From contig NC_057719.1 in assembly GCF_004010195.1 (NCBI RefSeq), positions 23,301,004 to 23,365,003 on the forward strand: a stretch of DNA of 64,000 nucleotides, in the 5' to 3' direction. A program made the position numbers and the translations under genes. Shown in pieces: positions 1 through 64,000 of the stretch. Numbering within the stretch: position 1 is the stretch's first letter; each line of letters starts with the position of its first letter. The notes under the pieces are model-generated. The model searched no databases. It saw only the letters and a list, made by a program, of their open reading frames with translations, and was not told the origin of the DNA. Source of the stretch: Chiloscyllium plagiosum (Eukaryota).

Positions 1-236
1 TAATACCGTCAAAATTGGCCTTTCTCCAATTTAGAACTTCAACTTTTAGATCTGGTCTATCCTTTTCCATCACTATTTTAAAACGAATAGAATTATGGTC
101 ACTGGCCCCAAAGTGCTCCCCCACTGACACCTCAGTCGCCCTGCCTTATTTCCCAAGAGTAGGTCACGTTTTGCACCTTCTCTAGTAGGTACATCCACAT
201 ACTGAATCAGAAAATTGTCTTGTACACACTTAAGAA
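1..236 (-). mobile_element. CR1 LINE endonuclease-domain fragment
   Basis: Reverse strand reads KCVQDNFLIQYVDVPTREGAKRDLLLGNK..EVSVGEHFGASDHNSIRF (APE endonuclease C-terminal SDH motif), with a frameshift. Confidence 0.85.
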
Positions 237-239
237 ATT

Positions 240-940
240 GGTGTTGTAGAACAGAGAGAGCTAGGAGTTCAGGTCCATAATTCTTTGAAATTTGTGTTAC
301 AGGTCGATAGCATGATTAAGGTATTTAGCACACTTGGCCTTCATTGCTTAGACTTTTGAGTATAGGAGTTGAGATGTCATGTTAAAATTGTACTGGACGT
401 TGGTGAGGCCTTTTCTGGAGTACTGTGTGCAGTTCTGGTCACCCTGTTATAGAAAGGATATTATTAAATTGGAGGAGTTTCAGGAAAGATTTACCAGAAT
501 GTTACCAGAAATGGATGGTTTGAGTACTAAAGAGAGACAGGATAGGCTGGGGCTTTTTCATTGGAATTTAGGAAGTTGAAGTGCGAATTTATAGAGGTTT
601 ATGAATTCATGAGGGGCATAGATAAGGTGAACGGTAAGGGTATTTTCCTTAGGGTGGGAGTGTTCAAAACTAGGGGACATATTTCTAAGGTGAGAGGAAA
701 AAGATTTAAAAAGGACATGAGAGGCATTTTTTTCTTACAGAGGAAGTGATGGATGCAGGTGCAGTTACAACATTCAGAAGACATTTGGATAAGGACATGA
801 ATAGGAAAGGTTTGAAAGGATATGGGCAAAATGCAAACAGATGGGACTAGTTTGCTTTTAAAACATGGTCAGTGGGGACTAGTTGGACCAAAAGGTCTGC
901 TTCCATGCTGTGTGACTCTATGATGCTATGATGCTATAAC
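240..940 (+). mobile_element. CR1 (HER1-like) LINE 3' fragment
   Basis: LYWTLVRPFLEYCVQFWSP RT C-terminal motif, stops/frameshifts, 3' UTR ending in (ctatgatg)n tail. Confidence 0.9.
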
Positions 941-962
941 TTTGAAATGTTGAAGAGCCAGA

Positions 963-1503
963 AATGATCAAGGTTTATGTGAAGATTTGGAACTCAGGTG
1001 CTGGTTGTCATGGATGTGGGAATGTTCACCGAGCTGGGAAGTTGATTTGCATACATTTCATACTCTGTCTCGGTGACACCTTCAGGGCTGTGGAGCCTCC
1101 TGTGAAGCACTGCTGCACCATGTCTTCTGGAATTTATTTGGTTCCATTTATGTTGCTTCCAGTTGCCAGTTCCTGTTGTTCATTGTAGTGGCCAGTGTAT
1201 TGGGTCCCGGTCAATGTGTTTGTTGATGGAGTCTGTGGTTGAGTACCATGCATCTAGAAATTCTCTGGCTGACCTCTGTTTAGCTTATCTTATGATCGTT
1301 GTGTTGTCCCAGTTGAATTTGTCATCCTTGTCATCTTTGTGTATGGCTACCAGGGTCAGCTAGTCATGGCGTTTAGTGGCTAGTTGGTATTCGAGGACGC
1401 ATATTACTAGTTAGTTGCCTGTTTGGCCTATATAGTGTTTCAGGCAGTCTTTGCATGGAATCCTGTAAATTACATTAGTCTTGCTCATGATGGGAATAGG
1501 GCC
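963..1503 (-). mobile_element. Penelope-like element (Poseidon-type) 3' fragment: GIY-YIG endonuclease plus pLTR
   Basis: Minus-strand translation PIPIMSKTNVIYRIPCKDCLKHYIGQTGN*...KFNWDNTTII...REFLDAWYS..SINKHID; degenerate hammerhead-like motif near 1047-1088. Confidence 0.85.
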
Positions 1504-1697
1504 TTTTGTCCTGGTTTTCAATCCTGTTCAAAACAGCCAGAAATGATTCCAGAGGATCATTTTCCATGGAGACTTTTTTTTATGCTGATTCAACTTCATA
1601 GAAAACCATACTCCTGGATTCTCTGCACACAATTTATCAACCTGCAACAAGTTGGCAGGAACCCCTAAATCACAAGAATCAACTGCTATTTTAAACG

Positions 1698-2009
1698 ATT
1701 TAGATTAGATTACTTACACTGTGGAAACAGGCCCTTCGGCCCAACAAGTCCACACCGACCCGCCGAAGCACAACCCACCCAGACCCATTCACCTACATTT
1801 ACCCCTGCACCTAACACTACGGGCAATTTAGCATGGCCAATTCACCTGACCTGCACATTTTTGGACTGTGGGAGGAAACCGGAGCAAACCCACACAGACA
1901 CAGGGAGAATGTGCAAACTCCACACAGTCAGTCGCCTGAGGCGGGAATTGAACCTAGATCTCTGGCGCTGTGAGGCAGCAGTGCTAACCACTGTGCCACC
2001 GGGCCGCCC
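1698..2009 (-). mobile_element. HE1-type V-SINE, full length
   Basis: tRNA-derived head (A box GGTGGCACAGTGGTTAG, B box GGTTCAATTCC), V-domain, CR1-like tail ending (TCTAA)n. Confidence 0.9.
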
Positions 2010-2364
2010 ACCAAGCAAAGTCAGGGGTAAGCAATACCAATTCATTCATTAGGATTACCTACAGCTGCCCATCAAATGTTTGGTACTTTGTTGGACATTT
2101 GATTGCTATTCAAATAAATCCAATAAGCAACTATTGTGCTAAAGCTTACTATAAATTTCCAATCAAATCCACACACCCCTAAGCACGTTGTGATTTCCCA
2201 TTTTGTTTTAAGTATGTGAATTCCATCAAGGCTGTTACTTTTGCTGATCCCAGCAACACTACTGTTTTTCTGCTGTGTTCTAGGTATGCACACGTTTTCT
2301 TTGCAAGATTTATTATTTGGTAGGCTAACGGTAGTTGCCTATATAAGGCTTCCAATTGTTTTAC

Positions 2365-2915
2365 GTGGTGAGGCCTTTTCTGGAATACTGTGTCTAGTTC
2401 TGGTTGCCGAGGTTATAGGAAGGATATTATCATTGATGGAGAGCATTCAGAAGAGATTTACCAGGTATGGAAGGTTTGAGCTATAAAGAAAGACTGAATA
2501 GGCTGGGACTTTTTTCACTGGAGCGTAGGAGGATGAGAGGTGACCTTATAGAAGTTTATAAAATAATAAGACATATAGATAGAGTAATTGTTTTGTCCCT
2601 AGCATGGGGATTTCAATACTAGGGGCCACATTTTTAAGGTGAGAGGAGAGAGATTTTAAAAAGACATGAGATGTACATTTTTTACACAGAGGGTGGTTCA
2701 CACGTGGAATGAATTTCCTGAGGCAGTGATGGATACAGGTAAAATTGCAACGCTTAAAAGACATTTGGATAGATACATGAATAGGAAAGGTTTGGAGGGA
2801 TATAGGCCAGGAGCAGGTAGGTGGGGCTAGTTTAGTTTGGGATTATGGTCAGCATGGGCTGATTGGACCGAAGGGTTTGTCTCCATGGAGTCTGCTGTCT
2901 GACTCTGAGTCTATG
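2365..2915 (+). mobile_element. CR1 LINE 3' fragment
   Basis: Similar to 240-940; inserted in the Gypsy RT relic. Confidence 0.85.
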
Positions 2916-3574
2916 TTCTTTCCAGGTGTTACAAAATATTAATAGATCATATAAGCAAATCTAACAATTGTGGTACACTCCTTATTATTTGATTCATAAG
3001 TCTTTGGAAAGTAGCTGGAGAATTTTTAACTCTAAATGACATGACTCGACATTGATACAATACATTTGATTTAACAAATGTTGATATTTCTTTTGCTCTT
3101 TAGTCAATGGTACTGGCCATTACTGCTTCAATAAATCAGTTTTAGTAAGGAATGACAACTCTGTTGATACAATCTTCTATTCAAGCAATATTGATTAACA
3201 GAGACTCGCCTTATATCTGATTAAAGATACCTAACCTGGTGTTTGTATACAGATTTCCTTGAATTCCTTCAATGTCCTTCCTCTAACTTCAGAAATACAG
3301 TACCTAACTGTACCAGTATTTCACGTTTGCCAATTGGATTCACTTTATGAATAATCTGCATCTCCTCTCTATCATTCTTACTGTCTCTGTCATCCTTTAC
3401 TATTCCTAACAGCTCATAAAATTGGCCCTTCTTATCTTCTTCTCTCTATGATGATAAAATTTTAACATGTTTATGTGACATAACTGATTATTTTTCCTGC
3501 AACCTGAAGTAGTTGTCAAATGGCTCACTTTCCTAAAGTTCTTAATTATCTTGTGTGGACCAGTATGGACCATA

Positions 3575-3903
3575 TTGAATAGATAAGATAGATAGCCAAC
3601 AGTTTTTCCCCATGGTAGGAGAGTCTACAGGGCCTAAGTTTAAGATGAGAGAGAAGAGATGCAAAAGGGTCCAGAGGGAAAAATATTTTCAGACAGAGGG
3701 TGGTAAGTGTCTGGAATGGGGCAAGTACAGTTTTGTCATTTCAGAAACATTTAGTCAGGTACATGAATGGGAGAGCTACGAAGGGATGTGGACCAAACAC
3801 AGGCAAATGGGACTAGTTTAATTGTGAAAACAGGGAAGCATAGAAATATTAGGCTGAAGGGCCTGTTTCCATCTTGTAAATCTCCATGACTACAACTCTA
3901 TGA
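3575..3903 (+). mobile_element. CR1 LINE 3' fragment
   Basis: Diverged CR1 3' end with gggcctgtttcc..ctctatgac tail. Confidence 0.75.
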
Positions 3904-4539
3904 CCAGTGCATCTTGCATTCAGAGGTTTGTCTTGTAAAGTTGTTAAAACTAACACCTAATCTTCTATTTAAAATGTCAGCATGTTTGCCTGCATATCCT
4001 TTCATTTTTGTCAGTGAAGTTTTTAAATGCTCTTTCACTGTTTGGCAAGCTTATGTGAGTCTGAAATATTGAGGATTTGTCTTTAATTTTAATGGAACTT
4101 TTATCGTAGATTAATTCCAATGGATGAAACCCAGTTGATTTGTGTAGGTAATCTTGATAGCAAAGAAATAGAAAATTTAAACCTTTCTTTCAATCCTGAG
4201 GATATTCGTATGCTTTCATTGAGATTAAACTTTTCATTGTTTCTTTTATTGAGTGTCTAATGGTTATCCTCTAAGGCTCCCTGTGTTTGTGGATGATATG
4301 CTGTAAACTTCAATTGTTTTTTACTCAGGTTATTTATGATTTTCTCTTGAAATTTAGAGAGAAATGGCATTCCTCCATTGCCGGGCACATTGAGAATCTG
4401 AAAGGCAAAAGACACCAGGCCAGCATTGTACTTTGGGGTGGGGGACTGACAATAACAGGAGGTAGTTGAAGGAAGTGTGAGATACATGCTGACCAAATCT
4501 GCAGGTTGTGGGTCAAAAGAGATTGTGGAATGTGGAAGA

Positions 4540-4856
4540 AGATTAGATTAGATTCCCTACAGTGTGGAAACAGGCCCTTCAACCCAACAAAGCCACACCA
4601 ACCCTCTGAAGAGTAATCCAGCCAGACCCATTCTCCTAGCCTACGTTTACCCAACCAAGGGCAATTTAGCATGGCCAATGCACCTGACCTGCACATCTCT
4701 GGAGTGTGGGAGGGAACCAGAGCACCCGGAGGAAACCCACGCAGACACGGATAGAATGTGCAAACTCAACACAGACAGTCACCTGAGGCTGGAATCTAAC
4801 TCAGGTCCCTGGTGCTGTGAGGCAACAGTGCTAACCACTGAGCTACCATGTTGCCA
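4540..4856 (-). mobile_element. HE1-type V-SINE
   Basis: Homologous to 1698-2009. Confidence 0.9.
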
Positions 4857-5084
4857 TAAATTTAAATAGAACAATTTAGAGATTCCAGAGAAGTGGGATT
4901 CCAAAAAGAAGATCACCCATTTAAATCCCACTGCCCTCAATTGATTCAAAGTTCACCTCTCCTTTAAGAGAAGCAAGTTAGTTTTAAGTGGTGCTAGCCA
5001 TTTACAAAGTCAATCATGGGTAATGTCCGAACGTCTCCTAATGTCATTTGTCCAGATGGTACATCACATTGCTGTTCTGAAAAT

Positions 5085-5215
5085 GTAAAACGGAACCAAA
5101 TAGATTCCATAAAACACAGTACTGCAGGAGCCTCCAAAGCACTGATGATGTCACCTAGACAGGGGATGAAACGTCTGCAAATCAACTTCCCAGCTCAGCA
5201 AACATATCCACATCT
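5085..5215 (+). mobile_element. Penelope pLTR fragment (same family as 963-1503)
   Basis: Shares tgcaaatcaacttcccagctc and flanking sequence with the reverse complement of ~1030-1150. Confidence 0.75.
5139..5178 (+). ncRNA. Minimal type I hammerhead ribozyme motif
   Basis: GCA-CTGATGA-T-GTCACC/TAGACA/GGGGAT-GAAA-CGTC-TGC: stem I GCA/TGC, intact core, predicted cleavage after C5175; activity untested. Confidence 0.65.
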
Positions 5216-5909
5216 AGATATATAAAGAAAATTCTGTTGATCAAGAATCCAAACTAAAGGGGTACAATGACATGACTTTCTCACAGTTCCTTCAATTTCT
5301 TATTAGAACATAGAACATAGAAAAGATATCAGCTATAGAAAAATGGAACACTCCATATTGGGTAGCAGATCAGTTAGATACAGGCCTCATGGTTAAGTTT
5401 AAAATACAACTTTGAGAGTTTGAGTAGATCAGAAATATCAATTCCTGGGGGCTTGAAATGATACTCAGGAAGTCTGTGACTGAAATATTGGGTTTTTTTT
5501 AAGGGTTATATAACTCACAAAAGGGGAAGGGAGGGAGATACAATTGCTTCCTTGCAAACCTATCCACAACTGAATGATTCTCAAATCTGTGGCAAAGTAA
5601 ATCCAAAGCCAAAGGTCCAGAGGCTGTTGCTAAGCAACCTTCAACACTAAGCTTGTCCTAAAACTCAGTCTGTTTAGCAAGCAATTAATGCAATGCAGCA
5701 ATCTGTTATCACACTTTTAAAAGCTCATCAGTCACTTGATACTTCTGCAAACAGCAGGAAATCCATAGCTCATCTGACCATTTGGCTTTCTGGCTTTCCA
5801 GTTCCATGAATCCACACAATGAAATCTCCGTAAGCCAGGAAATGTTCAAATCTTTCATCCTTTCCAACTGGCATTATCCATAAACATAGAAGTTCCCAAC
5901 ATTATGACT

Positions 5910-6220
5910 TAGAACATGGAAATATCAGAGCAGGAGTAGGCCATTTGTCCATTTGTGCTTGCTCCATCACTCAATATGACCATAGCTGATCATCCAACTC
6001 AGTATTCTGTTTCCACTTTCTCCCCATATCCTTTGATCCCTTTAGCCCCAAGAACTATATCAAATGCCTGCTTGAAATCATGTAATATTTTGGGTTCAAC
6101 CACTTTCTGAGGCAGAGAATTCCATAGGCTCCATCCTGAATGAAGAAATTTCTCCTCATCTTAGTCCTAAATAGTCTACCTTTATAACCTTAGACTGTGA
6201 TCTCTAGTTTTGGACTCCCC
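5910..6220 (-). mobile_element. Older CR1 LINE 3' fragment
   Basis: gagcaggagtaggccatt...ttctccccatatcctttgatccc pattern, reverse-oriented CR1 3' end. Confidence 0.7.
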
Positions 6221-6222
6221 GA

Positions 6223-6555
6223 TGTAATGATGCTGCTCCTTTAACAGGGTTATTCTGTCCTTGTTTTGTTTTGACAGGAGCCCTAAATGCAGAGGTGCCA
6301 TAATGTCTGAATTGACTACTTGACTAATAGGTACTGCCTAAGTCAACAATCCGAAAAGGCTTTCAGGTTTTTTCTTAAAATACTCGTACAATGAAAGGGG
6401 AGTTGCCAGTTCTCCCAGTTCAGGGGTATTTTTTTCTAGTTTTGGGCTAGATTCAGCTGGGAACCCAAAGAAGCAGCTTCATGCTGATCCTTTCCCTTTC
6501 TCTGACATCTCTCTCCTGTAAGAACCTGAGTTTGAATTTACCTTTTTGCCAAGTA
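6223..6555. mobile_element. Possible LTR fragment
   Basis: Begins abruptly with TGT at the end of a CR1 fragment; non-coding; resemblance to Gypsy LTRs is by recall only; no partner LTR seen. Confidence 0.3.
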
Positions 6556-7427
6556 TCCCAGTCATGTCAAAAACTAAGAAAATAATATTAGAAGAGGAGA
6601 ACAGAGTATTCAACGAAGAATGGGGTTTGTATTATTGCGTAGTTGCTGTAAAAGACAAAATGATGTGTTTGCTGTGTGACACTTTAATTGAAGAAATACA
6701 ATGCATATCAGCATTGTGTGGCTCATAAGGACCACAAATATGCTAAACTGGAAGAAGAACCCCAAAAGTCTGCATTTAAGAAAATGACAGATCAAAAGCA
6801 GCAGCAGCAGCAAGTACTTAAACTGATGTCAGTACAAGTGGCTGATATCACTGAAGCAACTCATAAAGTTGCATATATACTTGGAAGAAGAGGTAAGCCA
6901 TTTAGCGATGTGGAAATCGTAAAAGTATGCATTCCTGAAGTTGTAAGATGGTTAGATTCAGGTAAGGTTAATAAGTACAAACAACGAACAGAACAACTTC
7001 ATACAATGTGCCAAAGCAAAAACACTTATTATTCAGTTGCCTTGGATGAATGCACTGACATTACTGACTCAGCGTGGGTTTTAATTTTTATTCGTGTAGT
7101 AACTGCAGATTTTCATTGCCATGAGGAGTTGTTGGCTTTGTGTGCTCTTACGGTGAGGACATGTGGAATTGACATTGTCACTATCTTCAAAGAAAAATAC
7201 CATGAAGTAAAACTGAGTTTCTGTAATTCAGTATGTGTACGCACACAGACAGTGCACCTTCCATGAGAGGAAATAGCGAAAAATTTATGTTATTACAAAA
7301 AGATTTGCCAGATCCGCACACTTTGATTTCCTTTTCATTATCTTTCGCATCAACAGAATCTCTGTGACAAATCTACTGTTGTGACACAGTAAAGAAAGTT
7401 ATAGATATTGTAAACTACACTTGAGCA

Positions 7428-7937
7428 ATTGGAAGGGTGTTGTGAAACTTGGAAGGGTTCAGAAAAGATTTACAAAGATGTTGCCAGAGTTGGAGGATTT
7501 GAGCTATAGGAAGAGGCTGAATAGGCTGGGGCTGTTTTCCTGGAGCGTCGGAGGTTGAAGAGTGACCTTATAGAGGTTTATAAAATCATGAGGAGCATGG
7601 ATAGGATAAATAGACAAAGTCTTTTCCCTGGAGTGGGGGAGTCCAGAACTAGAGGACATAGGTTTAGAGTGAGAGGGGAAAAATTTAAGAGACCTAAGGG
7701 GCAACATTTTCACACAGAAGGTAGTGAGTGTATAGAATGAGCTGCCAGAGGAAGTGGTAGAGGCTGGTACAATTACAACATTTAAAAGGCATCTGGATGG
7801 TTATATGAATAGGAAGGGTTTAGAGGGATATGGGCCGGGTGCTGGCAAGTGGGACTAGATTAGGTTGGGATTTCTGGTCGGCATGGATGAGTTGGACTGA
7901 AGAGTCTGTTTCCATGCTGTACGTCTCTATGACTCGA
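7428..7937 (+). mobile_element. CR1 (HER1-like) 3' fragment nested in hAT fossil
   Basis: Typical HER1-like 3' end; transposase coding resumes at ~7944. Confidence 0.9.
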
Positions 7938-8332
7938 TCACACTAAATGCATTATGGCATCACTAATTTTGCAACATGTTTCAGCTTGATGATGAAACAT
8001 TCAGTGAGGATCTGCCACATAACTCTAAAGTGCGTTGGTTGTCACAAGGACAAATACTTGTAAAACTCTTAACTATGTGAAAACAAATCACAAGGTTTTT
8101 TTGAGGAACTGAATGAACCACGTGAATTGTCAAGAGAGGATTTCTGCAGAAATGCTGCATTTTCGTGTGACATAATGTCAAAGCAAAATGATCGGAATTT
8201 GTTCTGCGAGGTGGAACTATATGTGGCTAAACATCAAGGCATTTCACAAAAAGCTGACCTTTTTCAAAACTCTCCTTACTCAATTAGAACTTTCAGCTGA
8301 ACACTTTCCTGAGCTGGCAAAGATAATTAATG

Positions 8333-8541
8333 CTGAAAATGTGTTGCTGGAAAAGCGCAGCAGGTCAGGCAGCATCCAAGGAACAGGAGAATCGACGTTT
8401 CGGGCATAAGCCCTTCTTCAGGAATGCTTATGCTCGAAACGTCGATTCTCCTGTTCCTTGGATGCTGCCTGACCTGCTGCGCTTTTCCAGCAACACATTT
8501 TCAGCTCTGATCTCCAGCATCTGCAGCCCTCACTTTCTCCT
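8333..8541. mobile_element. Penelope-derived fold-back mini-element with hammerhead; 15-bp TSD
   Basis: TSD caaagataattaatg at 8318-8332 and 8542-8556; 80-bp inverted arms 8332-8411/8426-8505. Confidence 0.9.
8390..8425 (-). ncRNA. Minimal type I hammerhead ribozyme motif
   Basis: Minus strand ATTC-CTGAAGA-A-GGGC/TTAT/GCCC-GAAA-CGTC-GATT. Confidence 0.7.
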
Positions 8542-10624
8542 CAAAGATAATTAATGAACAGGATACAAGCAAATCATTAAGGAAATGCAACGTGAAAGAA
8601 TACACAGCTGTCCTAGAGTCCCTGATTGAAGAATACAATGAAAAGTTGGCAGATTTTGAGAAACATGATCTCACCCTGAAATTAGCTTTTCAACCTTACC
8701 TGGTTGATACCTGCAAAGCACATGATGACTCACTGATGGAATTGATTGAGTTCTCAGAAGATAATGATATTCTGAAGACTCTATTTGACGCTAAAAAGGA
8801 TCACATTGAAATATGGAAAAATGTCTTTGAATACTCACATCTACGTCAACCTGCTCGTCAAATGCTGTCTTGTTTTGGCACAACCTGTTGTTGTGAATCA
8901 ACATTTTCGTATGTGGCACAAATTATAACCTGCTTGCGATCTCAAATGATGGATATTCACCTGGAAGACCAATTAAAGCTACATTCAACGATGTTGGAAT
9001 CACCCATCTGATTCCTATCTCGCAATAAGCAATCACAAAAAAAGTAATTAAATGGTCTGCTGTCTATGTCTTTCACTTATTATTAGTTCTATTGTCAACT
9101 TTGCCAGAGGAGGAACCAGGTATAAGTGGCCCACAAGTCTCCTCCCAAGAGGTGATCAGGCCCTCCACCTCCAACCTGTCTGATACTCTCATCCCTATGG
9201 TGGTTGAAGCCAAGAGGGTGTACCTGCCACTGGCAAGGACTCACTTCATGTGGGTCCTCTGGAGGTTGCCCGACCAGTCCTCTAAGGCCTACTGTAGGGC
9301 AGGCTCCCTTCAATCCAAGTTGTGCATCCCAAGTCTGCATTGGTCAGATAAGAAAGGTGACTTTCTAAGACACATTGGTGGCATGGGTGACTGTTCATTG
9401 GAAATAAGTTCTTAATGTTGTAAATATATGTTCTGTTTTCAGCAATGTCTGTCTAGTCATAAGTGCAACGTTGCAGGTACTGAAGCTACCCATTCTTATC
9501 CCTTCACAATGTTCCATTGACCAAGTTGTGAGGTGAGGGACTGCTGCAGCCCCTTCAGGACCATTGCTTTTACAACTGTTTGGGGATCAGCTGGTGGCAA
9601 GGGGGAATCAGGAGGGTTTTTAGCTATAGAGATACCCAGGAATTAGACATGTTTTTAACCTGTCCAGCCTTTCATATCGCTACCAAATCTCCATATCTAT
9701 TTTAAGAGATGGAGACAATTGTCCAGGGAGCTGGGAACTGCCCATTAAAATTTAACCTTCCCAGGCAGTTCCTGCACAGTCAGTGTGTCGACTTGTCTGG
9801 GGATCCCATTACAAACCTTCAGGAGTCTGTCCAAGTATCAGGAAACTGGGGCCATTTTATGCATGAAATACACTGCTAAATCTGCTCAATACACAGTGAA
9901 ATTATGGACATGCAGTTGCTAATTTGCAAATGAATATTAATGAAATGATCTTTGTTCCATTCCCTAAATTCATCACCCTCTTGTATATTAATCAATGACA
10001 TCATTTAACAACACCATTCTTCACATTAAGTGGTTTGAAATCTGTGCTGCGCCAGGTGCAGACTATTTAACACTCAAAAAGACTGAAATCTGAATGACAT
10101 CAAGAGCATCCATGTCAACTCTTGTACTTTTATCCTCAGTTGCCTCTGTAGTTACTCATTTCCAGCTTAGCTTCTGATTATTTTGAATCAGGAGAGAAAC
10201 ATTTTTATTTAAAGCAGCAAGCAAATAGAGATTCATTTCGAGCACCTCATAAATAATATTTTTTTGCAGGATGATTGATCATTGAGATTCTCTGCACCAC
10301 AGAGGACCAGCTGAAAGTAATTGCAATAATATTGTACAGTAAATTACTACTTACAAGGGAGGGGTCATGCAATGGGGCTTTTGTATTATGTTTTGAATAA
10401 ATTCTGCCTAATTGTAGACTTTGAGTGGTGCATGGAACCATATAATGATATGCTCTGTACTTTAGCAAATTGTATGTGTTTGTAAGCTATAAAGAACCAT
10501 TCAATTGAACCCCAGCTGTTCAGTAACTAAATTCATACAGTAAACGCAATCGCTATCAGATAAGGTGCTGAACTTCTGTTTAACGGATTCTGGATAATTC
10601 CTTCCTCAATGCTTCGGGAAAATT

Positions 10625-10740
10625 CATCCTCATGTCATTACTATTTATGTTACTTAACTCTGTGATCTGCCTGTATTGCTTGCAAGACAAAGCTTTTCAC
10701 TGTGCCCCGGTACACGTGACAATAAATTCAATTCGATTCA
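10625..10740 (+). mobile_element. Rex1/Babar-like LINE extreme 3' end
   Basis: gacaaagcttttcactgtgcc..acgtgacaataaattcaattc matches the reverse complement of 19808-19880. Confidence 0.7.
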
Positions 10741-11094
10741 GATCATTGCAGTTCATGCACATTTGCTGATAAGTCAGATTTAAATAATGTCAGTATTCTA
10801 TTTTTGCTAAGCTTGTCACAGTTTTGTTCTTACAATTTTTTCTCCAGGTCAGTTAGATGGGAATATTTTTTAAATGTACAGAATAAGCCAACCATGTACA
10901 TTGTAACAGAGTGACAACCAGGAAGCACTTTGTGTAAATTTAGTCAGAGAGTGCTAATTTGGGAAGTATACAAAGCAAAGCTAAAGAAATATTTGATCCT
11001 TATCATCTTCAATAAAAAGAAAATCCGGCAAGAAAGTTAGCAAAAAAATTCAGCAGGGAATAAATAGAACGCGAGTGATGAAAAATATGAATTT

Positions 11095-11330
11095 ACAACC
11101 ACAAAGAATGCTGGAGAAAACAAACAAGTTGGCATGATCTATGGAGAGGCAAACCGAGATAACATTTCAAGTCCAATAGGACATCTTCAGAACTGGACCG
11201 GAATAGTGTTGTGATGGGGAATAATACTGAACTCAAAGCATTTTTTCTCTCTACAGATGTTGCCAGACCTGCTGAGCTTCTCTAGCACTCTCGATGTTTG
11301 TTTCAGATTTCCAGCATCCAGCTTTTAGCT
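11095..11330. mobile_element. Old Penelope-derived inverted pLTR pair
   Basis: Left part gctggagaaa..aacatttcaagtcc..tcttcagaac is minus-oriented; right part cagacctgctgag..cagatttccagcatc is plus-oriented; diverged. Confidence 0.6.
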
Positions 11331-11519
11331 GTGTGTACGTTACAATGTCATTCAGTCACTCCAGTTGGTTCTGTTTATTCAGCAGTTATCTAATCAGTGT
11401 CTTTTTTAATGCTAACATTTTTGAAACTCTATTTTTCCCCTACACTTCCAGGTGGGAAGAGTTTATTTTGTTGCATTTATTGCAGATTCCGGGTATTAAC
11501 AAATACAGTGTTCAGCAAT

Positions 11520-11860
11520 AGGACGGCACGATAGCTCAGTGGTTAGCTCTTCTGCTTCACAGCGCAAAGGACTTGGGTTTGATTCTACCCACAGGTGACT
11601 GTGTGCAGTTTGCACATTCTCCCTCTGTCTACACAGGTTTCCTCCAAGTGCTCTGGTTTCCTCTCACAGTCCAAAAATGTGCAGGTTAGGTGGATTGGCT
11701 ATGCTAACTTTCCCTGTAGTGTACAGAGTGTGGATGTTAGGTGAATTAACTATGGGAAATGCAGGGTTACAGAGGTGGGTATGAGTGGGATGCCCTTTGG
11801 AAGATTAGCTTGGACTTGATGGGCCAAATGGCCTCATTCCACACTGTAGGTATTCAATAA
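11520..11860 (+). mobile_element. HE1-type V-SINE (diverged)
   Basis: tRNA head, V-domain, CR1-like tail. Confidence 0.85.
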
Positions 11861-14124
11861 TGCTAATCTCACCTCAACACAACTTGTCATTTTTGAACCT
11901 CAATCATGTTTGATGGCCACTTCACAAAATATTTTAATTCTTAGCGGCATGATGAAAATCAATGAATTATGAGCAATTTATCTTTATTCTTTATAATTTT
12001 ATGCTGCTTTTAACATTATGTAGAATGTAACCTTCTATTCCTGACAGGATACTGTACTATTCTGTCACAAGAATTATGAGATACATTACAAGTACAAGGA
12101 TTAAATACCAGTAGGTTTGAGCAGCACAATAGATCCATTATTGCGATATGGATTAGTCACAATATATTACAAGAGATCATCCATATCAACACTGACAGAG
12201 TGCTAACATTCCTGCTTAACATGCCTCTCTGCAGTTGACCAATCATTCTATACAAGGACTTTTACACCTCCATTTGCAAGGTTGGCAGCCTGTTTCATTT
12301 AAGGAATTTGACTGTCTTATCAAAGTTTACTTTAAGTTGCAATTGTCTAAGAAAGCATCAAATTCTTGGATGCAACTATGATTTCAAAGAAGGCCTCAAT
12401 AATGAGCATATGTTTAAATTTCATTGATTTTAAGTTTATTTCAGTAATTCCATCTCTCACAAAAGCTGCAGTATCTTCAAGGTCTCCATCAGTAATTACA
12501 ACAGTAGCTTCTTTTCCTGATTGCACACACATTTCAAACTTACAAGACTATTAAACAATCCAAGTCCCTCAGACACCTTACAAACTGATGCTTAGAGACT
12601 TAAAGAAAGTTTATTGGATAAAGCAGATAAAAATCTATGGCCTCTAAGCCCTCTGCATTTCAAAATAAAGCAAACAACAACATTATGGTTTGCATTTGAT
12701 GGCTCCAATCAGAGGAACAGCAGAAATCAAATATGTTGCGAAGAAGTTTGACCTGCACGTGCACATTCTGGGAAGATGAAATTGGTTAATGTGGGATTTC
12801 CACCTCTCATTACACAGAAGTACCAGTCTCTGAGATAATCAGACTGGCCAACAGCTTAAGTACCCGGGCCAGTAGTCCCTCAGTAGTGGATCTTGTGCGG
12901 AGGCTCACAACTCTCCCAGAAAATTAAATCCCTAGATACTAGAGAGGAATCATGGAGTATGGAAGGTGGAGTAGGAGAGAAATAAAGTTCTGGATTACAG
13001 ATGCTGGGGAAATGGGAGTCAACAGCTTGCTGAGGAGTGGTCCAAATGGCAGCAGAATGACCCCTGACTGACTTGCCCTGCCTTTCCTGAGACCTTTTCT
13101 CAGCAAGACCAAGGAAATCAGCCAGCCTACTCTTGCCCCGCTTCCCAATGCCAGCTGGGTTATGCAAATTACCGCAAATTATCCAGGTCAGTAGAACCTA
13201 ATTACCCCTTACTTAAATATTTACATGAGATTGGCTTGCTGCTAATTTCATCACCCGCTCACCGAGTGTATTATAGGATTGTACTTAAGGGTGGGCGGGA
13301 AGTAGGTGGGCTTGCCAACCAATCTATTTCACATTCCCTCCCACCATAAACACACACTGCACAGCCACATGAGGTCCAACTCCATCGATTGACATTTGTC
13401 TGTGTCACTTCCTTGTGGTTTAAAAGTATTTAGGCTAGTTGAATTAGCACTTCAGCAAAATGCTTAATCATGTCACTCTCTTACTTATGTATTTCCAGAT
13501 GGTTCTATGCCCATGGTTCATGAATTTTGTGCGCACAAAACTTCTCCAATGCTCTGACTTGGCATCAAAGCAAATAGCTTTGTAGATTGTCTGTTTATTG
13601 GATTTGACTCAATTTTTGTAACTTTGCTGCTTTTTGTTAAACATCTTACAGTCTTAAATTGTTTATGCCAATAACTCTGTTATCTGTAATGAAAAATAAG
13701 CAGCTGCCGTTGGAAAAGGGTTACTTTGGCTCAAAAAAGCCCTTTAGGCTTTTGCAAAACACATTGCTCAGTTTGAGTCAGTTTTCTGTAAATCCAAATA
13801 CAACAAAGTTTCTGTATTTCATTTAAACTGTGGATGGTCTCCCCTACTCCCCATCGAATAGCTTCCACAAATCTCAAACACAATTTTCAATGAATATAAC
13901 AATTACATCAGTCAAAACCATTAGAGCTTAGTACAATATTGTATAGGTATTGGATGTGTGCAAAAAAATGGCTGCTATACACCAGATCTTTTTCTTTTGT
14001 CGTATTTGGTATTTCCCATTTTAAAGAAATTTTTCTTTTATCACAATTCATAAGTTTGTCTTGAGTGGTTGTATTGAAGTGTTTGCCTATGGATTGCGTA
14101 ATTTGACTACATCTGGCCATATGA

Positions 14125-14570
14125 TTAGAGAGAGGTTGAATAGGCTGGGGCTGTTTTCCCTGGAGCGTCAGAGGCTGAGGGGTGACCTTATAGAGGTTTA
14201 AAAAATCATGAGGGGCATGGATTGGATAAATAGACAAGGTCTTTTCCCTGGGGTGGGGGTGTCGAGAACTAGAGAGCATAGGTCTATGGTGAGAGAGAAA
14301 AGATACAAAAGAGACCTAAGAGGCAACTTTTTCATGCCGAGGGTGGTGCATGTGGAGAATGGGTTGCCAGAGGAGATGGTAAAGGCTTGTACAACTGCAA
14401 CATTTAAAAGGCATCTGGATGGGTATATGAATAGGAAGGGCTTGGAGGGATAAGGGCTAGATGCTTGTAGGTGGGACTAGATTGGGTTGGGAAATCTGGT
14501 CAGCATGGATGAGTTGGACTGAAGAGTTTATTTCCATGCCATACATGTCTATGTCTCTATGGCTCCATGA
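14125..14570 (+). mobile_element. CR1 (HER1-like) 3' fragment
   Basis: Homologous to 7500-7937. Confidence 0.9.
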
Positions 14571-14574
14571 ATAT

Positions 14575-15125
14575 ATGAACTAGAGCAGAAGCACACTATT
14601 TGGCCATTCTTTAAGATCTTGACTGATACTATCTATTGATCACCTTGTTAGTCAAGAATCTATCCACCTATGCCTTGAGAGCATTAAATAAATCAACCTC
14701 AACCATTTTCTGAAAAGAAATTTTCAAAGACTCACAACTTGAGTGAAAATATTTCTTCTCATCTCTATTTAAATAGAAATGAGTTAATTTTTACCAGTGT
14801 ATCCTTTTGTTCTTGTCGCTTTCACAAAGGGAGCCTTTTTTTTAGCATCCACCTTTGTCAAGTCCTCGCAAGATCTTAGATGCCTCAATAAGGTCGCCTC
14901 TTATTCTTCTAAGCCTCAGTGTATCCAGGCAAAGTCCATTTGCTCATAAAATAATCTCCCATGATTGGTATCTGGTAAATGAAACCTTTCTGAATTCTTA
15001 ACACATTTGCATGCTCTCTAAATAAGAGGAGCAAAATAGTACACAGTGCCCCAGATTTGGCCTCATCAATGCTCAATACAGCTGCTGCAAAACCTCCCTA
15101 TTTTTATATTCCATAATTCTTTGCA
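14575..15125 (-). mobile_element. Old CR1 fragment
   Basis: Highly diverged reverse CR1 3' region. Confidence 0.55.
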
Positions 15126-16706
15126 CTTGTACCTATTGGGTGCTTCAGAAGACTCCTGTAAAAGCTAATGGAAAAATTATCCTACTTTAGAAATTTCGAA
15201 GGTGAAGTGATCCACGTCCCCCTGCCTTCAATATGTTTCCCTCCATCCTCTTCTACCCATATAACCATGAAATAATTGTTAGCTGTTTGAGCATTGTTGT
15301 GGAACACATCTTAAGTACCAATTCACAGCTCTTCTGCTGGTGAAATGTGTTGTGAACCAATTAGTGGCTGCTGACATACGACAGATACTTTACTGAATAC
15401 TCACTATCCTATTGGGTAGTCAAGTATAAAGCAGTTTTAGTTTTGACAGGATGCAGGCATTCAAAGCCTTTCCAAGAATGACTTGTTCAGCTGCATGCAC
15501 ATCAATATTTATGAATGAGAAATGCTAGACCACACTCAATACAATTGAAAAGTGGGAGAGTGTCAATCTATTCTTGTGAGTGCTATTTTATGCAGAGACC
15601 TTTCTGCCCCTTTAATAGTAATTTTGCAGTTGAAAAGTACAGAATGGCCACGGAACAATCACAACAGAAAAAAATTGGTGGGTGTAATTGAATAAGCAAT
15701 CGGTTCAATAGAATTGTTCAGAAACATCTTGGGGGTAATCTCAAAGGACACTTTTACTGCGCAAGGCAATGTATTCATACAGTCATCCCAACAAAAACAG
15801 AGTTTAATTTTAATTAGAGATAAATGGGGTGGGTGTTTAAATTTGATCGTCAATGAAATCAGGCATGGAGATTGAGAAGCATAAATTAATCCACTCCAAT
15901 TTAAAGTGATATAGTTAGCACACAAATGTCATGTTGCCTGCTAATTATACTGTCTATGGTATGCTAGCAGCATGCAATGCACAGTTCAGTGCCAGTCTGT
16001 CTCATCAGGGCCCTGAGTTCATTTGAGGCTAATGCTGCTTGAAGTGCTGCTTGACATTGTTTAAGACCAACCTATACCTTGTATGAAGGTATGTATTTCA
16101 TGGATTTGACCAAATCTATTCTGTAACAGGAGTATAATTAACATATCAGCATGATGTGAGAATTTGAGGGAAGTGCTGCTCAGCGTATGTCAGATTGTAG
16201 TAGTTTCAAGCTATCCCATCTTAACATAATTACTTGTGTGGTCTAAATTCTTGTGCTGTGTGATCGATCATGATTGTCTGTGGCAAGCTACAAAGGTAAT
16301 CTGAATAGACAAATCAGAATAGAAAATAACAGCTCCACCATTAAGACATTAATATCTCAGTTAAGGAAGTGGACTTGGCAAAATTCTGCAAGATTAACTT
16401 TGAAGACATTACAAATTGAGAATATTCTGCAACTCCTGTAGAGGTTATGATGAGGGCCATTGGCTACAGAGAAAAAACAAGAGATGTCATTGCCTGACAA
16501 TCATTTAAAAAGATCTTGGAGATGTATGTATTGGGAAGCTATGAAAGTTATAGGTTTAAAAGTGACAGTTCAAGGACACTCATGTTTGTTGCAATACATT
16601 GAGTGACATAATTGGTCATACAGTCAGACAAATGTACTAGTCACCATAAACTGAAAGTGAGCTGATGCAATTGCATCTGTACAAATGCTGATGTTTGCTT
16701 GTAAGG

Positions 16707-17156
16707 ATTAATGATTTTAAGGAACAGTTCCCATGAAGTCTTTATCTTAAGTTGTCTGTTCCACTCTGAGTGGAAATATTGAGTACAGTTAGAGCGAGAC
16801 AAATGTGGTCATGTGTCCTACAAATGTTTTGGGGAGCAGAAGTCCAGCTCCTGCTTCACCCCTGAATGAGTTAATGGCTTTTTAAATAATCCTCAACACC
16901 ACTCTCCTGCCTTCTTCCCATTACTCTTGATTCACATATTAATTAGAAAACTGTCCATTTCAGCTTTCAAAATTCTTAAAATCCCAACATCCGTAGTCCT
17001 TTGTGGGGAAAAGAATTCATGAATTCACTACCCTCTGAGAATTAAGGATTTTAAGAAACAGTTCCCTTGAAGTCTTTATGTCAAGTTGTCTGTTCCACCC
17101 TGAGTAGAAATATTGAGTACAGTTAGATCGAGACAAATGTGGTCACAAGTCCTACA
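16707..17156 (+). repeat. 116-bp direct duplication (16707-16822 and 17041-17156)
   Basis: Ungapped alignment by eye, about 11 mismatches in 116 nt. Confidence 0.9.
16823..17040 (-). mobile_element. Old CR1 3' end
   Basis: Minus strand starts tctcagagggtagtgaattc and runs into the 3' UTR. Confidence 0.65.
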
Positions 17157-17358
17157 GGCGGCATGATGGCTCAATGGTTAGCACTGCAGCCTCACAGCGC
17201 CAGGGAACCTGGTTCAATTCCCACCTTGGGCAACTGTCTGTGTGGGGTTGCATATTCTCCCCATGTCTCATGGGTGTCCTCCCACAATCCAAAGATGTGC
17301 AGGCCAGGTAAATTGGCAATGCTAAATTGCCCATAATGTTAGGTGCGTTAGTCAGGAG
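17157..17358 (+). mobile_element. HE1 SINE 5' part
   Basis: Head and V-domain, ends at gcgttagtcaggag where a Penelope tail begins. Confidence 0.85.
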
Positions 17359-17401
17359 AAAGTGAGGGCTGCAGATGCTGGAGATCAGAGCTGAAAATGT
17401 G
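17355..17401 (-). mobile_element. Penelope pLTR tail fragment
   Basis: Reverse complement of the end of the 8333-8541 element. Confidence 0.85.
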
Positions 17402-17691
17402 GTCTTGCCAAAAACAAGGCTAAACTAGTTAGACCACATAAAATATATTTGTTCCCCTTTTTGAAGGAAATACACACTGTATTGGAGGCAGTCCTGAGAA
17501 TGCTCTCAAGGTTAGTATTGGGTATGAAAGGACTTTCAGGAGAAGTTCAGTGGAGCTGGACTGTAATCATTGGAGTTTAGAAGAAAGTAAAGCACCTTTG
17601 TTGAAACATGTAAGATTCTTCATGGACTTGATATAGCAGACAAGGAAAGGCTGATTAGAATGAAAGAGCAGAATCTCAGAATAAGAGGCCG
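17402..17691 (+). mobile_element. Old CR1 RT C-terminal fragment
   Basis: Diverged ggaggcagtcctgaga..tcattggagtttagaaga..aatctcagaataagaggc. Confidence 0.6.
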
Positions 17692-18003
17692 TTAGATTCC
17701 TTATAGTGTAGGAACAGGCTCTTCAGCCCAGCAAGTCCAAACTGACCCTCTGAAGAGTAACCCACCCAGACCCATTTCCCTCTGACTAATGCACATAACA
17801 CTATGGTCAATTTAGCATGGCCAATTCACATGACCTGTACATCTTTGGATTGTGGGAGGAAACCGGAGCATCTGGAGGAAACCCATGCAGACATGGGGAG
17901 AATGTGCAAACTCCAAACAGACAGCCGCCCGAGGCTGAAATCGAACTTAGGTCCCCGGTACTGTGAGGCAGCAGTGCTAACCACCGAGCCACCATGCCAC
18001 CCC
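17692..18003 (-). mobile_element. HE1-type V-SINE
   Basis: Full-length homolog of 1698-2009. Confidence 0.9.
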
Positions 18004-18007
18004 ATTA

Positions 18008-18130
18008 TTAGATAGATTATCTACAGTATGGAAACAGGCCCTTCGGCCCAACGTCCACACCGACCCCAACCCCCGGAGAGTAACCCGCCCAGACCCATTC
18101 CCCTACCCTATGTTTACTCCTGACTAACGC
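18008..18130 (-). mobile_element. HE1 SINE 3' part (continuation of 17157-17358, now inverted)
   Basis: Minus strand begins with the same 14-mer gcgttagtcaggag. Confidence 0.85.
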
Positions 18131-18220
18131 TGAAAATGTGTTGCTGGAAAAGCGCAGCAGTTCAGGCAGCATCCAAGGAGCAGGAGAATTGCTGTTTTGG
18201 GCATGAGCCCTTCTTCAGGA
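18129..18220 (-). mobile_element. Penelope pLTR arm with mutated hammerhead
   Basis: Near-identical to 8332-8423; core GAAACGTC mutated. Confidence 0.85.
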
Positions 18221-18223
18221 GGG

Positions 18224-18752
18224 CTTTCCTATTCATATACCCATCCAGATGGCTTTTAGATATTGTAATTGTACTAGCTTCCTCTGGCAGTTCATTCCAG
18301 ACACGCACTACCTTCTGTGTTAAAAGTTGCCCCTTAGGTCCCTTTTAAATATTTCCCCTTTCACCCCCAAATCTATGCCCTTTAGTTCTGGACTCCCCCA
18401 TCCCAGGGAGAAGACCTCGTCCATTTACCCTATCCATTGTTCCTCATGATTTTATAAACCCCTGTAAGGTCACCCTCCCAGCCTTTGATGCTCCAGGGAA
18501 AACAGCCCCAGCCTATTCAACCTCTCCCTCGAGTTCAAATCTTCCAATCCTGGCAGCATCCTTGTCAATCTTTTCTGAACCCTTTCAAGTTTCATAACAT
18601 CCTTCCTATCGGAAGAAGACCAAAATTGAATGCAATATTCCAAAAGTGGCTTAACCAATGTCCTGTACAGCCACAACTTGACCTCCCAACTCCTATATTC
18701 AATGCTCTGTCCAATAAAGGAAAGCATACCAAACGCTTTCTTCACTATACTA
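18224..18752 (-). mobile_element. CR1 fragment lacking its 3' tail
   Basis: LYRTLVKPLLEYCIQFWS motif on minus strand. Confidence 0.9.
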
Positions 18753-18984
18753 TTACCTTGGTCAGTAGCCTCAAGTGTTGTACCTAATCACTCACCTTCT
18801 AAAAGTCCTATCCTGTGTGCACCTCCTCAAAACTTCATCATAATTTGCCTTTCTTGTAGCTATGCTGATTCTGCTTGATCATGTTTTATATTTCAAAATA
18901 CTCTGGCATACTTCAAAATATGTGCCCTTGACAATTGACTCTTACATTTTCCCAATACAGTTGTTAAACTAACAGGCCTGATGT

Positions 18985-19370
18985 TTTTTTTTTAATTCTT
19001 TCACTGAATGAGGGCTTTGTTGGCTAGACCAGCATTTGTTGCTCACCCATAATTGCCCAGAGGCCAGTTAAAAGTCAACCACATTGTTGTGGGTCTAGAG
19101 TCACATGTTGGTCAGACCAGGTAAGGATGGCAGTTTCCTTACCTGAAGGCCATTAGTGAGCCAGATATACTTTTCTCGACAATCAACAAGCGCTTCATGG
19201 TCATCATTTCAGATTTGAGATCATTTAAGATCATGGTCTTAATTCCAAACTTCTATTGAATTCAAATTTCACTAAACATCATGGTGGAATTCAAACCTGG
19301 CCCCCAATAACAATTTTGAGATCTCTGGATAAATAGTCTACTGATAATGTTATTAGGCCAATGCCTCCCG
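18985..19370 (-). mobile_element. tRNA-derived SINE with L2-type 3' tail
   Basis: Minus-strand head ggaggcattggcctaa..ggtttgaattcc; its 3' end resembles the L2-like end at 25985-26090. Confidence 0.6.
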
Positions 19371-19807
19371 ATTGAGCATGCAGTTCATCATTGCAACTTG
19401 AACCAAGTCAAGGCAGAAGCAATCAAGAGTTTCTGAACACATAGATTTGTGGAAAGGTATTGTGTTGTGTCTACACTAGGTTATACAATGAGTAGTGGTC
19501 ACATTCTGTGAAGAAATAGGTGACATATCCAGACTGCATATAAACAACCACCTGCCACATTGAATGATAACTCAGCCACTGAGGACGTTGTGCTAGACAG
19601 CATCCACACATGATAGGCATCCATCTGAGACAACGGACAGCAGACCACAGAGTGAACCTACAGTGCCAAATCCTGATAACCACATAAGGCCCAGATCTGG
19701 TCATGGTGTACAAACACCAAAACCTTACGTAATGTGCATGGGTAAGTTCTGTACATGCTTCCTTGTACATGTTAATCAACAAAGTGTTCCTGCTCTTGAA
19801 AGGGAAA

Positions 19808-21462
19808 TTTGAATTTGAATTTAATTTATTGTCATGTGTACTGAGGCACAGTGAAAAGCTTTGTCATGCGAACAATACAGGCAGATCACATAGGTAAGTA
19901 ACATAGACAAGCAAATAATAGGCAAGCAGCAGTACAAACAAAAACACAGGTACAGGTGAATGTTAAGAGTTTGTGAGTCCATTCAGTATTCTAACAACAG
20001 TAGGGTAGAAACTATTTTGAAACAGGCTGATGCATGTATTCGGCTTCTGTACTTTCTCCCCAATGGTAGAGGTTGAAGAAAAGCATTGCCGGGGTGGGAT
20101 GGGTCTTTGAGAATGCTGGCAGCCTTTCCTTGACAGCGGGCCTGTAGACAGATTCTATAGATGGGAGGTTGGCCTTTGTGATTGTCCGAGCCAAGTTCAC
20201 CACTCTTTGTAACTGTCTCCGATCTTGAATGGTACTGTTACCATACCAGGAAGTGATACATCCTGACAGAATGCTCTCAATGGTGCACCTATAAAAGTTG
20301 GCAAGGGTATTCGCTGTCATACCAAATTTTCTCAGCTGCCTGAGGAAGAAGAGGCGTTGTTGGGCCTTTGTAACCAGTGCATCCACATGAAGAGTCCAAG
20401 AAAGCTTTTGTGGATGACTACTCCCAGGAGCTTGACGTTCTCCACTTGTTCCATCTCTGTGCTGTTAATGTGTAGGGGGCATGAGTAACATCCTACTGAA
20501 AGTCAATAACAAGTTCCTTGGTTTTGCCAGCAGTGAGAGCTATGTTGTTCTCAGTGCACCATTTTTTCAGGTCTTCCACCACCCACCTATAGTCTGTTTC
20601 ATCGCCATCTGAGATTCGACCGACAATGGTGGTGTCATCAGCGAACTTGTAAATGGTATTAGTCTGGTATTTGGCGACACAGTCATGGGTATACAGTAAG
20701 TACAGTAGGGGACTGAGTACGCACCCCTGAGGGGCTCCACTGTTGATTGTTAGTGAGGATGAACTATTGTTCCCAATCTTGACTGATTGTGGCTTGGGGG
20801 TCAGGAAACTGAGGATCCAATTGCAGAGAGTGGGGCTTAGTCCAAGATCACTAAGTTTGGTAATCAGGCTCAAAGGGATAATAGTGTTGAAGGATGAATG
20901 AGTAGGATTCTTGTGTAGCTGTTTTTGGTGTCAAGATGTTCTAAGGAGGAGTGAAAGGCAAGTGGTATGGCATCTGATGTGGATCTGCTGGTCCAATAGG
21001 CAAATTAGCGTTGGTCAAGTGTGGTGGGGAAGCTGGAGTTGATTAATGCCATGACCAGCCTTTCAAAGCACTTCATGACCACCGAAGTTAGGGCCACTGG
21101 GCGATAGTCATTGAGACATGCTGCATGAGCCTTCTTAGGCACTGGGATGATGTTAGCCATTTTGAAACAAGCAGGGACGGTGGCCTGCTGCAGGGAGAGG
21201 TTGAAGATGTCCGAGAAGACCTCTGCTAGTTGATCTGCGCATGCTCTGAGTGCACGGCCTGGTACTCCTGTCTGGTCACATCCTTTCCTTGGATTGACAT
21301 GAAGGAAAACTGATCTGACCTCTGAGGCAGTGACTGTTGGGATATGTCCGTCAAGACTTGTCAGAATAGGTGTTACCCCTCTGCCAAAATTCTGCTCAAA
21401 GCGAGCATAGAAGGTGTTGAGACGATCTGGGAGGGATGTATCATCACCTACTATCTTGCACT
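19808..21462 (-). mobile_element. Rex1/Babar-like LINE, 5'-truncated RT region
   Basis: [65 protein letters not shown] plus (ATTCAA)n tail; frameshifted. Confidence 0.9.
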
Positions 21463-22194
21463 GATAACAATTTAGAAGACAGCAGGGGAAAATCGTGGAT
21501 GTTGAATTATTGCAAACCATATAGGTTGTGTACCTTTTAAGATAGGTTACATGGCATTGTGCCATGTGACGCTCCACTATAACAATTGTCACAGCAGTGA
21601 CTCCCTGCTCAGTGCAATGGAGTCAGTTCAGTCAACCAATTCTGTAAATGCAATGCAACAGTAATAGTCAATAAGCATAAACCCAGACTATATGTGAGCC
21701 TGAGATATCATAATAGTGCAAATAGTTAATGTTCTTAATAAACTGAGACATCTGTCTTAAAAAGCACCCACTCCTTATGGTATATGTTATTTGAGCTAAC
21801 ACTCACTCTGTGTCATACTGATAGTGGTTTTTGACCAAATAAACCATGTCAGCATGTTCCTTCTGTGAATTAAATAGGCAGAGTACATGTCACAGTCAGG
21901 AATCATATGCTTATAAACTCAAAACATTTATTGTTAATTGTGATTTGGCACCACTTGCTGTATGTTCCTGAGTGTCCTTATAGTTACACTATCCACCAAA
22001 TTAACATAAGTATTTCAGCTGCCAATGTGGCTAATTTCTACTTGCTACAACAGACATTCATTCACACGTGGGAACCTGTTCTTTGCAGACAAAAGAAATG
22101 TTTTCAAGTCTTGCATCTTTTTTTTGAATTACCAGTGATCTTCTAGAATCTACAGTTTCATATTGTTTTCACCATGGTGAGGCCTTAGCTGATA

Positions 22195-22541
22195 AATCAA
22201 GAGGGGCATGGATAGGGTAAATAGACAAAGTCTTTTCCCTAGTCTGGGGGGATCCAGAACTAGAGGGCATATGTTTAAGATGAGAGGGAAAAGATTTAAC
22301 AGGGACCAAAGGGGCAACTTTTTGATGCAGAGGGTGGTGCATGTATGGAATGAGGAATTGGTCGAGGCAAGTACAATTGCAACATTTAAAAGTCATTTGG
22401 ATGGGTATATGAATAGAAATCATTCAGAGAAATATGGACAAAGTGCTGGCAAATGGGACCAGATTAATTTAGGATATCTGGTCAGCATGGGCGAGTTGGA
22501 CCAAAGGGTCTGTTTCTGTGCTGTACATCTCTATGACTCTC
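22195..22541 (+). mobile_element. CR1 (HER1-like) 3' fragment
   Basis: Homologous to other HER1-like 3' ends. Confidence 0.9.
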
Positions 22542-24909
22542 AGTGACAACTTGCTAACAAATTGGTACCATTTTCTCCTGTAGGATAAATTGGTTTGATT
22601 CATTGAAATCTGACAAATCTTGAATTTGTCCTGATCAATACTGGATGAAAGGATTCAGCAATGTGTCTTTCTTTTCAATATACAATAGATGACACATTTA
22701 ATTCAGCTGTTGGCAAATGGCATGAGTTTCATAGTTAATTTTAAAAAATCCTATTTTCCAAATGCTGGATTGTACGCAACAAAAATGAGTAGAGTTCATG
22801 CTTATATAACAGCTGAGAATGGTCCTACTTGGGCCGCTTTATCCAATCATAAACTACAAGGTCAACCTGGTCAGGGATGAAGACAGAACTACACAGACAC
22901 AGTATTATCCATGCTGAAAACCCAATTGTTACAATTTCAGTAATTGCCTCACAGATAAACTGAAACTGATCATGATCTCAGTCTCACTGTGAAAATCTAC
23001 TTATCCTTTTTTTTCTCTCCATTATATATGCCCAATAATTAGTGATCCCAAGCTACAGTGCATTTACAGGATTTCTTTGCTAATTTAAATTGCTTTGTCC
23101 TTCGAGCCTTTCTCTCCAGCAGTAAGGGTTAGATAATGAATTAATTTGGCTGCAAGGGATAATAAGAGATTATCCACTCAATAGGAAAATGGAAGATTAC
23201 GTTTCTGTTTAGGAGATTTGTAGAAGTTATCCATCTGCATTAGGTTACTGTTGAAATGGCTATATTCACCAGGTCTTATATGAATTATATAAGGCCTGAC
23301 TTGGAAGTACAGAATGCTTGAAGTGTATATAAAATTGAAAATATCAGCAGCAGAAATAGGAATCACAGGGCACCTGAACGATCAGTTGTATAGTGGGTCC
23401 AGATTGATGAATGTCTTAATTACAAATGTTCATCCTTATGATCTTATACAGGGGTGTAATTTTTAAAATCCGACATGCAAACATTTCCTGTACATGTAAA
23501 TGGCTGTTTAATATTATCCTGCATTGTGTTCTGACTTACTTACAAATCAACTTGCAAACAAACACAAGAACGGAAACTGTTCGCAATCTAGGGACTATAC
23601 CTTTTTAAACAAAGAGATTAAGAACGATATCAATATGCAAAGAGTCACATTCTTCATTGAGTCTCAGCTTGGATTAGTTGGCAGTACCTTTGCCTCCAAA
23701 CAAAATTATAAATCCCAGCATCATTTCAACATTTTAACATACATGCTCGGCTGTCAATGCGGCTTTGAACAGAGGGTGCTGCATTATGGTACCAATCTTC
23801 AGACGAGATCTTACAGTGCAGATTACTGATTCCATGATGTTATTTGAAAGCAATCTGGGAGTTTTGTTACAGATTGAATTTCCCCACTGTGTTCAACCTA
23901 TCAGCCCATCAGAAAAGAAACACTTGCATTGATATCCTGTTTTACATGATGATCAGATGTCTCAAAGCAGGCAATATAGAATTTTTGAAGTGCAGTCACT
24001 GTTGTAAGGAAAGAGAGCATAAATAATGCATAAAATGTTTTTGATGAGGAAGCGCAGGTGAAAGTCTTGCTGTGCATATTAAGTGTCTTCTTATGCCCTA
24101 ATATTGAAATTTCTTCAGAATCCTTTCCACCTTTTTTCCTTATCTTTTCTCCTTTATGATGCTCTATAAAACGTCTTCCTCTGACAAACCTTTTGATAAT
24201 CTTTCATCCTTTATAATATCTCCTTATGTGGATCAGCATCTGATTTTGCTTAATTATGCACCTATGAAGTATGATTTTTCCGTGTGGAAGATGCTGAATA
24301 AATATGCGCTGTTCTTCATAAATGTTCTCATGTATTTTCAATATTGTCACAGCCCATATGATAGGTTCCTGCTGACCTTTGTGTAAAATTTGCCAAGGTG
24401 AAAGGTGCTTATTTACCAACTTGTTAAGACTTCAAGCCATCTCAAACATCTTCCTTCAGTATTTCCATGGTGAAGTTCCATTCACTCTGAGTCATTGCAT
24501 CACAAATGCAAATTTGCTAAATTTGCACTGCTGCTTTGGGATTATGCTGACTGGGATGTATAGGATGTAACATCTGCCTTGAAAGTGAGGGATTCCTAAT
24601 ACAGAACAGTCTAGAGATTATAAATACAGAGGTTTGCAGCTGAGAATCACTACTTAAATAGGTTTTGGAGGGAACGGCTGTTCCATTTTATTGACACACC
24701 TCTCACAGCCTCAGAAAACCCCAAAGCACATGACAGCCAATGAAATCTTTTGAAGAGTCAATTTTGCCAAATGCGGACTACAGCAGCCAATTTTCACAAG
24801 TGATAGTTGTGTGTGTATTGATGTCTTTAAGAGACTTACTTCTCACCATGTCATATTTATTGCTATGTCATATTATTATTAGATAGCAAAGCGCATGTGC
24901 CTGGAAATA

Positions 24910-25160
24910 TTAGCTCTGTCTCAGTTAGTAATCTCTTCAATGGAAGGTCATGGGTTCCAGCCCCATCTAAGAATCAAAAGCACAGAGGAGCTCCTGTTTT
25001 CTACAAGAGGTGTGAATCTGATTGACTGTGCTGTCAAGTGAATGGAAAAGACTTAGTCGCAATACTTTAAAGAAGAGCACGGGTTTACCTCATTTTCCAG
25101 GCTAATATGAATCCCTCAACCAATATCACTAAAGCAGATTATCTGATCGTGATTGTCAGG
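24910..25160 (+). mobile_element. Deu-domain SINE relic (SacSINE1-like)
   Basis: atccctcaaccaatatcactaaagcagattatctg resembles the Deu-SINE central domain; degenerate tRNA-like head. Confidence 0.5.
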
Positions 25161-25269
25161 TTAATGATGTTGATTGCAAGATCCATCAATTTTTGGGGAT
25201 TGATTAATTCCATGGTGAGTTTATTTCAAACAAAAGAAATTAAAAGTTATAAAACAAATATTTCAGCAG

Positions 25270-25394
25270 GAGAAAGTGAGGTCTGCAGATGCTGGAGATC
25301 AGAGATGGAAATGTGTTGCTGGAAAAGCGCAGCAGGTCAGGCAGCATCTAGGGAACAGTAGAATCGACGTTTCGGGCATTAGCCCTTCTTCAGG
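25270..25394 (-). mobile_element. Solo Penelope pLTR mini-element with intact hammerhead core; 14-bp TSD
   Basis: TSD aaatatttcagcag at 25256-25269 and 25395-25408; minus strand CTGAAGA-A-GGGC/TAAT/GCCC-GAAACGTC. Confidence 0.9.
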
Positions 25395-25544
25395 AAATAT
25401 TTCAGCAGAGCAACTAGTTTCAGTGGATGCTGCTGACATATGCCCAGCCAGACAGACTGGTCGGTTATAGCCATATACACACAGCAACTGGAGTCTTTAA
25501 ATGTAAAGTCTCTTCAAGAGAAAGGTATGCACACAATTATCATA

Positions 25545-25670
25545 GTGCAATTTGTGGGGCTGCATTCCCTATCTTACAAATGTGCCCACTCTTCAAAAGA
25601 TTTCTTCAGCTGTCAGGTGCTTTGGGATGTCCTGAGGTCATGAAAGGCACTTTATAATGAAAGCTTTATT
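25545..25670 (+). mobile_element. Deu-type SINE 3' end relic
   Basis: gctttgggatgtcctgaggtcatgaaaggcactttataa tail motif. Confidence 0.5.
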
Positions 25671-25984
25671 CTTTTTCCACTGTGACCTGCCTGTCAGCCT
25701 GATGCTATTGAAAGGTGGAGGTTGAATTGTTTTTTTAAAGGTTGCATGAGAGTCTCCAGACAATTCAGTTGTTAATATGAATTTCATCCTGTTTTACACC
25801 AAGGAATTCACTCACGAGATCATGAAGCAGGGATTTGACAGTTCCTTTGTATCTCATCCCCTGTAGGTTATAATGCAGGTTTTTAAAAGAAGAAGCAGTA
25901 GCACTACTCATTTTGTGAGAATTCTAGGTCCTCACATCTTGTTCTTTATTCTTTGCTCAATTATCATCAGAAATAGGTAACTCT

Positions 25985-27052
25985 GGGATGTGGGCATTGC
26001 TGGATAGGCCAGGACTTTTTTTATTCACTTGTGGGACACGGATGTTGCTGGCTGGCCATCGTTTATTGCCCAAAGCTAGTTGCCCTTGAGAAGCTGGTAA
26101 TGAGCTGCCTTCTTAAAACGCTGCAGTAGATAGCCCCACAATGTTGCTAGGGAGCGAATTCTAGGATTATGGCTCGGCCACAGTGAAGGAACAGCATTAT
26201 ATTTCCAAGTCAGGATGGTGAGTTGTGCGGAAGGGAACTTGCAGTGGCTAGTGTTCCCACATATCTACTGCCCTTGTCCTTCCAGATGGAAATGGTCGTG
26301 TGGGTTTCGAAAATTCTGTTTAAGGATCTTTGGTGAATTTCTGCAGTGCATCTTGTAGATGATACACACAGCTGCTACTGAGCATTGGTGGTCCCTAACT
26401 GCTCTGGAGTAGTTGGTGAGGAACTGCCTCTTGAACCATTGCTGTCCTTAGGGTGTAGAGACACATAGTGCTGTTAGGGTTCGAGCTTCACAATTTCGAC
26501 CCAGGGACAGAAAAGGAACAATGACTTAATTCCAGGACATGATGATGGTGTAAACATGCAGCTGGTGATGTTCTTGCGCATCTGCTACCCTTGACCCTCA
26601 CGGCGTTAGAGGTTACGGATTTCAAAAGCAGCCTTGGTGAGTTACTGCAGTGTACATTTTGTAGATGACACTCACAGCTGCCATCGTGCATTGGTGAGGA
26701 AGGGAATGAATTTTGAAATTGGTGGAAAGGTAGCAATCAAGTGAGTTTGTCTGGATTATGTTGAGCCTCTTGATTGTTGGAAAGGCTATACACTTCCAAG
26801 AAAGTTGGACAATCTTCTGCCTATTAGCAGGTGGACAGGCATTGGAGAGATTGAAAGTGAGTCACTCACTTCTGACTTCCAAGCATCAAATCTGCTTTTG
26901 TGGATGCAATAGTTAAATGGTTGGCCAGTTTAATTTCTGGTAAATGGTAACAACTAGAATGTTGATAGTGGGGAGTTCAATAATGGTAATGTTGATAAAT
27001 GTTGAGGGGCCATTGATTAGATTCTCTCTGGTTGGAGATGGCTATTGCCTGA
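25985..27052 (-). mobile_element. L2-like LINE 3' region containing a second nested copy (~26013-26390)
   Basis: Two homologous runs (cacagtgaaggaacag..atttccaagtcaggatggtg vs acagaaaaggaacaa..attccaggacatgatgatggtg). Confidence 0.6.
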
Positions 27053-27074
27053 AATTCAGTCTGTCTGGGGGACT

Positions 27075-28090
27075 TAAGGATGAACAGCACGGAAACAGAC
27101 CCTTTGGTTTAATTCATCCACACCAAACAGATATCCTAAATTAGAGTAGTGCTGGAAAAGCACAGCAGGTAGAACAGCATCCGAGGAGCTGGAAAATCAA
27201 TGTTTCAAGCAAAAGCCCTTCATCAGGAATGATTTTTGCCCAAAACGTTGATTTTCCTGCTCCTTGGATGCTGCCCTACCTGCTGTGCTTTTCCAGCACC
27301 ACTCTAATCTTGATTCTAATCTCCAGCATCTGCAGTAGTACCCACTTCCACCTAAATATCCTAAATTAATCTAGTCCCATTTGCCAGAACTTGGCCCATA
27401 TCCCTCTAAACCCATCCTATTCTTGTACCCATCTAGATACCTTTTTAAATGTTGTAATTGTACCAGTATCCACCACTACCTCTGGCAGCTCATTCCATAT
27501 ACACACTGCTCTCTGTGTGAAAATGTTGCCCCTTAGGTTACTTTTAAATCTCACCCCTCTCACCTTAACCCTATGCCCTCTAATTCTGGACTCCCCCAAC
27601 TCAGGGAAAAGAACTTGTCTGTTTACTGTATCCATGCCCCTCATGATTTTGTACACTTCTATAAGGTCACCCTTCAGCCTCTGACACTCCAGGGAAAACA
27701 GCCCCAGCCTATTCAGTCTCTCCCTATAGCTCAAATCCTCCAAACCTGGCAACATCCTTATAAATCTTTTCTGAAACTTTTCACGTTTCACAACATCCTT
27801 CCTGTTGGAGGGAGACCAGAATTGCACACAATATTCCAACAGTGGCCTAACCAATGTCCTGTGCAGCCACAACATGACCTCCCAACTGCTGTACTCAATA
27901 CTCTTACCAATAACAGAAAGCATAACAAATGTCTTCTTCGCTATCTTGTCTACCTGAGACTCCACTTTCGAGGAATTACGAACCTGCACTCCAAGGTCTC
28001 TTTTTTCAACAACACTCCCCAGGACCTTACCATTAAATGTATAGGTCCTGCACTGACTTGCCTTTCCAAGTGCGGCACCTCACATTTATT
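27075..28090 (-). mobile_element. CR1 (HER1-like) 3' fragment
   Basis: 190-aa open stretch with LVRPLLEYCVQFWSP; 3' UTR interrupted by a Penelope mini-element. Confidence 0.9.
27144..27355. mobile_element. Penelope-derived fold-back mini-element; 13-bp TSD
   Basis: TSD atatcctaaatta at 27131-27143 and 27356-27368; inverted arms meeting at caggaat. Confidence 0.85.
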
Positions 28091-28101
28091 CAATGCATTT
28101 C

Positions 28102-28428
28102 TAGATTAGATTAGATTGCCTACATTGTGGAAACAGGCCCTTCAGCCCAACAAGTCCACTTCAACCCTCTGAAGAGTAACCCACCCAGACCATTTCCCTC
28201 TGACTAATGCACCTAACACTATGGATGGGCAATTTAACATGACCAATTCACCTGACCTGCACATCTTTGGACTGTGGAAGGAAACCGGAAGAACACCCAG
28301 AGAAAACCCACGTGGACACGGGGAGAATGTGCAAACTCTACACAGACAGTCACCCAAGGCTGGAATCAAAACCGGGTCCCCGGCGCTGTGAGGCAGCAGT
28401 GCTAACCACTGAGTCACCATGCCGCCCT
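28102..28428 (-). mobile_element. HE1-type V-SINE
   Basis: Full-length homolog. Confidence 0.9.
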
Positions 28429-30115
28429 ATCTACTATTACTCTACTACTGATTATGATGTAGCAATAATATCACTTGGCAATTACCTCCCCTTAAAGATT
28501 GCTAAAACAAAACTCATATATTAATGAAATTTGATGAGCCATGTTTACTCCCACTCACCACGTTCACTTCAGAAAAGATTCTGGAATAAGCATTTCTCAT
28601 ATCTTGGCAGTCTCCAAAACAAAATATTTCTGCCTGATGTACAGCAACAGCAGTTGTCACTCCATTCCTGCCCTGCAGTGAGTCCCTGATGTTGCTTCAG
28701 TGACTCCAGAACCGCTGGGTTTCATGGCAAAACTTTCAAAAAATCCTAGTTTCTTCACAAAACCAACTTTCTAAGCAAACCTCCTTTATAATCAACTGCA
28801 ATGGACAGGCTACAAGGATCAATGGGCAAAAAAACAACTCTTCAGGCAAATACGATCCCTTAACCTTCAAATGGTCAGTGAAAACAAGGAAAATGCCACC
28901 AAAACCCTCTGATGTTCACCTTGAAGTGTGGAAGACATTGATATTAATAAGTGGGAGGAGCTTATGCCAATTATTCGAAACAGCAGCAACTCAACAATCA
29001 GTTAGTATCAGGCTTTGAATCCAAATGCATTCATTAGAAGGCAGAACATCATCTCAGAGGGAAGAAAAGGAAACAAATCCTGATCTCTGAAAATCACTTA
29101 ATTTTGGTAAGTCCTGCCACATAAGCTCTCATGTTTGGGTAGACCATCTCCTAAATAGACACGGCAAACCCATGACCGTGAGCAGTTGTCATCTGTGCTG
29201 ACAAATGGACCTTACACTGGGACCTGAGTGCCCTGGGCTGTGTCCATATCCAATCTCTATGAAGTGGAATTGAGAAGAAAACTTGAGTAATGCCAAATAA
29301 CCAGATAATCTTTTAAGAATCGGAAACAGTAATAATAGCCTCCGTTCATTTAGTTTTAAAGGATAATATTCTTTTTAAGGCAGCGCTCTTCCAGAGTTAA
29401 ACCTTCTTCAGGCATTGAGACTTCACAGGATCATGCACTCCTGATGAAGAGCAATACTATAATAGACACTGTTCAGATAAATATGCACAGCAGCGTGTTT
29501 TTTTATCCATTGACTTGAATAGCTGGAAGATCAGGGACTGTCAGCCTGTGATTTCCTGCACACCCTGATTGAGGAAATCAACCCTTACCTCAGTGCAGAA
29601 AGATCAATTTAAGGAAAAGTGTCTTGAAACCAATTCAGTTAAGTTTCTCAAGTATTTTTGTTGAAGCTAGCACATCTGTCAGCAACACGGGACATCTAGA
29701 CAGATAACACATTAGTTGTGAAGCTGCTGTTATGGGAGCTTGTAAAGACAACATGACATGAATATGACCCCATCTGTCAACTGAACTACAGTGAGGAGTA
29801 TACACCATTCGCCTGTGGAGAAAATAACATGACACAAAACACATAAACCTATAAAAATGACAAGGAAAATAGATACTTTGCTCCTCATGACAACATTTTT
29901 TAACAACCTAATAGCAGAATGAAATTGCATTGAAAATTTCAGTCCACTAGGAAAAAGGCAGAAAAAAAATTGTTCCGACAGGGAGATGCCATCCTGAAGA
30001 ACAACTTATTACTGTTATTATTTACACATAGAACACCTACAGGGGGAGAAAAAAATGAGTAAATTTTGAGAAAGTAGATAAATTACTTCAAGAGCCGGAC
30101 CTGATTTTCAGTCTT

Positions 30116-30192
30116 TTGCCCAAAACGTGAATTCTCCTGCTCCTCGGATGCTGCCTGACCTGCTATGCTTTTCCAGCACCACACTCTTGACT
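30116..30192 (+). mobile_element. Penelope pLTR fragment; 15-bp TSD
   Basis: TSD ctgattttcagtctt at 30101-30115 and 30193-30207. Confidence 0.85.
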
Positions 30193-30216
30193 CTGATTTT
30201 CAGTCTTGTCCAAGCT

Positions 30217-30618
30217 CATAGAGATGTACAGCATGTACTCGTCCATGCCAAGTAGATGTCCCAACCCAACCTAGTCCCACCTGCCAGCACCTGGCACATA
30301 TCCCTCCAAACCTTTCCTATTCATATACCCATCCAGATGCCTTTCAAATATTGCAATTGTACTAGCCTCCTCTAATTCCTCTGGCAGCTCATTCCATACA
30401 CATACCATCCTCTACATGAAAAAGTTGCCCCTTAGGTCTCTTTTATATCTTTCCCCTCTCACCCTAAACCTGTGCCTTGCAGTTCTGGACTCCCCCAACC
30501 CAGGGAAAAGACTTTGTCTATTTATTCTATCCATGCCCCTCATGATTTTATAAATCTCTATAAAGTCACTCCTCAGCCTCGGATGCTCCAGAGTAAACAA
30601 CCCCAGCCTATTCAACCT
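30217..30618 (-). mobile_element. CR1 (HER1-like) 3' fragment
   Basis: Reverse complement of 31550-31970-type sequence. Confidence 0.9.
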
Positions 30619-30663
30619 CACCCAATCTCCCAATCTCACCCAATCTCCCAATCTCAACCAATC
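30616..30663 (+). repeat. Short tandem repeat (ccaatctc[a]c units) at a CR1 5' junction
   Basis: ctcacccaatctcccaatctcacccaatctcccaatctcaaccaatc. Confidence 0.8.
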
Positions 30664-30924
30664 ATGGGTTAATTATTCTTCAGTCTGCCACCATAAACTA
30701 TACATGAAAGGCATTTCCCCTTATAACTCAGCATTGAGCACTTGATATACTCCAAGAGCAAATAATGGCTGCTGAAGTGACAAGGCAACAACTGAAAACT
30801 CCCGCTGGAGAAGCAGGGGGTAGTCTTTTGAAGCTGGAGGGAACATGTTTAAGTTAAGCTTTCCAGTAACGCTGATAGTAAGTTATTAAAATAATTTTCT
30901 CAAAAGGATTTTTCAAATCTAAAA

Positions 30925-31216
30925 AGAATCATGACAGTGCAGAGATAGTTTGGCCCAATGAGGCTGCACTGACTCTCCACACAACATTCCCCTGCCCCCT
31001 TCCACCATAACCCTATATTTACTCTAGCTAATCCACCTAGCCTGCACATTACGACGCAATTTAGCACGGCCAATCCACCCAACCTGGAAACCAGATCACC
31101 CAGCAGAAACCCATGCAGTCACAGAAAAAAATGTACAAACTCCACACAGTCACACGAGACTTGAATCAAACCTGGGTCCCTGGTGCTGTCAGGCAACAGT
31201 ACTAACCACTGAGCAC
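30925..31216 (-). mobile_element. Diverged V-SINE
   Basis: Head and partial V-domain on minus strand. Confidence 0.75.
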
Positions 31217-31535
31217 TGAACTACCTCTAAATAAGCAAAGATATGGTTTCAGATCTTTAGCTGCATTTGAGTTTGATGTCCTCTTTTATGGCCTTAGGTA
31301 GGAATTTATGCTGACCAACCTTGTTTGATTTTCTTTGAAACTGTGGGAATTGGTTTAACAGATAATCCCGTTTAGTACTTGTTAGTAGCTACGTGATCAA
31401 TAATTTTGATTAAGATTTTCTGCACTTCCAGTTTATAAAGTGAAAATGTATGAAGTTGATAGTTTTCATTGTTAACATTCTTCGAAGAATTCATTAAAAC
31501 AATGGGAGTATACTTAGTGTTAATATTATGTTAAG

Positions 31536-31983
31536 TGAGCTATAGGGAGAGGCTGAACAGGCTGGGGCTGTTTTCCCCGGAACGTCGGAGGCTGAGGGGT
31601 GACCTTACAGAGGTTTACAAAATTATGAGGGCATGGATAGGGTAAATAGGCAAAGTCTTTTCCCTGGGGTCGGGGAGTCCAGAACTAGAGGGCATAGGTT
31701 TAGGGTGAGAGGGGAAAGATATAAAAGAGACCTAAGGGGCAATATTTTCACACAGACGGTGGTACATGCATGGAATGAGCTGCCAGAGGAAGTGGTGGAG
31801 GCTGGTACAATTGCAACATTTAAGAGGCATTTAGATGGGTATATGAATAGGAAAGGGTTTGGAGGGATATGGGCCAGGAGCTGGCAGGTGGGAATAGATT
31901 GGGTTGGGACATCTGGTTAGCGTGGATGGGTTGGACCGAAGGGTCTGTTTCCATGCTGTGCATCTCGATGACTCGATGACTCT
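31536..31983 (+). mobile_element. CR1 (HER1-like) 3' fragment, relatively young
   Basis: CpGs retained; tail ctcgatgactcgatgactcta. Confidence 0.9.
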
Positions 31984-32104
31984 AAGTGTTTTGCTACATT
32001 TAAGAAGGGCACTGTTCTACCTTGAATAGCCTACCTTCAAATTGATGACTGAGTGGTTAATATATTCAAACAGCAACCAGTTTATTCACAGAATTTTATA
32101 GCTG

Positions 32105-33150
32105 TAACCTCTAAAGGTACTGAAAGAGGCCATTCAGCCCATTATGTTTGCATTGGCTCTCTGAGCATTTTAACTTAGTTCTAATCTCCTGACTTTGCCT
32201 AATAAACTTATGCATCATTTCTATTTAAATAATCAATCAATGTGCTCTTGAATGTCTCAATTTAAACTGCCTTCACTTCACTTTCAGGCAGTGTATTCCA
32301 TACCATAAGTACTTGCTGAGTGAACATTTTTTTTTGTCATCTTGCATTTACTTCTTCTGCAGGGCATTTAATAAGCCTTCTGGTTCTCGATTCATTCGCA
32401 ACTGAAAAGTTCCCGAACAACTTTCTCCACATCCTTCGTGATTTTGAAAACTTCGAACAAATCACCTCTTAACCTCTCCAAGGGAAGCAATCCTAACTTC
32501 ATCAATCTTCCCTCACAACTGAAGTGTCTCATTCCTGAACACATGCGCTTTAATTCTTCTGACTGTCTGCCATGATGGATCTTGTCCACTGCCTTATTAA
32601 ATTCCATATAGACAACATGCTCTATGCCAATCCTAGTTGCGGATAATCTTATCGCTTAGCATTGATTCCAAAAATTTGGTCACCAGCCTATAGTTATTTG
32701 ACTTATTACTCGCATCCTTTTTGAATAATAATATAAAGTTTGCAAGTTTTCAATCCTCTGGTATTTCACCTGTAACTAGTAAGGATTGGAAAATGATCCT
32801 CAAAGGATCTGATATTACCTCTTTGGCTTCTACTAATAGTCTCAAATACAAATCATCCTCCCCTGGTGATTTATCTACCATCAAGGAACTCAGTCCTCCC
32901 TACACCTCCCGCCACCCTCCCCCTGCTTCCCTTATATTGTTTTTAATTTTACCTAATATTTCACACTCCATCTCTTTAGCTAGAATGTCTGTAATATCTC
33001 TCTCCTTTGTGAAGACGAGACAAAGTATTCCTTTAAAATTCTGCTCACATCTGCATCCGCGCACAAGTTACCATGTACATCTTTGATAGACCCAATCCAT
33101 TCCCTTAGACAACCTTTTGCTCTTAATGCACTGACATAACATCTTCCAGG
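32105..33150 (-). mobile_element. Old CR1 fragments
   Basis: EFNKAVDKIHHGR and LERLRGDLFEVFKI on minus strand; KDWK segment. Confidence 0.6.
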
Positions 33151-34570
33151 CAGAGATTCTTCAATTTAATTAATAGCCTTATCGAAAGCAAACCCTTCAC
33201 TTCAAAACATCTTGCCAAGATAGCAAATCTGTCTCCAGGACATTTTTGATGCCAGTAGTTCTTTATGTTGCGGCAACTCTTTCAAGATTTTATGGTCTCA
33301 TGCATTTTCAATCCCTGTAATAATTTTGATTCTAAAACAGTTTTTACATTCCTCTACTTATGAAGCTGTATGGTGTGTAAGAAACTAGAAGATTCCTAAG
33401 CCAAAGATTTCTTTTAACTCTCTGTACTGCCCCATTTGGCTTACTGACTCAGCAACTGGATTACTTTTCTAAAATCCTTCGATGACAATAAATTCTTTTG
33501 GACATCCAAACACATAACATCCACCAGTTCACCTCTATTCAGAGCATATGTTACTTCCTCATGGAACTCCAATGCATTAATTAAATATGATTTCCTTTTC
33601 TGCCATTAATTATCCAGAGCCTGGATCCCCCAGTTGTATCTCAGTTGACCGTACCACCAACAGTGGCCATTGGTGATGCTGCAAAGCAATGAAGTGCTCA
33701 CAGCCTCTGATTGGTTCACAAAACCTTGCAGGCAAATCTCCCACAACTGGAGTTCACGATCTCAGCAAATGTGTGTTGTTTGAATAATCAATTGGCACTT
33801 AATGTGGTGGACATTCGCAAGAAGAGGTGAGGCCGAACTCTCTCTGACTCTCCAACCAATGGATGAGATCTCCCCTCCTCACCTCTCCCATTACCCATTA
33901 TATTCCCAAGTGGGAACATTTGATAACTGTCTTTGTAAGCTTGTCCAGAAGCATTCTGTGCATATTATAAAAGTTGTTAATTACTTTGCCTAATTTCAAA
34001 AATGGCAACTTGTGCAATTGGAGCTTCATTCTGTTGTGTGGCTGGCATCACAAATTGTAATATACAGGAGGATGTGCCTTACATCAAAATGGCACAAAAT
34101 CAGGATTACTCCAAATACTTGAGGAGTTTGGCACTTTTTTCCTATCTGTGGCACATGTGAGGTATGGACATGCTTTTCACTAATCTTTATTGAATTCTGC
34201 TTTTTGTCTCCTATTGTAAGGTCCAAGCTTTCTGCACCAAAACATGAACTTTTCATTCTCAGAGAAAATTCCAAGCTGCTAATTATTTTGTAGAATGACC
34301 AACACTACAATTTAATGTTAGCTACTTAGTAACACATTGAGTTGTCACTTTATTCTTTCTAATGACATTTGAATCCACAAGTAGTGGATTCATTCAATGT
34401 TGCCTACTTTAAATTGCAGACACTTGGATATGAATGCTTCGGATTCTATTCTGCCTGTGTTGACATGTGTCTTTTCACGTTGGCATATATGTGATGTGCT
34501 TGTCTGGCTTAGATGTCTTCACCTGATTGATGAGCTTTTCTTGAGTTGACCTGTCTTGCTCCATCCAATG

Positions 34571-34715
34571 CTAAAAAATGTGTTGCTGGAAAAGCGCAGC
34601 AGGTCAGGCAGCATCCAAGGAGCAGGAGAATCGACGTTTCGGGCACGAGCCCTTCTTCAGGAATCAGAAGCCTAACGAAGCTCTGATCTCCAGCATCTGT
34701 AGTCCTCACTTTCTC
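34571..34715. mobile_element. Penelope-derived inverted mini-element with intact hammerhead core (34629-34664, minus); 16-bp TSD
   Basis: TSD cttgctccatccaatg at 34555-34570 and 34716-34731. Confidence 0.9.
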
Positions 34716-35246
34716 CTTGCTCCATCCAATGTACTGTAGCTTGCTGGTCTTGACCTGATATTTTGGGCGAATGTAAAAGTAGGTCACTATGGCCCACATA
34801 TTGCTAGTGACAGCAAAACCATCAGCATTCACCATCTTTACACTTCTCAAAAGCCAGTAACTGCTTCAGGAGTCTACACATCTGCAGTTAAATGCAGAAT
34901 TCTCGAAGTCTTTGTCAGAAGGTCTACATTTCTCCATGGGGTGCATGGCCAAGAGTATCATTAATTGGAAATCACTGAAATGACAGAAAAGTCTCCTTCT
35001 ATGCTATTAGTCACTGAGTAAAAACTCTTGAAACAATGCATTTTGTTCAATAAAGTGTAAGTGGGTTTCAAATAGTATATTAATGACATAAATACAACTG
35101 GAAAACCTCTCTAGGCTTGCTTTACATTAAGATTCAAGGGAAGGTGCAGGAAGTTGAGAGGGGATTTGAGAAAATTATTTTAACCCAAACTCACAGCCTA
35201 AAAGGGTAGTTGAAGAATGTACCATCAAGATGTTTAGGAAGTTGGG

Positions 35247-37063
35247 GGAGGGAGAGAGGCTGAACAGGCTCGGACTATTTTCCCTGGAGTGTCAGAGGCC
35301 GAGGGGTGGCTTTATACAAGATTATAAGATCATAAGGGGCATAGATAGGGTGAATAGGCAAGGTCTTTTCCTCAGTGGAGGGGAGTCAAAAACTAGAGAG
35401 CATAGGTTTAGGGTGAGGGGGAAAGATTTAAAAGGGACCTAAGGGGCAATATTTTCACGCAAAGGGTGGGGCATATATGGAATGAGCTGCCAGAGTAAGT
35501 GGTAAAAACAATGACTGCAGATGCTGGAAACCAGATTCTGGAAGTGGTATAGGCTGGTACAATTACAACATTTAAAAGGCTTCTGGATGGGTATATGAAT
35601 AGGAATACAGGTCGTTCTCCTATAATGCATCTTTGATCAATGTGATTTGGCTGTAACATGATTGGTGAATTGGGAACGATGTTTTTGAAACACAAATTCC
35701 CATTGGCTATAACTTGATTCCATCCCCGGTTACCTTAAGTCCACTCTCGGTGCTTACTTTAACAAAAGAGGTTGGATGACGGGATGAATCTTCCCTGACC
35801 TTAATGTTGATGTTTTCAAGCATTTATTTTTAGAAATTATTACAGGAGAAAAGATTTGGATTTCAAGATTGTCCTCATTTTGGACAATGCGCCAAGCCAA
35901 CCTCCCACCACTAGTGAGCTTTTTGAAAACACCAAAGTTTTATTTCCACCTCCAAACACAACCTCTCTTATTCAACGCACAAGCAGGGTGAAATAGCAGC
36001 TTTTAAAGCTTATTATTTAAGGCGCACATTCAGGAAGCTGATTTCAGCTACTGAGGGGGACAATAAGAAGAGTGTCCCTCAATTTTGGAAGAGCTTTAAC
36101 GTTAAGAATGTCACTGACATCATTGTGGAAGCCTGGGATGATGTCAGTAAGGACTGCCCGCATACAGTTTAATGGAAGTTTCACCCAAATTTTCTTCATG
36201 ATTCTAAAAGCTTTGAACCATCAGAGGAGCTTCCAGCAATCAAAGAACATTGCGTCGCTCTTGTAAAGCAAGTTGGATTTGAAGGAGTGGAAACTGATCT
36301 ACAACAACTTGTTGCTGTGGGGGAAATTGAAGCTGGAGATGAAGCTGATGAAGTCCAGGATGCTGCACAACACAAACTTTTCACTTTTGTCCTCTATCCT
36401 GAGGGAAGTTGAGAAGCAGTTGCTGCTCTTAGACAATGACTACAATGAAGAACATGGCAGGATGGCATGTTGTGGCATAAAGTCTTAACTGGCTCCTTAT
36501 GACCAGCTTCTTTGTGAAAGAAGGTAGATGCCAAAACAACAAAAACTATATGCCCTTTTTAAGCCAACCCTCAAGAAATAGTCTGAGGACAATAAACCAC
36601 AGCCATCCACTTCTGGACTAAATTTATTTTTCGCACCGGAAGGTAATGATGATGCTGATGATGGCCCTCTGTTCTTGTCTTAATCCAGTACTGTAACTCA
36701 GCATACTCAGAAACCCCTTAAAGTGTTAAATTTATTGTATTATTTCATTAAAATCTATGACTTTAACATTTACATAGACTGTGCTGTTGTTTATATTAGG
36801 CTACCTCCTATTTTTGTTTCAGTTTTTACTGATATTTTTGGTGGCTCACGCCAATCCTGTTTTTCCCATAGGCCCCACTATTTCTTTTGCGAGATTTTCT
36901 ATAACACAAGGTTGCACGAGAATACAACTACCCCGTTATAGCAGAACAGACTGTCCAGCTCAAATGCTAGCAAAGGGTTTAGACTAATTTAGGGTATCTG
37001 GTCAGCATGGATGAGTTGGACTAAAGGGCCTTTTTCCATGCTGTACATCTGAATCTATGACTC
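35247..37063 (+). mobile_element. CR1 3' fragment split by a Penelope tail (35505-35541) and a Tigger element
   Basis: CR1 runs to gggtatatgaataggaa (35605) and resumes ~36960; aagtggta duplicated at 35497-35504 and 35542-35549. Confidence 0.8.
35608..36953 (+). mobile_element. Tigger/pogo DNA transposon, internally deleted
   Basis: NKRGWMT, FKIVLILDNAPS, FPPPNTTSLIQ, IAAFKAYYLRRTF (DDE_1); imperfect TIRs CAGGTCGTTCTCCTATAATG / CAGTCTGTTCTGCTATAACG; TA on the left, TC on the right. Confidence 0.85.
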
Positions 37064-37189
37064 TAAATATTTCGATGAAAGCACTTAAAATGCCATAGCA
37101 TACAAGGCTACTAAATTAAAGGCTAGAAAATGGGATAGATTCTTGATTACAACTATCAACATCATGGGCAAACTGGCCTTTATCGGTGC

Positions 37190-37690
37190 TGTAAATACTC
37201 AATGAGTCTCAGGATATATTTGCTTTAGAAGCAATATAAGAAGCATTCACCAGATTGAGTCACTGGATGAGAGTTATCTTTGATGATAGTGTGAATAATT
37301 TAGATCAATAGCCTCTGGAGTTTAAAGAGATACATAAATTAGAAGGGGCTTGACAGACTAGACACTATGACATTGTTTCCCCTAGTTAGGGAATCTAGAG
37401 CACAAGGCACAGTTTTGAGTAAGTGGACGATAGTTTAGGGCCAAAGTGAGGGTGAATTACTTTGCTCTGAAGGCTGAAGTATTAGGAATTGTCATTGCCA
37501 GGATGTGTGGATTTCTGTCATTGAGTATGTTCAAGGCCTAGATTAACAGGTTTCTGGTCTGTTTGGAATCAGGATAAATGAGGAATGGGAAGGGAAGTGA
37601 AATTGAAGCACAAGCAGGAGATTAGCCATGATTGTACTGAAAGGTACACAGCCTTGAGGGACCAGATAATCCACATCCCATATCTCTTAT
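37190..37690 (+). mobile_element. Old CR1 3' fragment
   Basis: Diverged ctctggagtttaaaga..gggaatctagagc..ttagccatgattgtactgaa. Confidence 0.55.
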
Positions 37691-37957
37691 GCAATTAAGT
37701 TTTCATGAAGACTAATTGTTGAGATGTAAGCAAACATAGTAAATTATTTTCATTAATCCCACAAACAGTAACATGATAAATGACCAGCAATTCTAATTTT
37801 GTGAGGTTTTATTTGTGGAATAAATGTTGCCAAAAACATCAGAAGTTTTCTCACTCTTCTTCATACAATGTTTACGTTTACATCCACCTAAATAGAAAGC
37901 CAGGACCTCAAGTTATCTAAATTGAGGTAACCCAGACAATGAACATTGCACAGCTCA

Positions 37958-38178
37958 GAATAGAGAGATGGAATACCTGCAGGGCAGAAAGAGGCCATTC
38001 ACACCACCGAGTCCATACCAACCCTCTGAAGAGCATCCCACCCAGACCCACTGCTCCCCCATCACCTTATCCCCATAACCACACATTTACAATGGCTAAT
38101 CCACTCAACCTGCACATCCCTGGGCACTACATGGCAATTTAACATGGCCAATCCACCTAATTCACATACCTTTGGACT
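37958..38178 (-). mobile_element. V-SINE 3' half
   Basis: aacctgcacatccctgggcact..ggcaatttaacatggccaatccacctaa. Confidence 0.75.
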
Positions 38179-38974
38179 TCAAGATTATTTGGAAAAAGTG
38201 CATTTCCCCAAGTATTGACAATAAATATATTCAGTATATCTTTCTCCAAATTCTATTTGTCCCTTTCTATGTTGGATTGACATTTGCATGTAGCCTTGAG
38301 TTCTTTGCATTAATCAGGGTTTCTGCACCTGATGGAAATGGCAAATAAAAACTAGGGACAGCAATGTATGAAAGTATTTTGAAATGATGCTTCCAATGTC
38401 TATAGGGAATGGAGAAAGATGTAGCAGGGCAGAGGAGAGCAGGAAAATGTATTGTCTGGCCAGAGGGAATGAACAAAATATTAGGAAGACCACATGGACA
38501 GAGCTTACAAATGTGCAAGGTCTAAAGTCATTAGGGCAGGAGGAGGACCCAAGGCGGTCTTAATAAACAAAACAGGGAGGAAAGGAGCAGAAAATTGGAA
38601 AGAGGAAGCAAGAGACGTTTCTGAAAAGAGAGCAGAAATGATATGGAAAAGGGACAGAAGAATTAGTTCCACAAGAATTGAAACAAAGCCAGTCGTGAAG
38701 TTAACAGTAGGGTGAAATCAACACATTTAGAAGCAATGGATGAAAATGTAGCCAAAGTCTGTAATATGCACAGTGGAAACTAGTAAATAAGTTGAACAAT
38801 TGCCATCTGGCAGCAAACCTTGAAAATAGACTAAACAACTGTGACATGAAACAAAGAAGTGAGAATAAATCAAATCACAAACTACAGACAGGTTCCCAAA
38901 ATAGTTGGATGTTTGTTTGCGTACTTAAACAGTGTCCAAAACCATGGAGCATTTGTAATGAAATCCGAAAGATC

Positions 38975-39091
38975 CGGATGCTGTAAATCAGAAACAAAAA
39001 CAAAAGTTGCTGGAAAAGCTCAGCAGGTCTGGCACCAGCTGTGAAGAGAATCAAAGTTAACATTTCAGGTCCGGTGACCCTTCCTCAGAAC
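38975..39091 (-). mobile_element. Penelope pLTR of a related family with hammerhead-like motif
   Basis: Minus strand GTT-CTGAGGA-A-GGGTC/ACCG/GACCT-GAAA-TGTT-AAC (39091-39056). Confidence 0.75.
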
Positions 39092-39239
39092 CTTCAGTCT
39101 TGAATAGTCTGTGAGACTTAAACAAGCAAAAATGAGTCAAACAGAAAGGAAGTGAAAAGCTAAGAAGCTTTATGATTGGGGAAAAGGAAAGCTAATAAGC
39201 AAAGTAAATTCAAATTAAAAGATGAGAAGTGTAAAGGAC

Positions 39240-39516
39240 TGAGGACCAGGGTTTGATTCCACTCTCAGGCGACTGTCTGTGTGGAGTTTGCACATTCTCC
39301 CCATGTTTGCTTGGGTTTCCTCTGGGTGCTCCAGTTTCCTCCCAAAGATGGGTGTGTTAGGTAGACTGGCAATGCTGAATTGCCCATAGTGCCCAGGGAT
39401 GTGCAGGCTAGGTGGGTTAGCCATGGTAAAATTAGGATTGTAAGGATAGGGTGGGCACATGGGCCTGGGTGAGAGGCCTGAATGGCCTCTTCCTGCACTG
39501 TAGCAATTCTATTCTA
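39240..39516 (+). mobile_element. V-SINE, 5'-truncated
   Basis: B box ggtttgattcc, V-domain, attctattcta tail. Confidence 0.8.
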
Positions 39517-40727
39517 TTGAGGGAATAAAACTACCTGCAAATAAGCCAAAGCTATTGATGGAGGTCGCTATCTGCGTCCAAATATTAGTGGTATTGCTCC
39601 ACCAAATGGTGGAGACATGCAACTACATTGTGACATGACAGTTAAAATGTTTACAATTGAGATAGAATACTTGTACTTGGATTTCCAATACTAAATATTG
39701 ACATAAACTGTGTAGCTACAAACTGTTGTGGTGAAAATAATGATTTATCAGCAAGAATAGCACAATATTTCTCGAAGAATAGAAATGTGGAAGCTTTTCA
39801 GACTTTGGAGCAATAAATGTAGTAAGGTATTCTTCAGCTATTACCAATACTTGTCCCCTTATTCATGCATAATTTATGTTGATTTACCCCCAGTCTCTGA
39901 TGTGTTCTTTTCTGCTGTCTCATGGAGCTGCAATAGATGATGAGCAAAAACTCACTATTTTCAAAACTAAAATGATCAGGTGAGAAGATTTTGACCTTGT
40001 TGGATAGTACAGAATAAGAGGCAAGGAATTGGCAGTCTATTTCTATTTCTTCACATTTTTATTTCCAAAAGATTTGCTATACCCTGTTTAACACTATTAG
40101 TCAAAACTAAAACCTACCCTGAAAAGTTTATCCAGTCATAAACTGAGCTTTATTAGCCAGGACCTTTGGATCCTGCTGTGTGTTGAGTTACCTAATCTGA
40201 GCAAGTGTGATGGTGAGACTGCCGGAGCAGGGAAATAGTCACGCCTTGTGATTTTCACAGGGCTGTTCTGTAAACAACACAGAGGCAGCTTTGCTGGCCA
40301 TTGGAGGATGGCAGATGGATCCTCAAAGCTGGAGGACAAATCAGCTTTGAGGGGAATTGAAGGCCGCAAAAACAGGTAAGCAAGAAAGAGGGTGCTCAAT
40401 CTCCTTTTTTTTCATCTTAAATTATAAAAGAAAATTTGCAACAAGGCCATCAGGGTGGGGGAAGTGGTGAGAGGTAGCTCACTCTATAAACAGTGCTCCT
40501 GCAATCAGGAGAGCATGGAAGGAAGGTCTCAAGGTTGCTTTTTCTATCCATCCTGTCACCCAGGAGGCCAGCACTCAGACTACCACCTTCTGCAGAGACC
40601 TGAAAAATCCCAGTCATTTAATTGGCCTACTGGGGCCTGTAATTAATTTCAATAGACTCTTAATGAAGTGTCCTGTCAAAGCTCCACATGTGGAGTGGGG
40701 GAGGATATCGACCTGAGAATCAAGAAA

Positions 40728-41273
40728 GCTGCCTCAGAAAGCTGAGGAAATTCCACATGTCCACAGTGATACTCATCAGTTTTAATAGGTGCACCATAGA
40801 AAGCATCCTATCTGGATGCATCACAGGTTGGTACAGCAACTGCTCTGCCCAAGACCAGAAGAAATTACAGAGAGTTGTGAACACAACCCAGTCCATCACA
40901 CAAACCAGCCATGCATCCATAGACTCTGTCAACAACTCCCGCTGCCTTGGGAAAGCAGCCACCATTATCAAATACTCTCCCACCCCAGTTATACTCTCTT
41001 CCAGCCTCCTTCATTGGGCAGAAGTTACAAAAGTTTGAAAACATCGACCATCAGTTTCTTACCTGTTGTCATCAGACTTATGAACGAATCTCTCACATAT
41101 GAGAGTTAATCTTTCTCTGCACCTTCTCTATCACTGTAACACTATTATGCATTCAGTTCTATTACCTTGATGTACTAATGTAAGGTCTGCTTTGTCTAGT
41201 TAGCATACAAAACAATATTTTTTTGCTGTATCTCAGTATATGTGACAATAATAAATCAAATCAAATCAAATCA
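40728..41273 (+). mobile_element. Rex1/Babar-like LINE 3' fragment
   Basis: LRKLRKF..RCTIESILSGCITGWY; (aaatc)n tail. Confidence 0.85.
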
Positions 41274-43199
41274 AGGAGGGAAACTGCAATTTATGAGCGC
41301 ACCTTCATCCCTCTGCCCTCTCCAATGGCACACTTGCAAAAATATCCCAGAGTTGGAATAAACCAGCAAATTGGCTTGCCCAGTGGCTGTACTATTTTTA
41401 GGTCCTAATCACCTCTGATTACTAAGTAGGCCTCCAGAAACCCAGCCCCAGGTCCCACTGTTTCATCGTCCATATGCATAACTAGTAGGTGAGGATTGGA
41501 TCAAGCTGAGCTGCAATAGCCAATTGCAGACTAGCAGCTTTCAATGGGACATGTTAATAATGTTGAAGTACCAGAAGGTGCATTGCATCAGTTACTGCCT
41601 ATCCAGAGATGAAAGAAACTTGGCATCCTACATAAAATAAACAGTTAAGTGCGCACTCTTTTACATCGAGAGGAGACTCAAGATACTTGTGTGGGGTATA
41701 ATCTACAAAAATATATTAAAAGTTCATAAGTCGACAAAACAAAGGTTGTTCATGAATGCAATTGTCAGTGAAAATATAAGGACAAAATACAAATGTTGTT
41801 TTGCGATGCAAAAAAGAGTAGCAGCATGCAAATACTGTGCCTAATAGTTTCAATGAAACACTTGCAGCACAATTCTCATAGTGGATTTCAAAGGTCATGT
41901 TCACTTTCAAAAGCATATTGCTGGTTTCTCATAAATGATATAAGTTGTGGGGAAATGATTACAAAGGATAAACTAAGAAAGGAATAATCTGATAAGACAA
42001 CAGGTCCAATGTAGCAATCGATAACATTGTTGAGCTAAGGCAGTAACATGAAAAATGATCGATATTTCATTACAAACCATTAATTTACATTCTATATACA
42101 GACTCTAACCATATGTCATACAATATATAATCACTGTATTATTTTAATGTGAAAGTAATTCTAAAATATTTGATGCAGTCCAAGCACATTTATCATTCTC
42201 ACTAGTTATTTGTATCTCAATCAGTTATGTGATGCATCTTATGACATAATAGCAATAACAATAATGGAATTCTGTGTACTGTCTTGGCAAATTGTAGTTT
42301 GGATAAGATTGACAAATTGCATTCTCATATTATTAAGATTTTCCTTTAATTTGGAAATACGTGGCATTTACTGTTTAATTTCTTTGGCCACTTTGAGCAA
42401 CTTTACCAAATATTTCAGTCTGTGCATTTGCTGCTAAATTTCTAAGATGAGGCTAAATTTATGTTAAATGTTACAGCGATCTTTGGTTTCTTTAAAGAGA
42501 TGAATGTCTGTTTTCCTCTTTAGCCAATGATCTTCTGATAATGCAGACCTCCAGCTTTGAGGTTTATGCCTAATGCAAATGAGGTTTTATTAATGAGTCA
42601 TTCATTATGGAGAGAAATGCCATCTTAATTTTGTTAAAAGAGCAACTTCACTCTCAAAATTCTTTCTTCTTCCTGTTATAGTGGCTTAGCCATCCTATGA
42701 GTTGTTAAAAAATGTGGTCGATTTCTTTCTAGCCTTCATGATTAACTTATTGTTGGGAGGAGCTCTGCCTTTCTTGGATGTGTCTTCTAACACAAAATTC
42801 TTAAAGCAGCATATTAAATTAAATCTGTTGGAATGAGAGTCATATAAGGTTAATCTGATCATATGTCCCAATATAAATACCAGTATGTGGAAATTCAATC
42901 TCATTCTACTTGAAATAGAGGGTGATTCTTACAACAAGCTTGTTCTAAACCAAAATGCAAATCCTGCTTGAATCCAGAGATTTATCTACAATCTACTCAA
43001 CGCTATCCTTAACATCCAGCTGTCTCCTTGTGATTCTTTTTTTTTATATCCCAGGCAATTTGGTCACATTATCAGTTACTAGAGATCAGATGCTTTACTA
43101 TAAATCATTACCGAGTTTTTAAAGGAACCGTATCTATAATATAATGCTTTTTTCTCACAGAAGTACAAGGGCCACCACCCAATGCCGCTACACTTAACA

Positions 43200-43550
43200 G
43201 AAAAACTAGGAGCAGGAGAAGACCATTCAGCCCTTTGCGCCTGCTTCACGGCTGATCCTGTATCTCAATGTCATATTCCCATTTTCTCTCCTACATCTTG
43301 ATGCCTTTAATATCTAAAAGTTTTTCAATCTCTTGACTATACTCAGTGACCTGGCCTCCACAGCCTTTTGTGGTGGTGAATTCCATGGATTAACCATCCT
43401 CTGTGTAGAGTACTGCGTCCTCATCTCAATCCTAAATGGCCGATCCCATACCCTAATTTCACCAACTGGGGGACGTGTCATTCCTATATCTAATCTGCCT
43501 GCTCTGTTACAATGTGATACATTTTGATCAGATCTCCTCTCACCTTTCAA
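43200..43550 (-). mobile_element. Old CR1 3' fragment
   Basis: RPFRIEMRTQYSTQRMVNPWNSPPQKAVEA on minus strand. Confidence 0.7.
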
Positions 43551-43574
43551 AACAAAGCGAAGTAGAGTAGAATT

Positions 43575-45064
43575 GCTGACAACAATGCATCGCTCCCCAA
43601 CAGGCTCAATGCATTCTTTGCTCCTTTTGAACAGAAGGTCAGTGAAATGATGTCACCTACCTCAACAACCTTGGGTGCACTTGTACCCACAGTCGCCATC
43701 ACAAATCAGCGTTTCTTGGAGTGAACCCACGGAAAGCAACTGACCCTGATGGATTCCCCTGCTGTAAAGACTGATCCTGTGCGGACCAGCTAGCAGGAAT
43801 ATTCGCAGACATCTTTAACCTCTTCTTACTGTGATGTAAGGTTCCCAGATATTTCAAGAAGACCACGATCATCCTGGTGCCAAATTAAAATCAGGCCACA
43901 TCCCTTAACGACTATCACCCAGTGGCTCTGATATCCATTGTCATGAAATACTTTGAGAAGTTAGTATTGAAACACATCAATTCCAGCCTTCCAAACTGCT
44001 TTGATCCACTACAACTATCCTAATGTCACAAAGAGTCCACAGCAGACTCCCTGGGCCTTCACTCTTCCCTGGAACTTCCCAATAACAGGGACCCACAACC
44101 GAATCCTCAAATTCCTGAACCACAACCACAAGCAGTAAGGATAGGTGACAACATCTCCTCCACAATAGTCCTCAACACCCGTACCCTGCAAGGCTGTGTA
44201 CTCAGCCTAAACTCTTTACGCACTCACCACTGCGTGGCCAAATTCCACCCTAACTACATTTACAAATTTGCAAATGGCACCACCGTAGTGGGTTGGATCT
44301 CAAGCAACAGAGTACAGGAAGGAAATGGACAGCTTCTTGGCATGGTGTAAAGACAGCAATCTCTCCCTCAATGTCATCATAATTAAGGACTTCAGGAAAT
44401 AGAATGGAGGACACAGGCCTGTTTGTATCAGTAGTGGGGAGGTGGAGGTGGTTGAGACCTTGCTAGGAGTAACTATCACCAATAATCTATCCTGATCCAA
44501 CTATGTTGATGCTACAGTTAGGAAAGCACACCAGTGCCTCTACTTCTTCAGAAGGCTGAGGAAATTCAATAAATCCTGAATGATTCTTACCAAATGTTAT
44601 GGATGCAATATCCAGGTGCATCACAGCGTGGTACAGCAACTGCTCTGCCCAAGACCACAAGACATTATAGCGAATTAGGAATGCATCCCAGTCCATCATA
44701 AAAACCAGTCTTCCTTCCATTGACACCACCTATATTTCCCACTGCCTCAGGAAAGCAGCCAGCATCATCAAAGACCCCCTCCCACCCAGGTTATACACTC
44801 TTCCACCCTCTTTCATCAGGCAGAAGATACAAAAGTTTGAAAACACATACCAACAAATTTAAGAACAGCTTCCTCCCCACTATTAAATGGATGTCTCAAA
44901 TATTAGAATTGATTTTTCTCTGCACCTTCTTTGTAACTGTAACACTAAATTCTGCACTTGGTCCTATTATCCTAATGTACTAATGTAAGGCATTAGTCTG
45001 GTTAGCATGCAAAGTTTCATTGTACATCAGTAAATGTGACAATAATAAATCAAATCAAATCAAA
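43575..45064 (+). mobile_element. Rex1/Babar-like LINE, decayed RT region
   Basis: Homologous to 19808-21462 ([22 protein letters not shown]); (aaatc)n tail. Confidence 0.85.
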
Positions 45065-45867
45065 CCCTAGTGAAGACAGGCCCAGTCAAATGAGTCTCTC
45101 CTCATTTGACAGTCTTGCCACTCATTTTATTAGTCTAATGAACCCTCACTGCATCTTTCTACTGCAAATATATCCACTCTCAGGTAAGGAGAGCAAAACC
45201 GCGCACACCATACTTACTTCTGAACTTGAATCCTCTTCCAGCTAAGGCCAACTAAACTTTCACCTTCACCTTGCTTGCTGCACCTGCATGTTTACTCAAG
45301 ATGTTAGCAACACCTACAATTAAATAACAACTGGGGGTAATTTGAAGATTTGAATGGACATTTCCAGAAGTAAATGGAACCCCAAGAAATCTTAGCCTTA
45401 CAGAAACGTTTGCAACAGAACTCAAACCAAGTGGTTAATCTTCAAATTTTGGATAGATGTCTGACATAAGTGGGTTGAAGGAAAGTCAAAAGTTCAGCCT
45501 GAGTGGTTGGACTTTTAAATTTGAATTAACTGGTGTTTTAAGATACAATACAGTTATTTGTATTCATGATCCTTGCCTTTTGTCTAATGAAACTCCTTGG
45601 GTTTAAACCATGAACTATGAGGTTTTATTGTTTTATCTCTGGGTCACTGAGTTTAAAAACAACAGTAAAATACAACATTGCTGGTCTCTAGAATGATACT
45701 ACAGATGAGAAGGCAATGACATAATACTCGATACTAAACTACCATGATTACTACAAGAATTAATATTCATGGTTATATCATTTGCAATTGAAAAAAAATG
45801 TGAATTGTTGCTCTTTAATTAAAATCAACAACCCATAACAAAATGGAAGAAATTGAGTTGTGTTGAC

Positions 45868-47985
45868 ATACAGAATAGCAACAGACCCTTTGATCCAACT
45901 AATCCATGCTAACAATGTTCCCAGACCAAACCAAACCAATTGCCTCTGTTTGGCTCATATCCCTCCAAACCTTTTCTAATCATGTACCTATCCAAACTTT
46001 GTAACTGAACCTACATCCATCACTTCCTCTGGCATTTCATTCATTACATGAACAACTCACTGTATGAAAGATGTTGCCCCTCACATCCTTTTCAAATTTT
46101 TCTCCTCTTATCTTAAAAATATGCCCTTTACTTTTGAACTCCCCAACATAAGGAGAAGATGTTTGCTGTTCACCTTATTGATGCTCCTCATGGTTTCATA
46201 CACCTCTATAAGAACAAAGAACAAAGAAAATATACAGCCCAGGGCCCTTAAGCCCTCCAAGCCTGAGCTGATCTAAATCCACTGTCTAAACCTATCTCTC
46301 AATTCCTAAACATTTGTATTCCTCTGCTCCCCATCTACTAACTCTGCTGGCAATGCTTTCCAGGCACCTACCGCCCTCTGCGTAATAAAGTTAACACTCA
46401 ACCTCCTATGCTCTGGTGAAAAAAGTCCTAACCTATCCAGCCTATTCTTATAACCCAAGCCTCAATTTCCAGCAACATTCTGGTAAGTATTTTCTGCACC
46501 TTTTCTAATTTCACAATAGCCTTCCTATAACAGGATGACAAGAACTGTACACAGTACATCAGGAGAAGCCTCACCAACATCTTGTGCAACCTCAACTCCT
46601 ATAATCAAAGATCTGAGCAATGAAGGCAAGCATGCTAAATGCTTTCTTAATCACCCTGTCTACATGTGACACACATTTCAAGAAAATATTTACCTGCACC
46701 CCCAGGTCTCTTCTAAACTACTACAGAGGACTCTACCATTAATTTTGTGAGTCCTGCCTTGTTTGTTTGAGCAAAATGCAACATCTTGCACTTATTCAAA
46801 TTAAACCCCGCCTGCCACTCCTCAGCCCATTGGCCCAATTCATCAAGATACCTTTGTAATCTTCTTCACTGTCCACTATACCACCAAATTTGGTGTTATC
46901 CACCAATTTACTAACCATGTCTCCTAAATTCTCATCCAATTTGTTCATATAAATGATAATAAAAGTAGACTCAGTACTAATCCCTGTGGAACACTGCTGC
47001 TCACAGACCTCCAATCAAAAAAAACCTCCACCACCACCCTGTGTATCCTTCCGTCAATCTAATTTTGTATCCAATTGGCAAAATTGACAAACACTCCCTA
47101 AATCCCATGTGATCTATGTTTACTAATTAGTCTATCATATGGAAACTTGTCAAAATCTTTACTAAAATCCATGTAAACAAAATCTACCGCTTTGCTGTCC
47201 TCAATCTTTCTGAATGCTTTCTCAAAAAATACAATCAAGTTTGTGAGATACAATTTTGCTCTCACAGAGCTGTGCTGACTATCTTTAATCAGTCTTTGTC
47301 TCTACAAATGCATGTAAATCCTATCTTTCAGAATAACCTCCAAAAACTAGCCACCACCAACGTCAGATTCACAAGTCTACAGTTGCTAAGCTTCTCCTTA
47401 CAGCCTTTCTTAAATAAAACCATAATATTTGCCATCTTCCAGTACTCCAGCATCTCATTTGTAGTTATAGATAATACACATATCTCAGCAGGTAGTCCAG
47501 CAATTTCTTCCCTGGGATACCTTTGATCAAGTCCTGGAAATTTATCCACCTTTATGTTTTCTAAGAACTCCAGCACATCTTCTTCTGTAATGTGAACTGT
47601 TTTCAAAACATCAATATTTATTCCCCTGCATTCTCTAGCCTCCCTTAGTTCCCTCACATGCAAAATATTTATCTAGCATCTCTCCCATTTCCTGAGATTC
47701 AATATAATGTCAACCACGTTGATCTTTAAAGGGTTCTATTCTCTCCCCAGCTGCTCTTTTGCTCTTAGTGTACTTGTAGAATCTATTTGGATTATCCTTA
47801 AACTTAACTGCTGAGGTTATCTCCTATCCTCTTTCTGCCCTCTTGATTTCCCTCTGGAATGCCTCTACATCCATTAGACTCTTAAAGAGATTCATTTGAT
47901 CCCAGTTTTCTATATCTAATATATGCCTCTTTCCTATTCTTGACCAGGTCTTCAATATCTTTATTCATCTATTGCTCCCTACACT
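45868..47985 (-). mobile_element. CR1 LINE, decayed RT region with a nested CR1 3' end (~46211-46395)
   Basis: ENIKVDKFPGLD, EYWKMANIMVLFKKG, SKLVDNTKFGGIVDSEED on minus strand. Confidence 0.85.
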
Positions 47986-48198
47986 ACATATTATCATGGT
48001 TTACATATATCATTATTGCTTTTCAATCAGCTAAACATCACCTAATGGAAATAAAAATCAGCAAGTTTGTTAAAACAACTATACGATAGAGGATCGTGAG
48101 CAAGAATCTTCCTATTATATTGGTGCAGCCCATTGATTTCTATTGAGATTTGTGTTAGAGAATCTTAAAGACTTTTAGTTAGAGGTGGATAGTGCCAA

Positions 48199-48486
48199 GG
48201 GTCTAGATTAGAGTGGTGCTGGAAAAGCACAGCAGTTCAGGCATCATCCGAGGAGCAGGAAAATCGACGAAGTCCACATTGATGCCCTGGGGTTGAAGTG
48301 TTCCGAGGCAGAAGATGAGGCGTTCTTCCTCCAGACGTCGGGTGGTGAGGGAGCAGCGGTGAAGGAGGCCCAGGACCTCCATGTCCTCGGCAGAGTGGGA
48401 GGGGAGTTGAAATGTTGGGCCACAGGGCAGTGTGGTTGATTGGTGCGGGTGCCCCAGAGATGTTCCCTAAAGCGCTCTGCTAGGAG
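48199..48486 (-). mobile_element. Penelope (Neptune-type) GIY-YIG C-terminus fused to pLTR; 15-bp TSD
   Basis: LAERFREHLWGTRTNQPHCPVAQHFNSP then (frameshift) MEVLGLL..RRLEEERLIFCLGTLQPQGINVDF; TSD ggtggatagtgccaa at 48184-48198 and 48487-48501. Confidence 0.9.
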
Positions 48487-49016
48487 GGTGGATAGTGCCA
48501 ACTATGGCAAGTAAGCAAACATGAATGCACATAACCTGAAGTCAATAGCGAGCAAAACTGCAGTTTGTATGAAGGCAGTCAATCGATGCACACACATTGA
48601 AACTGAACATTGTTTACTGCACTTGAAGCTCTTCGGCACACTTTTGACTGAATGCGCTGCAGATGGTATTTATAATCAACCTGTTTAGTGATATCATTAC
48701 AAGTCTCTGGAGCAGATGGGATATGAACAAAGCCCAGAAGTAAGGACACTACTATTGCACCTTAAAAGTCCTCCAGTTAGGCTCAATACTGCCATGAAAT
48801 AAATGCTAACAGGACATTTCAATATACAGTATTCTTATGTACTGACTCAATTATGTTAGGAACAGTTTATATCATCATTCTTAGAATGTGTTGTTTAATA
48901 AAACAACTTGCTTTCCAAAGATAAAAAAAACTACAATTGAGTCCTACCTTTCAACAATAATAGATGTAAAATGAATATGGCTGGACACTAGTTGCCAGAC
49001 CAGTTTTATTCATGGT

Positions 49017-49108
49017 CAAGATTAGAGTGGTGCTGGAAAAGCACAGCAGGTCAGGCAGCATCCGAGGAGCAAGAAAATCCATGTTTCGGGCAAAAGCCCT
49101 TCTTTTGC
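49017..49108 (-). mobile_element. Penelope pLTR mini-element; 17-bp TSD
   Basis: TSD ccagttttattcatggt at 49000-49016 and 49109-49125. Confidence 0.9.
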
Positions 49109-50730
49109 CCAGTTTTATTCATGGTAAAGACTTTACTTGTGATGGTCATGGATTGTATGCATTTCTACCTCGCAAGCTAAATCTAATAAACAAAAATGAC
49201 GATTACAATATCCTTGTATGAGATTACCTGAGCCCATTTAGTAGAGGAACAAAATAATCTTCTGGCATTCATGCAGATAACCATGTTGCCTTTTTTAATA
49301 TTTTTGAAGTCCTCATTTTAATTTTAGTGCATGTTTTGTTAATCGTTTAGGAACTTATGGAGTATATTACTTGGCACAAATAGAATATCAATCTGCAAGT
49401 GAATTCATTTTTAAGCACAACAGCATTAGCTTTCAAATTGCATAGAAGTAAAGTGTAATAATCTGTGTGCTACTCTAGTTATATGTAAAACTGGCTGAGA
49501 GTTTTACACATACCCAAACACAAGTAGGTTTGATTCTTTGTACTGTCTGATAGCCAAAAATATAAACAACTCAAATTCTTCTCAGCCCATGATAAAATGA
49601 TTAATATTAATGTCAACATTCAAGCTGTAATGCTGAAGACAGAATAATGATATTGTCACTTGAAATATTGACTGCAATATCAAATGCCCAACATAGGTAC
49701 TGTATTTAATGCAATTAATTATGAGACTTCAGATACCACATCAAATTATGGAAATCTTATTGATCAGCTGTTAGAATTCTTAAGTCTCTTATTGCTCATG
49801 AAGGTTTTCAGCTGTACAAATTTAATAGCCAGGTGCTTAAAATGCATGTTGCAAAACCACTAGCATTTGTATTGTTGACTTACTTGTCATTAAAAGAATA
49901 TATCAGCTAATCTAATCAGCAGGCTAGTTTATAACATCAAAATGCTAAAGAATAATAACACTTACATGGTGTTTTTCATGTTGATACATAAATTATGGCA
50001 GTTTATGCCTGTCCTTATTTACAGAGAGGTACTTTTTATGTAATTGTTCAACAATTTGATCATCTGAGTCAGAAGACATGAAGGTGACATATTGTTTAGC
50101 TCGAAATACATCTGTGGCTGGGGGAATTTTCATGACTGAAATCAAGTTAACATTAAATTCCAATTAGTTTCAGAATTTCCACAGAATTACTTCAATGAAC
50201 ATTTCAGCACTGATGTTATCTTGCAGGTTAATTATGAATTCTGTTTGTTAAATAGTGCACATTGAAATAAAACTATGACAACAAACAGGATACTGTGTTT
50301 TTTAGGCTTTACAAATACTTTACAAGTCTATGACCTTTGTTTGGACCATTGGTAGATGAAGAGAAAAGATGAAGATTAGTCCAATAGTGTTTTGCATTAT
50401 TTTTCAGTTTCCCTTATCCCCTTAGCCTGTATCATTTATGTTCGCTTATCTTTAACTGCTGTAAAGGGTGAGTCCCAAATCTCTTATCCTTGACTGTGTC
50501 TATAATTATCTTAGCCTTTGATAATATGCTACAGAAAGTGAACAGCAATCCCTTCTTGATGGTTGTTCTCAGCCACAGGGCTTTTTTCACATCTTCATAT
50601 GATTGCACTGCATCCGTTGAACTATTGTGTCACACCACAGCAATCTGTGCTTCAGTTTGAAATATTAGATACATTTATTGCATAAAAGTTGAGCAAACAT
50701 ATATGTAGATATATTCTTTGCCTGTTACAT

Positions 50731-50880
50731 CATCGAAGAGTGTGGTGTGGAATTCCTGATGAAGGGCTTATGCCCAAAATGTCGATTCTCCTGCTCTTCG
50801 GATGCTGCCTAACCGGCTGTGCTTTTCCAGCACCACACTCTTCGACTCTGATCTTCAGCATCTGCAATCCTCACTTTCTC
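50731..50880 (+). mobile_element. Penelope pLTR mini-element with short 5' inverted piece; degenerate 15-bp TSD
   Basis: ctttgcctgttacat 50716-50730 vs ctttgcctattatat 50881-50895; attc-ctgatga-agggcttatgccc-aaaatgtc (core mutated). Confidence 0.85.
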
Positions 50881-52075
50881 CTTTGCCTATTATATGTTTA
50901 CTGTTAATGACTTCAGGAGAAACCTATCTCTTTGCAATTAACGTTTGAATAATGGAGTTTTCTATTCTTTCAACCTCACACAGCATTAGGAGATTAATTA
51001 ATCAACAATGTTGTTTTGAATTTCAAACTGTTTTTTTTTTCTATTTCTTGATTTTAAAACTATTTAATTATCTCAAAAGTGATTGCACCAGCAGGACCTT
51101 TGGAGGGAGTTTTAACTTGCTCTGCTTCATGGAAATGGGGTTAGCTCTATTACTGCAAACCTTTCATTTTAGCATTGCGTATATCAGTGGCAGATGCAGT
51201 GTCCATGGAAATTACACTGGACCTTATCGAGAAGGGTTATTTCAGGACCTATCATATCATTTGAGCAGGAGTTGGCATAACCTTTGAGTGGAGAATTAAG
51301 GAGTTGGTAGGTTTCTGGGCAAGAAGATGCTGCAGGTCATATGCTTAAGGTGTTTTTTTTTTGTTTGTTCACTTCTGTACCTTCCAATTACATATTAGCC
51401 TGTGTAGGATTGATTAGGTCAGTTGGCCGAATGGCTGTTCTCTAATGCAGTGTGGTACTAATAACAAGGGTTCAAATCCTGCAGTGGCTAAGGTTATGGT
51501 AAATGCCCTGCCTTGTCCCTTGCTTGAGGGACCATCATTGCAAATTCTCTGTCTCTAATGGGCAGGGGAGACTAGGATGACCTCACCTTTACTTTGTCTG
51601 TGTAAATCAAATAGAATATAGTTTCCAAAAGATAATGGTGAGGCCAAGAATGTTAATGGATGGACTGACAAAACAAGGCCAAGAACAATTTGAAGACTTT
51701 TTTTTATATATGTGGTATGAGCTCATTGTGATTGCTGTTACTTCGGAACATGGAGAGAATTTTGGTGAGACTTCCAGGTCTGAGAGACTTCCTTGAAAGA
51801 AAAACTTAGAAAGACACCAGTTTGAATATCATCACTGCATGCTTGTAGTAAAGAATTAGTGACATAGAGCAACTTTGGCTCCAAGTGTGGCATTTGTGCC
51901 ACAACAACTTTCTGATCACCTGGCAACTCCAAGAAAACACGTCCACTCAGAGTGCAGACACCAGATAGTGAATACTGTTTCTTTTATACAGCCCATAGGC
52001 CTCACTAACTGCTGAGCTTCCTCAGAAGCTCAGAGACTGTGAGTATTGGAACAGAGTTGGTGTGGCTGGAAGTAT

Positions 52076-52399
52076 GGGCGGCACGGTGGCACAGTGGCAC
52101 AGTGGTTAGCACTGCTGCCTCACAGTGCCAGAGACCCGGGTTCAATTCCCGCCTCAGGCGACTATCTGTGTGGAGTTTGCACGTTCTCCCCGTGTCTGCG
52201 TGGGTTTTCTCCGGGTGCTCCGGTTTCCTCCCACCATCCAAAAAGATGTGCAGGGTCAGGTGAATTGGCCATACTAAATTGCCCGTAGTGTTAGGTAAGG
52301 GGTAAATGTAGGGGTATGGGTGGGTTTCGCTTCGGCAGGTCGGTGTGGACTTGTTGGGCCGAAGGGCCTGTTTCCACACTGTAATCTAATCTAATCTAA
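52076..52399 (+). mobile_element. HE1-type V-SINE, young
   Basis: Many CpGs retained; 8-nt duplication in the A-box region; (TCTAA)n tail. Confidence 0.95.
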
Positions 52400-52445
52400 A
52401 GACTAAAAAAGGGAAAACAATGTAAACAGCAGGAAATATCTTATG

Positions 52446-52915
52446 TCAAAAAGTGTGGTACTGGAGAAGCACAGCTGGTCAAGCCACATTAGAGGAGCAG
52501 GAGAGTCGACATTTCAACCATAAGCTCTTCATCAGGACTGTGGGGAAGGAAGATGGACAGGTGGGACAGTTCAAGTGGGTGGTGTTGAGTTGGAGGGTTG
52601 GATCTGGGATAAGATGGAGGGGAGTGGGGAGTATGAGGAAACTGGTGAAATCGACATTGATCCCCCTTGTGGTTGGAGCGTCTCAAAGCAGAAGATAATG
52701 CCTCATTCCCATCAACCAATACCTTCATCTACCTATCGCATTCCCAGCTACCTTCCCCCCCAGTCCCAAACCCCTTCCATTTATCTGTCAGCCCCCTTGC
52801 CCCAGCCCCACATTCATGATGATGTACTTGTGCTCAAAACGTTGACTCTCCTGCTCCTCAGATGCTGTTGACCTGCCATACTTTTTGACTCTGGTGTCCA
52901 GCATCCGCAGTCCTA
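52446..52915. mobile_element. Penelope inverted pLTR pair with 3' coding remnant
   Basis: Minus-oriented pLTR/3' end to ~52700 followed by plus-oriented 3' UTR/pLTR; both hammerhead motifs degenerate. Confidence 0.75.
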
Positions 52916-53049
52916 TTATGCCATCATCAGCCAAAGGGTAAACTGGGGGAGGAGTTGTTGCAACTCAACCCTGAGCAAGGTTCGCCAGTTTGTCATGGTT
53001 CCAGACAGATTACCCCAAACTGTTAAGATCCATATTGAGGAGGGATGAA

Positions 53050-55195
53050 TTGACTCCCTTTCTGTCCTGATGAGGACTTCCAACATTTCCAATTTCCTGT
53101 GTGCGCGCAGTTTCCTCACTCTCCCAATTCTATTCTTCAGGTTGGTTAAGGGTGACTATGGAAAGGCTTTTCTAGAATAGGGGTTTGTGGATCATAATCA
53201 TCAGTCAGTGTAGCTGCTTTCCTGAACCCAGTCACTCTCTGTTCCTCTCTGTGCATTCTTATTGGGACAAGAATTGAGATTTCAAACTCTTCAAGGAGAA
53301 TTATTTTACAGAACATTTCATAAGTGGCTCGATTTTATGTGCTCATAATCAAGGGTAAAAAGGAAGCAGATTAAGCCTTTCAGATTGTAGGTGTGTTTGG
53401 TCATGTTGTTTCCTGAGCATATGGACTTTGTCCTGGTACACCGAGTAAATACTAAAGATGGCATTTTAAATGGCTTCATTTTCAGTGGCAATCTTCCTCA
53501 TGCAAGAGGAAGTAACCTGGTGCAATTTCCCCAAAAAACTAATTCGGCAATAATAAAGACCAATGTTGGTTTGGTTACATTAACTGCTGTGCTAGCCGTT
53601 TGAAAGGCGCAGAGAAAGCTTTTACTTCTTCCTCTGTCTCTTCAAATTGAGGAATTAAATGAGAAAATCAAGACACCTCAAGTCTGACCTAATTGTGTCT
53701 TTATAGGACACAACAGGGTCCTCAGCTCAATCTATTTTAGTTCAACACCTTTTCCTACAGTTTTGCCTGAAACTCTCATCCTTCTCTCCTTGCTCTTTCC
53801 CATCTCTTTCCCCTCTATTTCCCAGTCTTTTTTCTTTATTTTGCAATCCTTTTTTCCTTGACTTCAATTTTAATCTTTTTACTCCTTCATCGTCCTCAAC
53901 TAATCTGCAGTTGGCCAACCCTTTTAACATTTTAAGTCTTCTGGCTTTGAGGTAAGATTCTAATCCTAAGTGCCTCCCTAAATGTTTTAACTGTTTAAGG
54001 TACAGAAGATTTGAATGTTGAATATAATTTTCCCTAATATAAGCAAGACTGATCTGACCGTGAACGCAAATATTTCTCTACCATAGCAATGCAAGCCCAA
54101 GAAAGCTTTTCATACTTTTTCCCCTTAAAATCATATTCAAAGTGGCAACTTGCCCACTATAATGTTTTTATTTTTGTTTTGTTTGTGGGTCCAATCATGG
54201 ACAAGCCCCAGTTTTGAAACCACCAGACCCCAGGGGAGGTTCCTCAATTTTATTCTGGTTCTGGACAGGGAACTCCAAAATGCTAAGATCCCAGGTGAGG
54301 AGAGATGAGGGTTTTATTCACTCACCCACCTTGGTTGGTTGTAACAAGGTTAATTTAGAAAGGATCTTTTCCCTTGAGGATACTTTTCTTTCAGACAAAA
54401 TTAACTTCAGCTTTAAGAAGAAGCTAATGTAGCCAGGCTTTCTTGTTGTGACAAAATCTGATTTTATTAATTGCTAAAAATGAATAGAATCAGGAATGCA
54501 ACAAATATATGTGCAGTTGAGAAATGAAAGGTTAAACCAATAAGATTTGGTTTTTTTTTAAAATGAACGGACCATTCTCTGAATTGCCTGTGAAGAGTGA
54601 AATGATGAAAGTTGAAGATAACCTGTAAGTTTCATATTTGTACTTGAAACTTCAGTTTCATGATCGTTAGTTTTGCAGACTGGTTGAGATTCTGCAGCTT
54701 TGGTTCCTTTTGATCATGAGTGAATTCCTGCGATCAGGGTGCAAGTCCTTTTATTGGCCTATTTCCTTTTTTAACTCTGGATGGTACACAAGAGAACATG
54801 CATTCTCAATAGCACAATCCAGGAGAATTGAATTTTTTTTAAGCTCCTTTGTTGTTTATTCTTCAAAGGGAAAACACAAAATGCACCTGCAGTTTGGGAC
54901 ATAATCTGCAGGGAGCAACTTCTTATTGACTGGGGGCTCATCATTCCCTCATTTCCCTGGTCGTCACAAGAGATCACAGTCCAGCCTCTTTTGTTGTGTG
55001 CCTTCAAACCTTCAAAGAGCTGTTATTCGAAGTTCCCTTTGGGTGTGACATTCCATGTGTCCCTCTCTCTATCGCTTTCTCCAGGCAGCCAGTTAATTTA
55101 CAGCCTCAGCCAAGTTTGGTTGCATTTGTTCTCACTTGCAATATAATTATTGGAATGACAATTCAAAACTGTCAACAGTACTTTGGGTTTTGACA
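53050..55195 (-). mobile_element. Decayed Gypsy element 5' part: LTR (~55195-54215), tRNA-Pro-like PBS (54210-54194), gag
   Basis: PBS TGGGGCTTGTCCATGAT vs canonical TGGGGGCTCGTCCGGGAT; gag LIPQFEE..AFSAPFKRLAQQLM*PNQHWSLLL and IILLEEFEISI..RMHREEQRV..AATLTDDY; LTR limits tentative. Confidence 0.7.
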
Positions 55196-56154
55196 CATGT
55201 TCATGATAGCATTGAGTTGAAGACCTTCACCAGGCTTCCTGACTGGGTGCTGGTCATGCTGGAAATACTTAGCAGAAGCTTTCAAAGTGAAAAACGGAGT
55301 GTGTAGGATCAAGGATCTCGGAGAGAAAGCAGAATGCTGTACAAGCTACTGAGATTAGATTCAAACACAATAACCCTGCCTTGAGAATATAAGATTGGTA
55401 CACCTGTACCACTATTAATGTTAGCTGAAATCTGAGTAGCAGGATTAATTAATGGAAATTTAAGGTGAAGTAAATAAATGAAACTGGAAGTTACAATGCC
55501 ATTGACATATTCTAGAATGTGTTTATCAGAAAGTTTGAAGGAGGAGATAGCAGCAACATGAGCTATACAAAAACTATGGAAGTGTGTTGGAGATTACAAG
55601 TGTGTCCTCAGTAGGTTTTCTAAACAGGTTCTGGAAGGAAGTATTGTGTTAGAAACAGTCATAATAAGTTGATATGCACTAAATATCTTTGTGCACTACA
55701 ACTGGGAAAAAAGAAGCTGGTAGCTGTTAATAAAGTTACACAGGAAAGCAATGGCTGACCGGAAAACGCAGCTGTTCTGTTCAATAGAGTAAATTACACA
55801 AGGAAGAAAACTACTATTAGAATCAACATTTGAAATGATTATTGATTTACCAGCAGAAAATAGCAAAGTTAAGTGAGAAGTTAGAAAATGAAATAGACAT
55901 TTGTTTAGTGCCAGGGACAACAGCACAGTAAACGGCAAGCAGCCAAGGATTCCATTTTGAAAAACAAGACAACTGACATTGGGCTTTGTTGGAATCTGCT
56001 TCTCTCTGCAATGAGCGAGTGTGTAATCACAGAAGCTAGGGTCACGAAACAGGCAGGACAGAGGTAGAGGAGAATTGTAAAAATAAAATACTGAACATGG
56101 TTGGAGGAGAGATCACAATCTGACACCAACCTCTTGTCCCCCTCCCCTTGGTGA

Positions 56155-56455
56155 TATAGTACAGAAAGAGGCCATTCATTCCATCGAGTCTATAGCAACC
56201 CGTCAAAGAGCATTCAAAACTCTACCCAATCCCCATAATCTTGCAATTACCATGGCTAATCCACCTAGTTTGCTCATCCCTAGACACTACGGGCAATTTC
56301 CCATGGCCAATCCACCTAACGTGCACATCTTTGGACTGTGGGATGAAACTGGAACACCTAGAGGAAACCCATGGAGCCTGTGCAATCTCCACATGGATGG
56401 TCACCGTGGCAATGTGAGGCAGCAGTGCTAACTCCTGAGCCACTGTGCTGTCCCT
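56155..56455 (-). mobile_element. Diverged V-SINE
   Basis: Head, V-domain and tail on minus strand. Confidence 0.8.
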
Positions 56456-56952
56456 AAAAAGTGGCTTCTATCCTCATGTGACATGCAAATCTGCTAAACA
56501 TGTAAAAAGGCTATGACCATACCAAGAAAAGGCAGGTTAGGTGCCTCATCATGGATGCTACTTGGGAGTGATGTGAAGTCCTTCAAAGGGAAATTGTGTG
56601 AAACAGACATACATAGTACAGATTGAAATCTATTTGTAATCATGGTACCATGCGTGTGAAATGCACACAGTGTCCATCCACATGGCATTCAAACCTTGTT
56701 TACAAGCGATCTTAGTCAGTTCATTGGCCATTACAAACTGATCATGGTCATCTCTGTAAAGCAGAATTAATTGCAGGTGACCTGCAGGTTTCAATTGCAA
56801 CCAATATTCACCAAGGCAATTGAAGATATCACAGACTACACAAGAGCTGATGTCCTCTAGTCTAGTAGAGGACCATGAGTATTCACCAAAAGATTTGCAT
56901 ATGAAATATGACTTTCTTAGCTGATGCGTGAGTGGGGACAAGGTTTTAATAA

Positions 56953-57156
56953 TCGAAAAGTCTGGCACTGGAAAAGCATAGCAGGTCAGGCAGCATCCAA
57001 GAAGCAGATAAATCGATGTTTTGGGCATAAGCCCTTCATTAGGAATGTTGGGGGGTAGGAAACGGGGGCTGAGAAATAAATAGGACGGTGGGGGTGGGGC
57101 TGGGGGAATCCTATTTATCTCTCAGCAACTTGCAGTCTGCAGTCCGCACTTTTTCC
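56953..57156. mobile_element. Penelope inverted mini-element; degenerate 15-bp TSD
   Basis: acaaggttttaataa 56938-56952 vs acaagggtttggtaa 57157-57171; pLTR arm on minus strand, tail on plus. Confidence 0.75.
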
Positions 57157-57644
57157 ACAAGGGTTTGGTAACCATACAGCACTTACAATCTCCTGCCACA
57201 CAAGCAGTGTATACAGTGTACACTGGAATAAGTTGTGTTGTTTCAAAAGTCCATGTAGATGCATTCCCCAGCCCTCCTTGTCAGAATCCTCCCAATCCCA
57301 CTCGATGGTGTATGCATACAAAACAATCGTTTGTATGTGATGCAAAAGCTGACTCTTCCCATTACCAAGAACCAGTTCTGTTTCTGATATTCTCCAAGTA
57401 GTGTTATTCGTACCATGACCAATAGATCCAGCCACAACAAGGATCATCAATCCTGTGGCCATGTTACTGTGAAAGCTCAGAGAAGTTGATGAGAATAAGA
57501 TGCAGCAGGAGCCCTGGGACCATCGGAAATCCTGCTATGCCTCTCCAGGGTAGCATGATGGAAACCAAGCTTTGCCATACACAGAGGCATCACAAGGAAG
57601 TAATTAGAGTAATTATTACTGAACAAAAAGAATGAGAGAAAATA

Positions 57645-58625
57645 GTATGACCAAAGAAGATAAGTCTCTGGGCCTAATGGTTCGCATCCTAGGACAATAA
57701 AGGAAATCAATATCGAAAAAGCGGATATACTTCTCAGGATCCTCAGAATCTGCAAATTTCTCAGAAGATTGAAAAGCTGTCAACACTTTTATTCATAAAA
57801 GGGAGCAAGACAATAAAAGAACCAGAGGCCAGTTAGCTTAACATCTATCATTGGAAAATGTTACGGTCTATTATAAAGGATGCAATAACAGAGCATTTGC
57901 AAATACACAGCATGATCAAATTGTCGTGGAAATTAAATTGACTCCACTCAATTATTAGCAAGAGCAAAGAAAAAGAACTTTATTATATTTTAACCTCTGC
58001 AATGCAGAGGGACCAATACACTTGGCAAAAATGCCTTGTGTAAGGCACTTGAGCATAATTCAGAAACTCTTCTTATACCATTCTTATCACGGTCTCAAGG
58101 ACAAAGATTGGGAAGACTTAAGTTGTTATTTTTTTCATTCCCTTGTTGTGGACATACTGTTTTGATGTTTTCCTTAGCTCAAATCTGAAATCGACTACTC
58201 ACAAAGCCAGTTTGAATGTTTACAAAATTCCGCAGAGACAAGCTGTCCCACGACTGCAGACTTCAGAAAAGTTGCAAAGTATCAGAAAAGTTTTAAATTT
58301 AGTAAAGCATTGTCTTTCAGATTTCAGAGTAAATGTTAAATTTGTTAATTTTCCATTTTCCAGCATGGTTTCATGCTGGATCAATGCTGAAAAACAATTA
58401 TTTACAATATACATTAATGATTTGGATAACGGACGTGATAGTAATGTTTACAGATGACACAAAATAAATGGGAAGGTAAGTGGTGAGGATGACAAAATGA
58501 ATCAACAAATGTATATAGACAGGTTAAGTGAATGGACAGAAACTTAGAAGATGGTCTACAAAGTAGAAAAAATTGAGCTGATTGAATTTGGCATGGGGAA
58601 TTGAAAGGCTAATTATTATTTAAAG
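57645..58625 (+). mobile_element. Old CR1 RT fragments
   Basis: DKSLGPNGSHPRTIKE, RPVSLTSIIGKML, QLFTIYINDLD, DDTKINGKV. Confidence 0.7.
57922..58365 (-). mobile_element. Probable solo LTR inserted in CR1
   Basis: Interrupts CR1; TGTCGTGGAAA...TTTCCAGCA inverted termini; minus-strand TATAAG (~58077) about 95 nt upstream of AATAAA (~57984). Confidence 0.4.
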
Positions 58626-60374
58626 ACTGGGAGAGATTTTTTCAAGAGAAAGATTTAGAAATACATCAGAGTTTCAGTATCATCACTTTCTTCTTGTATA
58701 AAGTAATTTCTGCCTTGAGGTATCTTTGGCTCGGAGGCAGAACTAGGGACAGTACACATAGGTTCTTCAGTTTCCTAGTGACAGCCTCTTTGTGACAGAA
58801 TATCCCTCACTTCATTTAGGTAAGATAGTTGCCTTAAGTAATTCCTCACTCACCTACCTACAAGTAGGAAGTGGTCAAGGGCTATTTTGTCCCCCAGTGC
58901 TGAATGAGGGAGGCAAAGTTTGAGGGATTTGAGAAGGAGGCAAGTAGATCAGGAATAGTGGGGGATGGGAGATGGGAAGCAGGGTATGGACCAAGATCAT
59001 GTATTTGCTGAAAGGAAGTTGACTGGCAGAAGTGGCTGATCATTAGGAGTATGCCCATGAGACAGGGTTGACCTGAAGGGATGAGCCTCGGCATAGTTAC
59101 AAACTCAACTAAGTATATTTTTAACAACATGGTGGTGGTCTGCAATAGCGTCACCTTCAGGTGATATATCTGTAGAAATGGATTGTTAGAACGATGTCTT
59201 GATGCGCATAAAATACAGTTTTTAGCAGACAGAGAAACCTTGGCAGTAAATGACTTGGAGAACTGATTGTAAAAGAAGAGCACTTGAAATTTGTGATTAA
59301 TTCTGAGCTGGAAATCTTCCAACTCCCTAATCTAAATGCCACCTGTGATCTTCTTTCTAGAATTTAATGGCATTAAATGTGTGAAGAGTCCTCTAAATGC
59401 TTTTCCATATTATTTTGGGCTGTAAGAATAAAAATAAAAGATAAGAACTTTCAATCATTAACAGGACGTTCAATTGCATCTGCTTTTTACACTTTATGGA
59501 AGGGTTATCATTGAACACCCTGGAGGAATCCCCAATCTGAGAACTGATGCAGCTGGAGCTAGAAGCAGTGGAGAAGAAACATCTTACATTGCAAAAAATC
59601 AGCACAGTAGGTAATGCATCAGTGAACAGGCAGAAGGCATTGTGAAATAAGTGCAAAATAATCAAACTCTCCAGCCAACATTCAAAATGCCAACACAACT
59701 TAAGAAGTAAATCTGAAAGATAGGGTCAGTTAGTCATGGACCTTTTTTTTATGTGGGCAATTGGCACCATAGGGATGAGCTGTCACAAAGCGCATGATAT
59801 CCAATATGAGATTGATTTGGATTGGAATAAGAAGTGAAAGGAGACTGACAGTGACCTAAATGCTGTAATAAATTAGCTCTAATCAGCTTGGTTAGTTCAA
59901 CAGCCTACACTGTTGAGACGTCTGTGCATCAAAATAGATAGTTTGGCCCCTATACAGTGTTTTCACATCCACCAGATGGAAACCTTGATTCAACATCTTC
60001 TCCAAATGAAAACATCACCCACAATGCAGCATTCCTGTGGTACTACAGTGAGTGTCAGCATAGATTATGATGTCCCATGTAGCTTGAAGCCAAATTCTTC
60101 TAACTCAGAGGCAAGAATATAACCAACCGTGTCAGTAACTGATAACAGGGTTTATCCCTTCATCTCATAATCAGATATTCTCAGCAGGTCTGGCAGCATC
60201 TGTGGAGAGAGAAAAACAGTTAATATTTCAAATCTTGTTTGAATCTTCTTCAGAGCTGAAAGGTGTCAGAATCTTTTTAATACTCTTCTGACTGAGGAAA
60301 GAGGAGGAGCAAAGGGAACAGATGGTATAGAGACACAGTCATGACAAAGGAGTCTTCAGTGGTCATGAAAGAGA

Positions 60375-60640
60375 AAAAGGAGAAAGATTTTAAAAAGACA
60401 TGAGGGCAATGTTTTTACATACCGGGCGGTTCACATGTGGAATGAACTTCTTGAGAAAGTGGAGGATATGGGTACAATCATAACTTTTAATAGACATTTA
60501 CATGAGTACATGAACAGGAAAGATTTGGAAGGATTTGGACCAGGACCAGGCAAATGGGACTAGTTGGTTTGGGATTATGTTCAGAATGGACTGGTGAGAC
60601 CGAGGGCACTGTTTCCATCCTCTATGACTCCATGACTGTA
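60375..60640 (+). mobile_element. CR1 3' end
   Basis: Homologous to 2645-2915. Confidence 0.85.
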
Positions 60641-60889
60641 AATTGAGGTTTAAATGGAGAGATTGGGTCTTCTCCACTATTCATCAAAACACTTCATCCA
60701 GAGCTGTCACAAAGACTGGCCAGGTCTCTTTCATTTCCTAAGAAAATTTAAATTTGATAGTAATGGAGGCAAGATACATGAAATACAGAAAGCTAGCATT
60801 AAAGTATGACAAGTAACTAGGACGCAAATGTTATGCGCTCTTTCATTGCAAAGGATCTGCATTTCAAGTGTAAAGTAATTTAGCCACTA

Positions 60890-61221
60890 CAGGTAGAATA
60901 TCCTTTATTCGAACATCCAAAAACCAAAAAGCTCCAAAATCCGAAGGTTTTTTGTGGAGTTTTTTTTCTCAGTAACAAGGTTGTTTGGTGTGCAAACAGT
61001 TAACCCAAGTCGACACCCACTCGATGTGTGTCACTCAGGTGCGTCTTCAGGGGGGGAGTATGGCCAAGCACCGACGGCGTATTCTTACTTGGAAGTCTGC
61101 TCCTCCAGTAAGATTTTTAAAAATTTCACCATTAAACTGTCACTTATTCTGAAAAATGAAAAATTCTGAATTCCAAAAAACAGCTGGTCCCGAGCATTTC
61201 AGATAAAAGATCATCTACCTG
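60890..61221. mobile_element. Tigger-family MITE (Tigger4/MER46-like ends)
   Basis: TIRs CAGGTAGAATATCCTTTATTCGAA / CAGGTAGATGATCTTTTATCTGAA; TA on both sides (60888-60889, 61222-61223); non-coding; inserted in an old CR1. Confidence 0.85.
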
Positions 61222-62216
61222 TAGTATACAAAGCTTGGAAAATAAAGCCAGATACTGTGTGTGGTTTTGGTCTCTGTTCCCATGGAAGGATATTTTGGAA
61301 GCTGTACAGCAAAGGTTCACTAAACTGACTCCTGAGATGACCAAACTCTCTAGCATTTAGAAGAATGGAAGACGATCTCAATGAAACTTGGAAGATTGTT
61401 TGGTGGTTTGACAAAGTAGTTAGTAAGAGGTTGTTTCATCTCACAGGAGAGTCTGGAACTGGGGTCATGCTTTCAGGATAAGACATTGATCAAGACTGAA
61501 ATGGGGAGGAATTTTTTTCATGGGAGTTTATAAATCTTTGGAATCTTTGGAGTTGATATCAAAAGTAAGCCATGATCATATTGAATAGGAGAGCAAACTT
61601 GAGGTGTCATGTGAGATTCTACTGCTCCTATTTTGTATATTCTCATAGATAATAAATCTTGAAGAAAGAGAGAAGACACTCATTTCCAGTCAGATGAGGA
61701 CTTCACTCCTAATGTTGTGTTTAGATGATAGATTGAATATGACTTCAGTTGAATTTGAAGGATTACTGAAGTAAGAATATCATAGTGGTGGTGAATGATT
61801 GCAGATCAATATTTCCTGACTGAACATCAAGCAGCACTTATATGCTAAGTGTATCATTTCTATATCCTACCAAGAGATGCCTGTGGCTTTTCTGTATTAG
61901 CATGTTACTTGCTGCTAGAATATCAGCAAGGTTGACTATGGCTAAGTACTACTTAGTAATTATTTGATTAATTGACGTGTCAAAGGGAGAAAGATTTCAT
62001 CCTAAAAGCTGATTGTGGCTTAAAGCTCAATTCCCATAACTTGGCAGCTTGTACGTTTTCATAAGCCTTTTGAAAAAACATCAAAAAGTTCGGGATGGTT
62101 TAAACTAGTTTGGCAAGGGGGTGGGAACCAGAGCTACATATCTAAGAGGGGGATAGTTGTAGATGGGGCAGCGACAGGATGTAGTGAATCTATCGGTAAG
62201 GGTTTTCATATGATGA

Positions 62217-62377
62217 GGAGAAAGTGAGGTCTGCAGATGCTGGAGATCAGAGCTGGAAATGTGTTGCTGGATAAGCCCTTATTCCTGAAGAAGGGCTTAT
62301 GCCCGAAACGTCGAATCTCCTGTTCCCTGGATGCTGCCTGACCTGCTGCGCTTTTCCAGCAACACATTTCCAGCTCA
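62217..62377. mobile_element. Penelope-derived inverted mini-element; 15-bp TSD
   Basis: TSD gttttcatatgatga at 62202-62216 and 62378-62392. Confidence 0.9.
62281..62316 (+). ncRNA. Minimal type I hammerhead ribozyme motif (best-formed copy)
   Basis: ATTC-CTGAAGA-A-GGGC/TTAT/GCCC-GAAA-CGTC-GAAT: stem I ATTC/GAAT, intact core, palindromic ACGT in place of stem III; predicted cleavage after C62312. Confidence 0.75.
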
Positions 62378-64000
62378 GTTTTCATATGATGAAACAAAGG
62401 AATCAGTTAAAGTGTGTCTGATTTAACGCAAGGAGTGTCAGAAAAAAGTGATGAACTTAGAGCATGGATCAGTACTTGGAACTATGATGTTGTGGCCATA
62501 ACAGAGGCTTGGGTTTCAAAGGGGCAAGAATGGTTGCTAGACGTTCCAGGGTTTAGAATGTTTAAAAAGAACAGTGAGGGTGGAAAAAGAGGAGGGGGTG
62601 TAGCATTGCTAATCAGAGAGTGCATCACAGCTACAGAAATGAAGGTTGTCAAGGAAGGTTTGTATGGGTGGAAGTTAGGAACAGCAAGGGAGCAGCCACC
62701 TCATTGGGGGTTTTCTACAATCCCCCTAACAGCAGAAGAGAGATTGAAGAATTCATAGGTCAGCAGATTTTGGAAAAATGCTGATATAGCAGGGTTGTTG
62801 TTATGGGTGACTTCAACTTTCCCAATATTGACTGCAACCTCCTTAGTGCAGATGGTTTGGATGGAGCCGTTTTTGTCAGGTATGTTCAGGAGAGTTTCCT
62901 TACTCAGTATATAGACAGGCCGACGAGGGGAGAGGCCATTTTGGATTTGGTGCTCGACAATGAGCCAGTACAGGTGTCAGATCTCGCAGTGCAAGAATAC
63001 TTTGGTGACAGTGACCACAACTGCCTGACATTTACCATAGCCTTAGAGGGGGAAAGGAACAGTTACCAAGGGAAGATATTTAATTGGGGAAAAGGAAATT
63101 ATGACGCTATCAGACAGGAGTTGGGAAGTACAGAATGGGAGCAATTGTTCCACAGAAAGGGAGACTGCTTAAGGAGCAACTGTTGCGAGTGATGCACAAA
63201 TTTGTTCCTCTGAGACAGGCAAGAAGTGGTAAGATTAAGGAGCCTTGAATGCTGAGAACAGAGGAACATCTCACCAAAAGGAAAAAGGCAGCTTATGTAA
63301 GGTGGAGGAATCAAGGATCTAGCACAGCTTTAGAGCATTACAGGCTTACTAGAAAGGAGCTCAGAAATGGACTGAGGAGAGCCAAGAGGGGGCATGAGGA
63401 AGGCTTGTCAAGAAGGATTAGGGAGAACCCAAAGGCATTTTACTCATACGTGAGGAATAAGAGAATGATCGGGAGAAGGTAGGGTCAGTGTGGGATAGCA
63501 TAGGGAACTTGTGTGTGGAGTCTGAGCAGATAGGGAAAGCCTAAATGAGGGACCTTGTTGTGAATGAGAACTTTGAGGAGCTGGGATATAGACTTGAACA
63601 GATCAAGATTGATGAAGTTGATGTGCTGGAAAATATCAAACATTAAGATTGATAAGTCCCCAGAACCAGACCAGGTTTATCATAGGTTGTTCTGGGAAAT
63701 GAGACAGGAGGTTGCTAAGGCGCTGGTGAAGATCTTTGCTTCCTCACTCTCCACGGAGTCGAGCCGGAGAATTGGAGGGAGGCGAACGTTGTTCCTCTTT
63801 TCAAGAAGGGAAATGGGGAAATCCTTGGCAATTACAGACCAGTCACTCTTACGACTGTGGTCAGCAAGTTTTTGGAAAGAATTCTGAGGGATAAGATTTA
63901 TGATTTGGAAAAGCATAGCATGATTAAAGACAGTCAGAATGGCTTTGTGAGGGGCAGGTAATGCTTCACAAATCTTATTGAGTTCTTTGAGGAGGTGACA

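What the first reader, a model, noticed from the sequence alone, without database searches (positions are those of the whole stretch)
8318..62392. Dense family of hammerhead-ribozyme-bearing Penelope mini-insertions behaving like non-autonomous retroelements
Seen: at least 12 related short copies (8333, 17355/18129, 25270, 27144, 30116, 34571, 48199, 49017, 50731, 52446, 56953, 62217), most without coding sequence and most inside their own TSD. Four retain a full core CTGAAGA..GAAACGTC (8390-8425, 25362-25396, 34629-34664, 62281-62316). Stem II GGGC/GCCC is largely kept while its loop varies (TTAT, TAAT, TCGT, TCAT, TTTT). Established: Penelope pLTRs carry minimal type I hammerheads with a palindromic stem III that can cleave as dimers. 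Inference: these could be a SINE-like/retrozyme-like class mobilised by a Neptune-type partner rather than just extreme truncations.
Basis: partly seen in the sequence, partly recalled or inferred. Interest (0 to 1): 0.7.

Follow-up and report, generated by a model that had tools for sequence, protein, structure and literature searches.

The report
Penelope run-off stubs, not retrozymes
These tiny ribozyme-bearing repeats are real and number in the tens of thousands in this genome, but they are end-pieces of an ordinary protein-coding Penelope jumping gene, likely dead-end copies of the front of its RNA rather than a new self-spreading class, and their sharply fixed ends give a testable clue to how such elements likely copy themselves.

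Summary
Observation confirmed: the 12 listed sites exist, 9 have 12-24 bp target-site duplications, and 4 keep a full minimal hammerhead core. They are pLTR pieces of Neptune-type Penelope elements (RT, CX4CxxC linker, GIY-YIG; one young group has over 60,000 exact marker matches). The SINE/retrozyme reading is not supported for these copies: short and long copies share all five main haplotypes, fold-back junctions are 58 different strings in 67, no core lies in tandem, and only 3 of 127 arms begin at the ribozyme cut. Yet they are not smooth truncations: 63 of 127 arms begin 1-6 nt before the core at an initiator-like motif, often after an extra G, and 34 of 38 back-to-back pairs join one arm from each of two 3' end sites 34 nt apart. 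Best reading: dead-on-arrival run-off cDNAs from the 5' end of autonomous RNA, primed on both target strands. A small, truly trans-mobilised multimer family (224-nt unit, 40 junction matches) exists elsewhere in the genome, not here. This scan reached the same run-off reading before on other windows of this and related genomes. Cleavage and the start site are untested.

The parts
8333..8541 (.). Fold-back insertion, young A type: minus arm 8334-8426 (-5..+87, full core 8394-8421) back to back with plus arm 8426-8541 (+10..+125, with tail); 15-bp TSD 8318-8332 / 8542-8556. Positions count from the C of CTGA = 0.
   Evidence: folds as one hairpin, -163.6 kcal/mol, z -22.6
17354..17403 (-). Tail-bearing stub (+76..+126); probably the partner of the 18129 arm
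   Evidence: 14-bp flank repeat at 17345-17358 recurs inverted at 18117-18130
18129..18222 (-). Tail-less arm (-2..+87), core damaged
25268..25396 (-). Solo direct stub (-3..+125), full core 25366-25393, 14-bp TSD 25256-25269 / 25395-25408
   Evidence: identical 127-mers at 6 other genome sites among 40 candidates scored
27143..27355 (.). Older B-type fold-back: minus arm from -6, plus arm from +12; core 27203-27226 damaged; 13-bp TSD 27131-27143 / 27356-27368
30113..30203 (+). Solo stub starting about +11, lacks the CUGA box; about 14-bp TSD
34571..34717 (.). Minus arm 34576-34668 (begins at A-4 after a G; full core 34633-34660) plus tail-only plus arm 34681-34717 (+89..+126); 16-bp TSD 34555-34570 / 34716-34731
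48199..48487 (-). B-type insertion: GIY-YIG C-terminal coding piece 48269-48487 joined directly to pLTR +24..+89 (3' UTR and core deleted); 15-bp TSD 48184-48198 / 48487-48501
49017..49108 (-). B-type tail-less stub (+3..+86), lacks CUG; TSD about 17 bp from 49000 / 49109
50731..50882 (+). Older stub -4..+126 with a 20-nt inverted arm in front; core damaged; 12-bp TSD with 1 mismatch
52445..52914 (.). Old fold-back that includes 3' UTR and the coding end (to 52709); core 52512-52535(-) damaged; no TSD found
56953..57160 (-). Old arm -5..+89 with decayed UTR; core damaged; no TSD found by the search
62216..62377 (.). Fold-back: minus arm 62216-62276 (+65..+125) and plus arm from 62281 (-4..+91, full core 62285-62312, the only one of the four with a 4-bp stem I); 15-bp TSD 62202-62216 / 62378-62392

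Best explanation
The short copies are end-pieces of protein-coding Neptune-type Penelope elements, likely dead-on-arrival cDNAs made when the element's reverse transcriptase starts at one of two internal sites near the front of the element's own RNA and runs off that RNA's predicted capped 5' end. Shown: fixed 3' ends at +84..95 and +119..125; 5' ends peaked at -6..-1; 14-19 bp TSDs; back-to-back pairs nearly always with one arm of each 3' type; same haplotypes as long copies; the same pLTR heading a 3.5-kb RT-GIY-YIG unit. Inferred: (1) transcription starts at the A 4 nt before the core, in an initiator-like motif (TCATTC / CTATTC); (2) the protein binds RNA downstream of +126 and starts cDNA at +92 or +126, as shown for the anole Poseidon element; starting in the 5' pLTR gives a 95- or 130-nt run-off, starting in a downstream tandem pLTR gives the long copies; (3) the enzyme cuts both target strands about 16 bp apart and primes one cDNA on each, one at each start site, and the two cDNA 3' ends are joined by microhomology; (4) the stubs lack the binding segment and are not copied again; (5) the hammerhead rides along and does not define the template ends.
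For: 5' ends: 63 of 127 informative arms at -6..-1, 3 at +27..+30, 0 at -50..-21, 14 at -51 or beyond (14 of 141 arms dropped for gaps or locus edges). Genome-wide exact 26-mers: 61,539 at +65..+90, 56,065 at -3..+22, 16,443 at -13..+12. G before A-4 in 16 of 27 boundaries against 5 of 41 at -3; an extra G marks capped full-length L1 cDNA (PMC11702581, passage). Pairs: 34 of 38 have one arm of each 3' type, 32 of 38 have a 14-19 bp TSD. Five main haplotypes all occur in short and long copies. 58 distinct junctions in 67; the one shared complex junction occurs only twice in the genome. Full unit with 5' pLTR, RT, linker and EN. In vitro precedent: both strands cut and extended, two RT starts that match the tail, 55-60 nt of downstream RNA needed, ribozyme mutants do not affect insertion (PMC11167929, parts 1-2). 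D. virilis Penelope has an internal Inr/DPE promoter in its pLTR (PMC2377424, section 15). The genome's re-mobilised multimers all keep sequence to about +185 or further.
Against: No 5' end of any RNA was mapped; poly(A) single-cell reads gave no start or end pile and cannot show one. The peak is broad (-3 is commoner than -4: 41 against 33 of 122) and partly shaped by TTC microhomology. The extra-G excess is modest (p 0.005 against one third, rows not fully independent). The three 26-mers differ in degeneracy, and long young copies fall in assembly gaps, which overstates the short share. The precedent is a Poseidon, not a Neptune, element, and there RT start did not differ between strands. 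Arkhipova et al. read head-to-head pLTRs as self-priming on an antisense template (PMC3846280, passage).
Confidence: 0.66

Rival explanations
1. The stubs are ordinary 5' truncations of cDNA from long RNA, with a strong stop site just upstream of the core caused by RNA structure, by a paused enzyme, or by microhomology-guided joining, not by the end of the RNA. They would still be dead-end copies.
For: Copies chosen for coding sequence have evenly spread 5' ends; the commonest boundary, -3, coincides with a TTC microhomology between arms; 5' truncation is the rule in these elements (PMC8557442).
Against: The only stable local structure, stem II, ends 12 nt downstream of the peak; the peak also appears in solo copies and at tandem junctions without an inverted arm; the extra G is specific to -4; no arm of 127 ends between -50 and -21.
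Confidence: 0.18
2. One reading: a non-autonomous SINE-like or retrozyme-like class with its own 130-nt transcript (internal promoter in the stub), processed by the hammerhead and mobilised in trans by the Neptune protein.
For: Fixed ends and huge copy number; a stub that begins at -4 would carry an internal promoter; pLTR sequences sufficed for mobilisation in trans in a rotifer (PMC3846280); vertebrate retrozymes derive from pLTRs, including in one cartilaginous fish (bioRxiv 10.64898/2026.07.22.740005); real non-autonomous multimers exist in this genome.
Against: No private haplotype; junctions not shared; no same-strand tandem cores in the window, nearest pair over 1.8 kb apart; 3 of 127 arms start at the cut; stem I carries a U-U mismatch in most cores (GATT 128, GAAT 5 of 158); fold-back copies bury the core in a long hairpin; RNA reads are passengers of host transcripts on both strands, 95% running on into unlike sequence.
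Confidence: 0.08
3. One arm is a true cDNA and the inverted arm arises by snap-back or self-priming (on the cDNA or on an antisense RNA) rather than by priming on the second target strand.
For: Short templated duplications of stem II sequence sit at many junctions; snap-back follows full-length cDNA in R2 insertions (PMC11371274, passages); self-priming was proposed for Penelope (PMC3846280).
Against: Copying back along a +92 cDNA cannot make a +126 arm, and copying a +126 cDNA has no reason to stop at +92; 34 of 38 pairs are mixed and both outer ends abut an intact TSD.
Confidence: 0.08

Closest known systems
Insertions of endonuclease-bearing Penelope-like elements, Neptune type (PMC8557442 passages; PMC3846280 passages)
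   Same: RT then CX2-5CxxC linker then GIY-YIG; partial tandems forming pLTRs; inverted 5'-truncated copy at the 5' end; 30-40 bp tail on one end only; TSDs.
   Different: Here most insertions consist of nothing but the two arms; 5' ends pile up at one spot; the tail asymmetry is counted (34 of 38 pairs). No microsatellite targeting was seen in the window's flanks.
Minimal type I hammerheads of metazoan PLEs (Cervera and de la Pena 2014, PMC4209133, parts 1-2 of 4)
   Same: Core boxes, extra base before stem II, G-C first pair, palindromic ACGU; mostly single motifs ascribed to truncated PLEs; opposite-strand pairs already noted.
   Different: Stem II only 4 bp; stem I of 4 positions with a U-U mismatch in most young copies; copy number far above the 4,000-9,000 reported for coelacanth and Xenopus.
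Anolis Poseidon PAc mechanism (Frangieh 2024, PMC11167929, parts 1-2 of 4)
   Same: Two internal RT starts that define the tail; both strands cut and extended; hammerhead near the unit's 5' end and dispensable for insertion.
   Different: Different clade; the paper does not describe run-off stubs or mixed pairs in the parts read.
Non-LTR retrozymes (PMC7229834 abstract; bioRxiv 10.64898/2026.07.22.740005 main text)
   Same: Non-coding, pLTR-related, type I hammerhead.
   Different: Retrozymes are head-to-tail repeats of 170-400 nt with a core in each unit and abundant linear and circular RNA. The window's copies are solo or head-to-head, 50-210 nt. The genome's 194-430 nt multimers outside the window do fit the genomic definition.
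L1 twin priming and cap-derived extra G (PMC11702581 passages)
   Same: Inverted insertion with intact 12-18 bp TSD and microhomology at the inner junction; extra G at complete 5' ends.
   Different: In L1 the second priming is at a variable internal site and the two arms do not overlap; here both arms start at fixed sites 34 nt apart and copy the same stretch.

Membership tests
EN+ Penelope-like element, Neptune type | RT followed by C-terminal GIY-YIG in elements bearing this pLTR | tested here: met
   RVT_1 E 1e-6 (29.1 bits, cut-off 29.6) and GIY-YIG E 5e-4 (20.8, cut-off 22.6), both just under gathering score; order and contiguity with the pLTR. Frames came from older B-type copies; A and D types show coding pieces only.
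EN+ Penelope-like element, Neptune type | CX2-5CxxC linker between RT and EN (Neptune and Nematis, absent from Penelope/Poseidon) | tested here: met
   CHRRNCKTC in L062 and L052; criterion from PMC8557442.
EN+ Penelope-like element, Neptune type | RT phylogeny inside Neptune | not tested
   No named reference set was on hand; Neptune rather than Nematis is inferred from the vertebrate-like host.
EN+ Penelope-like element, Neptune type | pLTR tandem, inverted 5' copy, 30-40 bp tail | tested here: met
Minimal type I hammerhead | CUGANGA, stem II, GAAA, palindromic ACGU, cut triplet GUC | tested here: met
   4 of 12 window sites; stem II is the only centroid helix in all four.
Minimal type I hammerhead | Stem I of 4-5 bp | tested here: inconclusive
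   Perfect 4 bp only at 62281; U-U mismatch in the other three and in 128 of 158 sampled cores.
Minimal type I hammerhead | Self-cleavage as monomer, dimer or with protein | not testable with these tools
   Needs an in vitro assay; genomic ends give no sign of cut templates (3 of 127).
Non-LTR retrozyme | Head-to-tail tandem with a core in at least two consecutive units | tested here: not met
   None of 12 window sites. Met by multimers elsewhere in the genome.
Non-LTR retrozyme | Unit-length linear and circular RNA | tested here: inconclusive
   One run of raw reads covered the motif; passenger reads only, library unsuited.
SINE-like non-autonomous family | Own lineage: private variants or shared junctions at many loci | tested here: not met
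SINE-like non-autonomous family | Retains the cis element that the partner protein recognises | tested here: inconclusive
   Window copies end at or before +126; the need for downstream RNA is taken from a Poseidon element and from the multimers that keep it, not tested for this protein.

The most novel reading that the evidence does not exclude
Penelope retrotransposition makes a strong-stop-like product: a dimeric enzyme primes both target strands at two fixed RNA sites 34 nt apart and usually runs off the capped start of its own RNA, so that the commonest insertion is a 95-220 bp stub that maps the promoter and both RT starts to the base; only derivatives that keep about 60 nt beyond the distal start become true non-autonomous, retrozyme-like multimers. 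This would tie the tail, the inverted pLTR, solo minimal hammerheads and the birth of retrozymes into one mechanism.
Probability: 0.55. Interest if true: 0.58.

Novelty: new member of a known kind. Interest (0 to 1): 0.33.

Why it matters
As a class of element this is ordinary: solo and opposite-strand minimal hammerheads from truncated Penelope elements were described in 2014, and the inverted pLTR with a one-sided tail is standard. The value is mechanistic. How Penelope elements form inverted pLTRs and finish insertion is open, and tens of thousands of young stubs give base-level predictions (start site at -4, RT starts near +92 and +126, a binding segment at +126..+185, one start per target strand) that the published in vitro assay could test directly. 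It also explains why most genomic minimal hammerheads are single and probably inert. The same reading has been noted by this scan on several other windows, so this window adds counts, not a new object.

Tried and rejected
Rfam scan: no hammerhead family; mir-680 hit (33.5 bits, gathering 104) is the fold-back hairpin. DNA search with window 8470-8541 returned nothing because its words are too common; pattern counts were used instead. Ribozyme cut as the source of 5' ends: rejected, 3 of 127; earlier notes e1-9938807 and e1-9162017 that report ends at the cut are not borne out as a main class here, though a minor class cannot be excluded. Re-mobilised fold-back units: the one shared complex junction (L279, L282) occurs only twice, 114 kb apart. 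A possible diagnostic variant at +34 in the first search was a ranking effect: UTR-bearing copies carry it too. Folding energies of the four monomers are no better than shuffles (z -0.65 to +0.31): uninformative. Sequencing runs: no RNA holder listed; of two raw-read runs, one laid 1,239 reads and one none; the second lay was not used. The all-type census (61 of 102 segments start at -13..+8) is inflated for older types whose UTR had no reference, so the A-type count is the one relied on. A DPE-like match at +28..+31 of the predicted start was noticed but not tested. No RT tree was built. Look-up by sequence among earlier findings returned nothing.
Full report
Setting. The window is C10:23301004-23365003 of a 3.56-Gb assembly. 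Its repeats look like those of a shark-like genome; that label is recalled and echoed by earlier notes, not tested. Positions below count from the C of the core's CTGA = 0; the predicted cut lies between +27 and +28.

Observation. All listed sites are pieces of one pLTR family. Four full cores, five loop variants and TSDs at 9 of 12 sites are confirmed (0 of 100 random spans scored 10 or more). Two sites carry coding sequence. Sixty evenly spaced 10-kb samples held about 78 insertions in 583 kb, so 12 in 64 kb is about 1.4 times the mean (my arithmetic) and unremarkable.

Parent element. Thirty loci found with the coding piece at 48268-48488 have evenly spread 5' ends and mostly run on into the same pLTR. 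Walking upstream gave a full unit of about 3.5 kb in L097, headed by a hammerhead-bearing pLTR that continues into the ORF region. Stop-free frames match RVT_1 and GIY-YIG just under gathering score, with a CX4CxxC linker that marks Neptune and Nematis (PMC8557442, passages). At least four pLTR types occur: young A (6 window sites), older B and C, and a youngest D not in the window.

Ends. 3' ends fall at +84..95 or +119..125 (140 of 141 arms), the known tail, which in the anole element is the interval between two RT start sites (PMC11167929, parts 1-2 of 4). For 5' ends I used A-type arms from the even samples, from 70 loci picked only by a 3'-side 26-mer in the first 4.2 Mb of C1, and from the window: 141 arms, 14 dropped for gaps or edges. 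Of 127, 63 start at -6..-1, 9 at -20..-7, none at -50..-21, 14 further up, 41 downstream of 0, of which 3 at +27..+30. Whole-genome exact 26-mer counts agree: 61,539, 56,065 and 16,443 at +65, -3 and -13; the patterns differ in degeneracy. The peak sits on an initiator-like motif with A at -4 (consensus recalled). At boundaries exactly at -4 the preceding base is G in 16 of 27 (6 palindromic junctions removed), against 5 of 41 at -3; an extra G reflects the cap in full-length L1 insertions (PMC11702581, passage). D. virilis Penelope starts inside its pLTR from an internal promoter (PMC2377424, passages and section 15).

Pairs. Of 38 back-to-back pairs (one arm counted twice), 34 join one arm of each 3' type (p 3e-7 against one half) and 32 have a 14-19 bp TSD; 0 of 150 random spans exceeded 7. 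Both outer ends are RT-start ends, so each target strand primed one cDNA. This fits the in vitro finding that both strands are cut and extended and that the protein is a predicted dimer, although there the start did not differ by strand. Of 52 unpaired arms only 14 showed a TSD of 12 bp or more, partly because their partners escaped the anchor motif.

Is it an independent class? Among 293 arms, five polymorphic sites define five main haplotypes; each occurs in short and long copies in like proportion (short/long in loci not chosen by haplotype: 39/11, 25/13, 15/5, 14/5, 8/2; two rare ones, 3 and 2 arms, were short only). Fold-back junctions are 58 strings in 67, and the only shared complex one occurs twice. 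No window core has a same-strand neighbour within 1.8 kb. Stem I has a U-U mismatch in 128 of 158 sampled cores (filtered for stem II pairing, so stem II conservation there is partly built in), and fold-backs bury the core. Raw RNA reads lie on both strands, 95% run on into unlike sequence, depth is 80-390 over the pLTR and 1-7 beyond +126, and no start or end pile was called; the library cannot show ends.

A real non-autonomous family lies elsewhere. A pattern that reads through +126 has 865 matches; many are short partial tandems and internal deletions. One deletion junction, giving a 224-nt unit, has 40 matches on 25 contigs. Of 20 loci read, a 224+320 composite recurs at 6 with different 3' flanks, 224+236 at 2 and 224+430 at 2, and one holds a 194-nt tandem. 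All are D type, have a perfect 4-bp stem I and keep sequence to about +185 or further, matching the 55-60 nt that the anole protein needs downstream of its start. These fit the genomic definition of non-LTR retrozymes (bioRxiv 10.64898/2026.07.22.740005, parts 1-3 of 5; PMC7229834, abstract). None is in the window.

Mechanism. Shown: end positions, pair asymmetry, TSDs, shared haplotypes, parent structure. Inferred: start site at -4, binding segment beyond +126, run-off from the 5' pLTR, priming on both strands, microhomology joining, no further mobility, passive ribozyme.

What is known. Single and opposite-strand minimal hammerheads from truncated elements, with low activity, are in PMC4209133 (parts 1-2 of 4). 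Inverted pLTRs with a one-sided tail are in PMC8557442 and PMC3846280 (passages), the latter read as self-priming. Snap-back is described in PMC11371274 (passages). Seven paper searches listed no paper on run-off stubs or mixed pairs in Penelope elements; the library lacks most subscription papers, including older reviews that I recall and did not see. This scan's notes hold 303 findings with my search words, several with the same reading, two in this genome, and several on deleted multimers; my reading was recorded before the look-up.

Verdict. Real, abundant, a new member of a known kind; the proposed class is not supported for these copies; the end statistics are a useful handle on mechanism. 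Interest 0.33.

Noticed in passing
L257-L276 (G000; e.g. L258, L260, L264, L268): Young D-type, internally deleted, non-coding multimers (units of 194, 224, 236, 320, 430 nt, one hammerhead each, perfect stem I) that moved as composites to many loci; 40 matches to the 224-nt junction on 25 contigs. Best retrozyme candidates in this genome.
   Followed up: partly
window 17345-18222: The 17355 and 18129 pieces share a 14-bp flank repeat in inverted orientation with about 730 bp between them: one fold-back insertion whose arm and flank were inverted, or a mis-oriented contig at the hairpin.
   Followed up: partly
window 48202-48487: TSD-flanked copy in which the end of the GIY-YIG coding region is joined straight to +24 of the pLTR, dropping the UTR and core: a template switch during one insertion.
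   Followed up: partly
   Followed up: no
window 6688-9011: Decayed hAT-like transposase frames (weak Dimer_Tnp_hAT match, E 0.005) into which the 8333 copy has inserted.
   Followed up: partly
L279 and L282 (G000:C1:1800957 and 1914771): Two fold-backs 114 kb apart share a complex 55-nt junction found nowhere else, yet differ in flanks and in one 3' end; unexplained (gene conversion or one enzyme complex acting twice).
   Followed up: partly
L097 reverse strand 1800-2100; window 34509-34865(-), 56630-57121(-): A reading frame stays open across the hammerhead and tail into the N-terminal ORF region in a B-type full unit; whether the core is translated, as in the anole element, was not resolved.
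   Followed up: no
L176:105-917(-): A second, unrelated Penelope RT with Poseidon-like motifs (recalled) also occurs in this genome.
   Followed up: no
L107-L136: Many long young copies break into assembly gaps at the same base, so this assembly under-represents long copies.
   Followed up: yes
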